Positions 1-64,000 of a DNA stretch of 64,000 nt are shown here, in pieces. The translations under genes and the position numbers were made by a program. Position 1 is the stretch's first letter; each line of letters opens with the position of its first letter. Under the pieces are notes generated by a model that saw nothing but the letters and a program-made list of their open reading frames with translations, made no database searches and was not told where the DNA came from. The DNA is from Hemiscyllium ocellatum. Its lineage: Eukaryota. Location of the stretch: assembly GCF_020745735.1 (NCBI RefSeq), contig NW_026867509.1:1798001-1862000 (forward strand), given 5' to 3'.

Positions 1-170
1 TCCCGATGTCAGCACGGACGTCCTGTGGGTTTTCTGGTTACCTCCCACAGTCAAAAATGGGCAGGTTAGATAAGTTAGATATACAAGGTCTGGAGGTGAC
101 GTCCTTCAGAGGCTTGACGAACAAATGGCGTGCGTCCACATGCAGGGATTATTTCTTTAGGTTGTGTAAG
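1..170 (+). mobile_element. HE1-like (V-SINE) SINE remnant, truncated by the window start
   Basis: gtgggttttctggttacctcccacagtcaaaaatgggcaggttag resembles the V-domain core seen in the fuller SINE copies at 10558 and 25290. Confidence 0.6.
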
Positions 171-199
171 TATTGACAATTTTATATGTATTTGTAACA

Positions 200-855
200 T
201 GTAAGTACCGCTGACTGGCCAGCGTTTATTACCTGACCTTCGTTGTCCTTGGTGAGAGTTGCCTCCTTGAACTGCTGCAGTTCACCTATTTTTGATTGAC
301 TGACAATGCCGAGAGAGGGAATGATCTGTTTTTGACCAAGTGACAGTGAAGGACCGTCAATATATTTCCAAATCAAGATGGTTACTGGCTTGGGTATAAT
401 ATTGAAGGTGGTGGTGTTCCCATATATCTCCTGGCAATTGGCTTTCCAGATGGAAGGTTTCATGCATATGGAAGGTTGCGTCTGAGGATCACTGGTAACC
501 TTCTGCATTGCATCTTGTAGTTGGTATACACTGAGCCACGGTGGTTGAGGAAGTGAATGTTCATGGATGTAGTGTCACTTCAGCCTACCTGCTTTCCCCT
601 CGATGAGAAAGTTCCTTGGGCATTGTTCGGACTGCACTCATCTGGGAAAGTAGACAGTACTCTGTCACACCCCTGATTCTGTCATGCATATTCTGGCAGG
701 CTTTATGCCGTCAGGACAGACATTACTGGCGGCAGTGCTCCTCGTCTCCGAACTGCTCTTGTAGCCATTATGTTTATGCGTTGGGTACAGTTGAGGTTTT
801 GGTCATTAAAACCTCAAGGATGTTGACCGTCGGAAATTCAGTGAGGCTAACACCA
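200..855 (-). mobile_element. Decayed LINE (CR1/L2 group) 3' portion
   Basis: Matches a common shark LINE 3' region (ctggccagcgtttatt...gaactgctgcag...gacagtgaaggaccg...ggtggtggtgttcccat). Shorter copies occur at about 2860-3060 and 19170-19420. Confidence 0.6.
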
Positions 856-1216
856 TGTTTCTTTCAAATTTTCTTCAATTGTGATTTACCTTGATCGTTA
901 GCCTCTGTGCATCATGCTTGTTATTTGATACTTTCTCCCATTTCATCTTCAACAGTGATTCACCATTCTGCACTCTGCAAGTACTATTACTGCATCCTTC
1001 CACTTTCCATTTTCCCCATTAATGTTTATGATTTCCAGATATACCCTTCCTTCACCTCTATCTCCATAACCAATTGTCATTACATCTGACTAAATGTTGT
1101 TGCTCCATACTTTCTAGTGTAATTTGCATTCATTTGCCTTATGTCTGATTATGAATCACACCATCAGTAATACTCATTCTTTAAACCCAGCATAACAGAA
1201 CTCCCGACCCCATGCA

Positions 1217-1255
1217 AGTTTTAGTACAGACTCACCCAGTGTTTGTGACACTGTG
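1217..1255 (-). other. 23-bp-spacer recombination signal sequence
   Basis: CACAGTG (1255-1249), 23-nt spacer, ACTAAAACT (1225-1217). Confidence 0.92.
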
Positions 1256-1592
1256 TCCTCATTGCACAGAGGAAGGTGGCGGTGTCATTAAGTCTGGCGT
1301 CTTTAACAGTCAGAATACTGACTTTATTCACTGTACTGATTGAAGCAGTGATCCTCTCAGATGGATTATCTTCTCTTTTGGCCATCACCAGATGCTGGGG
1401 TGGATGATTCGGGAGCTGAATGTACCAACGCACTGTGCTAATTGCACTGGCAAACGAGCAATTCATGGACACAATTCCCAATTCAGTTACGACCATCCAG
1501 GTAGGAAGTTGCTTCACTTCACTTTCTCCAGTCACCTCCTTGGAGATCAGAGTAGAAAACAGCAGGACGACACCGCAAATTTGGAACATCAT
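1256..1592 (-). CDS. TCR alpha/delta-type V segment, leader and V in one exon, potentially functional
   Basis: Uninterrupted frame: MMFQICGVVLLFSTLISKEVTG (signal peptide) then ESEVKQ...VSMNC...VRWYIQLP...DTATFLCAMR. Cys23, Trp41 and Cys104 are all present and a 23-RSS follows directly. Confidence 0.9.
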
Positions 1593-1663
1593 CAGATTGC
1601 AAGATAGGTGATGAAAGTAATTAACCATGGAGCTTCCTTGAGGAACTGTAGTTAATTATTACA

Positions 1664-1669
1664 TTTATA
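1664..1669 (-). promoter_or_regulatory. TATA box candidate of the single-exon V gene
   Basis: TATAAA 36 nt upstream of the first in-frame ATG (1628). The paralog has a similarly placed TATAAATAAAA near 37140. Confidence 0.45.
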
Positions 1670-1850
1670 CAAGTATCTATCTAGAGCAATGCACGGTTCA
1701 CGTCTAACTCACGCTTAACCTGTTGGAGCTGCTGAAAAAACTGAATCTGTGTTTGTTTCTGAATCGAGCCTCTCACACTGACAGTCGTTCACATTGTCTG
1801 GAAGTACACGCCTACACCGGCCCTCATCTTCGATATTTAGCATGGATTCA

Positions 1851-1868
1851 CACTGACATCTAGTGGTG
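1851..1868 (-). promoter_or_regulatory. CTCF-like motif upstream of the V gene
   Basis: Minus strand CACCACTAGATGTCAGTG, one mismatch from the CCACTAGATGGCAG form of the CTCF core. Confidence 0.5.
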
Positions 1869-3199
1869 TTGATAAGTAATTGCATAGTTCAAATTCTCAC
1901 ACCAGTTCCGGTTCAATGGATCAACTCAAAATAACAGACATGGTCTCCTTCACCGCATCACACAGTGAACAGGTGAGCCCCTGCATTTCAAATTCATGTG
2001 AATCATCCACCGATTTCAGACTATGTTCCTCCTGCATTGTAACTAAGTCTTAATTCCACAACGGAATTTCCAATGAGTAAATCTAAAGTTGTTGCTACTG
2101 GACTTACTGATGCGATCCATTGTAAAAGAAATTAGTGAACTTTACTGTGTCTCATTGTACTCGGAACCGTTGCTTTTACATCAGATGCCCTGCAGTGTAT
2201 CAGATATATGGCTAGTCGCCACGCTGTCAAGCACTATTCGTGGTAGATGTTAGCATTGCCAGCAGCGCCCACACAAGGTAACCAATTGTTCTAAAGGAAA
2301 AGGAAAAGAATTGGGGCAAAGTCTCCCACATTTGAATGGGAATGGTGAAAGAGCACAGATACATGTCATCGGACCAAACAAATCTTGATTGACGTGAATG
2401 TATCACAGATAACGCAAAAGTAAACAAGTTGACAAGTCGCCTTGATAATTCAAACAGCCCGCAATAAGGCCACGTTACAGACTCCTTCTCTAAGTATGAC
2501 TGCACCTTACCCTGGCAAGATGTCGATGAAATTTACATTGCCAAGAAATAAGCAATTTCTGAGTGGGGCAATATCAATTCTAAGGAAGCATTCTTGTCAT
2601 GTTCTGACTGTGGCTCAGTAGTGTGAAGTTTACAAATTTTCCCTCTGTATATCTGTAAGTGATTTAGAATTCTCACACACGCCAGAAATGGATCAGACAG
2701 GAAAATGAACAATAGGAGATGCGGAGTTAGGCTAGATCTGGGTGTGATGTACAACCGAGATTAGATGGGCAGAATGCCCTGCTGCCAAACTGTGAGGACT
2801 CTCTTCTTAGATTGTATAACTATTTGTAGTTTTACTTATTTATTTATTTGTGAACCATGGGCATCGCTGACAGGTCAGCCTTCATTGCCCATTCCTAGTT
2901 GCCATTGAGAGAGTGGTGATCAGCTGTCTTCTTCAACCGCTGCAGTCCACCTGCTGTGGGTTGACCCACAATGCCACAGCGGGAAATCCATGATTTTCTC
3001 CAAGATCCATCGACAGTGAAAGAACAGCGATATATTTTTCATGTAAGCTGGTGTCACAAAGATGGTCCTTTTTCTCTTCGCTCTTCCTTTTCTCTAGTTT
3101 ACTGTGTCCTTGTATTTATTTTCAGAAGGACTGTAAAACAGGGCTCTGAGTCGATTGGTTTTTTACAGAGATGAAAATGGAATTGCGGGCATTTTTGTT

Positions 3200-5995
3200 T
3201 GTACGTAAACAGATGAGACTTTAGGCCAAAGATTTTATGTTTTAGAAGTAACCTACAATGAAAGGGTAATGGTCAGTTCTGAAAGCTGAATTATTTTTGA
3301 TAGACAGTTCAGAAGCAGTCGATTGTTTGGCTTTGGGCAGTTGCAGGATATTCTGGAGGCGGACGGAAAACAGTCAGTCGTCATGGTGCGCCTTGGTATG
3401 AACAATATAGGAAAAATGAACGAGGATGAGATCCCAAAATCACAATGTACAGAACTAGGAAAAAAGCTGAAATACAGTACCTTGAAGGTACTTATCTCAG
3501 GATTACTACAAGTGTCATGACCCGGTCAGAATCGAAAAGCAGGATGTATAGGATGAGCACTGGTTGACACGAAGGTGTAAGCAGGAAGGTATCAGATTCG
3601 CTGGGCATTGGGGGCGTTTCAGGGGGATTTGGGACTGTACAAACTAAACTGGTGACACTTGGGCAGAACCAGGACTGATGTCCTTGGGGGAGTACTAGGT
3701 CAGATTAATTGAGGAGGGGTTAAACTCGTATGACGAGGAAGTAGGTACCAGAGGAGTAGAGTAGCAGATGGACAAAATAAGGGAGATGGGGAAACCATGG
3801 CAAATGTGACTAAGATCAAGAACAGGTAAGGCAACGCTGCTGAAAAGAGCTGGGGAGGCGGTCTGAAATCCATATGTTTCAATGTGAGAAGTATAAGCGT
3901 AAGGAATAGGCCTGTCAAAGACAGAGGTGGGAATTTGTCTGCGGACTCTGTGGAGGTCAGAGTGGTACTATAAGAACATTTCTCATCTGTTTTCAATCAG
4001 AACTGGGAGAATACTATCGAGGAGAAGACGGAGATAGGGGCTGGGCCTGAAGATATTTCTCTGAGAATTCATTGTCTACACGTTTATTATCAGCTGACTG
4101 GAAGATTGCAAATGTTTTGCACTTTCTCAAGAAGGGTAATAGACATGTCATAGGCCAGAGAGCCTTATGTCTGCTGTAAGGAAAGGTTTGGAAAGGAGTA
4201 TTAGAGTTAGGATTTATAAATATCTGACAAGCAACAATTTGCCTGGAAATAGTAAAAACGTACCCATCAAGGGCAAGTCGTGTCTTACACAACTCAGAGA
4301 ATTTTTTTAAGGAGGTGACCAAGTATGTGGATGATGGTAGGGCAGTTGGCATACTGTACATGGACTTCAGTAAAGCCTGTAATAAGTTTCCACATGATAG
4401 GCTATTGGAGAAAATGCGGTGGCATGGGAAGGAAGGTGATTTAGCAGTTTGGATTGGAATCTGGCTTTCTGTAAGAAGGCAACGAGTGTTGGTTAATGGA
4501 AAATGTTCAGCTTGGAGTCCGGTGACATACTAGTGGTATTCCACAAGGACCTGTTTTGGACCATTTTATAAACGAATTGAACACAGGCACAGGTGGGTGA
4601 GTTAGTAAGTTTGCAGATGATACTAAAGTCAGTGGAGTGGTGGGTAGTGTGGAAGAATGTTGCAGGTTGCAAGGAGACTTGGATCAACTAAGAATTGGGC
4701 TGTAAGGTGACAAATGGTGCTCAAAGCAGACAAATGTGACGCCACTCACTTTGGGAAGAATAACAGGAAGACAGAATAGTGGGTCATGGAAAGATTCTTG
4801 GTCGTGTGGAAGTCAAAATGGTTTAAAAAAACAAGGGTATTGACGGCATGAAAAAGTAGTAAGGTAGATAGGTCCTCAGGACCTGATGGGATTTCTCTCA
4901 GAATATTCAAGGAGGAAAATGAATAACATGCTGGTGCATTAAAAGACATCCTTGTACGCTATTTGGATACAGGTATGATCCCAGAGGACTGCAGACTAGA
5001 CAATGTTGTCCCATTGTTTAAACATAGTAGCAGGGATAATTCACGAAATCACAGGCTTGAGAGTCTCACATCAGTGGCAGGAAAAGTATTGGAAAGCATT
5101 TTCAGGTTCATGGTCTTTGCGTATTCATGAGCAATTGGACTTAATGGTGATACCTAACACGTCTTTGTGCAGTGGAGGTTGTGCCTCACGAAATCATATG
5201 AAATTTTTGAGAAAGTAATGAAGATGACTAATGAGAGAAATGCAGTGGATGTTGTCTACTTGGACTAAAGTAAAGCTTTTCACAAGTTCCCTCATGGCAG
5301 GCTGGTGCAAAAGGTGAAGTCATATTGCATTCAGGTGAGTTGGCAAGGTGGATGCAGAGGCTTAGTCATAGGTAACACAGGGTCGCGGCAGAATAATGCC
5401 TTTCAGAATAGAGACTTGTGGCTAGTGGGTTTGCACATGGATTAGTGCTCTGGCCTCTGCTGATCGCGATCTGCATAAATGACTTGGACGAAAACGTGGC
5501 TAGTCTTACAAGCACGTTTAAGGACAATACAAAGACAAGTGGAGTTGTGGATAGTGAAGAAGGCTATCATAGAACACAGAAGGGTATAAGTCATTTGGAG
5601 GCATGGACAGGAAAAAGGCAGATTGAGTTTTATTTGAACAGCTGTAAAGTTATGAATTTGAAAGATCAATACAAGTGGAAATTAAAAAAGTAAATGGCAG
5701 AACCTGTAGGAATCTTGGTAAACTGAGGGATCTGGATGTCAGGTCCACACATCACTGAAGGCGGTAGTGCGGATAGATAAGGGAGCAAAATAAAGTTCTA
5801 TGGCATGCTTGTCTTCATTGGATGTGGTATTGAATATAAAGGATAGAAAGATATGCTGCACTGTTATGGAATCTCAGTAAGGCCACACCTGAAATCTTGA
5901 TAAAGTTTTGATGACCACATTACCAGAAAAATGAGGCCGCAGTGGACAGGTTGTGGAAAACGTTTACAATGATGTTGCCCGGTAAGGGGAAATTT
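3200..5995 (+). mobile_element. CR1 LINE remnants (ORF1 esterase-like part and at least two ORF2 fragments)
   Basis: VVMVRLGMNNIG...LKVLISGLL (CR1 ORF1 SGNH/esterase-like); LKSICFNVRSI (endonuclease start); AVGILYMDFSKACNKFPHDRLLEK and SKFADDTKVSG (RT); many stops and frameshifts. Confidence 0.9.
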
Positions 5996-5999
5996 TAAC

Positions 6000-6567
6000 T
6001 ACAAAGCATATTAGTGCACATACAAGCTCTGGCCAGAACTTCGTCCTGAGAGAGATAGAAGTTGGGCAAAGCGGAGATCCTCCATTACTAATTCAAGAGT
6101 ACAGAGTACTGGCAAGCGTTTACCACAGGATAAGAAGAAAGCTCATGAGAGTGGAAAGGAGGTGAAAGGCCTCAGGTGTTTCCATTGTGGTAAAGTGGGA
6201 CACCTAAAGACACAACGTCATTAAAGAAAGGCGTTGTGAGAAAAATGTCGTAATATAAGCTAAGCCAGTGGCATTAGTCAAGGAAGTAAAAGAGGCTCAA
6301 AGAAGAGCTGAGCAGCTACAGGAGAGTGTGCAATCTAGATGGGGCTGGGTATGGAGGTAGTACCTCATCTCTCCAAATAATATGCCTCTGTGTTCAGGCT
6401 TACGCAGAAATAACAGGGGGAGAAGGACAACAAGTTAGAATTACGATAATTATAGGGTCTAACCAGTCGCTGATAGTAAGGAATGAGCGAATGTGCACTT
6501 TTTTATGCTCTGTTCCCTGACAATGTGTTAATTTGTGGGATAGATGGAGAGAAATGTAGCATTACCC
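6000..6567 (+). mobile_element. Gypsy-type LTR retrotransposon gag/protease fragment, cut by the assembly gap
   Basis: KGLRCFHCGKVGHLKT (CCHC zinc knuckle) followed by GEGQQVRITIIIGSNQSLIVRN (degenerate aspartic protease region). Confidence 0.7.
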
Positions 6568-7067
6568 NNNNNNNNNNNNNNNNNNNNNNNNNNNNNNNNN
6601 NNNNNNNNNNNNNNNNNNNNNNNNNNNNNNNNNNNNNNNNNNNNNNNNNNNNNNNNNNNNNNNNNNNNNNNNNNNNNNNNNNNNNNNNNNNNNNNNNNNN
6701 NNNNNNNNNNNNNNNNNNNNNNNNNNNNNNNNNNNNNNNNNNNNNNNNNNNNNNNNNNNNNNNNNNNNNNNNNNNNNNNNNNNNNNNNNNNNNNNNNNNN
6801 NNNNNNNNNNNNNNNNNNNNNNNNNNNNNNNNNNNNNNNNNNNNNNNNNNNNNNNNNNNNNNNNNNNNNNNNNNNNNNNNNNNNNNNNNNNNNNNNNNNN
6901 NNNNNNNNNNNNNNNNNNNNNNNNNNNNNNNNNNNNNNNNNNNNNNNNNNNNNNNNNNNNNNNNNNNNNNNNNNNNNNNNNNNNNNNNNNNNNNNNNNNN
7001 NNNNNNNNNNNNNNNNNNNNNNNNNNNNNNNNNNNNNNNNNNNNNNNNNNNNNNNNNNNNNNNNNNN
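6568..7067. other. Assembly gap (500 N)
   Basis: Run of N. Confidence 1.
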
Positions 7068-7121
7068 CAGTGAGAATGGGATACAAAATGGCAAAGACTG
7101 GGCAATCGCTGCACTGTGCAT
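7068..7121 (-). pseudogene. Orphan, frameshifted exon 1 of a GPR139-like gene (duplicate of 45336-45405), cut by the gap
   Basis: ATG CAC AGT GCA GCG ATT G-C CCA GTC TTT GCC ATT TTG TAT CCC ATT CTC ACT G has a 1-nt deletion relative to the 45.4 kb copy. Confidence 0.75.
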
Positions 7122-7589
7122 TGTCCTTTTGGAAATAATTGAATTCCTGAGGCTCTGTTGCCTTTGCTCTGTCACACTTCCAAAGCTTTCCTCATTTGCT
7201 TCTGCTGAGAGTCTCCAGAGGAACGACTAAATTAGAACGTGAACTACTCACACTTCACTGAAGAAACAGATGATGTAACAGTTACCTGATTTCTATTTGT
7301 AATATTAACGAATTAGACGAATCGAGTATTCATGTGGTTGAACAGCTGGTTCTGTACTATATGATGCCCCCATCCACGAACGAATCCTTTTTTTTTTCAA
7401 CATCGATTAGAGCGGCTGATAGCAAGCACTGAACTAAATTACAAGTCCTCCATTATTTCCTGCCTTCATGTGTTCAGAGCAGTTCATTTATCTTTGCTTC
7501 ATCCCTTTGTTTTTTTTATTGCTTTCATTTCATCGACATTTAGGGGGAGCCTTTCATCATACTGAATTAGCAATCCATTGTCGCAGACT

Positions 7590-10435
7590 AACCCTTGCCT
7601 CCTCAACATAGTATAAGTCAGGAACAGTAAAGGAGCAGTCACTTTCTTGGGAGTTTTCTATAGGCCATTCAATCGCTACAGAGACACTGAGGTGCAGATT
7701 AGGAGGCGGATTTTGGAAAGTTGTGGAAGTACCAGGCTTGTTGCCCTGGATGACTTTACCTTACCGAATGCTGATTAGTTAATTCAAATAGTTTGGGTGA
7801 AGCAGTTTTCGTTTATCAGCCGTGTTCAGAAAGGTTCCTGCCTCAGCATATAGATAGACTGACCAGCGTGGATGCCGTTTTATATCAACTTGTGCTTGGC
7901 AACGAATCATACCAGCTGACAGAGCGTTTGAGCGATAGTAATCATAACTCCCTCACCTTTCAATGTTCATGGAAATGTACGGGACGAGAAGTACGGGAAA
8001 GTATTTAGTTGGGGAAGGGGAGATTAGAATATTATTCAGCAGGAACTAGGTCGCCTAAATTGGGACAGATGTTCTCAGAGAAACGCATGACAGAAATGGA
8101 GAGATTGTTTATGGCGCAATTGCTGATAGCTGTTGATAGTTTCTCCCAAGCATGCAAGGAAGGATTGACAAGTTGGAAAAACCTTGCGTGAAAAAATGTG
8201 CAACATCTAGCCATGAAGAAGAGAAAGCTAATTTACTGTTGAGGAGGCAAGAATCAGATAGGGCTCGAGAAGGTTGTAAGGTGGTCAGGAAGGAATTGAA
8301 ACAATGAACTGTGGAGAGCTAGAAAAGGGCATGGAAAAACTTTCACAGATAGGATGAAGGAAACACAAAGGCATTTGACAATTTTCCGAGGAACACGATG
8401 ATGACCAGTGTGAGGGTAGGGCCAATCAGGGATAATGAGGGTTAGGGAACTGTGCCTGGAGTCGGAGGAGGTAGGGAAGGCACTTTATAAGTGTACTTTG
8501 CCTCAAAGTCACTGCTGGAAGGAACATTGACGTTTCTGAGGACGGCGTGAAACAAACTGATTTGAGCGAACATGTTAGTGTTAAGACAAAGAATGTGATA
8601 AGATTTTGGAATTCATGAGGATGGATAATTCCTCTGGGCCAGAAAGGATATACTTTATGTTTCTATAGGACACGAGGGAAAAGATTTCTGTATCTTTGCT
8701 GATGATCTTTGCAATCTTAGGGTACAATGGAGTAATTCTCGATGATTGGAGGGTGGCAAATATTGTTCTCTTAAAGAAATGGAATTGAGATAATCGTGAG
8801 AATTCTGGAGCAGTCAGTCACACGTCTGAGGCGGGGAAGGCATTGAGAGAAAGGATCCATCATTACATGGAAAACCCTAGTTTGAGTAAAGTTAGTCATC
8901 ATGGTCTTATGTGGGGCACGTCATGCTACACATTCTTGAGTTCTTTTAGCATGCAACAAAGCGTATTGATGAAGGTAGAGCATTGGATGTGATATACAAG
9001 TAATCGAGCAATGCGTTTGATAATGCTTCCCATGGTAGGCTCATTCAGAAAGTAAGGGAGTACAGGGAAATGTGGATACAGAATTGACTGCCTCATAGAA
9101 GACATACTTTGGTTGTATATGGAAGGCTTCGAGGCTCAATTTTGGCGACCTGTGGTGTTCTGCAGGGATCGTTTCTCGGAACTCTGCTCTACCTCATCTT
9201 TATACTTTCTTTACTCACTCATGGGCTGAGGACGTCACTGGATAACCGACATTTATTGCCCATTCCAGCGGGCAGTTAAGAGTCAACCAGGTAAGGATGG
9301 CAGGTAATATCCTTCCCAGAATGGCATTAGTGTACCAGATGGTTTTTTTTCCTAACAACCGACAAGGTATTGTTGACCATCTCAGCCTGTTAATTCCAGA
9401 TGTTTGTTGAATTCACCATGTGTTGTGGCTAGATTTGAATGTGGGTCTCAACAACATTATCTGGGTATCTGGACTAAGAGTACTGAGATGACACCACTAG
9501 GTCATTAACGCCCCTGCAATCACTTGGCCAAGGAAGTGGAAGCGTGTCCTAGTATGTTTGCAGATTACCCGAAGTTTGGTGCCGTGGTATATATGTGGAG
9601 AGCTGTTTGTAGTTTGCAACGTGACATTGACAGGATGCAGAACTGGGCTGATAATTGGCAGTGAAATTCAGACAGGAAAGGCGTGAAGTGATCCACTTTG
9701 GAAGGTCGAATTTGAATGAAAAATACAAGTTTTAAGGCTGGATCCTTGGCAGTGTAGAGGTAAAGGGGGGTGTTGAGGTCCAGGTCCGTACATTCTTCAA
9801 ATTCTCCACACAGTTTAATAGGGTTTTCGAGAACTAGTATGGTGTGTTTGGCTTTCATTAGCGGGGATTCTGTTTAAGAGCCACGAGGTTATGCTGCAGC
9901 TAATACAGCACTAGCGAGACCACACTTGGAACATTGTGTTCTGTTCTGATCGCCTCACTGTAGGAATGATGTAGAAACTTTTGAGAGGGTGCGGAGGAAA
10001 CATACCAGAATTCTGTGTGCACTGGAGGATGTGTCTTACGAAGAAACGTTGAAGGAGCTGGGACTTTTCTTATTGGAGCAATGAAGCATGAGATCTGACT
10101 TGGAATGAGGTGTACAAGATGATGAGAGGAATAGATAGAGTGGAAGGGCGTTGACCTTTCCGCAGTCGGTTCTGGCTATAACGAGCATAATTTTAAAGTG
10201 ATTGGTGGAACTTTTAGGGGACATGTCAGATGTAGGTTCTTTAAACAGAGAGTGTTGGGTGCATGGAATGCACTGTCAGCAGTGGTAGTGGTGGCAGATA
10301 CGTTAGGGGCATTTCAGCAACTCTGGGATCGGCTCATGGAAAATACGTTAGGCTGATCTTAGATAAGGATTAAAGTCAGGGACAACTCGAGGGCAGAACG
10401 GCCTCTACTGTGCTGTCCTATTCCATTTTCTATGT
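7590..10435 (+). mobile_element. Decayed CR1 LINE ORF2 and 3' tail, interrupted by a SINE
   Basis: Endonuclease and RT remnants (MRMDNSSGPE; KFADYPKFG...LQRDIDRMQNWA) ending in a gggcagaacggcctctactgtgctg...ctatgttc tail. Confidence 0.88.
9200..9520 (-). mobile_element. tRNA-derived SINE with Deu-domain-like core (SacSINE1-like), nested in CR1
   Basis: agttaagagtcaacc...ggtaaggatggcag...ccagatggttttt...ttaattccagatgtttgttgaattcacc; tRNA-like head at the right end; duplicated at about 47505-47830. Confidence 0.65.
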
Positions 10436-10557
10436 TCGATGTTCCATGTTCAATGTAATGCTTTAGAATTCAGAACTAACTATACATGTTATGGAAGGGT
10501 AGGCGAGGACCAGCATTTGCGTTTGAGACAAAATTGTCAAGAGCAATGGTTCAATGA

Positions 10558-10883
10558 TGGCACTGTTACCTCAGTGGAGGATCCGGTTCCGTTATTGATT
10601 CTAGCCTCGGGCGACTGTCTGTGTAGAGTTTTCACATTCTCCCTGAGTCTGCCTGAATTTCCTCCTGGTGCACTGATTTTCTCCCACAGTTCGAAAGAAA
10701 TGCAGGTTAGGAGAATTGGCTATGCTAAGTTGGCCAGAGCGTTCATGGATGTGTAGGTTAGGTGCATTATTCAGGGGCAAATATAGGGTAGGGGAAATGG
10801 ATCTCGATTAGTTGATCTTCAGGCTTGTGAACTTGTTGTGTTAAAAAGGCCTGTTTCCATGTGTAGGGATTCGATGATTCTAT
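10558..10883 (+). mobile_element. HE1-like SINE (V-SINE)
   Basis: tRNA-like head, V core (ggcgactgtctgtgtagagttttcacattctcc...ctcccacagttcgaaag) and a LINE-derived tail ending gggattcgatgattctatg. Confidence 0.85.
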
Positions 10884-11194
10884 GAATCAAAAATAAAAAA
10901 CATAGTTTCCTTAGCCTGTAACAAAGGAAATTTGCTATTCATATCTGATCAGGCTAGGAGAGCGACAAAGTCTCAGCAAATTCATTAACTCTGAACAGTG
11001 AAGTGGATTTCCTAACCGAGTCAAATGGTGTCAAGAGCAATAAATTGGCAAAAAAATACAAGTTCTCGTCAGATTCAGCAATATCAACATCCTGGGATTA
11101 GAGTTAACTGAAAACTGAACTGTGTTAGTTACATAAGGACGGTTCCACCACGAGCAGGGCAGAGACTATGTTTCCTGCAGTGAATGAACAGAAA

Positions 11195-11495
11195 GGACAT
11201 AAACAGGTTAAGCCACTTCGCCCACCGAGTCTACTCCACTATGCAATGCGATTCAGGATGATCTCATAATTCACAACTCAACATTTCTGCCTTTCCCCGT
11301 AACCCTAGTATTTCCTTACTGACTAATCCTCTTTTACCTTGAATATATTTAACTGCTCAACTTTTAGAGCTCACTGCAATAAAGTCACTACAGATACACG
11401 ATCCTGAAGAAAGAGAAAAAATCGTTCTTGACAATTTGCCTTAAAAGAAAACGCTTACTCTGTGATTACATGCTCTGGACCTCGACTGATTTGAG
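11195..11495 (-). mobile_element. CR1 LINE 3' tail remnant
   Basis: ccacttcgcccaccgagtctactcc...ccccgtaaccc...cttgaatatattta resembles the other minus-strand CR1 tails in this window. Confidence 0.6.
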
Positions 11496-12986
11496 GATAA
11501 TTCAGAAGAGAACAGATCATTTTCAGCTGGATATGAATTTCCCAAAGCCTCGATGGGTGAAGAATTGAGTTCTTGCCCCATACAAAGAGCAGTGATACGA
11601 GCCAATTGGATTGCGTCAGTTTTGAATCAAATATTTTGAACTTTAAATTGTGGTGTGTTAATGCGTCGGAAAACTGAGTGCAGTTCTTAATACACATGAA
11701 GTATCGGAATTGTCGCTCACGAACGTTACAATGTGCAATAAGGTTCTTATTTCGAAATTTTAACCATTGCCCCGAGAGGTTTGTCGGCAGCCTCCACACG
11801 ACCCCAGTGAATTTTCTGGTAGTTGGTCATTTCCTCGAGAATAACTTAAACAAGAGTTTCCACGTGAGATCAAATTGTGAAATCTCATGGGTAACACAAA
11901 CGTTCTGACATTTATACTTTGGAAATCAATGCCCAGCCCCCGAGAGAGGAGAACGGGCCAGACATCTCTCAGTCTGATTCACAAACAGAAAATGCTGGGA
12001 AAGCTCAGTGGGTCAAAGTAAATCTGCGTCGTGAGAAATATTGCTAATTGTGGTTGTTTTAGTTCAAATCGGTTTCAAAGGTGCTCCATGAGCTGTCAAT
12101 AGTTTTGGATTCAGTTTGTGCTGTAAAGTGATATAAAACTGCAAGGATTCTTTTTTGATCGTGTGCCCTGATGTATTATCTCTCTTCGAGGGAAAATTGC
12201 TATTTTCCATCTATGCTATTACATCCAGTAATATCGAGGATCAATCTTAAATCATGTGTTCTGTAGCACAAGCAATTTTTATTCAGAGCTACATTACCAC
12301 ATGCATGGGAGAGGCCAGAGATCAATCCTAAACTGGTTTTCCAGTGAGACCCGCTTAGAAATAGCTCAGATCCTAAGGTCTTTGACACCCTGAGTTGCCC
12401 AAAGAAATGTATGGTTTTTATAGTCTTTGCATTATTTTAATTACATGCAAAGTCGATATCATTGTTAGCCATATCCAGAAACCTCCACCATCTGTCTATG
12501 GGATCATACAAATCTTCAGAAAGTTTTCTTCCTCTTTAGACATTTACCAGCTGTATCACAATATTTATGAATAGCATAAATTTTCAGTAAGAACTCTTAC
12601 ACTTCCTGCAAAAGTTTTACAATACCAGGTTAGGAAGGATGTTATTCTTATTAGTAATTATAACTTCAGTAAAATCAACTCTAATATGAAGTTATTGTGA
12701 CACGACTGGCAAATTAAGAATCGCCTTTGTCTGATTCCAACCTCAGACTTGCAATTGTGGTTTATGATCCAATTTGTTTCGATGCTGAATGCGATTTTTA
12801 ACCTAAATGGTAATTTTAAATACTTCTTTACTATTTACACGTTAAACACTTCCGATTGCTAATTATCTTTTCTTAATAAATATATATATTCAAATTCCTC
12901 TAATAAGAGTGAAATTCTACCACTTATAACGTTATCAAGATATTAAATGAAACGTGCTGAAATTTCACAAATAACTCATGGACAAA

Positions 12987-13363
12987 TTGATATGTTGCTG
13001 CTGGACTGAAAGAAACGGGTTCAGGCTGATCTTCCCTTTCTTTGCCATCTGTCCTGAAAGAAACTGGATTTGATTTTACCTTTTGTTCCAAGGAATGTTT
13101 CTGGGGATGGTTGCAAGTAATAGGCACAGCATCATTAAGTTGTGTTCGCAGAGGTTAAGACATTCTACACATTCTGTTCTCTTTTGTTTGTGTTACATTC
13201 AGTAATCTTGTAAAAAAAAATCTGTTTTGTTTAAACCAAAGTGGTTGGGCCAGCTGCATCACTCCGGGAATGCTCTCTTCATACCTGCTTAAATCAACCA
13301 GCAAAATTAGGGGCAGGTCTATCTAATTGAAAGATTTAGTGGGGTCTGACCTGGTGCATAAAA
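12987..13363 (+). mobile_element. Solo Gypsy-type LTR, 5'-truncated in this copy
   Basis: Ends ggggtctgacctggtgcataaaa (degenerate ...cataaCA). The full-length counterpart is at 52305-52927. Confidence 0.65.
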
Positions 13364-13559
13364 CCCTGTATATCTAAATGAAGACCACAAGTCCAGCTTT
13401 GAACATTTGCTGGTTTGAACTGTTAAAACTTTTGGCCAGGTAGTGTCAGCTGAAAAAGCCCGAAGCGACTATCTTGTCAACTTATTTATGAGCTGCGAAA
13501 ACCCACCGTCCATCCTCATGACAGTTGACTTAAACACCAAGCAAACCTATAAAATATGC

Positions 13560-16390
13560 AGGATATACACACTATCCTGCTGCCGTGGGTAATGGGTGAA
13601 TCCTTCAGTTCTCTCATTTTCTCATGTTATCGTTTATTTATATGGAGTATAATTGCTTGTACTGGTATTATTAACGCAATCAATACAAATAATTTGACAA
13701 CTACTTGTGCATGAGATATGATCAGGATCCACGGGTGTATTTAGGTATTTAGTTCCCCAAACCATAATCTGACGGATCCAGTTCGATTGTTATAACACGC
13801 TGTCAACTGTATGAGTTTTAATCTCGTTTGTATGTTCAGACTATTGATGAATGACTTCTTCAGCTCTTTTCCCAATCTTTCCCCTGTCTGTAGTCACACG
13901 CGGAATTGATGGCACTTCCATTGCCAAGTACTTTGACACTTCTCAGTGCATGTCAGTTCGCTGGATGGTGAGATCCATCAATTCCTGTCACATCTGTTTG
14001 TATAAGCTCTGCACAGTATTAATAATGCTCTGCCCCGGGATGCAATTTGCAATATTCTGCTCGTTTAACTTGCCCTGCTTTGAACCCTTCTGGGTATAGC
14101 TAGTTTATTTGAGGAAACAGCACAATGTTCTAATCAGGGGTTTCTGCAAGGATGACTGGTTGTTCATTGACGATATAGGTTACATACACTTGTCACATGC
14201 CATAAAACAAAAATTGAAAGATTTTGACTGGTCATGTGTTCAAAGCTTGATCAGTGATTATTTCCTTGGTGACAATTTACTAAGCTGAAAATGTGTTGCT
14301 GGAAAAGCGCAGCAGGTCAGGCAGCATTCAAGGAGCAGGAGATTCGACGTTTCGGGTATAAGCCCTTCTTCTCTGAGATTGGGATATGGTTCGCGTAATA
14401 TCCATGTGTTATTGTTCCAGTACGTCCATGGATCTTGGCTAGTAGGTCAATCTTATTTTGATTGTTCCATCTGGCTCAGGCAGTGTGACGGAATATTGTT
14501 ATGTTTTCCTTCCTCTCTTTCAGGCCATCAACTACAATGAGTCACCGAGTATTGCATTTTAGCCAACCCGACGTGGGCTAGGCAATGACATGTTTTAATA
14601 ACGTATTTCATATAAAGTGTGGTGAAACTACCTTATCCATCATCACACACACTCTGTCTTACCGTGTCATTACCCCACGCTATTTCCCATTTATTTTTCT
14701 CTTTCTGTGTGGCTGTTTCTTGAAGAGTTTTTTTTTAACTTACCTCTCTTGCTTTGTCAAATGTCTGTTCGGTTTCTGTAAACATCTTAGCTGGCTTATT
14801 GGCAATCTTATTACCCCATTGTTGCAGTGTTTCTACCTTCCATTTAGCTCTAATCCTAATTCCAGTTATTTTATTAAACAATTTAGCTGCTTCCATCAAC
14901 TCTTCAACCTGTTCGTCGAGCTGTCCATGAGACGAGGTGATGCACCTTCTCCAACCTCAGGTCAACATATTATCATGCCCTATCCCAAACTCAGGCCTCC
15001 CATCTCTCTTCCCTACCATGAAAGCTGCTGGATTTACTGAACTGAGTTTACAAATCATTGACTATTTGTATATGCTCATCTTCAGGGACATTGCCTTACT
15101 TTTCTTGATTCAAATATAATCACATAATTATGAGGCTTCATCATTTGTCTCATCAGAGTATTGGGTTAGTACCCTAAAATTGCTCATGTAACGCAATCCA
15201 GACCTGTGCACATCGGTAAAGTCTGGCTACATCACTCCTCTATTGTGTGAATACTATGCTACCGACCTCATATATCATCACTCGCTTGACTTACTGCTGT
15301 TTAGTTTCCATTCTCATTATCACAAAAACAAATCTGAAAAAGCTTTTTGGCAACCTGATAATACTAACTCTAGGTCAAAGGCTTGCTGTCACCTAGCAAA
15401 GGTTATCTCCTTTTAAGGTCACACTCTGCTCTTTACCTTGACAGTCCAACATTCCCATCCCTAACCAGGGCTTATGAGTGATCTGTCGATTCTGATTAAT
15501 TCTCCACAAAATTCCTAGAATAAATAAACAATCCTAAATTTTGCCTTACATCGTTCACAGAGTGCGTATACAATAATTTTTGTATTGCACCCTGCTGGGA
15601 TTATTTTTGCCCCTGACTAAATTGATGTCCCAACTACCTATATGTTACTTCCTGTATTCGCAATTGTACTTTTCGTGGAGTAATTTGACGCCTTGCCTGT
15701 CTGACGTCACTGGTTACTGTACTGAATTTTTCACCAACTGTGTCTGTCAGGATGTCATCTGCATACTGAAAGATAAAAAAAAATCAGTGTCAGTCAGGTA
15801 AACTGGATTAACAATATCAGCCATACATCGATCAAGTATGGCTAGACTATTGTGGAATTCCTGATATTACCAGGTCCCTGAATTGCATACTCAAACAGCA
15901 AATGCCAGCTTATTGTGGGGTTCCTTTTCCATAGGTACGGACCAGAAGTTGCTCACTATATCGAGAACGGAGAATATATTCCATTGCAATGCTAGTCAAT
16001 TAACTATAGTGGCATAGTTCGCTAACATAATACAGTCCTTTGTGGTATATTTGTTTCAGGAGGTATAAAAAATACTGAGGCGATGTGAACAGTCTGGCTC
16101 AATGACCAACCAAATACATTATCTAGCATGGGATTCTGTCAGTCTAACTGCTTCCTGATTCTCTATACCAATCTGAATTTCTGCTTCGTTAGGCTACGCT
16201 GGGATCCTGTTGAAGCAGTGGGAGGTTTGGAGGGCAGAGAAGGAGTTGGTGAGAGGGCCCTCGATCTTTATAGGTTTGACAGATAACAACCCATTACTGA
16301 TCATCTTCTTGATCAAATTCTCATTGAAATCTAGTGCACAGCATAACAATGAGTCTTCTGTGGCCCTGAGTGTTTTCTCTTTCAAAATTG
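13560..16390 (-). mobile_element. Decayed retrovirus-like pol region (RT, RNase H, integrase)
   Basis: FSVLDIVSNFWSVPM; FQYADDIL (YADD at 15754-15765); LGHQFSQG; GNKIANKPAK (RNase H end); HCLAHVG, DPWT and EIITDQ...QSS (integrase). Riddled with stops. Confidence 0.8.
14286..14372 (-). mobile_element. Penelope-like terminal fragment with a truncated hammerhead core, inserted in the integrase remnant
   Basis: Minus strand ...GAAGA AGGGCTTATACCC GAAACGTC GAAT lacks the leading CT of CTGAAGA; shared with copy B (about 53848-53935). Confidence 0.7.
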
Positions 16391-16789
16391 AAAGGGCTGC
16401 AGGTAATATAAATTAGTAACAAAAACACAAGTTTCTGCAAAAGCTCGGTAGGTCTCGCAGCATCTGTGAAGAGAATTCAGAATTAACATTTCGGGGCAGT
16501 AGGTTCTTAAGACAGGCAGTGACTATAATATGACAAAATTTACTTTGCAATTGGAGAGGGAAACATGTAACAGTATTTTAGTTGAATCAAGGCATCGGCA
16601 GAGGAGAAGCTGACCATAACTGACTGGGAGAGGAGACTAACAGGAAAGAGAGCGGAACAGCAATGGCAGGTTTTGTGGGAATAATTCAAAAATTCGTTTC
16701 GAGAAAAACTAAGGGAAAGGGAGGACGAAGCAACCGTGACTGACAAGGGAAGTGAGGCATACAATCAAAGGAGAAATCATATAAGGGAG

Positions 16790-18700
16790 CGAAACTCAGT
16801 GGGAAACCAGAGGATTGGGACGTCTAAAGTAACCATCAGAAGACACCGAAAATTGAAAAAAGGAGGGGGAAGATTAAATATGAGTTAGGCTAGCCAGTAA
16901 TATAGAAGAAATCAAGAATGTTCTTAAATGTATAAAGGACAAAAGTGAGGCAAGAGTAGCTAACGTGCTGTTGTAAAATGTAGCCAGAGAAGGAGTAATG
17001 GGAAAGAAGAAATGGGGAAGAACCTAAAGAATTACTTTGCATTGGTCTTCACGGTGGAAGACAGAAGGAAAATCTCAATAATCCAAGAGTGCCAAGAGGC
17101 AGAAGTGTATATGGTAGTCATATCCACGGAAAAGATGCGAGAAAATCTGGAGATGGATAAATTACCTGGACCTGGTGGACTGAAGAAGGAATTCTGATGG
17201 AGAGAGCTGAAAAGGGAATAGAGACGTTAGGAATGATCTTTCAGGAATCACTAGAAAAAGGGAAGGTTCCAGAGGACTCCAAAATCCCAAATGTAACTTC
17301 TGTGTTTAAGAAGGGCGTAAGGCAAGAGATGAGAAATTACAGGTTGAGTCGCCTGACACCTTTGGCCACATTTTAGGGTCCATTTTGAAGGATGGCATTT
17401 CTGAATATTTAGAAGTGCATGGTAAAATCGGGCAAAAATCAAAATGGTTTCATCAACGGCAGGCCATGCCTGACAAATCTGTTAAATTCTTTTGAAATTG
17501 TAAGGAACAAGTTTAACACCGAGAGAAAATTAATGGTATCTAATTAGAATTCAAGGAGTCCTCTGAAAAGGTGCCACACAGGAGGCTATTGAATAAGATA
17601 AGAGACCATATTCTAAATGTGGTCTGACCGAAGTCTTATAAAGCATTAGATATACGCACTGCTCTTATGTTTGCATTCTCTAGAAATAAATGTTACAGGC
17701 TGGTTAATAGCATGTATAGAAGCGTGGCTGTCTGGCGAAAAGCAGAGACAGGGGATAAAAGACAAATGGGAGCCAATGACCAGTGATGTTCTCCAAGTGT
17801 CAGTTTTGGGCCCACAGCTTTTCACTTTACACATTAATGATTTGGGTGAAGAGACTGAAGGCAATCTAGCTAATTTTGCAAATGATACAAAGAGAGTTGC
17901 GTGAGCATGCAGTAAGGATTTAGGCAGGTTAGAAAAATGGGCAAAGAACTGGCAGATGGCACGCACGCAGAGAAGTGTGAGGTCACGCACTTTGGCTGGA
18001 AGAATAGAGGCACAGACAATTTTCGAAATGGCGTGGAAATTCCGAAAATTGAAATTCAGAGGGTCTTGGGAGACCCATTCCAGGATTCTGTTTAGGGAAA
18101 CTTGCACGTTGAGTTTGTTGTTAGGAGGGAAAATGCAATGTTGGCGTTTATTTCTAGATAATACAAACATAAGAGCAGCGCATATACCTAAGGCTTTATA
18201 AGACTCCGGTCAGACCACATTTAGAATATTGTGAGCAGTTATGGGTTCCCTATTTCAGGAAGGAAGTACTGGCCGTGGAGTGTGCCCTGGAGAATGAACC
18301 AGGAATGTAACTTTGAACATATGAGGAACTCTGGGTCTCTATTCGAGAAATTTATAAGGACGAGTGGGGATCTAATTAAAACTTACAGAATACTGAACGG
18401 CCTGGACACTGAGGATGTTGGGAAGTCGATTCCATGAACAGAAGAGACGTGTACCCGAGGGTGGAGTCTTTATGTAAAGGCAAGAGTCTTCAGGATGGAG
18501 ATGAGGAGAAACGTCTTCAGTCAGAGTTTGCTGAATCTATGGAATTCGTTGCTAGAAAACTCTGTGGAGGCCAGGTTATTGAGTAATTTAAGGGACAGAT
18601 CTTTAGATTTTTAATTATCAAGAGGATCGAAGGTTCAGGGAGAAAGTGGAGAATGTGGTTGAGAAACTTGTCAGCCATGGTTGTATAATGGAGCACACTG
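16790..18700 (+). mobile_element. Decayed CR1 LINE ORF2 3' half
   Basis: KNYFALVFTVED, MDKLPGPGG, SDVLQVSVLGPQLFTLHINDL...ANFANDTK, YRILNGLD; duplicated at about 56600-58490. Confidence 0.88.
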
Positions 18701-21166
18701 GATAAGCCATTTCCTCAACTGCACAGTTCTTCTCTCATCTGCTGTTTGTTTGCTTCAATGCTGCTCAGCGTAAACTTTAATCACCTTCTGCTTCTGCAAA
18801 ATTGGACCGTTCGCAACAGAACATTCTCCACTGAAAAAATCACAGAAAGAGATAATCAGCCCTTGCATTGGTTTCGAAATTGTATTTTCAACTGCGGAAT
18901 TAACGATAAAGGGCGGTTAATTGTGGTTAATTGGTCAGAATGAACATGTGAGCCAGTGTAAGTAGTGGACAGTAAAATCGAACCCTACACTGAGGCTTGC
19001 AGCATCAGCTCCACGGTCATTTCCTGCCCCGTGCCTTCCAGTCATCACTGTCTTTTACTTTTCCACTCCCTCTCTCCTGCTCTGAACTTCTTCCCAGTCA
19101 ACCGCAGGTTTCTAATTAGAAACTGCAACTTTTACTCACTGATTCCTGGTAAATGGACGTCACCCATTAGGGCATGATTTATAGCCCTTCCTTAATTACT
19201 GCAGAGCTGAAGAGCTGCTTTCTCCAATCCTAGACCACCTTGGATGTCGGTATTGCCATGTTAAGAGTAGGAAGGGAGTTTCATGATTTAGATCCAGTAA
19301 CGCTGAAGGAGCGGAGAGGTAGTTCCAACTCAGAATGGCACATGACTTGCAAGGGTGTTTGTGGGTGGCAGTTTTCCAATCTATCCACTGCCATTTTCCA
19401 TTCAGACAATACCAATGTCTTACTGAACTGAGTCTGGCAGATTAGCATTTTTGTATTTTATTTGTAATCAGCATTTCGATTTCTTTTGACGAATTGACAC
19501 AAAAGAAAGAACTCTCAATTTCCTGACTGGGAATTTTATCCAGAAATAGTCGATGCAAGCTCTGAATCGTAACCCCGGAAAAAGGAGTGATCTTGACAAT
19601 AACTCAGCATGTTGACTTGTACACCCTCTTCTGCTATAGCTTATATCCCATATATCAATCTTAAAGATTTTTTATTTTCTTAATAAATGCTAAAACGTAT
19701 CGAATATTTTCTTGAAGCTTGAGATCAGAAGACATGTAAATTGGGGAATTAGATTCTATTAGATACCCTGCAGCGTGTAAACAGCCCATTCAGCCCAACA
19801 AGTCCACACCAACGTTCCGAAGATTAACCTATTACATAAAACGAATTAAATGATAGAAAAATGCAATCGATACTAGAAATCAAAGGCAAACACAGAAACA
19901 TCGCCAAAGAAGTAAAAGATCTGCCATCATCTGCAGAGAATGAAACAAATTTAATGTTTCGAGGTCAGTTGTACTTTCATTCAAAACAGTTCTGAAGGGA
20001 GTCAAATCACACTTGAAACGTTAATGTAGTGGGCCAAATGTTCCTATTTATAATTATGACTTACATGGAAAAAAAATCAAATCAACGGCAACAGATTTGG
20101 AGTTGATTCATGAGTTTCTAAAACTCAGCAAATCAAATTGACCACGAGATTTTCATATAGATAGAGGAGCAAAATAGCAATCTGTTAGTTTCAGATGTAG
20201 ACATGAATTTGAAGTGCCACTTCTGTTGACCTCACACACACTCGGTAGAAAAGAAAAGCATCAAATCTAAATTAGTTTGAAACAAAATAACAAAGATGTA
20301 AATAACACCTAATTCACGGAAAGAGTTGAAATGAATTTGAGTGATTATGATGCAATTGGGAAGAGACTGCTGATGCTTGATTTGAATTAATTTATTATTA
20401 TCATATCTACTAAAGTAATGCAAAAATTTGGTTTTGCATGCAATGGAGGCAGATCACAACATACGACTCACATAGTGTGATTGAAAAGAACGAGGAATCA
20501 TTGTTACAGCTGCAAAGGTAAGGCAGAAAAAGCAAGATCTACGTTTGATATTGTTAATTGACTAACAGTTCCTGGATTTTTCAAACTAATGCTGATTGCA
20601 GAGCACGTAAACAGACATCAATACATCTGAATGAATCATTGATGAGGCAAATTGAAACGCTTGAACCAACTTTTTGATGTCTTCTTCTTAATAATGTTCC
20701 AGATGTTCAAATACATAGTAGCCATAGTTCCAAAACCATTGAAAAATAAATGGATAAAGGAACATGCATAAATACTAATACATTAATTAATCGGTTAACC
20801 AAAAAAAATGAATGAATACATATATATATTTATGTAATAGGTAGATAAATTAAGAGATAGATAAGTAGATACATGCATACATACATACGTAGATAGATTA
20901 TAAAGCACTGCCTGACAACACTTGGAGTCCTCAAGTTGTGTTCAGAGACGCAAACTGTGGATTATTATCACATCTAAAACCTCTACAACTTCAGAAGATT
21001 TCAATCGTTCGAATAGTAAACATCAGAGCTCAAAGTTAATGAGTACAAGAGCCTGCCCAGGATCCTTTCTTATTCTCGTTTGAGAGATACCATGATGAAC
21101 TGTGCCTCTTTGATGAAAGAGAAAAGGCATCGGGAAATGTCTCTATTTTGTTATCCATGAAAGGTT

Positions 21167-23662
21167 TCACCATGTAAAATTAGTGATAGTAGTGAAAGGA
21201 CACATGAGCAGCTTTTTCATCTCTTCTCTAAATTTGGTCTGGGAAACCACATAAATGAAGACATTATTGCAGGAACTAAGTATCTGTAGCATGTTGGTCG
21301 TTTCTTGAAGAATAATATCAGGGTTACTGGAATCCAAGCCGTTGAAGTAACCTTCACCTACCAATTGCACGTAAAGGTAACGTCCAACATAAGTGGACCA
21401 AAGGAGGAGGAAACTGATCGAGATGGCAAAGAGCAAGACAATGGATCTTTTGCGATTGGCCATCTCAGGGTCTGCACGGTCACCTTCACCCCAAAGTCTT
21501 TTGCGGGCTCTGCTAGCTTCTAAGATGTGTATTACAGTTAATGTGTTGAGAAGCAGAATGAGAAGAAAAGGGAGAAGTGGTGTTAAAATCTGATCTAGCT
21601 TGTCGTAGACCTTCCAGAAGGGCGAAGTATAATAGATTGGTTTAATGTCACAGAACCAGGGCACCCCGTCCACAATGTACAGCGGCTGAGAGACTAAGTA
21701 GAAAGGGACATTCTTGACACAGCTCAGAGAACAAATCGTTCCTATTACCAGAGTTGCAGTTTTCTTGGTGCAGTATCTGATCTTCAGCTTCTGATAGCTG
21801 ATTGCCACAAAACGGTCAATGGTGAACGCCACTGTCAGCCAGACAGAGCCATCTCGTGTAGCATAGACCATCACACTGGTGACTGTACACGCAGGGGTCG
21901 TGGACAGGATACTGTTTCTGAAGTAGATGCCACCAATACGGTTTAGCACACAGCCAGCCATAATGACAAGGAAGTCCGCTATTGTGATTGCCACGAGGTA
22001 AAATGTGATGCAGAGAGACAGCCCACATTTTCTTTGACACAGGACCACCATCGCCAACAAGTTTGCTATAAGGATAGTAGAGATAGATATATGACAGAAT
22101 GAATCCCAATCACCAGTTAATTAACCTATCTATTTCGTGACTGAAAACCTCAGCTCACCATCTTCGTACATCCTTTTATTACATCATGAGTCCTACTACT
22201 ACAAAGTTGTTGATTTTATTCAACATTCAGTCATGAATTAATCATTTGTACTTACGTTCTTCAGTCCAGTCGGGTAGAGTGCAAATTCAGTTCTCTTTCC
22301 ACTGAGTCAAATCATTGTGAAGCTCACCAGTTTAATCAAACACAAAATATTTTTGTCTTATCCAAATCTTTATTAATAATATCATCCATCTTTTCAAGAC
22401 AATATGTTTGTTTCCTGTCTGGCAGTGCCGGATTTTAATAACCCCAAGCTTTAAATTTTCAGTTACAGCCAGAAGTAGGATCACTCCTCACACCGTAAAA
22501 GTTCAATTTATCTGCAATTCGACAATATCGCGTTTCATACCTCTCAATCAACCTATCAGTGGTTATATGTTTATCTATATACGTAGCAATCTCTGGAAAC
22601 CGTCTTCAATGTCGCCCCTCATTGTTTATCTTTCTCTTTTTTTCTTGAAGTTGTTCATTATCATCTAACCTATTGTCCACAGTTGCACCAGCATGTGTCC
22701 CTTATTCCTTTTCTCTCCAAATCATGGCTTGCTCGGCTATTTCAAACATCAGTTTATCATCAACCAGATTTCTGCCTGTCTGCTGCCACATATGGACAAG
22801 ACTCGGTAACAATAGTAACTTTTGCTCTTTCAAGGCGCATGACTGAAGATGGTATTTGGTACACACCACATTAATTTCATTGGCATCATTAGATATTTCT
22901 TTTTTTTAATGCCACATTCCTTTACGAAATGCAAATATGGGCAAATATCTCCTAATGACATAAATAGATTCCATAACAAATTAAAATCTCTTACGAACAC
23001 TCATAATTTGCATACAAATCCCAAAACACTTTCTGACATAATATTGATGACACTACAAATCAGAAACGTATTAGTTTGTAATCCATCCTGCAATAAAAAT
23101 TACTGTGATCATTAAATGTAGGTTTAATTTGAGCTCGTCCACTACAACAATTTCGTTCTAATAATGCATTTTGATTCGTGATTTACGAACCTAAGATAGA
23201 AATTTCTCCAGAAAACACGAAAAGCACCTCGTATGTTACCACATTGGAATTTAACTTGACTTTTAACAACTTTGCAGTTTAATATTCATGCAAAAACATG
23301 TATTACAACGTAAATTTCACTAACATAGCAAATGGAATTTCTAGAAATTGCTTATGAAACATTAATTAATATCATGCACTGTTGCACAATGAAATTACAA
23401 TTTCTATGCATATTCAGCATAAAGCTTTGTAACATATAATGCACCTATGCATACTATAGGCAGGTACTAGCTCCTAACATTCAAAGAGCGCTGAAAGTTA
23501 CACAATAATGTAACCCACCACAAAAGATAACATAGAACACATTCGGTGATTTACAGACATAAACGATAACTTATCTGTGATTGAAGGCTTACCAAGGGCA
23601 CCAATCACAGTGAGAAGGGGATAACAAATGGCAAAGAAAGGGGCAATGACTGGCTCATGCAT
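21167..23662 (-). CDS. GPR139-like class A GPCR, intact, 2 exons (23662-23593; 22065-21167), 322 aa
   Basis: Exon 1 MHEPVIAPFFAICYPLLTVIGAL+G with GTAAGC donor; exon 2 after TATAG, phase 1, gives A-NLLAM... Seven hydrophobic segments, ADFL (TM2), AFTIDRF (TM3), FLLLW (TM6), NMLQILSSCNNVFIY..KFR (GPR139/142-like TM7 and helix 8); no stops. Confidence 0.92.
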
Positions 23663-24114
23663 CGTCTTTCAGAAGTTAAGGACGTTCCCGAATCTGTAGT
23701 TGCAGTTTCTGCCAATTTCAAATCTTGCCTCATTTATTTTGAGCATGAGTCTCCAAAGGGACAATTCGTGAACAACAAGCAGTTTAGCTACATTTCAATG
23801 AACAACCTAATTAACTGAAGTTTCCATGTCTTCCATTTGCAACATCGAAAATGTTGATGACCTCATTCACTTTTTGCCAAACGACTGAATTGAACTCTGC
23901 CATTCCGCTTTGCCATTTACAATTATTTTGAAAGTTCCACTGATTGAATATGCTAAGTCGTGATTGTATCGATATTGGAAAATTGCGTCTTCCCTCATTG
24001 CCATTTCTCAAATATGATGTGAATTTGCTTGCCATATTAGTTTACACATTATATTGACTGCGAAACATTTTAATTTTTCATGCTGTAATCCAACCCCAAC
24101 TCCGCACCAAATAC

Positions 24115-24915
24115 CATAAACAAGACTGCCACTGTCGGCCCATTGTACCAGCTTGTTCCTGCCCCACAGAACTAATTTCCTCCTACCTTGACTCCATCCT
24201 CTCTCGCATGTTTGGACCCTGACTACCTGCATCCATGATTCATTTGATGCCCTTGGCCATTTTGTCACGTCCTATTTCCCAGTCATAGCTGCCTTTTGTT
24301 CACGTTGTTCTTCCCCTCTACACCTTCATTTCCCCACCAGGATGGACTGAGAGCTTCCAGATTCTTAGTGCTCGAGAGGAATAAACAATCCCCATTCACC
24401 AGAACTCCCCTTCTATTGACAGAGCGTTCTCTCTTATTAACATGGATTTCTTCTTTCATAACTGTGGATTCCAGGCTACTATGTTTAACGGGGCCGTCAA
24501 AAGCACACCCCTTGTTCTCAATTTTCATCCCATAAGTGTCTTCATTCAACGAATTATTCTCCGTGATTACAGATAACTGCAACAGAACACTCAGAAAAAC
24601 GCATCATTCGTTCAATTCCCCCCTCTGCATTTCGCCGGGGCACCTGAGACCACTCCTTGACCAATAACACCAACCCCACATCCCATGTAAGAGCAAAAAT
24701 TGCTGCAACTACCCCCTCACCTCCTCCCTGTTCCACACGCAATGGTTGAAGCATAATTTCAACTGTAATTGCTCCAATCTATTGTATTTTCTATATCAAG
24801 TATAGCCTATCCTACATTGGAGAAAGCAAATTAAGACTTGGTCTGATACTTGATACTTGGTCTGTATCAATAATAGCCTATCCTACACTGGAGAAAGTAA
24901 ATTAAGACTTGGCCA
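24115..24915 (+). mobile_element. Penelope-like retroelement remnant (RT and GIY-YIG), internally deleted
   Basis: KQDCHCRPIVPACSCPTELISSYLDSIL; PHQDGLRASRF; LSYIGESKLRLG. Absent from copy B. Confidence 0.8.
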
Positions 24916-25289
24916 GATTGGGAAAGAGCAGATAATTCTTCCCCTAAAGGACTTTACTAAACTAGATGTGTCTTTTTTATTATTTAATTAACAAAAAGTA
25001 GTGCTTATTTGGCTATCATTAGACTAATCTTTGTTTATCCCCGAATTCAATGTTTTGCCATTTGCTATTTTAACCCACCCTGCTGAAATGTTACTAATCC
25101 AGTGTCATATCACTACCTCAGCATCCTTTGCTAAATTGCACGATATTTTGTGGTGCAATTCAAGAACTGCACTAAGTATATAAACATGCCTCATTGAGTA
25201 CATAAAGGAGTAACATTTCCATGTTCTGCAGTCATTTCATTTCCTGGCACTTCAGTCACACCTGAAAGTGTCAGTTTTAGTCAGGGATT

Positions 25290-25605
25290 TCATAGATCCC
25301 GTGTAGTGTGAAAAGATGGTAGTAGGCCCAACAAATCCATAGCGACACTGCGAAGAGTAACTCACCCAGGCACATTCCCCTACTCTGTATTTCCCCTGAC
25401 TAGTGCACCGAATCTGCACACCACTGACCACTATGGTCTCATTCATCTCAACTGAACATCTTTGGACTGTGGGAGTAAACCGGTGCACCTGGACGAAACC
25501 CACACAGATACGGGGAGAACGTGAATATTCCACACAGGCAGTAGCTCGATGGTATAATCAAACCCGTGCAACCGTATCACTCACCACTTAGGCAATGAGT
25601 CGCTG
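25290..25605 (-). mobile_element. HE1-like SINE
   Basis: Reverse complement of the 10558 element (tttggactgtgggagtaaaccggtgcacc...acggggagaacgtg). Confidence 0.8.
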
Positions 25606-26249
25606 TACTGTGTTTACACTTTTTCTAACTACCCACATGTTTCTTGTGATCTCGTGAAACAATAACTGGATGAATAGTTTGCTGTGAAACTGGTAAGTAA
25701 TATAGTTATCATTACAAAACACGATCACAGAATTTTCATTTAATACGATTATAAATGACCTTCAGAAAATATTTACTACACTACTCCAGCCTTCAGTAAG
25801 GCAGCAGATTTGATGCGAATATTGATTTCTTTAAGAGCAAAGGACTTCTCTTTTTCATCCACATTCTATTTCGTTCAAAGAGTAGTCAACCGACTTCTGC
25901 AGTGACAATTGTGAAATAATATCGGTCCACATCTTGCAAACCTCCTTACGTTGCACATTTAAGACATTCCCTCGAAGTGATCCGAAAGTCAATATGGACC
26001 TCAGTCTCGTTTGAAGAGATTATATTTCCAACAACGTCATGTCCGTGCTGCATTGGCTATCGGCATTGTATTGTTTTGTAAGTGGTTGAATTATTGATTT
26101 TATATCTTTAAAGTGAGATTTGAAACTTCCACATTATAATTCACGTGAACAAAATAAATTTCAGGTGAGCCACCCGGATCGAGAACAAACAGCATAAAGA
26201 AGGAGAGAACAATGAAGTTATTTGAAAATGTTATTTATTTCTCATAGTT

Positions 26250-26950
26250 TCATGGAAGAATTGACGGTGACATTAGAACTGAATATCAGTTTTCTCGACT
26301 CCGCTCTGAACCTTTTCTTGATTATCAATTAGACACTATTGCAGGAGCTGTGTACTGGGAAGATATTCATCTTCTCTGAAAGGATTTACTGCGGTCATTG
26401 AAATCCAGACCATTTATGTTGAGTTCATCTGGAATATGTACGTACCGATTATTTCCAGCAAAACTGATCTACGGAGTGAGGAAGCTTAGAGAGATAACGA
26501 AGTACAGAAAAATTGATAACTTGTGGTTGCACAGCTCCGGGTCTTTGTGGTTATCATTTCAGAAACATCTCCTTCGGGCTTGGCTGACTGCAATGATATG
26601 TTTGACGATCACATCATTGGAGGACAGAATGAGAAGGAATGACAGAAATGGTGTAGAAATGTGGTCCAGTTGTGGTCGCCCTGCCAGGCACGTGACGTGT
26701 AAAAACTAGACCCGATACCAGAGAATCAGGCATGATATTCAGGATGTTTAAGAGTCTGGAATTGTGTTAGAAATGAACTTCCTTGATGCTGCTCAGTTGA
26801 CTAACTATTCATTTGGCTAGCAGTGCAGTTTTCACCGTGCAGTATCCGGTCTTCAGTTTCTGGCAGCAAATATCCACATAACGTTCAACAGTGAAGGCCA
26901 CCATCAGCCACATAGAACAATTACAATTACAAGAACATTGCAAGAACATG
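26250..26950 (-). pseudogene. GPR139-like pseudogene, 5'-truncated exon 2
   Basis: SMWLMVAFTVERYVDICCQKLKTGYC, FYTSRAW, IVKHIIAVSQARRR, DPELCNH, NGLDFND; several stops and frameshifts. Confidence 0.85.
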
Positions 26951-27105
26951 AAGCTACAGCTAAAATACCGAGTAAATTGTTCTGCTGGAGTGAGCGGCAC
27001 TTAAGCAAAATGGTTCATTCACCTGGTGGGAAGCCATAGTAAAGAAAATGGCTTCCACAGGTTCATTCAATTAGTGATTTCCATTCCTCTCACCTGGTGT
27101 GTCAG

Positions 27106-27395
27106 ATTTCAACCATGGAGTTTCTGTGATACAGCGGGTGTCCTCACTCGCACAGACAGAGGGAGAAAATGCCACTTTAAGCTGCAACCACACTGGCTAT
27201 GGTTATTACTTACTCTGGTACCTTCAGAACCCAGCCAGACTGCCGGAGTTCACTGTCCATTCGTGCTGAAGTGAAGGTGGATTTCGCTCAGATCTGGTTT
27301 TCTGATGCTGTCCAACAGTTGTACTAGTCGTGCTAATTAACTCTCTCTGAGCTTTTGGCACCGGACACTACCGTCAATTAATGAGCAATGCGTCT
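27106..27395 (+). pseudogene. TCR V pseudogene in opposite orientation, no leader exon found
   Basis: SVIQRVSSLAQTEGENATLSCNHTGYGYYLLWYLQNP...LTLSELLAPDTTVN**AMR (YYC decayed to AAT TAA TGA); frameshift and stops. Confidence 0.85.
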
Positions 27396-27434
27396 TACAG
27401 TGAAGCGTCTGAGCAAGAGCCACGTGTAATAACT
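27396..27434 (+). other. Degenerate 23-RSS
   Basis: TACAGTG, 23-nt spacer, GTAATAACT. Confidence 0.7.
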
Positions 27435-27953
27435 GCTGCAGGTTTCTGGGTCACAGCTGCTGCCTGTTGAGAGCTGTTCATAAGAACGTGTCAGATACTG
27501 GCACTTCAGAACATTGATATGAAGGAAAACTTCCGGAGGACAATCACATAAACAGCATTTAACATGCTGCACAACAAATCCCGATTCAAGTATTTGTACT
27601 GGCCGTGTGAATGCCGAATTTGTTGTTGGTTATTTGGGACTCTGTGGGAATTAACCACTTCTGTTCATTGAGTAAATAAAATCTGCAACTGATATGTCAC
27701 TAATCCGGACCATATACACTGTGTTGAAAATAAATAGATCAAATAATTTTCGATTTGAATTCCGGGAGTACAGTACAGAGGGCAACCCAAGAAATCCCTA
27801 AAAGTTACATTAGCCTGATTGATCACTTCCTTACATTAAACATTAACACTTTAAAAACTAAGAAGCCACAATACAACAAAGTAAATAGGGGGTGGGGGGG
27901 GGGGGGGTTATATTCGGGATATTATAAGAATTTAATGAACCGTGATGTTCATG

Positions 27954-28788
27954 TGTAATGGCCCCGGCCAAATCCCTCCCGGGATTTCAAGGGAGCCCAT
28001 ATTCTAACTTTTCTAGTTATTTTGAGCAGATGTACAAATGGATATTCCAGGAGTGACGCAGGTGATCAAAATCCCTCGGGTTTTAAACAGAACAGAATTT
28101 ATTTATGAAACACAAACAAAAGAGAACCGAATGATTTAAACTCTCCGAAATCTCAGCAGACAATGCCAACTTAATCATCCTGTTACAAATGCAGTCGCCA
28201 CAAACACCCTCTTGGGAAAACAGTAAAATAAGACATAGATTCTTACAAGAGAGGGAGAACGCACAGATATTTATCATGAAACTTTGATGTATTGTTGCTG
28301 TTCCTTTGGATTCCCCGGTTTAAACTGACCAGCAGCTCTGAACAGCCAGACTGCTGAAACCAGTAAAGCAGAGGTGAGAGAACTGGCTATATCCTTTCAT
28401 TGTACAAATACTTGTTTTAACAAAAAACTTGAAAGTCTTTTATCTCAGTCAGTATTTGTTAGATATAACCAAATTGGCCCTAGATCCCATACAAAACAAA
28501 CAAACCGGAATCGAAATGTTTTTTGAACCCTGTAATAATAAAAAAATGACAACCTAACCTTGAGAAAGGAGCAGCATCCACAAATGGTAATAATCCGAGA
28601 GGAAAAACACATTTTGTCTTGTTTTCTTAATATTGACTGAATGTAAAAGTCAAACTGAAAAAAAAGCATTCGTGCTTTAAAACATGAGAAGTGCTTTTGG
28701 AAATGAGAACTCAGCAGGACGTGAATAAAAAGCATTTATTTTGAGATTTTGTTAACCCATACTGCAGTGCAATCGTGTTGCAGTTACA
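27954..28788 (-). mobile_element. Solo Gypsy-type LTR
   Basis: TGTAA...TTACA ends; the left part is the reverse complement of the LTR family at 52305-52927 (tcactcctggaatatcc...ttggccggggccattaca); no clear TSD. Confidence 0.55.
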
Positions 28789-29099
28789 TATTCATTCACG
28801 ACTGGAAAACAGTGTCAGTTTCGATATTTCAGGAAGTTGTTTTGTTACAAAGGTTTTTGTTCGTAAATTATTAAAAATCATTTAATAACAAATGTGCATC
28901 ATGTACAGAATGTATTTGATATAAATGGAGCAGAAGAAGCTTCCCCCATGCTGCACCTGTCACTCTCTGATTGTTAAATATTTGCATACATTTCAAATCA
29001 ATGCTTTTTAAAAGATAATTTTGGAATTCCTAGTCTTCTCAGTAGTTTGCACACAATTACCATCTACCCGATTCCACTCACCTTGCCCTATTACAGGAG

Positions 29100-29138
29100 T
29101 GTTTTTGTACGAGACTTCCTCTGGTTTCTGTCACAGTG
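29100..29138 (-). other. 23-RSS
   Basis: CACTGTG (29138-29132), 23-nt spacer, ACAAAAACA (29108-29100). Confidence 0.9.
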
Positions 29139-29671
29139 TCTCTGAGCACGCAGTAATACACTGCGCTGTCAGACAGACGTAGCTCGTCGATGGTGAAATT
29201 CCCCTCACGTTTTGAAATATCCAACGATACGGAAAACCGAGTCCCCACACCTTTGGTTCTGAAAACATAACCGGATTGAAGGATGTAGATCAAGAATGTT
29301 GCAGATTCACCCGTGCCTTGACGGTACAGCTGTATGGAATATGAATTAGCTGCTTTGATTGAATAACTGAAGTTAATGGTTACCGATTCTCGTTCAAACT
29401 GTTTTGTTGTAGTTGGCTCCTGCGAGACCGAATCTGCAGAATTAACACCTGCAGAAATTTCAAAATAAAAGTGAGTTCAGTTTTGAATTATATTTTTATT
29501 CCAATGTGTCACAGAGATAACAGAACATATTGCAAGTACAATGAAAACACTGTTACATGGGAGGTCACCGTGTATATATCAAGGAGAAGTCAACATTTTT
29601 TGCAACTTGGTGAACTTACCAGTGCAGAGAACTGCCGCTATAGTCAATATATAAAATGTAACTGCAGACAT
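29139..29671 (-). CDS. TCR alpha/delta V segment with leader exon (29671-29620) and V exon (29448-29139); open frame but Cys23 and Trp41 are substituted
   Basis: MSAVTFYILTIAAVLCT+G, GTAAGT donor, 171-nt phase-1 intron, TGCAG acceptor; DSVSQEP...VTINFSY...SIQLYRQ...RFSVSLD...LSDSAVYYCVLR. Confidence 0.9.
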
Positions 29672-30596
29672 GTTTGCAGAGTAGTTGGTGGGTTTGAACA
29701 GAAGGAATTGAAACTCAAACGTTTAGGTTAAGGTCGAGGTTTCACAGACGAAGCTGAAGCCGAGTCCTTTCAACTTATATTTGATGTTGAGTTATATCCT
29801 GCCTCAGTGCTAATTGGTTTATTCCTGGTGATCACCAGGTGACACCCAATCTGTTTTTCAATGCAGTCTCCTACGTCACAGATCTTTCTGCAAGAACGCA
29901 GTATCTGAGCTGAAGGAAGCCACTTGGCTCTTCAAGCATGGTCCTCATTGCTGATCTGCCTCACATAAAATTTTCTGCATTATTCACGAATCCGTTTGTT
30001 TGCAGTACTCCCTGTGAGTGTAAAGTAAACTGATGAACAGAGCAAGTATTCGCTTGGTGCACAAAATTTTCAATTCATTTCTAACACTCTGACAGGTTTA
30101 ACTTCTGATTAGTTTTGATGAGGGGTAATACTGAATGATGTTATGTTATCTGTGCTAGGGTCTTCCCTGAAAATATCTGGCCATTGATCATGAAAAATGC
30201 CCGCAGCTGGGAATATTTTATGTAAAATGGCGCATATTCTGAACCTCAGAATAAGCTTCTGCTCGAAATCTAGTCTTTGCTATGTCAAGGTAGATATTTC
30301 TAAAAACACATCAAAAGGATGGGAATGAAAATAGCGAAAATAGCGAAATTGATATAGAGGATAATCCATGATAATATGGCACAACGGACTCAAACAGATG
30401 CGTGGCCTACTCCGAGTCTCTTTGATACCGAATGTATTACCAATGCACAATACAGATCAAATGTCTAATTCAAAGAAAGGGGCGAGAGTGTTTTGCTTGT
30501 TTTAGTTACGCCTGATTGCACCTTTGTATCAGTGTGGACCTGCTTGTACGAGAATTGATTGTCAGAGATAAGAGCACGATCCAATCTCAAAGGAAT

Positions 30597-33500
30597 TGTA
30601 ATGGAAAATTACCAAATTTAACATTTACTACGAAATCTGAAATGTTTTCCGAAATTCAAAACTTTTCTGGCACTTTGCAACTTTGCTGAATGCTGCAGTC
30701 CAGAGACAGCTTGTCTCTGTGGAACTTTGTAAACATTGAAACTGGCCTTGTGACCAGTCAATTTCAGATTTGAGCTAAGGGAAACATAAGAACAGTATGT
30801 CCACGACAAAGGAATGAAAAAATAACAATTTGAGTTTTTTCCAGTCTTTGTCCTTGAGACCGTGATAAAATATGATAAGAAGAATTTCTGAATTATGCTC
30901 AAGTGCCCTTGCATGAGACATTTTTGCCATGTGTATTAGTCCCTCTACATGCAGAGGTTAAAATTATTAAAGTCCTTTTTATTGCTCTTGCGAACTGTTG
31001 AGTCGAGTCAATTTAATTTCCACGACAGTAAACTTGGGGGCTCGTCACTGGACGCTGCGACTGGGTGGGATTCTGAAGATTCCCAGGAGGTGTAGGTGCC
31101 AGCAGCTTGAAGGTCTTTCACTTCATCTCGAGCGCTAAAATGGTCCCTTTACGTGAGAGGACTGGGAATCTATGGATCGCCCCAGCGCCTGAGTTCGAAT
31201 CGAATATGGTCAGGGTAAGAGTCGCGGCCTAAGTAATCCATCACAGAGACGCATTCAAAGTGAATAAATAAAGCAAGAAAAGGTTTCAGTGAACTCTCGC
31301 CATGGTATTTGAGCAAAACCGCAACGGAAGGGGATTGCCCGCTCTAGAATGTTAAGATACAGTGAGTTTATGGGTGGTTTTTGACTTGGAACAAACACTG
31401 CCTGAGTTGGACTCGCAAAGACGTACGGGGTACTTGGTTTCTTGGTTTACAAAAACCAAGACTTTGAGGTGGACGCGCCCAATGCAAGAGGAGACCTTTA
31501 GAGGTCAAAAGTAAGCAAAAGGGAAATGATAACGGTACAGAGAGAGAGAGAGAGAGAGAGACCTGAAAACTTTTCGAGTGACGCGGAAAATGGGCTCTGG
31601 CAAGAGCAAATAAAAAGAGGGTCCACAGAGGACATGTAATGGCCAACCAAAACTACAGTAGAGGCTAAATAATTTCGGTCCAGCGTCTTTAAAGCAGTTA
31701 GAATTGTGAATTAAGGAAGGTGGTTTCTGGAGGGTGGAAGTTTTAGTAAAAGACAGTTAGACATTTTGAGGTCGAAGTTGGAGGAGAGAGAGAAGGTGAA
31801 ATGGAAGGGAAAAATAGAAGTTGTGATTTGGAGTGCTTGTAACGTGTGGAAGGCTGAGGCTGATATCAGACAAAGGATCAAGTAAAAGATAGATCAATTA
31901 CGTGTACAAACATCAGCACACATGCAGACGCGTGGAAAACAACCAATTGAAGCTGTACAGTGTCTGATGTCTGTTTCAGAACCTGACCTTTATGACTGCC
32001 CTCTGAGACTTACAGCCCTCCTCCAAGGTTCGCCTGGCGAAGGTTCCCAGTCGGCAGCTGACACCTCAGGGTCTGCTGAATCACCGGTAGCATCTCGTAC
32101 CCGCAACAGATTAAAGCAAGAAGCCCAAGAGAAGTAATAAATGGCCAGCCGCAAACGTCCATGCCAGAGCAGCCAACCCACAAGTAGAAAAGAACAACGA
32201 TTTTAATGCTTTTGTTCCAGCACTGGCCACCGGCTGTAGGGAATCATTCCCAGTGCGAATGGACACGACCAAAATAGCAATGTGTTGACAACGAGAAGAT
32301 GAAACATCTTCTCGTTTCTTATGCGCCTCACTGAAGTCCATAATGCCCATAGTGGACTGAGACCACCTGAAGACATAACGGTGGCATAAATCACGCTGTA
32401 TGAGGCACATCTGATGAACAGCTTCATCAATGGAATGAAGGATGAAATAGCGAAAAAGATAAAAGACACATGTATTACTTGGGTCACGGGAAAGCTAAAT
32501 TTGATAGAACAATATGCGATACATGCTGAAGGATGAGCGGAAATTGAAGATGGAAGAAGCACATAAAGCTCAGCTTACTATGATGCAGATGGTAGCCCAG
32601 ACGTTGGATGGAGGTGCTGCAGAATAAAGAGAACAGAGGAGGCATTGGCAGCGGTAGATCTCGTGGCAACTATGTTTGCAGAGCAGTGGACCACTGGGCG
32701 AGGCAGTGCCCGCAAAATCAGTCCCAATCGGCCCAGGAGGCTGGGCAGCAGAATGAGAGACAGGGGAAGGCTGAGGTGGAGGTGGGCAGCCCACAAGGTA
32801 CAGGTAACCCTCTTTCCCTTGGCAATGAAGACTCGCTTGTGCTAATCTCTTCTACTAACCTTACGGGCACTGAAAAAAGTCCCAACCCCATATTGAGCGC
32901 TTAGATTGCAGAGCATGGACCATATATTCAGTGCAATGATGATGCATATAAGTCAATGCCTACCTCGATGTTATATGTGGAAAGTACACCAGTTACCTGT
33001 TTTGGAGATACAAGGGCATCCCTGAAATGTTTTGTAGTGACAATGGGACACCAACTGTCAATAATGCCTTACAGCAGATAAGCCATTATTTGTGACTAAT
33101 CATGAGACAACACTGTGCCTACCAGCCAGCGAGCGGTGGGGCAGTGGAAAGAGAAAATGCTACTTTAAAAAATAAATTGACACAATATTGTGAGGAACCA
33201 TAGGTGACATAGAAAAAGAAACTTCCGATTGTGCTTATGTATATAAGATCCAGGAGGAAAGGAAGAGCTAATCTTAGTCCATTTGAGATTTTGTTTGATA
33301 GACCGCCCAATACAGGAATTGACCCAAGACATAAGTTAAGACAGATAACAAGTCACTTTGAGGAATGAACGTTGTGTTACTGTATGAACTCGTTACACTT
33401 TTGTCTGAAATGAAGAATCAAATGAAAGCAGCACTACCCCAACCAGCAAAAGGGAAGCTGCACGATCTAGAAAATGGAGACTGTATGGTAGTGAAAGACT

Positions 33501-33889
33501 TCAGGAGGAAAAACTGGAAAGCGAAGTGGTGGCTGGGACCGTTTCAAATGCTGAAGTCTGCAGTCGAGGGACAGCTTGTCTGTGCAGAAGTTTGTAAACA
33601 TTCAAACTGGCCTTGTGAGCAGTCAATTTCAGATTTGAGCTAAGGAAAATATAAGAACAGCATGTCCACAACAAAGGAATGACAAAATAACAAGTTGAAT
33701 TTTCCCAGTCTTTGTCCTTGAGACCGTAATAAGAATGTTATAAGAAGAGTTTCTGAATTATGCTCAAGTGCTCTTTCACAAAGCAATTTTTCAAAGTGCT
33801 TTGGTCCCTCTGCATGCAGAGGTTAAAAATACTGAAGTTTTTTTTTCTCTTGCTAATAGTTGAGTCGAGTCAATTTAACTTCCACGACA
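30597..33889 (+). mobile_element. Endogenous retrovirus (gamma/epsilon-like), internally deleted
   Basis: 5' LTR TG...CA 30597-31027; partial 3' LTR about 33549-33889; GGAAT direct repeat at 30592-30596 and 33890-33894; tRNA-Pro PBS. Gag (RLTEVHNAHSG, EAHLMNSFINGMK), protease (FGDTRAS) and integrase (DNGT, SGGAVERENATLK, LSPFEILF, WLGPF) remnants. Confidence 0.9.
31035..31046 (+). other. Primer binding site, tRNA-Pro
   Basis: TGGGGGCTCGTC equals the first 12 nt of the canonical tRNA-Pro PBS (TGGGGGCTCGTCCGGGAT). Confidence 0.85.
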
Positions 33890-34499
33890 GGAATCATTTT
33901 CCTTTCTTCATCCACGTTAGTGGAAAACCGATCTCAGAAGTCTGAACACTCATCAACATGTTCTTTTACGAATCTCCTCAGTAAATATTTCGTACCTTAT
34001 CTGGCATATTGAACGTGCCTGAAGATAGTGGGTACACTATATTTTGCCGTGCAAGTGGAATTTAATGTTACAGTATTTCCTTAGTGAATGAATATGTTGC
34101 AGACTTCAATCTTTCCCATTCGTTCCTGTATGAAATAGGTAGAATGCATCAACAGTATACGAATAAATATGATCAGTGAAACGCAAAATGGAGTTTTTTG
34201 TTCTGACTCACTGGATTGCACAACAATTACTGTTGGTAACGAAGCCAGCGTGTATATCGTATTGGTTTGGTTGTATACATCACACTTCTATTTTTACGCT
34301 TCAGGCATTTCACCAGTGACTCAACCCAGATTAGAGACAGTTTTCGCTTCCTCAGAGATTAAGAGGAGTTTCTTCGCTTGGCAACTGACTGGTATCAACG
34401 ATTTTACGTCATCTGCGGACCAATCACTATTACTTGAGGAGTCTATCCTCTATATGGTTTTCTTCTGGTTCCTCTTATTTTGTGCTGTCTCCCATTTCG

Positions 34500-35160
34500 A
34501 GTGAAGTGGAGAAAGGTGAAGACAGGTAAATGGTAAATGGGAGAAATGAATTTGGTTGTTGTCAGGCAGCAGTGGAAGTGTTAGGGAGGGGCTGGGAAGG
34601 GAGACGGGTGGACGAGAGGCAAGGTATTTACAATTGGATAAGTCAATTTGAGTCTTCTGGACTCTAAACTGCATGGCGGAAGATGACGTGTTGTTCCTCT
34701 AATTTGTTCTGTCGTTTGTTTTGGTTGTGGAGGAGGTCAAGGAAGGTCATGTCATGTCAGACAGAGACTGGTTGGGGGACTTGTAATGGGTGGTGACTGG
34801 AAGGTTCAGCCAGTGCCTGAGGACCTAGCTGCAATGCTCGTTGAACTATTACCTATAACTTTATGATTGGTTTCCCCATTATAGATAAGACCACACTGGT
34901 ACCACCTGATGCAGTTAACTAGATTGGAAGAGAGACATGTGAACCCCTGTGTCATCTGGATGGACTGTTTTGGATACTGTTAGGTTTCACATCTTTTACA
35001 TTTAAATGGTAAGGGACATGGGTGTTTGGGGTTTGGTGGGGAGAGTTGCACAAGCTAAGATTGTCCCAGACTTTACGTTCACCCTGTTCTAAGCAAGAGA
35101 GGATGAAAGAAACCCCACGAACCACGACTGTCTCGCATGGGCCATTGAGATCATGAGAGC
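34500..35160 (-). mobile_element. Penelope-like GIY-YIG 3' remnant
   Basis: QCGLIYNGET resembles QCGLLYIGET; flanking sequence matches the Penelope C-terminal region. Confidence 0.65.
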
Positions 35161-35229
35161 CACCAAAACAGCTAGTACTCTTCTTTGACCTCTTTATATA
35201 TTTCCTTAACACCATTTGTCTCTGAATAA

Positions 35230-35945
35230 CCTCTAACGTTATCTGTCTCCCTATTTCCCTCTCTCTTGATTCTTCTTTCTCTCTTACACTATTTCCATCT
35301 CTCTCTCTCTCTGACAGCCCTTCCTTTTGTTTCCTTCCCTTACTGTTTTTCTTTCTTTGTGTGATTCACTGGCAGCCCATTCTTTGGAACCTGTCTCTTT
35401 CTACCTCACGGCCCCGTCTGTTTCTCTCTATTTTCGTCCCTGTCTCTCTGAGTGTGTGTGTGTGTGTGTACGTGTGTGTGTGTGTGTGTGTGTGTGTGTC
35501 CTTGTCACTGTCTCTTTGACCCTGTCTGTTTTTTTTCTTCTCTTTTCGTTGTCTGTCCCTTTTCTTGCTCGTTTTAATGTATCTTCCTCCCGGTCTTTTT
35601 CTTGTACTTTATTTCTTTTTGGTCTCCTTGTCCTTTTTGTCTTCTGCCTTTCTTCTCCTGCCACTTTTCTCTCTGCCTTTTGTCTTCAGTATTTTCCCCT
35701 TTGCCCTGTTACCGCCTGCTCTTCAGTTGGCGATCTGTTTCCCATTATGCCTGTTTTACCTTTTTGCCTTATTCCATCTGTTCACCTTTTCCCTCTAGTT
35801 TTTAATCTCTCCACCATTTCACCCCGCTGTTTTGTTTTATTTTACCCTCAGCCCTTTTTTATTCTCTTCCCTTTTCGTGCCATTTCACTTTTCCCACTCT
35901 GCATTAATCTGCAGCCCACCCAATTGTACTCACCCCACCAATTTG
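35230..35945 (+). repeat. Pyrimidine-rich low-complexity tract with (TC)n and a (TG)n microsatellite (about 35452-35498)
   Basis: Direct inspection. Confidence 0.9.
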
Positions 35946-36724
35946 TGCCCCCAAAATTCTGCAGCCTCCTGTAATATCGATGAAACATTTTGGGTATCAT
36001 GAAAGGCACGAAATAAATAATTTGTTTTTATTCACTAAATTGAGAGTATTACTCTCTTTCAAAAAAGCAATTATAATTTTAAAGCTGTGCATTCAAATGA
36101 AAGGTATCAGATATCAGCGCGAATTCGAGGAACCATTGCAGATCTAGCCTTCAACTTTCCGTTTAACTGACGTACTTTTGCATTCAGTGTCGCTCTGGAC
36201 GTTTTTGTTCATTTCTGAACAATTCATTTATGAGAAAATATCAAAGGTGAAGTTTTCAGAAATATTGATTATGACGATTATGTTACATAACTATTACAGA
36301 AAAATGAATGACGTTGAAGAAAATACCAACATATTTCCTCAATTTTAATCCATTTGAGAGTTAACTTGATCATTAACCTCTGTGCATCACATTCAGTAGT
36401 TTGCACTTTCTTGCATTTATCCTTCAATACTTTTTTTCACTATTATGTCCTCCTGCAAGTATTATTACTATACTTACTTCTTCGATATTGCAGGCTTGCA
36501 AATATATTATTACTTCATCTCCAGCAGCACATCTAAATGTCTTCACTTATGACCATTTTTAACTTTTGTTGATCCATATTTTCTATTGTTTCTTGCCCTC
36601 ATGCCTCACACACTCGGATTTTAGGAGTCCTGAATTAGTAGCAGTGATACTTCAAAATCAGCATAGTGCAGCTCCCATTCTACGCAGCATTTTTGACGAT
36701 TCACTATCTGTTTGTGAAGTATGT

Positions 36725-37056
36725 CCACTTGGTGGAGAGGGAGGTAGCAGTATCACAACTCTTGCAATTCTCACAGTCCTGGTGCGGATTTTGTAGTCTC
36801 CTGTGATTGAAGTGGTGGTAATGTTGCCTTGATCGTCATTTCCTGTGACCGTCATCAGATGCTGAATTGTTTGATTCGGGAGCTGTCTTTGCCAATATAT
36901 TTTCGTAAATGTGATAGGAATGGAACAGGTCATGGACACAATTCTAATTTTACTTCCCACAATCCGCAAAGGAAGTTGTTTTACTCCATCTTCTCCAGTC
37001 AACTCTGCGGAGAACAGAGTGGTAAAAAGCAAGAGGATTCCACATATTTGAAACAT
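36725..37056 (-). pseudogene. Single-exon leader+V TCR pseudogene, paralog of 1256-1592
   Basis: MFQICGILLLFTTLFSAELTG EDGVKQLP...VSMTC...IYWQRQLP; 1-nt deletion in FR3; Cys104 codon is TCC; RSS decayed (CATACT...CAAAAATG). Confidence 0.85.
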
Positions 37057-38029
37057 AATCCAATACAAATAAAGGTCGATGAAAGCAGTTGTTCATTGAA
37101 CTTCTGTCAAAAGCTGTGAAACTCTAAATAATAATTTTATTTATAAGAGGAATTTAGTTGAATAACTCGATCTTCACGTATTATTCGGAGTTGCCTTCTT
37201 GTTGAACTTACTGTAGAAGTTATTCTTGCTGCTTGTTTCTGTAACAGCTTTTTACACTGACAACTGTTCTCACTGTCTGTCAGATCATTGTACCACCACC
37301 TTTCAATTTCTTTCTTTATCATAGGTTCACAGTACACTGTAATAGCATGTGCAAGTAATTACCAGGTGCAAATTCTCACCACTGACTCCAGTTCACGAGA
37401 TATTGCTTAATGAAAACAGGCATAGTGTCCTTCCTAATGTAACAATGTGATGTGGTTGTACTCTGCATTTCAACGGCACTTCCAGTATAGAATTATTTCA
37501 GGATATCTTTCTCCCGGTTGAAACTGTAGTTTTATTCCATCGTGTGACTGCACTCCGTTTAATAAGAGAAGGGCACCGTACTATTCTGAAATATCGATTT
37601 ACACGTTAAAATGGTATGCTTCATCTGACTGATTCGATGTGAATATTTATTTCTATTATGTACAACATGAAGAACAAAACTGACTGCACATTGCAGTAAA
37701 TTCTTCCACAGGGGTCTGTGTAAGATCACTCACATTCTCTCTGCATATTTCTCTCTTTATTTCTCTCTCTCTCTCTCTGTCTCCCTCTCACACATACACA
37801 ATTATACAAACACAGAGATACAAACCTTGTGAAATATTCTTCAAATAGCATTAATGCATTATTTTTACTGTTGATTATAACAAAGTTGAACCCTGACATT
37901 TTTGGAGTACAGATGGGTGTACAAATAGTTTGGAAACTGAAAGAAAGTCGAGTAAAGCATATATAGGAGCAAACGTAAACCATGCGGCCCTTCCAGTCTG
38001 TTTCACCATTTGATATAGCTGATATTACG

Positions 38030-38570
38030 CTCAAACCCAAACTCCTGCCTGCTCCCTGTAACCCTTGATATCCCTAGCAATAAATAACTTATCTATCTCT
38101 ATCTTAAATAAACCCAAAGACTTGGACTCCGCATCATCTTGTAGGATTTGCTTAAACAGATTCACCACCCTTTTCCTGAACAAATTCCTCTTGAGTACAG
38201 TTCTTAAGGGTCATCTTTCTCTCTCAGACTTTGCCCTCGCATCCCAGTCTCTCCATTCAGGACTCTCAGTATTCTGTAAATTTCCATAAGAGCCCTCTTA
38301 TTGTTCTTAAATCCATTGAGTGGAGATTCAGGGTCCTAACCTGTTCCTCATATGACAAGCTCTTCATCACCTGAATCATTCTTGTAATCCTCCTCTGTAT
38401 CCCATCCAAAGACAACACATCCTTTCATAGAGGCGGGGCACTAAAATATTAGCAATATTCAGAATTCGGTCTGACCACAGCCTTATATAATGGAAGGAAT
38501 GCCGTATTCCTTTTGCATTGCAATTTCTAGAAATAAATGCTAACGTTACATTTGTTTTCCTAATTGCCAA
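38030..38570 (-). mobile_element. CR1 LINE 3' remnant
   Basis: ccctgtaacccttgat...cccaaagacttggactcc...tcattcttgtaatcctcctctg...tctgaccacagccttata. Confidence 0.75.
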
Positions 38571-38589
38571 CGTTTATAGTTGCTAAGCC

Positions 38590-38790
38590 AAACATATGTG
38601 CTTCTGTGCGCATGTACCATGTGTGTTTTGTATCTGTGTATTTCTATGTGTGCATCTTTTTATTTCTGTCTGTGTGTGTCTATGTGTATTAGATATGCTG
38701 TTGAGGTATGTCTTTCTGTGTGTTTCTGTCTGTGTGTGCATGCTTGTGTATGGTTGTGTTTATATGTGTGTCTATCACTGTGTGGCCATT
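38590..38790 (+). repeat. Degenerate (TG)-rich simple repeat
   Basis: Direct inspection. Confidence 0.85.
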
Positions 38791-38883
38791 TCTGCGCACT
38801 TTAGGAGTTTGGTGTGGAGCTCGAATGAATTCATTTGGAATTGTCTGTACCTGTTGCTAACTTCCAATTAAAATGGCATGATG

Positions 38884-38901
38884 GCACCACCTTGTGGCGA
38901 A
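38884..38901 (-). promoter_or_regulatory. CTCF-like motif
   Basis: Minus strand GCCACAAGGTGGTGCCA versus consensus GCCACCAGGGGGCGCTA. Confidence 0.4.
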
Positions 38902-39559
38902 TTGAGGAGCTGCACAAGCGACAGGTGATTGACGAAGGAACCTGTATTCCAGGACTTCCCTTTGGAATTTTCTTCAGGGCTATATTTTGTGTTTTGGCGG
39001 GCAAGCGAACCTAAGCCTAAGGGCAATAGCTGCAAATGTGGAGACATGATTTAAGAGAGAAATGGGGGGAAACAATTCTCTCAGAATGTTGCATAACTTT
39101 GGATCTCCCTTCTTCAAAAGGCAGTGGTCTCTTATCGAGTCTAGACACCTGCTGATTCTGACTGACCTCACAGTACCTGAGGGATGGACATGTATAAATC
39201 TAACTTCAGTGCCAGAGATAAAGATGCTAATTCAGAGATAGACGGAGATTTTGTGAAACTGGGGAAATTACTGGAGTCATCCCTAAAGTGAACTATTTTA
39301 TCAGAGCCCTCCAGAATCAGGCTAATAAAATGCACAGACCAGGATTCTACATTTCACACGAATCAGAAATCGTTAAAAATGAATAGATACTTGATTCTTT
39401 AACAACAATGCACTACCAGAACATCCTTGTGCACACATGAAAACTGACACAGACACGAAAAACAATACTCTACTGTCATGTATGGAAGGGAAAATACAGC
39501 TGGGTATTCAATGTCCTTGTCTCCAGTGCTCGCTGTGGTGACAATTTTGGTCTGGTAGG

Positions 39560-39864
39560 ACCTTCTGATCTCTCATATCCAGGTACGTTCGCATTTTGGA
39601 AACAGCTCAATCATACTGACCACCTCTGTATTTCTCAAAGTTACCTGTGTGGAATGTTGTTGATGCTAGTTGAATGGTGATGTACACTGCTATGATTCCT
39701 GTGATGTAATCCCTGATGGTTTTCACCCTTGGTTTGGGTAGTGATGTAGAACCGCCAGAAGAGAGTGGATTGCACCATTTAAAATACATCAAAATCCATT
39801 CAACTGCACGCACCTCTGCCGCCCCCACCCCCATCTGATAAAATGTTGTCTATTGTACTTGGAA
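39560..39864 (-). pseudogene. Probable highly decayed TCR V pseudogene with degenerate 23-RSS
   Basis: Phase-1 acceptor TTTTTGTCTACAG; LFW and HHYPNQG remnants in shifted frames; TFH...GQYD*AV (YYC-AV decayed); CAAAATG, 23 nt, TCAGAAGGT. Confidence 0.4.
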
Positions 39865-40086
39865 CTGTAGACAAAAACACAGACATAAATACACGCAGAG
39901 GATTAACATTTAAAGAGGTGCACACTTTTTTTGTAATGGAGGTCTTGTTGGGAGTTCTTGAATGAAGGAGAAAAACCAGAGATGCATTTAGATAAAAGGT
40001 CAAGGAGCCCTGAATCAGGATCATTTCCACAATATTGTCTACCTGACTCGAATGGGCTTGCTGAAATCAACAAAAATAAACTGACA

Positions 40087-41110
40087 TAGATCATAAAAAA
40101 TTACAGTGCAGTACAGGCCTTCCTGTCCTCGATGGTGCACCAACCTATTGAACCAATCTGAAGCCTTTCCAACCTACATTATTCCATTCTCGTATATATG
40201 CCTTTCCAATGACCATTTAAATGCCCTCAAATTTGATGAGTCTAATATTGTTGCAGGCAGTATGTTCCCGGTCCCGAATACTCTCTGAGTAAAGAAATTA
40301 TCTCTGAAATCTGATCAATATCTACCAACACCCTAACGCCAACCGAGGAAATTGGAACTCACTGACGAATTAGATATTCCTGTGATTATCTTATAAGCCT
40401 CGATTAAGTCGCTTCTCAACCTTCTTCATTCGAACGAAAACAGTCTCAAGTCCCTCAGCTTCCTCCCAAGTCCTTCCATCCATAACAGGCAATTTCCTCG
40501 TCAATCCTGTCTGATCCCTTTCCAGAGTTTTCACATCCTTCCTATCATGCGGTGACCAGAACTATAAGGAATACTCCAAATGTGGCTGCAATAGAGTTTT
40601 GTGCAGCTGCAACATGATATCATGGTTCTGAAACTCAATTCCTGTACCAAAAAACAGCCAACACAACATATTCCTTCTGAACAACCCAATGAACTTGGGT
40701 GGAAACTTTCAAGGATCTAGGTACCTGAACACCAAGTCTTTCTTATCAGCTACACCACAAAGAATCTTATCATTAGCCCATTTCATGTATTCCTGTTACT
40801 GCTTCTAAAGTGATACGCCTCACACTTCTTTGTAACCTACAATATTCTTCGTCACTATCTACAACTCCACCGATATTAGTGTCATCCGCAAATTTACTAA
40901 CCCATCCTTATATGTCTTTATCTAAATCATTTATCTAAATGACAACATTGGACCCCAATCGTAACTGGACTCCAGGATGAATATTTCCCATCAATCAACA
41001 ACCAATGTCCTCTTTCAGCTAGCCAATTTCTGATCCAAAATGCTAAATCACCCCTACTCACATGCCTCGGTATTTTGTGCAGTAGCCGACCTTGAGAAAC
41101 CTCATGAAAC
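40087..41110 (-). mobile_element. CR1 LINE 3' part
   Basis: Tail cataaaaaattacagtgcagtacaggcc; RT remnants (gtgtcatccgcaaatttactaa reads SKFADDT on the minus strand). Confidence 0.85.
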
Positions 41111-41574
41111 CTAATATTGTCAGGCTGTCAAACCTGGATTAAACTAAAAGCAGAATCCATCTCCTGCAATCAGTTCTGAAAATACTTATGTGCCACTGAA
41201 TTTGTGGACTTCGTGAAATCATTAATTGAAAAGCGTGCTGCACATTGTGTGCAACTTACGAATCGCAAAGCACACCAATGAAACTATGTTTGATGGATGT
41301 TGACCTTAGGTTGGTCACCAACTGGTTGGTGTTCCTATCAATAGGAATTATGGACTTGGAATGAGAGTCAAACACTTCAGGAGAGATATCAGGTATCTTT
41401 TAGATGCACAACAGGTAATTAAGCTTTGAAACATACTTCGCAAATGTTTGTTGATCCCAGGTCAGTTGTTAGTGCTAAATTTGAGTTAGATAAATTGTTT
41501 TTCAGTGAATATTTTAAAGGATACGATACAAAGGCTGGTAACTTGAATCGGTCCACACACCAGACATGATATCC

Positions 41575-42520
41575 ATAAGACCATAAGACATAGGAACATA
41601 AATGAGACTATTCAGCCAACTGAATCTGTTCTGAAATTCAATTATGGTACTTAAGTTTCTCAAACCCTTTCTCCCACTGACTACCTGTAACCCTTAATTC
41701 CTTTGATATTCAAGAGGTCATGTATCTCCATCTTAAATATACTCAATGACCGGCATCCACAGCCTTCTGCGAGAAAACAAATTCTCGGCTCTCTGGGATG
41801 TTCTTCTCTCTCCGTTCAAAAAGGTCTTCCCTTTACTGTAAGTCCATGCCCTCGGGTCTCTGTCATCAATGGAAGCATATTTCCAATATCCGCTGTGTCC
41901 AGGGCATTCAGTATTGTCTATGTTTACGTTAGATCCGAATTCATTCTTCTAACCTGCATCCAATACGAAAGCAGAATCCTCAAATTTCCTCATATGTTAA
42001 GGCGTGCATTCCTGGCACCATTCTCGGAAATCTTCCCTGAGCATACGCCAGTTTCAATATATAATTTCTGAGATAGAGGGCTGAAAAATCCGCGCACTAC
42101 CCATTGGAGAAAGAAGGTTTAGGGGAGATTTGATAGAGGTGTACAAGATGATTAGATAGGGTTGACAGTGAGAACCTTTCTCCGCTAATGGAGTCAGCTG
42201 TTACTAGGGGACACAGCTATAAATTAAGAGGTTGTAGGTATAGGACAGATGTTAGGGGTAGATTGTTTACTCAGCGGGTTTTGAGTTCATGGAATGCCCT
42301 GCCAGTAGCCGTGGTGGACTCTCCCTCTTTATGGTCATTTAAGCGGGCATTGGATAAGCATATGGAGGTTATTGGGCTAGTGTAGGTTAGGTAGGCCTCG
42401 GTCGGCGAAACATCGAGGGCCGAAGTGCCTGTACTGCGCTGTATTTTTCTATGTTCTATGTTATATGTTCTATGTACCCCAAATGTAGTCTGACCAGAGC
42501 CTTGTAAGGCATGATGGAAT
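41575..42520 (-). mobile_element. Older CR1 3' remnant, interrupted by a younger CR1
   Basis: (cataaga)n tail at 41575; the sequence resumes cccaaatgtagtctgaccagagcc after the nested insert. Confidence 0.75.
42103..42474 (+). mobile_element. Young 5'-truncated CR1 with TACCC target-site duplication
   Basis: Open ESAVTRGHSYKLRG...RLFTQRVLSSWNALP; (ttctatg)n tail; TACCC at 42098-42102 and 42475-42479. Confidence 0.85.
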
Positions 42521-42636
42521 ATACTCAGGATGATGAATGGCTGACTCCTGTGGCTATGTTCCTGTGTTAGAGAATTATACACACTGAGAGACTCGGGATA
42601 GGAGAGAAACTGAAAGATTTTATTGTATTTCATGGT

Positions 42637-45405
42637 TTAATGATAGATCAGGGTAGCGAAAGGGCATACAAACATTTTCTTTACTTCCTCACGAAACTTG
42701 TTCTGGCGTAGTACATAGGTAAACCCGTTAATGAAGAAACTTTAATAAATTAAGCACAATGCTCACCTCTTGGAAAATGTATTGTGGATCATTGAAATTT
42801 AGATTGTTGTTCAAGCCCTTACCTATAACCCGCACGTGGACGACGTTTTCCACATACGTCACCCACAGGAGAAGGAAAGTCAGAGAGATAGCAAAAAGCA
42901 GGATAATGGATCTCCTACAGTTGGCCATTTCCTTGCCTCCACTGTCCTTGGTGCCTTGGAATGTCCTGCGGGCTTTGGTGACTGCGAAGATGTGTCGTTC
43001 AGTCAAAACATTGAGTAAAGTAAATGAGGAAGAATGGGAGAAAGGGCGTTAAGATGCGTTCTAGTCAGTGAGAGGCCTGCTAAGCAGGCAGGGTGTAATA
43101 GATGGACTTAATGTCACAGAACCAGGGGACTCCATCCACATCGAATAATGGTTGGCAGAAGAAATAATGCAGGAAATGTTTGATACAGCTCATGGCACAT
43201 CCTGCTCCTATGACCACCGATGCAGTTTTCTCCGTGCAGCATCTAGCCTTCAAGCTCTGCCAGTAGATAGCCTCTAAACGGTCGAATGTGAAGGCTGCTG
43301 TCAGGCAGACTGAGCCATCCTAGCTTACATAGATCAACACTGCACTGTGCGCTCCGGCAGGGGTGGTAGACAGGACACTGTACCGGAAATAAATGCTGAA
43401 AATGCGTTAGAAGATGATGGCCGTGAGGATGACAAGGAAATCAGACACCGCGATTGTCACCAGGTAGAAGCAAATGCATCAGGAGAGATTGCACTGACCT
43501 CGGGATAGGATTGTGATCATGACTAAGCTGGCCGTGACAGACAGAAGGACAAGGAGCTGTAACTGACTGCAGCCAAAACGGAGTCCCTTCCAGTTGTTTG
43601 TGCAATCCTGATCCATCAATTTGCCATCTCTATACTCCGATTACTCTCAATCAGTGAGAACTGTAGGAGATCAAATGCTGCAGTAAATATTTGTTGAGAA
43701 CAGACTTACTCCAATCAGCACTGTTAACCTCTTCAGATCCGTGTTCTGTGTACCGTGTCAGGTGCCGTGGCGAACTATCCAACTCAACTCACCTGAAAAA
43801 TTTCCTCCCTATCCCCTATTCATATCAAGCCGAATAAATTGATGTTCACTGACCTACCTTGGACTTCTATCCGAAAAACTCTCAGCCGTTTCGAGTTTAT
43901 TCTTCGAATTTTCAAGTATTCCTATAATCTCACCATTCTCATCCTGTAGCATTCTACTAATTTCGGAGAGAGCAGCTGAACTCAATTCCGAACTGGATGC
44001 ACATAAGTAATCTCAATGAATTAAACAGTACGAGTTTAAACTTCAGCTGGTGATGGAGTGAATGTTCAAACATTGCCCCTTCACTGTGCATATCTTCCAT
44101 TCCATCTTTAAAGTGTTCCTTCTAAATGAACTCTTTGATTGTATTTTTCTGATTTCTGCCTTAATACCTCCTTGTGTTATTTGGTTTTCAATTTTTTGTT
44201 CAGTCTCCTGTGAAGTTTCGTCACTAAGTTTAGGAGAGTAGTTGAAGAAAGAAGCTCAACTCCAATTTGTGAGACGAATATCAGAGACAGGAACTTTAAT
44301 ACAAACAGAAACTGCTCGAGCACATTAGGGGATCCGTCTTTTTCTGTGAAGACAGAAAGAAAAGTAGCATTCAGGGACTAATGTGCCACTGCTTCAGGAC
44401 TCTCTAGGTAAGCAGGGTAGGTTCACTGTGACAATGATATTCCTGTTCTACTAAAGACTAAAACGCATGTAGCTTTCCTAAAATAAATACCAAATATATA
44501 ATACTAATCAGCAAATCAAAAGAAAGCACACAATAAATACAAATTGTTTCATCTTCACTCGCCTCTTCCACATGTTTTCCTAATTAATTCCTATGAGCAC
44601 GTCAAGAGAGGGAATGCCCAACCAGCGTTCACTATGCTATAACATGCTGAGAATTGCATTATTCCAGAGGTGTGAACATCATTTTCCAATCAAAGATATT
44701 GCATGTTACAATTCATGAAATAAATGTAGTCATTCATTTTCACATGCAGCTGTCAAAGGTGGTGACAAACTTTATCACACTATAATCCACTACGAATTGG
44801 AACAATGCTAACTAGGGTAGATTTTATTTTATAGCATTTTATTAAATGCTAGTGCTCAATACTTTATCACACTATAATACACTACGAACTGGAATAATAC
44901 TAACTAAAGTAGATTTTTTTTATAGCATTTTGTTAAATGCTGGTGCTCAATACTTTATCACACTACAATACACTACGAATTGGAACTATACTAACTAGGG
45001 TAGATTTTATTTTATAGCATTTTATTAAATGCTAGTGCTCAATTATGCCCATTTTTCTTGTTCAGGCAATGCCATGCATTTCACAAGTCAAATGAAAGGT
45101 GTTTCTCTAAATGTTGAGTATTGCAAATTTGAATAATATATTGTTTTGCCGCATAACACAAATACAATTGCCACTGTATGCTTTGCAAGATTTATTATCA
45201 CGTTATGTGAAATATAGTTTGTGTCAGGTGAAATTTAAGCAGCACCAAATAGCAGAAATGGAAACGAGCCAGATTCTGAAAAGGATGAGACAAAATTACT
45301 GAAGAATCTCAAAACTTGATGATATCATCACTCACCAGGGATACCAATAACAGTGAGAATTGGATACAAAATGGCAAATACTGGACCAATCGCTGCACTG
45401 GGCAT
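42637..45405 (-). pseudogene. GPR139-like pseudogene, 2 exons (45405-45336; 43531-42637)
   Basis: Exon 1 MPSAAIGPVFAILYPILTVIGIP+G with GTGAGT donor; exon 2 acceptor mutated to GG; at least five in-frame stops; AFTFDRL, DGVPWFCDIK, LTFLLLW and KFREE are recognisable. Confidence 0.9.
44769..45043 (+). repeat. Three tandem copies of a ~92-bp unit
   Basis: Units begin ACTTTATCACACTA at 44769, 44861 and 44952. Confidence 0.95.
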
Positions 45406-45914
45406 TGTCTGTTGGAAATAATAGAATACCTGAGGCTCTGTGCCTTTGCTCTGTCACACTTCCAAAGCTTTCCTCGTTTGCTTCTGCTGAGAGTCTCCAG
45501 AGGAACGACTAAATTAGAACGTGAACCTTACTCACACTTCACTGAAGAAACAGATGATGTAACAGTTACCTGATTTCTACTTGTAATATTGACGAATTAG
45601 ACGATTCAAGTATTCGTGTGATTGAACAGCTGATTCTGTTCTATATGATGCCCATTTTATACACGAACGAATCCTTTTTTTTCAACATCGATTAGAGTGG
45701 CTGATAGCAAGCACTGAACTAAATTACAAGTCCTCCATTATCAAGTCACAGACAGGATCCAAATTATTTCCTGCTTTCATGTGTTCAGAGCAGTTCATTT
45801 ATCTTTGCTTAATCCCTATGTTCTTATTGCTTTCATTTCATGTACGTTTAGGGAGAGCCTTTCATCGTACTGAATTAGCAATCCATTGTCGCAGACTAAC
45901 CCTTGCCTCCTCAA

Positions 45915-48760
45915 CATAGTTGTAAGTCAGGAACAGTAAAGGAGCAGTCACTTTATTGGGAGTGTTCTATAGGCCCTTCAATCGCTACAGACACACTGAG
46001 GTGCAAATTAGGAGACGGATTTTGGAAAGTTGCGGAAGTAACGGCATGTTGCACTGGATGACTTTAACTTCTCGAATACTGATTAGTTAGTTCAAATTGT
46101 TAGGGTCAAGCAGTTTTCGTTTATCAGCTATGTCCAGAAAGGTTCCTGCCTCAGCATATAGATAGACTGACCAGAGGGGATGCCGTTATATATCAGATTT
46201 GTGCTTGGCAACGAATCATACCAGCTGAGAGAACATTTGAGCGATAGTAATCGTAACTCCCTCACCTTTCAATGCTCATGGAAATGTACGGGACGAGAAG
46301 TATGGGAAAATATTTAGTTGGGGAAGGGGAGATTAGAATATTATTCAGCAGGAACGAGGTCGCCTAAATTGGGAACAGATGTTCTCAGAGAAATGCATGA
46401 CAGAAATGGAGAGATTGTTTATGGCGCAATTGCTGATAACTGTTGACAGGTTTCTCCCAAGCATGCAAAGAAGGAGTGACAAGATGGAAGAACGTTGCGT
46501 GACAAAGAATGTGCAACATCTAGCCATAAAGAAGGAGAAAGCTAATTTACTGTTGAGGAGGCGAGGATCAGATAGGACTCGAGAAGGTTGTAATGTAGTC
46601 AGGAAGGAATTGAACAATGAACTGAGGAGAGCTAGAAGAGGGCATGGAAAAGCTTTCGCAGATAGGATGAAGGAAAACACAAAGGCCTTTGACACTTTTG
46701 CGAGGAACACGATAATGACCAGTGTGAGGGTAGGGCCGACCAGGGATAAAGAGGGTTGGGGAACTGTGCCTGGAGTTGGAGGAGGTAGGGAAGGAACTTT
46801 ATAAGAGTACTTTGCCTCAGAGTCACTCCTGGAAGGAAAGTTGACGTTTCTGAGGACGGCGTGATGTGAGCAAACATGTTGGTGTTAAGACAAAGGATGT
46901 GATAAGATTTTGAAATTCATGAGGATGGATAAGTCACCCGGGCCAGAAAGGATATACTCTATGCTTCTATTGGAAACGAGGGAAAAGATTTCTGTACCTT
47001 TGCTGATGATCTTTGCACCCTTAGTGTATAATGGATTAATTCTCGATGATTGGAGAGTGGCAAATATTGTTCTCTTCAAGAAACAGAATTGGGTTAATCG
47101 TGAGCACTCTAGAGCAGCCAGTCACACGTCTGTGGTGGGGAAGGCATTGAAAGAAAGGTTCCATCATTGCATGTAAAACCAGAGTTTGAGTAAAGTTAGT
47201 CAGCATGGCCTTATGTGCGGCCGGTCATGCTACACACAATCTTGAGTTATTTTAGCATGTAACAAAGCGTATTGATGAAGGTAGAGCATTGGATGTGATA
47301 TATAAGTAATTGAGCAATGCGTTTGATAATGCTTCCCATGGTAGGCTCATTCAGAAAGTAAGGGAGTACAGGGAAATCGGGATACAGAATTGATTGCCTC
47401 AGAGAAGACACATTATGGTTGTATATGGAAGCCTTTGAGGCTCGATTTTGGTGACCAGTGGTGTTCTGTAGGGACCGTTTCTGGGATCTCTGCTCTACGT
47501 TATCTTTATAATTTTTTTACTCACTCACGGGCTGAGGATGTCACTGGATAACCGACATTTATTGCCCATCCCAGCAGGCAGTTAAGAGTCAACCAGGTAA
47601 GGATGGCAGGTAATATCCTTCCTGGAATGGCATTAGTGGACCAGATGGTGTTTTTTTTCCAACAACCGACAATGTATTGTGGCCATCTCATCCTGTTCAT
47701 TCCAGATGTTTGTTGAATTCAAACTTCACCATGTGTTGTGGCTAGATTTGAATGCGATCCCAACAACATTATCTGGGTCTCTGGGCTAAGAGTCCGGAGA
47801 TGACACCACTCGGTCATTAACGCCCCTTCAATCACTTGGACAAGGAAGGGAAAGGGTGTCCTAGTAAGTTTGCAGATTTCCCGAAGTTTGGTGCAGTGGT
47901 ATATATGTGGAGAGCTGTTTGTAGTTTGCAACGCGACATTGACAGGATATAGAACTGGGCTGATAATTGGCAGTGAAATTCAGCCAGGAAAAGTGTGAAG
48001 TGATCCACTTTGGAAGGTCGAATTTGAATGAAAAATACAAGTTTAAAGGTTGGATCATTGGCAGTGTAGAAGTAAAGAGGGATGTTGAGGTCCAGGTCCA
48101 TGCATTCTTCAAATTTGCCACACAGGTTAATAGGGTTTTCGAGAACTAATATTGTGTGTTTGGCTTTCATTGGCGGGAGAATTCTGTTTAAGAGCCACGA
48201 GGTTACGCTGCAGATAATACAGCACTAGTGAGAACACACTTTGAACATTGTGTTCTGTTCTGATCGCCTCACTATAGGAATGATGTAAAAGCTTTAGAGA
48301 GGGTGCAGAGGAAACTTACCAGAATTATGGGTGCATTTGGAGGATGTGACCTACGAAGAAACGTTGAAGAACTGAGACTTTTCTTATTGGAGCGATGAAG
48401 CATGAGATCTGACTTTGAATGAGGTGTACAAGATGATGAGAGAAATAGATAGAGTGGATGGCTGTTGACCATTCCCCAGTCGGTTATGGCTATAACGAGC
48501 AGGCATAATTTTAAAGTGATTGGTGGAACTTTTAGGGGACGTGTCAGATGTAGGTTCTTTAAACAGAGAGTGTTGGGTGCGTGGAATGCATTGCCAGCAG
48601 TGGTAGTCGAGTCAGATACATTAGGGGCATTTCAGCAACTCTGGGAACGGCTCATGGAAAATATGTTAGACTGATTTTAGATAAGGATTAAAGTCCGGGA
48701 CAACTCGAGGGCCGAACGGCCTGTACTGTGCTGTCCTATTCTATTTTCTACGTTCGATTT
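45915..48760 (+). mobile_element. Decayed CR1 LINE with nested Deu-like SINE (duplicate of 7590-10435)
   Basis: MRMDKSPGPERIY, EKCEVIHFGRSN, RFFKQRVLGAWNALP. Confidence 0.88.
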
Positions 48761-48876
48761 TCCATGTTCAATGTAATGCTTTAGAATTCATAACTAACTA
48801 TACATGTTATGGAAGGGTAGGCGAGAACCAGCATTTGCGTTTAAGACAAAATTGTCAAGAGCAATGGTTCATTGAT

Positions 48877-49205
48877 GGGCACTGCTATCTCACAGTGGAG
48901 GATCCGGTTCCATTATTGATTCTAGCCTCAGGCGACTGTCTGTGTAGAGTTTTCACATTCTCCCTGTGTCTGCCTGAATTTCTCCTGGTGCACTGATTTT
49001 CTCCCACAGTTCGAAAGATATGTAAGATAGGAGAATTGGCTATTCTAAATTGGCCAGAGCGTTCAGGGATGTGTAGGTTAGGTGCATTATTCAGGGGCAA
49101 ATATATTGTAGGGGAAATCGATCTCAATTAGTTGTTCTTCAGACTTGTGAACTTGTTGTGTTGAAAAGGCCTGTTTCCACGCTGTAGGGATTTGATGATT
49201 CTATG
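48877..49205 (+). mobile_element. HE1-like SINE (duplicate of 10558)
   Basis: Near-identical to the copy A element. Confidence 0.85.
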
Positions 49206-49825
49206 AATCAAAAAGAAAGAACATAGTTTCCTCAGCCTGTAACAAAGGAAACTTGCTATTCCTACCTGATCAGGCAAGGAGAGCTGCAAAGTTTCAACAA
49301 ATTCATTAACTCTGAACAGTGAAGTGGATTTCCTAACCGAGTCAAATGGTGTCAAGAGCAAGAAATGGGCAAAAAATACAATTTCTCGTCAGATTCAGCA
49401 TTATCAACATCCTGGGATTAGAATTAACTGAAAACTGAACTGTTACATAAGGACGTTTTCACCACAAGCAGGGTAGAGACTGTGTTTCCTGCAGTGAATG
49501 AACCGAAATGACAGGAACAGATTAAGCCACTTCGCCCACCGTGTCTACTCCACTATGCAATGAGATTAAGCCTGATCTCATAATCCATAACTAAACTTTT
49601 CTGCCTTTCCCCATAACCCTAGTATTCCCTTGCCGAATAATATTCTGTTTCTTTTACCTTGAATATATTTAACTGATCAACTTTTAGAGCTCACTGCAAT
49701 AAAGTCACCACAGATACACGATCCTGAAGAAAGAGAAAAAATCGTTCTTGACAATTTTGCCTTAAAAGAAAACGCTTACTCTGTGATTACACGCTCTGGA
49801 CCTTGACTGATTTCAGGATAATTCA

Positions 49826-50339
49826 TAGAACATAGAACATAGAAAAATACAGCGCAGTACAGGCCCTTCGGCCCTCGATGTTGCTCCGAACGAAGCCTAC
49901 CTAACCTATACTAGCTCAATAACCTCCATATGTTTATCCAATGCCCGCTTGAATGACCATAAAGAGGGAAAGTCCACCACTGATACTGGCAGGGCATTCC
50001 ATGAACTTACAACCCGCTGAGTAAAGAATCTACCTCTAACATCTGTCCTATTCCAACCTCCCCTTAATTTAAACCTGTGTCCCCTAGTAACAGCTGACTC
50101 CATACGCAGAAAAAGGTTCTCACTGTCAACCCTATCTAAACCCTAATCATCTTGTACACCTCTATCAAATCTTCCCTGAACCTTCTTCTCTCCAATGAGA
50201 ACAGCCCCAAGTGCCTCAGACTTTCCTCATACGATCTTCCTACTATGCCAGGCAACATCCTGGTAAACCTACTCTACACCCGTTCCAGTGCCTCCACTTC
50301 CTTCCTATAGTATGGCGACCAAAACTGCAAACAATACTC
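49826..50339 (-). mobile_element. Young 5'-truncated CR1, present only in copy B
   Basis: Same subfamily as 42103-42474 (ESAVTRGHRFKLRGG); (catagaa)n tail; empty site ataattcagaagag at about 11497 in copy A. Confidence 0.9.
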
Positions 50340-52304
50340 CAGAAGAGAACAGACCATTTTCAGTTGGATATGAATTCCCCAAGCCTCGATGGGTGAAGAA
50401 TTGAGTTCTTGCCCCATGCACAGAGCAGTGATACGACCAAATTGGATTGTGTCAGTTTTGAATCAAATATTTTGAACATTACATTGTGGTGTGTTAATGC
50501 GTAGGAAAACTGAGTGCAGTTCTTAATACACATGAAGTATCTGAATTGTCGCTCACGAACATTACAGTGTGCAGTAAGGTTCTTATTTTGAAATTTTAAT
50601 CATTTCCGCGATAGGTTTGTCGGCAGCCTCCACACGATCCCAGTGAATTATCTGGTAGTTGGTCATTTCCTCGAGAACAACTTCAACAAGAGTTTCCACG
50701 TGGAATCAAATTGGGAAATCTCATGGTTAACAAAAACGTTCTGAAGTTTATACTTTGGAAATCAATGTCCAGCCCCGTCGAGACGTTAACGGGCCAGACA
50801 TCTCTCAGTCTGATTCACAAACAGAAAATGCTTGGAAAGCTCAATGGGTCAAAGTAAATCTGCGTAGTGTGAAGTATTGCTAATTGTGGTTTTTTTTTAG
50901 TTTAAATCGGTTTCAACGGTGCTCCATTACCTGTCAATAGTTTTGGATTCGGTTTGTGCTGTATAGTGCTATAAAACTGCAAGGATTCTTTTTTGATCGT
51001 GAGCCCTGATGTATTTCTCTCTTCCAGGGAAAATTGTTATTTTCCATCTATGCTATTACAGGGAGTAATATCGAGGATCAATCTTAATTCATGTTTTCTG
51101 TAGCACAAGCAACTTTAATTCAGAGCTATATTACCACATATATGGGAGAGGCCAGAGATCAATACTAAACTGGTTTTCAAGTGAGACTGGCAAAGAAATA
51201 GTTCAGATCGTAAGGTCTTTGACACCCTGAGTTGCCCAAAGAAATGTAAGGCTTTTATAGTTTTTGCATTATTTTGATTACATGCAAAGTCGAAGTCATT
51301 GTTAGCCACATCCAGAAACATCCACCATCTCTCTATGGGATCCTACAAATCTTCTCAACGTTTTTTTCCTCTTTTGACATTTGCCAGCTGTATCACAATA
51401 TTTACGAATAACATAAATTTTCAGTAAGAACTCTTACGATTCCTGCAAAAGTTTGACAATAGCAGGTTAGGAAGGATGTTATTCTTATTAGTAAATATAA
51501 CTTCTGTAAAATCAACTCTAATATGAAGTTACTATGACACGACTGACAAATTGAGAACTACCTTTGTCTGACTCCAGCCTCAGAATTTCAATTGTGATTT
51601 AGGATCCAATTTGTTTCGATACTGAATGCGAGTTTTAAACTAAATGGTGATTTTAAGTACTTCTTTACTGTTTACACTTTATACACTTCCGATTGCCAAT
51701 TTTCTTTTCTTAATAAAAATATGTATTCAAATTCCACTAATTAGAGTGAAATTCTACCACTTATAACATTATCAAGATATTAAATGAAACGTGCAGAGAT
51801 TTCACAAATTACTCGTGGTCAGCCATTTCTTCACACTATAGTTTGTAACCTGTCTTTGTCAGTTTCCCTTGATCTTTGGATGAAATAACTTGCTCGAATT
51901 AGCTCCATCTACACTTAAGTTTAATTAATTTATCTTCTCGCTTTTTATGAATCTATTCTGCCCCCTCCTGGGCGAATGGTCTTTTTGTTGCTTCGTGTTT
52001 ACGCTGTCAATGACGTTATCTTTTTCCATAATGCCTCTTTATTACTTCTGAACATTTGCTCAGGGAATGCACCTAACCTTTCAGAGAGAGTTGTTCTTTG
52101 CTTTTGCAATTTTAGAATGGGCTAAACAATTCAGAATACTGTCGTATCAAACCTTTCTGTACGTGTTTCACTAAATGACAAACTTGGGACTGCGGCCAAA
52201 CTAGGACTTCCAAGGCTTCGTGTGTTTTTGCATTTAGAAATGTTTTTAACTAAAATATGATTAACCTCCTTCATATTTGTTCCTGCGGAGAATGTCATCT
52301 TGCA

Positions 52305-52927
52305 CTTGTGACGATGTTGCTGTTTTCAGAACGTCATGCTGTGCTTGTTTTATTTTCAGAACGTTCGTAAACGCAGAGAATTTTCGAGGTCGAGGTTTGA
52401 TGGGATTTAGGGCCACTTGATTGTATCTTATGGATAGTGCCTCAGACAAAAGGATTTTAAGTTTTACAAGAAAGAACAATTGAAAATAAAGTGGAGTGGC
52501 CTGTTCTCCCAGCTCAGCTTTGATCTCGTCTGGTTTCCTTTTAGCAGGCTGTTGATATGTTGCTGCTGGCCTGAAAGTAACGGGTCCAGGCTGATCTTCC
52601 CTCTCTTTGGCATCTGTCCTGCAAGAAACCGAATTTGATTTTACCTTTTGTTCCAAGGACTGTTTCTGGGGATGGTTGCAAGTAATAGGCAGAGTATCAT
52701 TAAGTTGTGTTCGCAGAGGTTAAGATATTCTACACATTCTGTTCTCTTTGTTTGTTTTACATTCAGTAATCTTGTATAAAAAAAACTCTTATGTTTAAAA
52801 CTAATTAGTTGGGCCAGCTGCATCACACCTGGAATACCCACTTCATACCTGCTTAAATCAACCAGCAAAATTAGGGGCAGGTCTATCTAATTGAAAGATT
52901 TGGTGGGGTCTGACCTGGTGCATAAAA
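52305..52927 (+). mobile_element. Solo Gypsy-type LTR, full length
   Basis: TGTGAC...CATAAAA ends; imperfect 4-bp flanking repeat CACT/CCCT. Confidence 0.65.
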
Positions 52928-54896
52928 CCCTGTATATCTAAATGATGACCACAAGTCCAGCTTTGAACATTTGCTGGTTTGAACTGTTAAAACCTTTGGC
53001 CAGGTAGTGTCAGCTGAAAAAACCTGAAGCGACTATCTTGTCAACTTATTTATGAGCTGCGAAAACCCGCCCTCCATCCTCATGACAGTTGACTTAAACA
53101 CCAAACAAACCTATAAAATATGCAGGAGAGACACACTATCCTGCTGCCGTGGGTAATGGGTGAATCCTTCAGTTCTCTCATTTTCTCATGTTATAGATTA
53201 TTTATATGGAGTATAATTGCTTGTACTGGTATTATTAACGCAATCAATACAAAGAATTTGACAACTACTTGTGCATGAGATATGATCAGGATGCATGGGT
53301 GTATTTCGGTATTTAGTTTCCCAAACCCAAATCTGACGTATCCAGTTCGATTGTTATTACTCGCTGTCAACTGTATGAGTTGTCATCTCGTTTTTATGTT
53401 CAGACTATTATGAATGACTTCTTCGGCTCTTTTCCCAAACTTTTCCCTATCTATAATCACACGCAGCATTGATGGCACTTCCATTGCCAAGTACTTCGAC
53501 ACTTCTAAATGCATGACAGTTCGCTGGATGGTGAGATTCATCAATTCTTGTCACATCGGTTTATATAAACTCTGCATAGTATTAATAATGCTCTGCCCCG
53601 GGATGCAATTTGCAATATTCTGCCCATTTAACTTGCACTGCTTTGAACACTTCTGAGTATAGCTAGTTTATTTGAGTAAACAGCACATTGTTCTAATCAG
53701 GGGGTTCTGCAAGGATGACTGATTGTTCATTGATGAAATAGGTCACATACACTTGTCACATGTCACAAAACACAAATTGAAAGATTTTGACTGGTCATGA
53801 GTTCAGAGCTTGATCAGTGATTATTTCCTTGGTGACAATTTATTAAGCTGAAAATGTGTTGCTGGAAAAGCGAAGCAAGTCAGGCAGGATCCAAGGAGCA
53901 TGAGATTCGATGTTTCGCGCATAAGCGCGTCTTCTCTGAGATTGGGATATGGGTCGCGTAATATCCATGTGTTATTGTTCCAATACGTCCATGGATCTTG
54001 GCTAGTAGGTCAATCTTATTTTGATTGTTCCATCTGGCTCAGGCAGTGTGGACTGCGGATCTCTGATGGAATATTGTTACGTTTTCCTTCCTCTCTTTCA
54101 GGCCATCAACTACAACGAGTCACCCAGTATTGCATTTTAGACAGCCCGACGTGGGCTAGGCAATGATATGTTTTAATAACGTAGGTCATATAAAGTGTGG
54201 TGAAACCACCTTATCCATCATCTCACACACTCTGGCTTACCGTGTAATTACCCCACGCTAGTTCCCATTTATTTTTCTCTTTCTGTATGGCTGTTTCTTG
54301 AAGAGTCTTTTTTTAACTTACCTCTCTTGCTTTTCAGAAAATTGTGACTGCCAGTTTTACAAATGTCTGTTCGGTTTCTGTAAACATCTTAGCTGGCTTA
54401 TTGGCAAACTTCTTACCCTTGTTGCAGTGTTTCTACTTTCCAATGAGCTCTAATCCTAATTCCAGCAATGTTATTAAGCAATTTAGCTGCTTCTATCAAC
54501 TCTTCAACCTGTTCATCGAGCTGTCCATGAGACAAGGTGATGCACCTTCTCCAACCTCAGATCAACATATTATCATGCCCTATCCCAAACTCAGGCCTAC
54601 CATCTCATTCTCTACCATGAAAGCCGCTGGATTGACCGAACTGAGTTTACAAATCATTGACTATTTGTATATGCTCACCTGCAGGGCCATTGGCCTTACT
54701 TTTCATGATTCTAATAGAATCACATAATTATGAGGCTTCATCACTTGTCTCATCAGAGTATTGGGTTAGTACCCTAAAATTGCTCATGTATCACAATCCA
54801 GACTTGCGCACACCGGTAAAGTCTGTCTACATCACTCCTCTATGATGTGAATAATATGCTACCGACCTCATACTATCATCACTCGTTTGAATTACT

Positions 54897-54987
54897 ACTG
54901 AAAATGTGTGCAGGTTAAAGCACAGCAGGTTAGTCAGCATCCAAGGAACAGGAAATTCGACGTTTCGGGCCGGAGCCCTTCATCAGA
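54897..54987 (-). mobile_element. 91-bp Penelope-like terminal insertion, copy B only
   Basis: Absent at the homologous site near 15290; flanked by AATTACT at 54890-54896 and 54988-54994. Confidence 0.85.
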
Positions 54988-54990
54988 AAT
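54955..54990 (-). ncRNA. Minimal type I hammerhead ribozyme core (predicted)
   Basis: ATTT-CTGATGA-A-GGGC-TCCG-GCCC-GAAA-CGTC-GAAT: stem I, catalytic core, 4-bp stem II, palindromic ACGT stem III and GUC cleavage triplet. Confidence 0.7.
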
Positions 54991-56342
54991 TACTGCTGTT
55001 TAGCTTCCATTCTCATTATCACAAAAACAAATCTGAAAAAGCCTTTCAGCATTCTGACAATCCTAACTCCAGGACAAACGCTTGCTGTCACCTAGCAAAA
55101 GTTATCACCATTTAAGGTCACATTCTGCTCTTTCCCTTGACTGTTCAACATTCCCGTCCCTTACTAGGGCTTGTGAGTGATCTGTCAATTCTGAATAATT
55201 CTCCACAAAATTCCTAAAATAAATAAACAATCCTAAATTTTGCCTAACATCGTTCACAGAGTGCGTATGCTGTAATTTTTGTATTGCACTCTGCTGGGAT
55301 TATTTTTGCCTCCTTACTAAATTGATGTACCAAATACTTGTCTGTTACTTCTTGTCTTCGCAATTGTACTTTTCATGGAGTAATTTCAAGCCTGTCTGAC
55401 TTGACTGGTTACTGTACTGAATTTTTCACCACCGGTCTCTGTCTGGATGTCATCTGCATACTGAAAAATTTTTAAAAAACAGTGCCAGTCAGGTACATTT
55501 GATTAACAATATCAGCCATATATCGATCAAGTATGGCTAGACTATTGTGGAATTCCTGGCATTACCAGGTCCCTGAATTGCTTTCCTCAAACAGCAAATG
55601 CCAGCTTATTGTGGGGTTCCTTTTCCACAGGTACGAATCAGAAATTGCTCACTATATCGAGAACGGAGAATATATTCCGTTGCATTGTTAATCAATTAAA
55701 TATAGTGGCATAGTTCGCTAACATAATACAAGCTTTAGTGGTATATTAGTTTCAGGAGGTATAAACAATACTGAGGCGATGTGAACAGTCTGGCTCAATG
55801 ACCGACTAAATATATTATCTAGCATGGGATTCTGTCAGTTTAAGTGCTCCCTGCTTCTCTATACCAATCTGAATTTCTGCTTGGTTAGCCTATGTTGGGA
55901 TACTGTTGAAGCAGTGGGAGGCTTGGAGGGCGGTGAAGGAGTTGGTGAGAGGGACCTCGATCTTTGTAGGTTTGACAGGTAACAACCCATTCCTGATCAT
56001 CATCTTGATCAAATTCTCATTGAAATCTAGTGCACCGCATAACAATGAGTCTTCTGTGGCCCTGAGTGCTTTCTCTTTCAAATTTGATAGGATTGCAGAT
56101 AATATAAATTAGAAACAAAAACGCAAGTTTCTGGATAAGCTCAGTAGGTCTGGCAGCACCTGTGAAGAGAATTCAGAATTAACACTTCGGGGCAGTAGGT
56201 TCTTAAGACAGTGACGATAAGATGACAAAATTTACTTTGCAATTTGAGAGGGACAAACAGGAATCAGATGTAGCAGTATTTTAGTTGAACAAAGGCATCG
56301 ACAGAGGGAGGAGCTGACCATAACTGACTGGGAGAGAAGACA

Positions 56343-56478
56343 AGTAAAAAGTGAGATCTGCAGATGCTGGAGATCACAGCTGAAAATGTGTTGCTGGTCA
56401 AAGCACAGCAGGTCAGGCAGCATCCAAGGAACAGGAAATTTTATGTTTCGGGCCAGAGCCCTTCATCAGGAATTAGGA
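56343..56478 (-). mobile_element. Penelope-like terminal insertion with a mutated hammerhead core, copy B only
   Basis: ATTC-CTGATGA-A-GGGC-TCTG-GCCC-GAAA-CATA-AAAT; absent at about 16635 in copy A. Confidence 0.8.
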
Positions 56479-56599
56479 CATAAACAGGAAAGACAGCGGA
56501 ACAGCAATGGCAGGTTTTCTGGGAATAATTCAATCGTTCATTTCGAGAAAAACTAAGGGAAAGGGAGGACGAAGCAACCGTGACTGACAATCAAAGGAG

Positions 56600-58490
56600 A
56601 AATCATATTAAGGGAGCGAAACTCAGCGGTATCAGAGTACACTGAAAATTGAAAAAATGAGGGAGAAGATTAAATATGAGTTAGGCTAACCAGTAATATA
56701 GAAGAAATCAAGAATGTTCTTAAATATATAAAGGACAAAGGTGAGGCAAGAGTAGCTAACGTGCTGCTGTAAAATGAAGCCAGTGAAGGAGTAATGGGAA
56801 AGAAGAAATGGGGGAGAGCCTGAAGAATTACTTTACATTGGTCTTCACGGTGACAGACAGAAGGAAAATCTCAATAATCCAAGAGTGGCAAGAGGCAGAA
56901 GTGTATATGGTAGCCATATCCAAGGAAAATGTGCGAGAAAATCTGAAGATGGATAAATTACCTGGACCTGGTGGACTACGGAAGGAATTCGGATGGAGAG
57001 AGCTGAAAAGGGAATAGAGACATTAGGAATGATCTTTCAGGAATCACTAGAAAAGGGAAGGTTCCAGAGGACCCCAAAATCCCAAATGTAACTTCTGTCT
57101 TTAAGAAGGGCGTAAGGCAAGAGATGAGAAATTACAGGTTGAGTAGCCTGAAACCTTTGGCCACATTTTAGAGTCCATTATGAAGGATGGCACTTCTGAA
57201 TATTTAGAAGTGCATGGTAAAATCGGGCAAAATCAAAATGGTTTCATCAACGGCAGGTCATGCCTGAGAAATCTGTTGAATTCTTTTGAAATTATAAGGA
57301 ACAAGTTTAACCCCGAGAGAAAATTAAAGGTATCTAATTAGAATTCAAGGAGTCCTCTGAAAAGGTGCCACAAAGGAGGCTATTGAATAAGATACGAGAC
57401 CATATTCTAAATGTGGTCTGACCGAAGTCTTATAAAGCATTAGATATACGCACTGCTCTTATGTTTGCATTCTCTAGAAATAAATGTTACAGGCTTGTTA
57501 ATAGTATGTATAGAAGAGTGGCTGTCTGGCGAAAAGCAGAGACAGGGGATAAAAGAAGAATGGGAGCCAATGACAAGTGATGTTCTCCAAGTGTCAGTGT
57601 TGGGCCAACAGCTTTACACTTTACACATTAATGATTTGGGTGAAGGGACTGAAGGCAATCTAGCTAATTTTGTAAATGATACAAAGAGTGTTGTGTGAGC
57701 ATGCAGTAAGGATTTAGGCAGGTTAGAAAAATGGGCAAAGAACTGGCAGATGGCACGCACACAGAGAAGTGTGAGGTCACGCACTTTGGCTGGAAGAATA
57801 GAGGCACAGACAATTTTCGAAATGGCGTGGAAATTCCGAAAATTGAAATTCAGAGGGTCTTGGGAGACCCATTCCAGGATTCTGTTTAGGGAAACTTGCA
57901 CGTTGAGTTTGTTGTTAGGAGGGAAAATGCAATGTTGGCGTTTATTTCTAGAGAATACAAATATAAGAGCAGCGCATATACCTAAGGCTTTATAAGACTC
58001 CAGTCAGACCATACTTAGAATATTGTGAGCAGTTATGGGTGCCCTATTTCAGGAAGGAAATACTGGCCGTGCAGTGTGCCCTGGAGAATGAACCAGGAAT
58101 GTCACTTTGAACATATGAGGAACTCTGGGTCTGTATTCGAGAAATTTATAAGGATGAGTGGGGATCTAATTAAAATTTACAGAATACTGAACGGCCTGGA
58201 CAGAGAGGATGTTGGGAAGTCGATTCCATTAACAGAAGAGACGTGTACCCGAGGGTGAAGTCTTTATGTAAAGGCAAGAGTCTTCAGGACGGAGATGAGG
58301 AGAAACATCTTCAGCCAGATTTTGGTGAATATATGGAATTCGTTGCTAGAAAACTCTGTGGAGGCCAGGTTATTGAGTAATTTAAGGAAGAGTACTTTAG
58401 GTTTTTAATTATGAAGAGGATCGAAGGTTCAGGGAGAAAGTGGAGAATGTGGTTGAGAAACCTGTCAGCCATGCTTGCATAATGGAGCAC
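56600..58490 (+). mobile_element. Decayed CR1 LINE ORF2 3' half (duplicate of 16790-18700)
   Basis: Same RT motifs as copy A. Confidence 0.88.
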
Positions 58491-59536
58491 ACTGGATAAG
58501 CCATTTTCTCAACTGCACAGTTCTTTGCTCATCTGTGTTTTTTTTCACTTTAATCACTTTTTCCTTCTGCAAAATTGGACTGTTCGCAACTGAACATTCT
58601 CCACTTAAAAATCACAGATGTAGACACAAATTTGAAGTGCCATTTCTGTTGACCTCACACACACACGAGAGAAAAGAAAAGCATCAAATCCAAATTAGTT
58701 TGAAACAAAATAACAAAGATGTAAAAAAAACCTAATTCAGGGAAGGAATTGAAATGAATTTGAGTGATTATGATGCAATTGGGAACAGACTGCTGATGCT
58801 TGATTTGAATTAATTTGTTATTATCATATCTACTAAATTAATGGAAAAGTTTGGTTTTGCACGCAATGGAGGCAGATCACAACATATGACTCACATAGCG
58901 TGATTGAACAGAACGAGGAATCATTGTCACACATGCAAAGGTAAGGCAGAAAAAAAACAAGATCTACATTTGATATTGTTAATTGACTAACAGTTCCTGG
59001 ATTTTTAAAACTAATGCTGATCGCAGAGCACATAAACAGACATCAAACAGAAAATGTTCCAGATTTTCAAATACATAGTAGCCATAGTTCCAAAACCATT
59101 GAAAAATAAATGGATAAAGGAACATGCATAAATACTAATACATTAATTAATCGGTTAACCAAAAAAATGAATGAACACATATATATTTATGTAACAGGTA
59201 GATAAATTAAGTGATAGATAAATAGATACATGCATACATACATACGTAGATAGGTTATAAAGCACTGCCTGACAACACTTGGAGTCCTCAAGTTGTATTC
59301 AGAGACGCAAACTGTTAATTAATATCACATCTAAAACCTCTACAACTTCAGAAGTTGTCAATCGTTGGAATAGTAAACATCAGAGCTCAAGAATACTCCT
59401 TACAGTTAATGAGTACAAAAGCCTGCCCAGGATCCTGTCTGATTTTCGTTTGAGAGCTACCATGATGAACTGTGACTCTTTGATGAAAGAGAAAAGGCAT
59501 CGGGAAATGTCTCTATTTTGTTATCCATGGAAGGTT

Positions 59537-62021
59537 TCACCATGTAAAATTAGTGATAGTAGTGAAAGGACACATGAGCAGCTTTTTCATCTCTTCTCGA
59601 AATTTGGCCTGGGAAACCACATAAATGAAGACATTGTTGCAGGAACTAAGTATCTGTAGCATGTTCGTCGTTTTTCGAAGAATAATATCAGGGTTACTGG
59701 AATCCAAGCCGTTGAAGTAAAATTCACCTACCAATTGCATGTAAAGGTGACGCCCCACATAAGTGGACCAAAGGAGGAGGAAACTGATCGAGATGGCAAA
59801 GAGCAAGACAATGGATCTTTTGCGATTGGCCATCTCAGGGTCTGCACGGTCATCTTCACCCCAAAGTCTTTTGCGGGCTCTGCTAGCTTCTAAGATGTGT
59901 ATTACAGTTAATGTGTTCAGAAGCAGAATGAGAAAAAAAGGGAGAAGTGGTGTTAAAATATGATCCAACTTGTAGTAGACCTTCCAGAAGGACGAAGTAT
60001 AATAGATTGGTTTGATGTCACAGAACCAGGGCACCCCGTCCACAATGTACAGCGGCTGAAAGACTAAGTAGAAAGGGACATTCTTGACACAGCTCAGAGA
60101 ACAAATCGTTCCTATTACCAGAGTTGCAGTTTTCTTGGTGCAGTATTTGATCTTCAGCGTCTGACGGCTGATTGCCACAAAACGGTCAATGGTGAAAGCC
60201 ACTGTCAGCCAGACAGAGACATCACGTACAGCATAGACCATTATACTGTTGACGGTACACGCAGGGGTGGTGGACAGGATACTGTTTCTGAAGTAGATAC
60301 CACCAATACGGTTGAGCACACAGCCAGCCATAACGACAAGGAAGTCCGCTATTGTGATTGCCACGAGGTAAAATGTGATGCAGAGAGAGAGCCCACATTT
60401 TCTTTGGCACAGGACCACAATCGCCAACAAGTTTGCTATAAGAACAGTAGAGATAGATATATGACAGAATGAATCCCAATCACCAGTTAATTACCCTACC
60501 TATTTCGTGACTGAAAACCTCAGCTCACCATCTTCGTACATCCTTTTATTACATCATGAGTCCTACGATTGCAAAGTTGTTGGTTTTACTCAACATTCAG
60601 TCATGAATTAAACATTTGTACTTACGTTCTTCAGTCCAGTCGGGTCGATTGCAAATTTAGTTCTCTTTCCACTGAGTCAAATCGTTGCGAAGCTCGCCAG
60701 TTTAATCAAACACAAAATATTTTTGTCTTATCCAAATCTTTATTAATACTATCATCCATCTTTTCAAGGCAATATATTTGTTTCCTGTCTGACAATGCCG
60801 GAGTTTAATAATCACAAGCTTTGAATTTTCAGTTACATCCAGAGGTAGGATCACTCCTCATACTGCAAAAGTCTCAATTTATCTGCAATTCGACAATATC
60901 GCGTTTCATACCTATCAATCAACCTATCAGTGGTTATATGTTTACCTACAGACGTCGTAATCTCTGGAAACCTTCTTCAATGTCACCCCTCATTGTTCAT
61001 CTTTCTCTTTTTTTCATTAGGTTGTTCATTATAATCTAACATATTGTTCACAGCTGCACCAGCATGTGTACCTTATTCCTTATTGCTCTCCACATCATGG
61101 CTTGCTTGGTTATTTCAAACATCAGTTTATCATCAACCAGGTTTCTGCCTCTCTGCTGCCACATATGGACAAGAGTCGGTAAAACAGTAACGTTTGTTCT
61201 TTCAAAGTGCATGAGTGAAGATGATATTTGGTACCCACCACACTAATTATATGGTCATCATTAGATTTTTCTTTTTTTTAAATGCCACATTCCTTTACGA
61301 AATGCAAATATGGTCAAATATCTCCAAATGACAACAACAGATTCCATAACAAATTAAAATCTCTTATGAACACTCATAACTTGCATACAAATCCCGAAAC
61401 ATTTTCTGACATAATATTGATGACACTACAAATTGGAAACATATTAGTATGTAATCATTACGTCCGATCCTGCAATAAAAATTACTGTGATCATTGAATG
61501 TAGATTTAACTTGAGCTCGTCCACTACAACAATTGCGTTCTAATAATGCATTTTGATTCGTGGTTTACGAACCTAAGATAGTAATTTCTCCACAAAACAC
61601 GGAAAGCACCTCGTATGTTACCACATTGGAATTTAACTTGACTTTTAACAAATTTACAGTTTAATATTCATGCAAAAATATGTATTACAAATGGAATTTC
61701 TAGAAATTGCTTATGAAATATTAGTTAATATCATGCATTGTTGCACAATATAATTACAATTTCTATGCATATTTAGCATAAAACTTTGTAACATTTAATG
61801 CAGCTGTGCATAGTATAGGCAGGTGCTGGCTCCTAACATTCATGGAGCGCTGAAAGTTACACAATAATGTAGCCCACCACAAAAGCTAAGATAGAATGCA
61901 TTCGGTGATTTACAGACATAAATGGTAACTTATCGGTGATTGAAGGCTTACCAAGGGCACCAATCACAGCGAGAACGGGATAACAAATTTCAAAGAATGG
62001 GGCAATGACTGGCTCATGCAT
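59537..62021 (-). CDS. GPR139-like class A GPCR, intact, 2 exons (62021-61952; 60435-59537), 322 aa
   Basis: Exon 1 MHEPVIAPFFEICYPVLAVIGAL+G with GTAAGC donor; TATAG acceptor; open 7TM exon 2; 24 amino-acid differences from the 21-23.6 kb paralog by manual comparison. Confidence 0.92.
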
Positions 62022-62499
62022 CGTCTTTCAGAAGTTAAGGAAGTTCCCGAATCTGCAGTTACAGTTTCTGCGAATTTCAAATATTGCCTCATTTATTTTG
62101 AGCAAGAGTCTCCAAAGGGACGATTCGTGAGCAACAAGCACTTTATCTACATTTCAATGAACAACCTAATTAACTGAAGTTTCCATATTTTCCATTTGCA
62201 ACTTTTTGACAAACGACTGAATTGAACTCTGCCATTCCGCGTTGTCATTTACAATTAATTTGAAAGTTCCACTGATTGAATATGCTAAGTCGTGATTGTA
62301 TCGATATTGGAGAACTGTGTCTTCCCTCATTGCCATTTCTCAAATATGATGTGAATTTGCTTGCCATATTAGTTTGCATATTATTTTGACTGTGGAATGT
62401 TTTAATGTTTCATACTGTAATCGAACCAACTCCGCACCAAATTCCATAAGTTTGAATGACGGTATTTGAAAATGTTATTTATTTCTCATGGTTTCATGG

Positions 62500-63369
62500 A
62501 AGGAATGACGGTGACATTAGAACTGAATGTCAGTTTTCTCGACTCAGCTCTGAACCTTTTCTTGATTACCAATTAGACACTATTGCAGGAACTGTGTACT
62601 GGGAAGATATTCATCTTCTCTGACAGGATTTACTGCAGTCATTGAAATACAGACCACTTATGTGGAGTTCATCTGGAATATGTACGTATTGATCATTTCC
62701 AGCATAACTGGTCCACTGAATGAGGAAGCTTAGAGAGATAGCGAAGTGCAGAATAAATAATAACTTGTGGTTGGACAGCTCCGGGTCTTTGTGGTTATCA
62801 ATTCAGAACCACCTCCTTCGGGCTTGGATGACTGCAATGATATGTTTGACGATCACATCATTGTAGGACAGAATGAGGAGGAATGACAGAAATGGTGTAG
62901 AGATGTGGTCCAATTGCGGTAGCCCTGCCAGGCACGTGACTTGTGAAAACTAGACCTGATACCAGATAATCAGGCATTATATTCAGGATGTTCAAGAGTC
63001 TGGAATTGAGTTAGAAATGGACTTTCTTCATGCTGCTCAGTTGACAAACTATTCATTTGGCTAGCAGTGCAGTTTTCATCGTGCAGTATCCGGTCTTCAG
63101 TTTCTGGCAGCAAATATCCACATAACGTTCAACAGTGAAGGCCACCATCAGGCACATAGAACAATCCAGAATTACAATTCCAAGAACATTATTGACCATA
63201 TACGCGGGAATGGTGAAAAAGGAAACTTGCAGGAACGTAGATGCCTTTAATTCTGTTGATAATGGCGACAGTGATGTTGACATGGAAATCAGTTACTGCA
63301 TCACCATCAGATAGCAGTTGTTGCATTAACATCGTGCCACAGATGAGTTCGCAATCATTAACAAGTTGG
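62500..63369 (-). pseudogene. GPR139-like pseudogene, complete exon 2 (exon 1 not found in the window)
   Basis: TTTTTGTCCAAG acceptor then (A)NLLMIA; INRIKGIY; DCSMCLMVAFTVERYVDICCQKLK; multiple stops and frameshifts. Confidence 0.85.
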
Positions 63370-64000
63370 CTTGGACAAAAAAGGGACATTACAGAGCTGA
63401 CATCAAACAGCAGATATTACCTCATCGAAATCTGATTGAAACCCTCCTGATATTTAACTTTCAAACGTCCCAATTCTAATCATTCCAAGGCTAACATCTA
63501 TGCCAGCATTCAATTGTGGATTAAACAATTGTGAATGAGTCACTTCAATCAGTCAATGACAAAAAAAACCTGCTCGTTGCCACTGTGTGAATTCTGAAGT
63601 TCCAACTATTGTGTGTCACCCAAACATAGACAAATTGTGGTCCATCCTATTTTCATCAAGGTCCATTCCGCAACAAACAGTTTGTGAAGTGAACTGCATT
63701 TACTTGTAACGTGATAATCTCTCAGTTTCAACAACCGCTTCTATCGAATTTCCAAATACCTGGATAGTCGTGACTGTCCTGACCCTGTTCATTTTTCAGT
63801 GATCACGAAGTTTGGCCAATCTACAATTGTAAAATTTTGACTAACCCTGAAATTAAATGTTCCATCTGTGCCCTTAGGAATCAAGATCTTGATCTCTGGA
63901 AATTCGTTCTTCGAGCGGTCAGAAATGTCTTCTTTTTTTAAGATGTTCTGGTAATTCTAGTTGGTTGACCAAACTTTATGCCAAATATGTCCTGACGTTT

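Follow-up and report, generated by a model that had tools for sequence, protein, structure and literature searches.

The window, a 64,000-nucleotide stretch of the Hemiscyllium ocellatum genome, carries class A GPCR genes and germline antigen-receptor V segments interleaved with each other. Matches to class A GPCRs were located by tblastn at 21.2-23.7, 26.4-26.9, 42.6-45.4, 59.5-62.0 and 62.65-63.35 kb, all on the minus strand. The interleaving, proposed in an initial annotation made from the sequence, was confirmed by tblastn and Pfam in uninterrupted sequence; Ns are absent from 7068 to 64000. This anatomy was observed directly. Every GPCR piece and three of the four V segments are encoded on the minus strand, in line with the orientation given in that annotation. 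Its reading of birth-and-death in both classes also held, with intact copies adjoining dead copies among GPCR genes and V segments alike.

Receptor genes and V segments in the window

The receptor sequences were assigned as follows.

7068..7121, minus strand: dead GPCR exon-1 stub of 54 bases with a 1-base deletion causing a frameshift, cut by the assembly gap; paralogue of 45343-45405
21167..22065, minus strand: exon 2 of G1, 299 codons plus stop (ORF, Pfam)
23593..23662, minus strand: exon 1 of G1, 23 codons plus 1 base, donor G/GTAAGC
26403..26922, minus strand: dead GPCR copy of a divergent lineage, 5' end truncated at the block boundary at 26939
42649..43526, minus strand: exon 2 of a dead GPCR gene carrying 5 or more in-frame stops and 2 frameshifts
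45343..45405, minus strand: exon 1 of the dead GPCR gene at 42649..43526, exon open, promoter TATA box mutated
59537..60435, minus strand: exon 2 of G2 (ORF, Pfam)
61952..62021, minus strand: exon 1 of G2
62650..63353, minus strand: dead GPCR copy, paralogue of 26403-26922 with a longer 5' end

Two of the six copies are intact, namely G1 (21167-23662) and G2 (59537-62021), the remaining four being dead or fragments. Both are two-exon genes with GT-AG splice sites and 322-aa products, in which TM1 is encoded by exon 1. The exon-2 products matched Pfam PF00001 (7tm_1) with E-values of 4.6e-18 and 1.2e-18 over profile positions 4-260 of 260. Alignment to GPR15 revealed a DRF motif, the TM6 Trp and both cysteines of the TM3-ECL2 pair, and the TM7 motif reads N-V-F-I-Y in comparison to NPxxY, the proline being replaced. 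The receptor locus listed at 7.1 kb in the initial annotation proved to be a true GPCR exon-1 remnant but consists of only 54 frameshifted bases at the gap. Open reading frames crossing the gap were discarded as artefacts in which N had been read as X. No Pfam domains were detected in ten other ORFs of the window and no Rfam families were found in the window.

The V segments and their recombination signals are listed below.

1217..1255, minus strand: 23-RSS of V1, heptamer CACAGTG, 23-base spacer, nonamer ACTAAAACT
1256..1592, minus strand: V1, intact TRAV-type V segment, Pfam V-set 2e-08, Cys23, Trp41 and Cys104 present
27099..27400, plus strand: V pseudogene with in-frame stops and a frameshift, Cys104 replaced by stop codons
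29100..29138, minus strand: 23-RSS of V29, heptamer CACTGTG, 23-base spacer, nonamer ACAAAAACA
29141..29449, minus strand: V29, open V exon of antibody-VH type, Pfam V-set 4.6e-10
36700..37059, minus strand: V1-family pseudogene (45% aa identity) with a 1-base deletion, Cys104 lost and the heptamer decayed

In V1 the signal peptide runs directly into the V domain without a leader intron. Its best PDB matches were nearly all TCR alpha chains (E 1.5e-09), and a homologue search returned one protein, C. punctatum P0121, 63-65% identical. The RSS scan scored its heptamer at 7/7 and its nonamer at 7/9. V29 retains Cys104 and carries Phe at Cys23 and Leu at Trp41; a leader exon was looked for and none was identified. 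The best PDB matches of V29 were mostly antibody VH domains, a homologue search with it returned nothing, and its RSS scored 6/7 for the heptamer and 8/9 for the nonamer. The RSS has decayed at both V pseudogenes, the heptamer of the one at 27099..27400 reading TACAGTG; its open half matched V-set at an E of 0.066. Judged by these features, V1 alone among the four V segments looks clearly functional. All four V segments that had been placed at 1.3, 27.1, 29.1 and 36.7 kb were thus borne out, those at 27.1 and 36.7 kb as pseudogenes. A further probable V at 39.6 kb was dropped, finding no support in six-frame reading, in Pfam searches of every open piece or in tblastn with six V queries at E<=5.

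The state of these segments bears on whether they belong to a working array. They could instead be scattered exons of a wider antigen-receptor region, rarely or never used and lying outside the working TRA/TRD array, in which case the receptor arrangement would have no bearing on T cells. Such an origin would agree with two of the four V segments being dead and a third, V29, lacking Cys23 and Trp41, with the motif and Pfam searches that found neither a J-like FGxG motif nor a constant domain in the window, and with the TCR-type V exons reported between IgH clusters in sharks (PMC12227049). V1 however is fully intact and has a canonical 23-RSS, and we consider scattered exons an unlikely account.

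Duplication, selection and the common promoter

Self-BLAST was utilized in order to relate the receptor loci to one another. In this comparison 16.5 kb of 7068-26939 aligned to 45351-63190 at 91.1% identity, the first block holding 1.35 kb (18846-20192) and 2.1 kb (24119-26211) that the second lacks.

6568..7067, no strand: assembly gap of Ns, continuity of its flanks unsupported
7068..26939, no strand: duplicated block A, paralogue of block B by self-BLAST
45351..63190, no strand: duplicated block B, paralogue of block A by self-BLAST

A block of 20 kb or more was hence copied along with its receptor genes. As block A is the paralogue of block B, the window holds three ancestral receptor loci, each present twice, rather than six independent ones. 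The six loci counted in the initial annotation therefore exist as sequences but are not independent, being three doubled at 91% identity.

The right flank of the gap aligned to 45351 onward in the self-comparison. Its left flank (1-6567) gave no match to 43.5-45.35 kb although continuity predicts one, and continuity across 6568-7067 is for this reason unsupported. The gap also falls exactly at the edge of a duplicated block, with flanks that are not colinear with the paralogous block, as might be expected if misjoined contigs or uncollapsed haplotypes had produced the interleaving or the duplication. Such an artefact is exceedingly improbable, given that no gap interrupts the sequence across the GPCR-V junctions at 26.4-29.5 and 36.7-43.5 kb, that 9% divergence and kilobase-sized indels far exceed allelic expectation, and that independent assemblies of two other species place V segments beside receptor genes.

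Identity between G1 and G2 is 95.1% in the coding sequence and 92.3% in the intron. Their comparison gave a dN of 0.039 and a dS of 0.090, that is a dN/dS of 0.43 (Fisher p 0.005). These substitution rates show directly that purifying selection acts on G1 and G2. C. punctatum P0001 differs at 12 of 296 residues from G1 and at 28 of 296 from G2; by this comparison G1 appears conserved, nearly all amino-acid changes having apparently fallen in G2.

A promoter block lies ahead of the first exons at these positions.

7194-7220 (approximate), minus strand: promoter block of the 7068..7121 stub, TATA box mutated
23732-23758, minus strand: promoter block of G1, CTTTGGAGA...ATAAAT
62091-62117, minus strand: promoter block of G2

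The block is found at -97, and the TATA at -76, from the ATG. It was observed directly ahead of G1 and G2, ahead of three zebra-shark genes from the chromosome that bears V segments, and ahead of a control gene from a different chromosome; inside the window the pattern is confined to exon-1 sites. The receptor genes are self-contained, each keeping the conserved core promoter specific to the family; the same promoter also stands before a zebra-shark member of the family on a non-TCR chromosome. An O/E (EBF) site was considered as the first promoter element and rejected, a good consensus match being present only in G1 and G2 and the match being poor in other copies.

The receptor family and its neighbourhood in other species

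Searching PDB sequences with the receptor returned GPR15 (2.8e-5), GPR139 (3.1e-4) and the PrRP receptor (4.7e-4), all weak and of similar strength. The label "GPR139-like" given initially is therefore a weak one, human GPR139 matching at 3e-4 and no better than GPR15. Membership of the GPR139/GPR142 subfamily is not supported, GPR139 not being clearly the closest characterised receptor and matching more weakly than GPR15. Human GPR139 and GPR142 (PDB 7vug) are also class A GPCRs and their name has come to the shark family by automatic annotation, but the shark family is not their orthologue and numbers hundreds or more.

At E<=0.001 a total of 776 homologous proteins were found, and the matches listed were shark and ray annotations. 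Within Hemiscyllium ocellatum the nearest relatives are scattered over at least 10 contigs. The family tree contains orthologue pairs across orectolobiform families as well as local pseudogenes. By these sequences the family is a large, lineage-specific birth-and-death group of class A GPCRs, as expected of a chemosensory receptor repertoire, and has been greatly expanded in cartilaginous fish. Sharks and rays have few classical odorant receptors. Literature searches on GPR139 in shark or cartilaginous fish and on orphan GPCRs in elasmobranch olfactory tissue returned nothing relevant, and no paper was found on this family, which is very large in sharks and rays.

A like neighbourhood was seen directly in two other sharks. 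On zebra-shark CM060551.1, two of the three related receptor loci have a same-strand 23-RSS V within 10 kb, and no V lies within 10 kb of the control receptor locus on CM060515.1. A V remnant is located 4 kb upstream of a related whale-shark locus, and no V was seen at the one skate receptor locus examined; the comparison thus covers few loci, four of the five being from one order, Orectolobiformes. Intergenic DNA of the window did not align to that of the zebra-shark or whale-shark loci beyond short interspersed repeats. Intact receptor genes share their strand with most V segments, in the window and in zebra shark. Co-duplication predicts this sharing, and shared regulation would fit it too.

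Receptors could be coupled in function to the array. Lying in its chromatin domain, they would be opened in developing T cells, and V-to-J deletion would leave clones with specific receptor complements. Intact, selected receptor genes between same-strand V segments, a neighbourhood that has been kept in both zebra and whale sharks, and V(D)J mechanics that entail deletion of the intervening DNA are all consistent with this. Against it, a relative of the receptors located on a non-TCR chromosome carries the same promoter, and the family is large with members on many contigs. Four of the six copies are dead, giving no sign that the locus preserves its receptors, and the window sequence offers nothing in favour of thymocyte co-opening or clone-specific complements. 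We regard functional coupling as very unlikely.

Probable passengers of a V array and known parallels

The receptors are probably long-resident passengers of a duplicating shark TCR alpha/delta-type V array, without a job shared with it. The passenger reading, one of two offered in the initial annotation, is the one favoured by the block duplication, the family-wide promoter and the closest relatives on many contigs. The window is probably part of such an array, long home to a cluster of the receptor family; there, a single duplication spanning 20 kb or more doubled three receptor loci and gave rise to G1 and G2. The array's proneness to duplication would explain why receptor genes keep multiplying and dying in this place. 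We infer that the window lies within a working TRA/TRD locus, that receptor genes are deleted on joining and that they have no T-cell role. By standard V(D)J mechanics, V-to-J joining would remove the receptor genes between the chosen V and J if J and C are on the low-coordinate side. This loss would probably be without consequence as the genes are most likely expressed outside T cells.

A bolder proposal would trace the presence of the receptors in the TCR alpha/delta V array to the common ancestor of bamboo, zebra and whale sharks or earlier and have them co-duplicate with V segments, with V(D)J recombination producing clone-specific GPCR content if they are transcribed in lymphocytes. We judge this most improbable. 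If there were such transcription, antigen-receptor rearrangement would be linked to a second receptor system; the immunological weight of the locus is probably small unless lymphocyte expression is found. In a milder version, clusters of chemoreceptor-type GPCRs would recur by TCR alpha V arrays in sharks and mammals, the same stochastic-choice chromatin benefiting both. The window offers a practical handle on the shark and ray receptor family, with two intact genes and a duplicate pair evolving lopsidedly, and the conserved promoter block could serve to trace in which tissue, and through which factors, the family is turned on.

No paper was found that describes receptor genes of this family within a shark TCR V array. 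V29 resembles the Ig-type V segments of shark TCR delta arrays (TAILV; touched on in PMC12227049) in being VH-like, in having a 23-RSS and in lying among TCR-type V segments. It differs from them in lacking Cys23 and Trp41. The closest parallel to the receptors themselves is the 5' end of mammalian TRA/TRD, where olfactory receptor genes lie among TRAV1/TRAV2 (human OR10G2 and OR4E2; mouse Olfr1507-1509), a synteny that is conserved across species and for which there is no known T-cell link (PMC4574546). The likeness, drawn already in the initial annotation, is apt (PMC4574546). Both are class A GPCRs of a large birth-and-death family positioned between TCR alpha V segments. In contrast to the mammalian olfactory receptors, the shark family is specific to cartilaginous fish and nearer to peptide-receptor-like GPCRs, and its genes have two exons and were copied by recent block duplication. 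The mammalian TCR beta locus contains trypsinogen genes (human TRB locus). These are likewise an unrelated multigene family embedded in and duplicated with a TCR locus, whereas the shark case involves another locus, another gene family and another lineage. The nesting of foreign multigene families in TCR V arrays thus extends beyond mammals, with a different GPCR family in sharks.

Receptor genes and the duplicated blocks

ORF listing and tblastn of the window, with its two long GPCR ORFs as queries, placed GPCR-like sequence at five places, every one on the minus strand, as the initial annotation had claimed for all receptor loci. Each long ORF (Pfam 7tm_1, E about 1e-18 for both) was found to be exon 2 of a two-exon gene, G1 or G2.

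GPCR-like sequence in the window (slash, splice junction)
21167-22060, minus: tblastn match, exon 2 of G1
23593-23662, minus: exon 1 of G1, ending G/GTAAGC
26403-26922, minus: tblastn match, dead copy
42649-43526, minus: tblastn match, dead copy
59537-60430, minus: tblastn match, exon 2 of G2
61952-62021, minus: exon 1 of G2, ending G/GTAAGC
62650-63353, minus: tblastn match, dead copy

Exon 1 comprises 70 bases, codes for the start and most of TM1 and joins the acceptor TTATAG/CA in both genes, and the spliced frames each read 322 codons, which agrees with the 322-aa receptors proposed earlier. The dead copy at 42649-43526 is interrupted by two frameshifts and by in-frame stops, of which there are at least five; its exon 1 (45343-45405) is still open. 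The tree described below assigns the two other broken copies, 26403-26922 and 62650-63353, to a very divergent lineage. Intact G1, G2 and the V segment V1 thus stand beside dead GPCR copies and two V pseudogenes, as had been noticed. An ESM Atlas entry corresponds to the G1 exon-2 ORF from its fourth residue read as Met (21170-22051, minus); some pipeline thus predicted a truncated single-exon protein lacking TM1. The database matches listed included no full-length model of G1 or G2.

By self-BLAST, 7068-26939 (block A) and 45351-63190 (block B) are 91.1% identical over 16.5 kb of alignment, which several indels of 0.5-2.1 kb interrupt. The six receptor loci counted earlier therefore do hold receptor-like sequence but amount to three ancestral loci, each present twice. 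Of the six, the one at 7.1 kb could not be upheld as a locus: it comprises 54 exon-1 bases, has a 1-base deletion and breaks off at the sole N run of the window (6568-7067). Sequence from 7068 on is paralogous to that from 45351 on, and the dead GPCR gene has its intron and exon 2 at 43.5-45.35 kb. Were the gap a small break in otherwise unbroken sequence, 5-6.5 kb should match 43.5-45.35 kb; no such match was found, so continuity across 6568-7067 is not supported. ORFs spanning the gap were rejected as artefacts. Given this break on one side and V segments beside receptors in other shark assemblies (below) on the other, we regard an assembly artefact as a very improbable account of the arrangement.

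The duplicated blocks contain no V segment; V1 precedes block A and the others lie within the 18 kb that separate the blocks. The end of block A, at 26939, falls inside a dead receptor copy, with an inverted V pseudogene about 160 bases away, a position that suggests a rearrangement breakpoint. An older duplication was also observed by self-BLAST, with 65% DNA identity between V1 and the 36.7-kb V and 68% between G1 and the dead 42.6-kb copy.

V segments

V segments were confirmed at four of the five positions initially annotated (1.3, 27.1, 29.1 and 36.7 kb), but at 39.6 kb none was detected by six-frame reading, Pfam or tblastn.

V segments of the window
1256-1592, minus: V1, intact, Pfam V-set
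27.1 kb, plus: pseudogene with stops, a frameshift and heptamer TACAGTG
29141-29449, minus: V29, open V exon with a good 23-RSS
36.7 kb, minus: pseudogene with a 1-base deletion, Cys104 lost and a decayed heptamer

Nearly all of the best PDB matches to V1 are TCR alpha chains, and a canonical 23-RSS (recombination signal with a 23-bp spacer) follows it. A split leader is normal for V genes; in V1 the leader intron is absent and the signal peptide continues into the V domain. The same continuity was seen across the V1-type TRAV family, namely in V1 (1256-1628, minus), the dead 36.7-kb copy (36757-37059, minus), the C. punctatum protein P0121 and a zebra-shark V (L001:19542-19877, plus). Antibody VH domains dominate the best PDB matches of V29, in which Cys104 is kept but Phe replaces Cys23 and Leu replaces Trp41. 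No clean leader exon was found for V29, and upstream of it an in-frame stop separates the sole ATG from a hydrophobic leader-like stretch. An ORF at 182-260 (minus) ends in the framework-1-like stretch G-Q-S-A-V-L-T-C-Y-K-Y and may, although without Pfam support, be what is left of a further V segment close to the window start.

The window holds no J-like motif and no Rfam family, and ten further ORFs yielded no other Pfam domain. That the V segments are little-used scattered exons is considered unlikely, with the missing J and the irregular V29 set beside an intact V1 and its canonical signal. V1, V29 and the 36.7-kb V are all oriented toward low coordinates. Should the J and C genes lie on that side, standard V(D)J mechanics predict that joining of V29 would excise G1 and V1 and leave G2, while joining of V1 would leave every receptor gene of the window in place.

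Relatives, promoter and neighbourhood of the receptors

A public protein search returned 776 relatives at E<=0.001; the matches listed belong to shark and ray annotations, with "probable GPR139" as the automatic name of most, and identity to a C. punctatum protein was 96%. In a search of solved structures human GPR139 scored just 3.1e-4, behind GPR15, so the GPR139-like identity first proposed is a label and not orthology. By features and structure the look-alikes are peptide-receptor-type class A GPCRs. Ahead of TM1 the N-terminus has only a few residues. Most motifs are of the canonical kind (DRF, the TM6 Trp and the cysteine pair); the proline is missing from the TM7 motif.

A tree that set 90 relatives beside G1, G2 and the dead copies united G1, G2 and the C. 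punctatum protein P0001 in one starred clade and grouped the dead 42.6-kb copy with intact C. punctatum and H. ocellatum genes. Many whale-shark, zebra-shark and bamboo-shark genes paired one to one. These pairs and the dead-copy groupings indicate old sub-lineages with birth-and-death turnover.

G1 and G2 share 95.1% identity in coding sequence and 92.3% in the intron, with dN 0.039, dS 0.090 and a ratio of 0.43, replacement changes being below expectation (Fisher p 0.005). Over 296 aligned residues, P0001, the closest database protein, shows 12 differences to G1 and 28 to G2. It sides with G1 at most sites where the two differ, which places nearly all of the amino-acid change on G2. Evolution after duplication was thus lopsided between 59537-62021 (G2) and 21167-23662 (G1) with P0001 as reference. 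Judged by these substitutions, G1 looks firmly constrained, and G2 would be either relaxed or changing function.

Alignment of the 240 bases preceding each start codon revealed two conserved elements at fixed spacing, C-Y-Y-T-GGAGA at about -97 and ATAAAT at about -76 from the ATG.

Promoter block of the receptor family
23732-23758, minus: G1
62091-62117, minus: G2
7194-7220, minus: dead copy
About 45480-45500, minus: dead copy
About 9900-9930 of L001-L004: zebra-shark receptor loci

G1 and G2 have both elements, as do the zebra-shark genes, among them the CM060515.1 control gene that has no V within 10 kb, and the spacing of the elements is constant in bamboo-type and zebra sharks. In the whale-shark gene ATAAAT is retained at -76 and the first element is a variant; in the two dead copies of the window the TATA element is mutated to GCAAAC or GCAAAT. 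On both strands of the whole window the combined pattern occurs solely at exon-1 sites. As the control gene shares it, receptors in the V array carry the ordinary family promoter and may be regulated independently of the V array.

Neighbourhoods were scored by a V within 10 kb of a related receptor locus.

Receptor loci in other species
L001, zebra shark, CM060551.1 (1.67-1.85 Mb): V1-family TRAV with 23-RSS, same strand, 5.5 kb downstream
L002, zebra shark, CM060551.1: no V within 10 kb
L003, zebra shark, CM060551.1: V with 23-RSS, same strand, 5 kb upstream
L004, zebra shark, CM060515.1 (control): no V within 10 kb
L005, whale shark, NC_063373.1: V remnant 4 kb upstream
L006, thorny skate: no V within 10 kb; two receptor genes and a zinc-finger gene

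The V segments beside receptors in zebra and whale shark indicate that the mixture is common to orectolobiform sharks at least. In two cases the receptor 3' end is followed, about 5.5 kb downstream and on the same strand, by a V1-family V: a dead pair in the window (37059-42560) and an intact pair in zebra shark (L001:14051-19542). The intervening DNA of the two pairs does not align, and they could represent an old V-plus-receptor duplication unit or a coincidence. Short interspersed repeats at 56352-56472, 10597-10883 and 48918-49204 recur in the zebra- and whale-shark loci in several copies, in both orientations and at 70-77% identity, and are probably SINE-like elements common to orectolobiform sharks.

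Probable passengers and known cases

With the family promoter shared by a gene away from any V, real coupling of the receptors to T-cell biology appears quite improbable. It is probable instead that the receptors are neighbours copied with the V array and share no task with it. They would be autonomous genes living by chance in an often-duplicating region, their copies made with the region and kept when useful (G1) or otherwise lost (the four dead copies).

A literature search found no paper on this receptor family in sharks or on such genes in a shark TCR locus, in line with the initial annotation, to which no described array of this type inside a TCR locus was known; a map of the shark antigen-receptor region (PMC12227049) does not mention GPCRs. 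That paper gives epaulette-shark coordinates in its Table S1 and has a nurse-shark set of 20 tissues (PRJNA1179899), with thymus, spleen, blood cells, olfactory epithelium and brain regions among them. The receptor family itself is the more promising subject. The nearest known case comes from mammals (PMC4574546): in human, mouse and sheep, olfactory receptor genes stand between TRAV1 and TRAV2. The shark receptors differ from these in family, in lying apparently inside the array and in having been co-duplicated recently.
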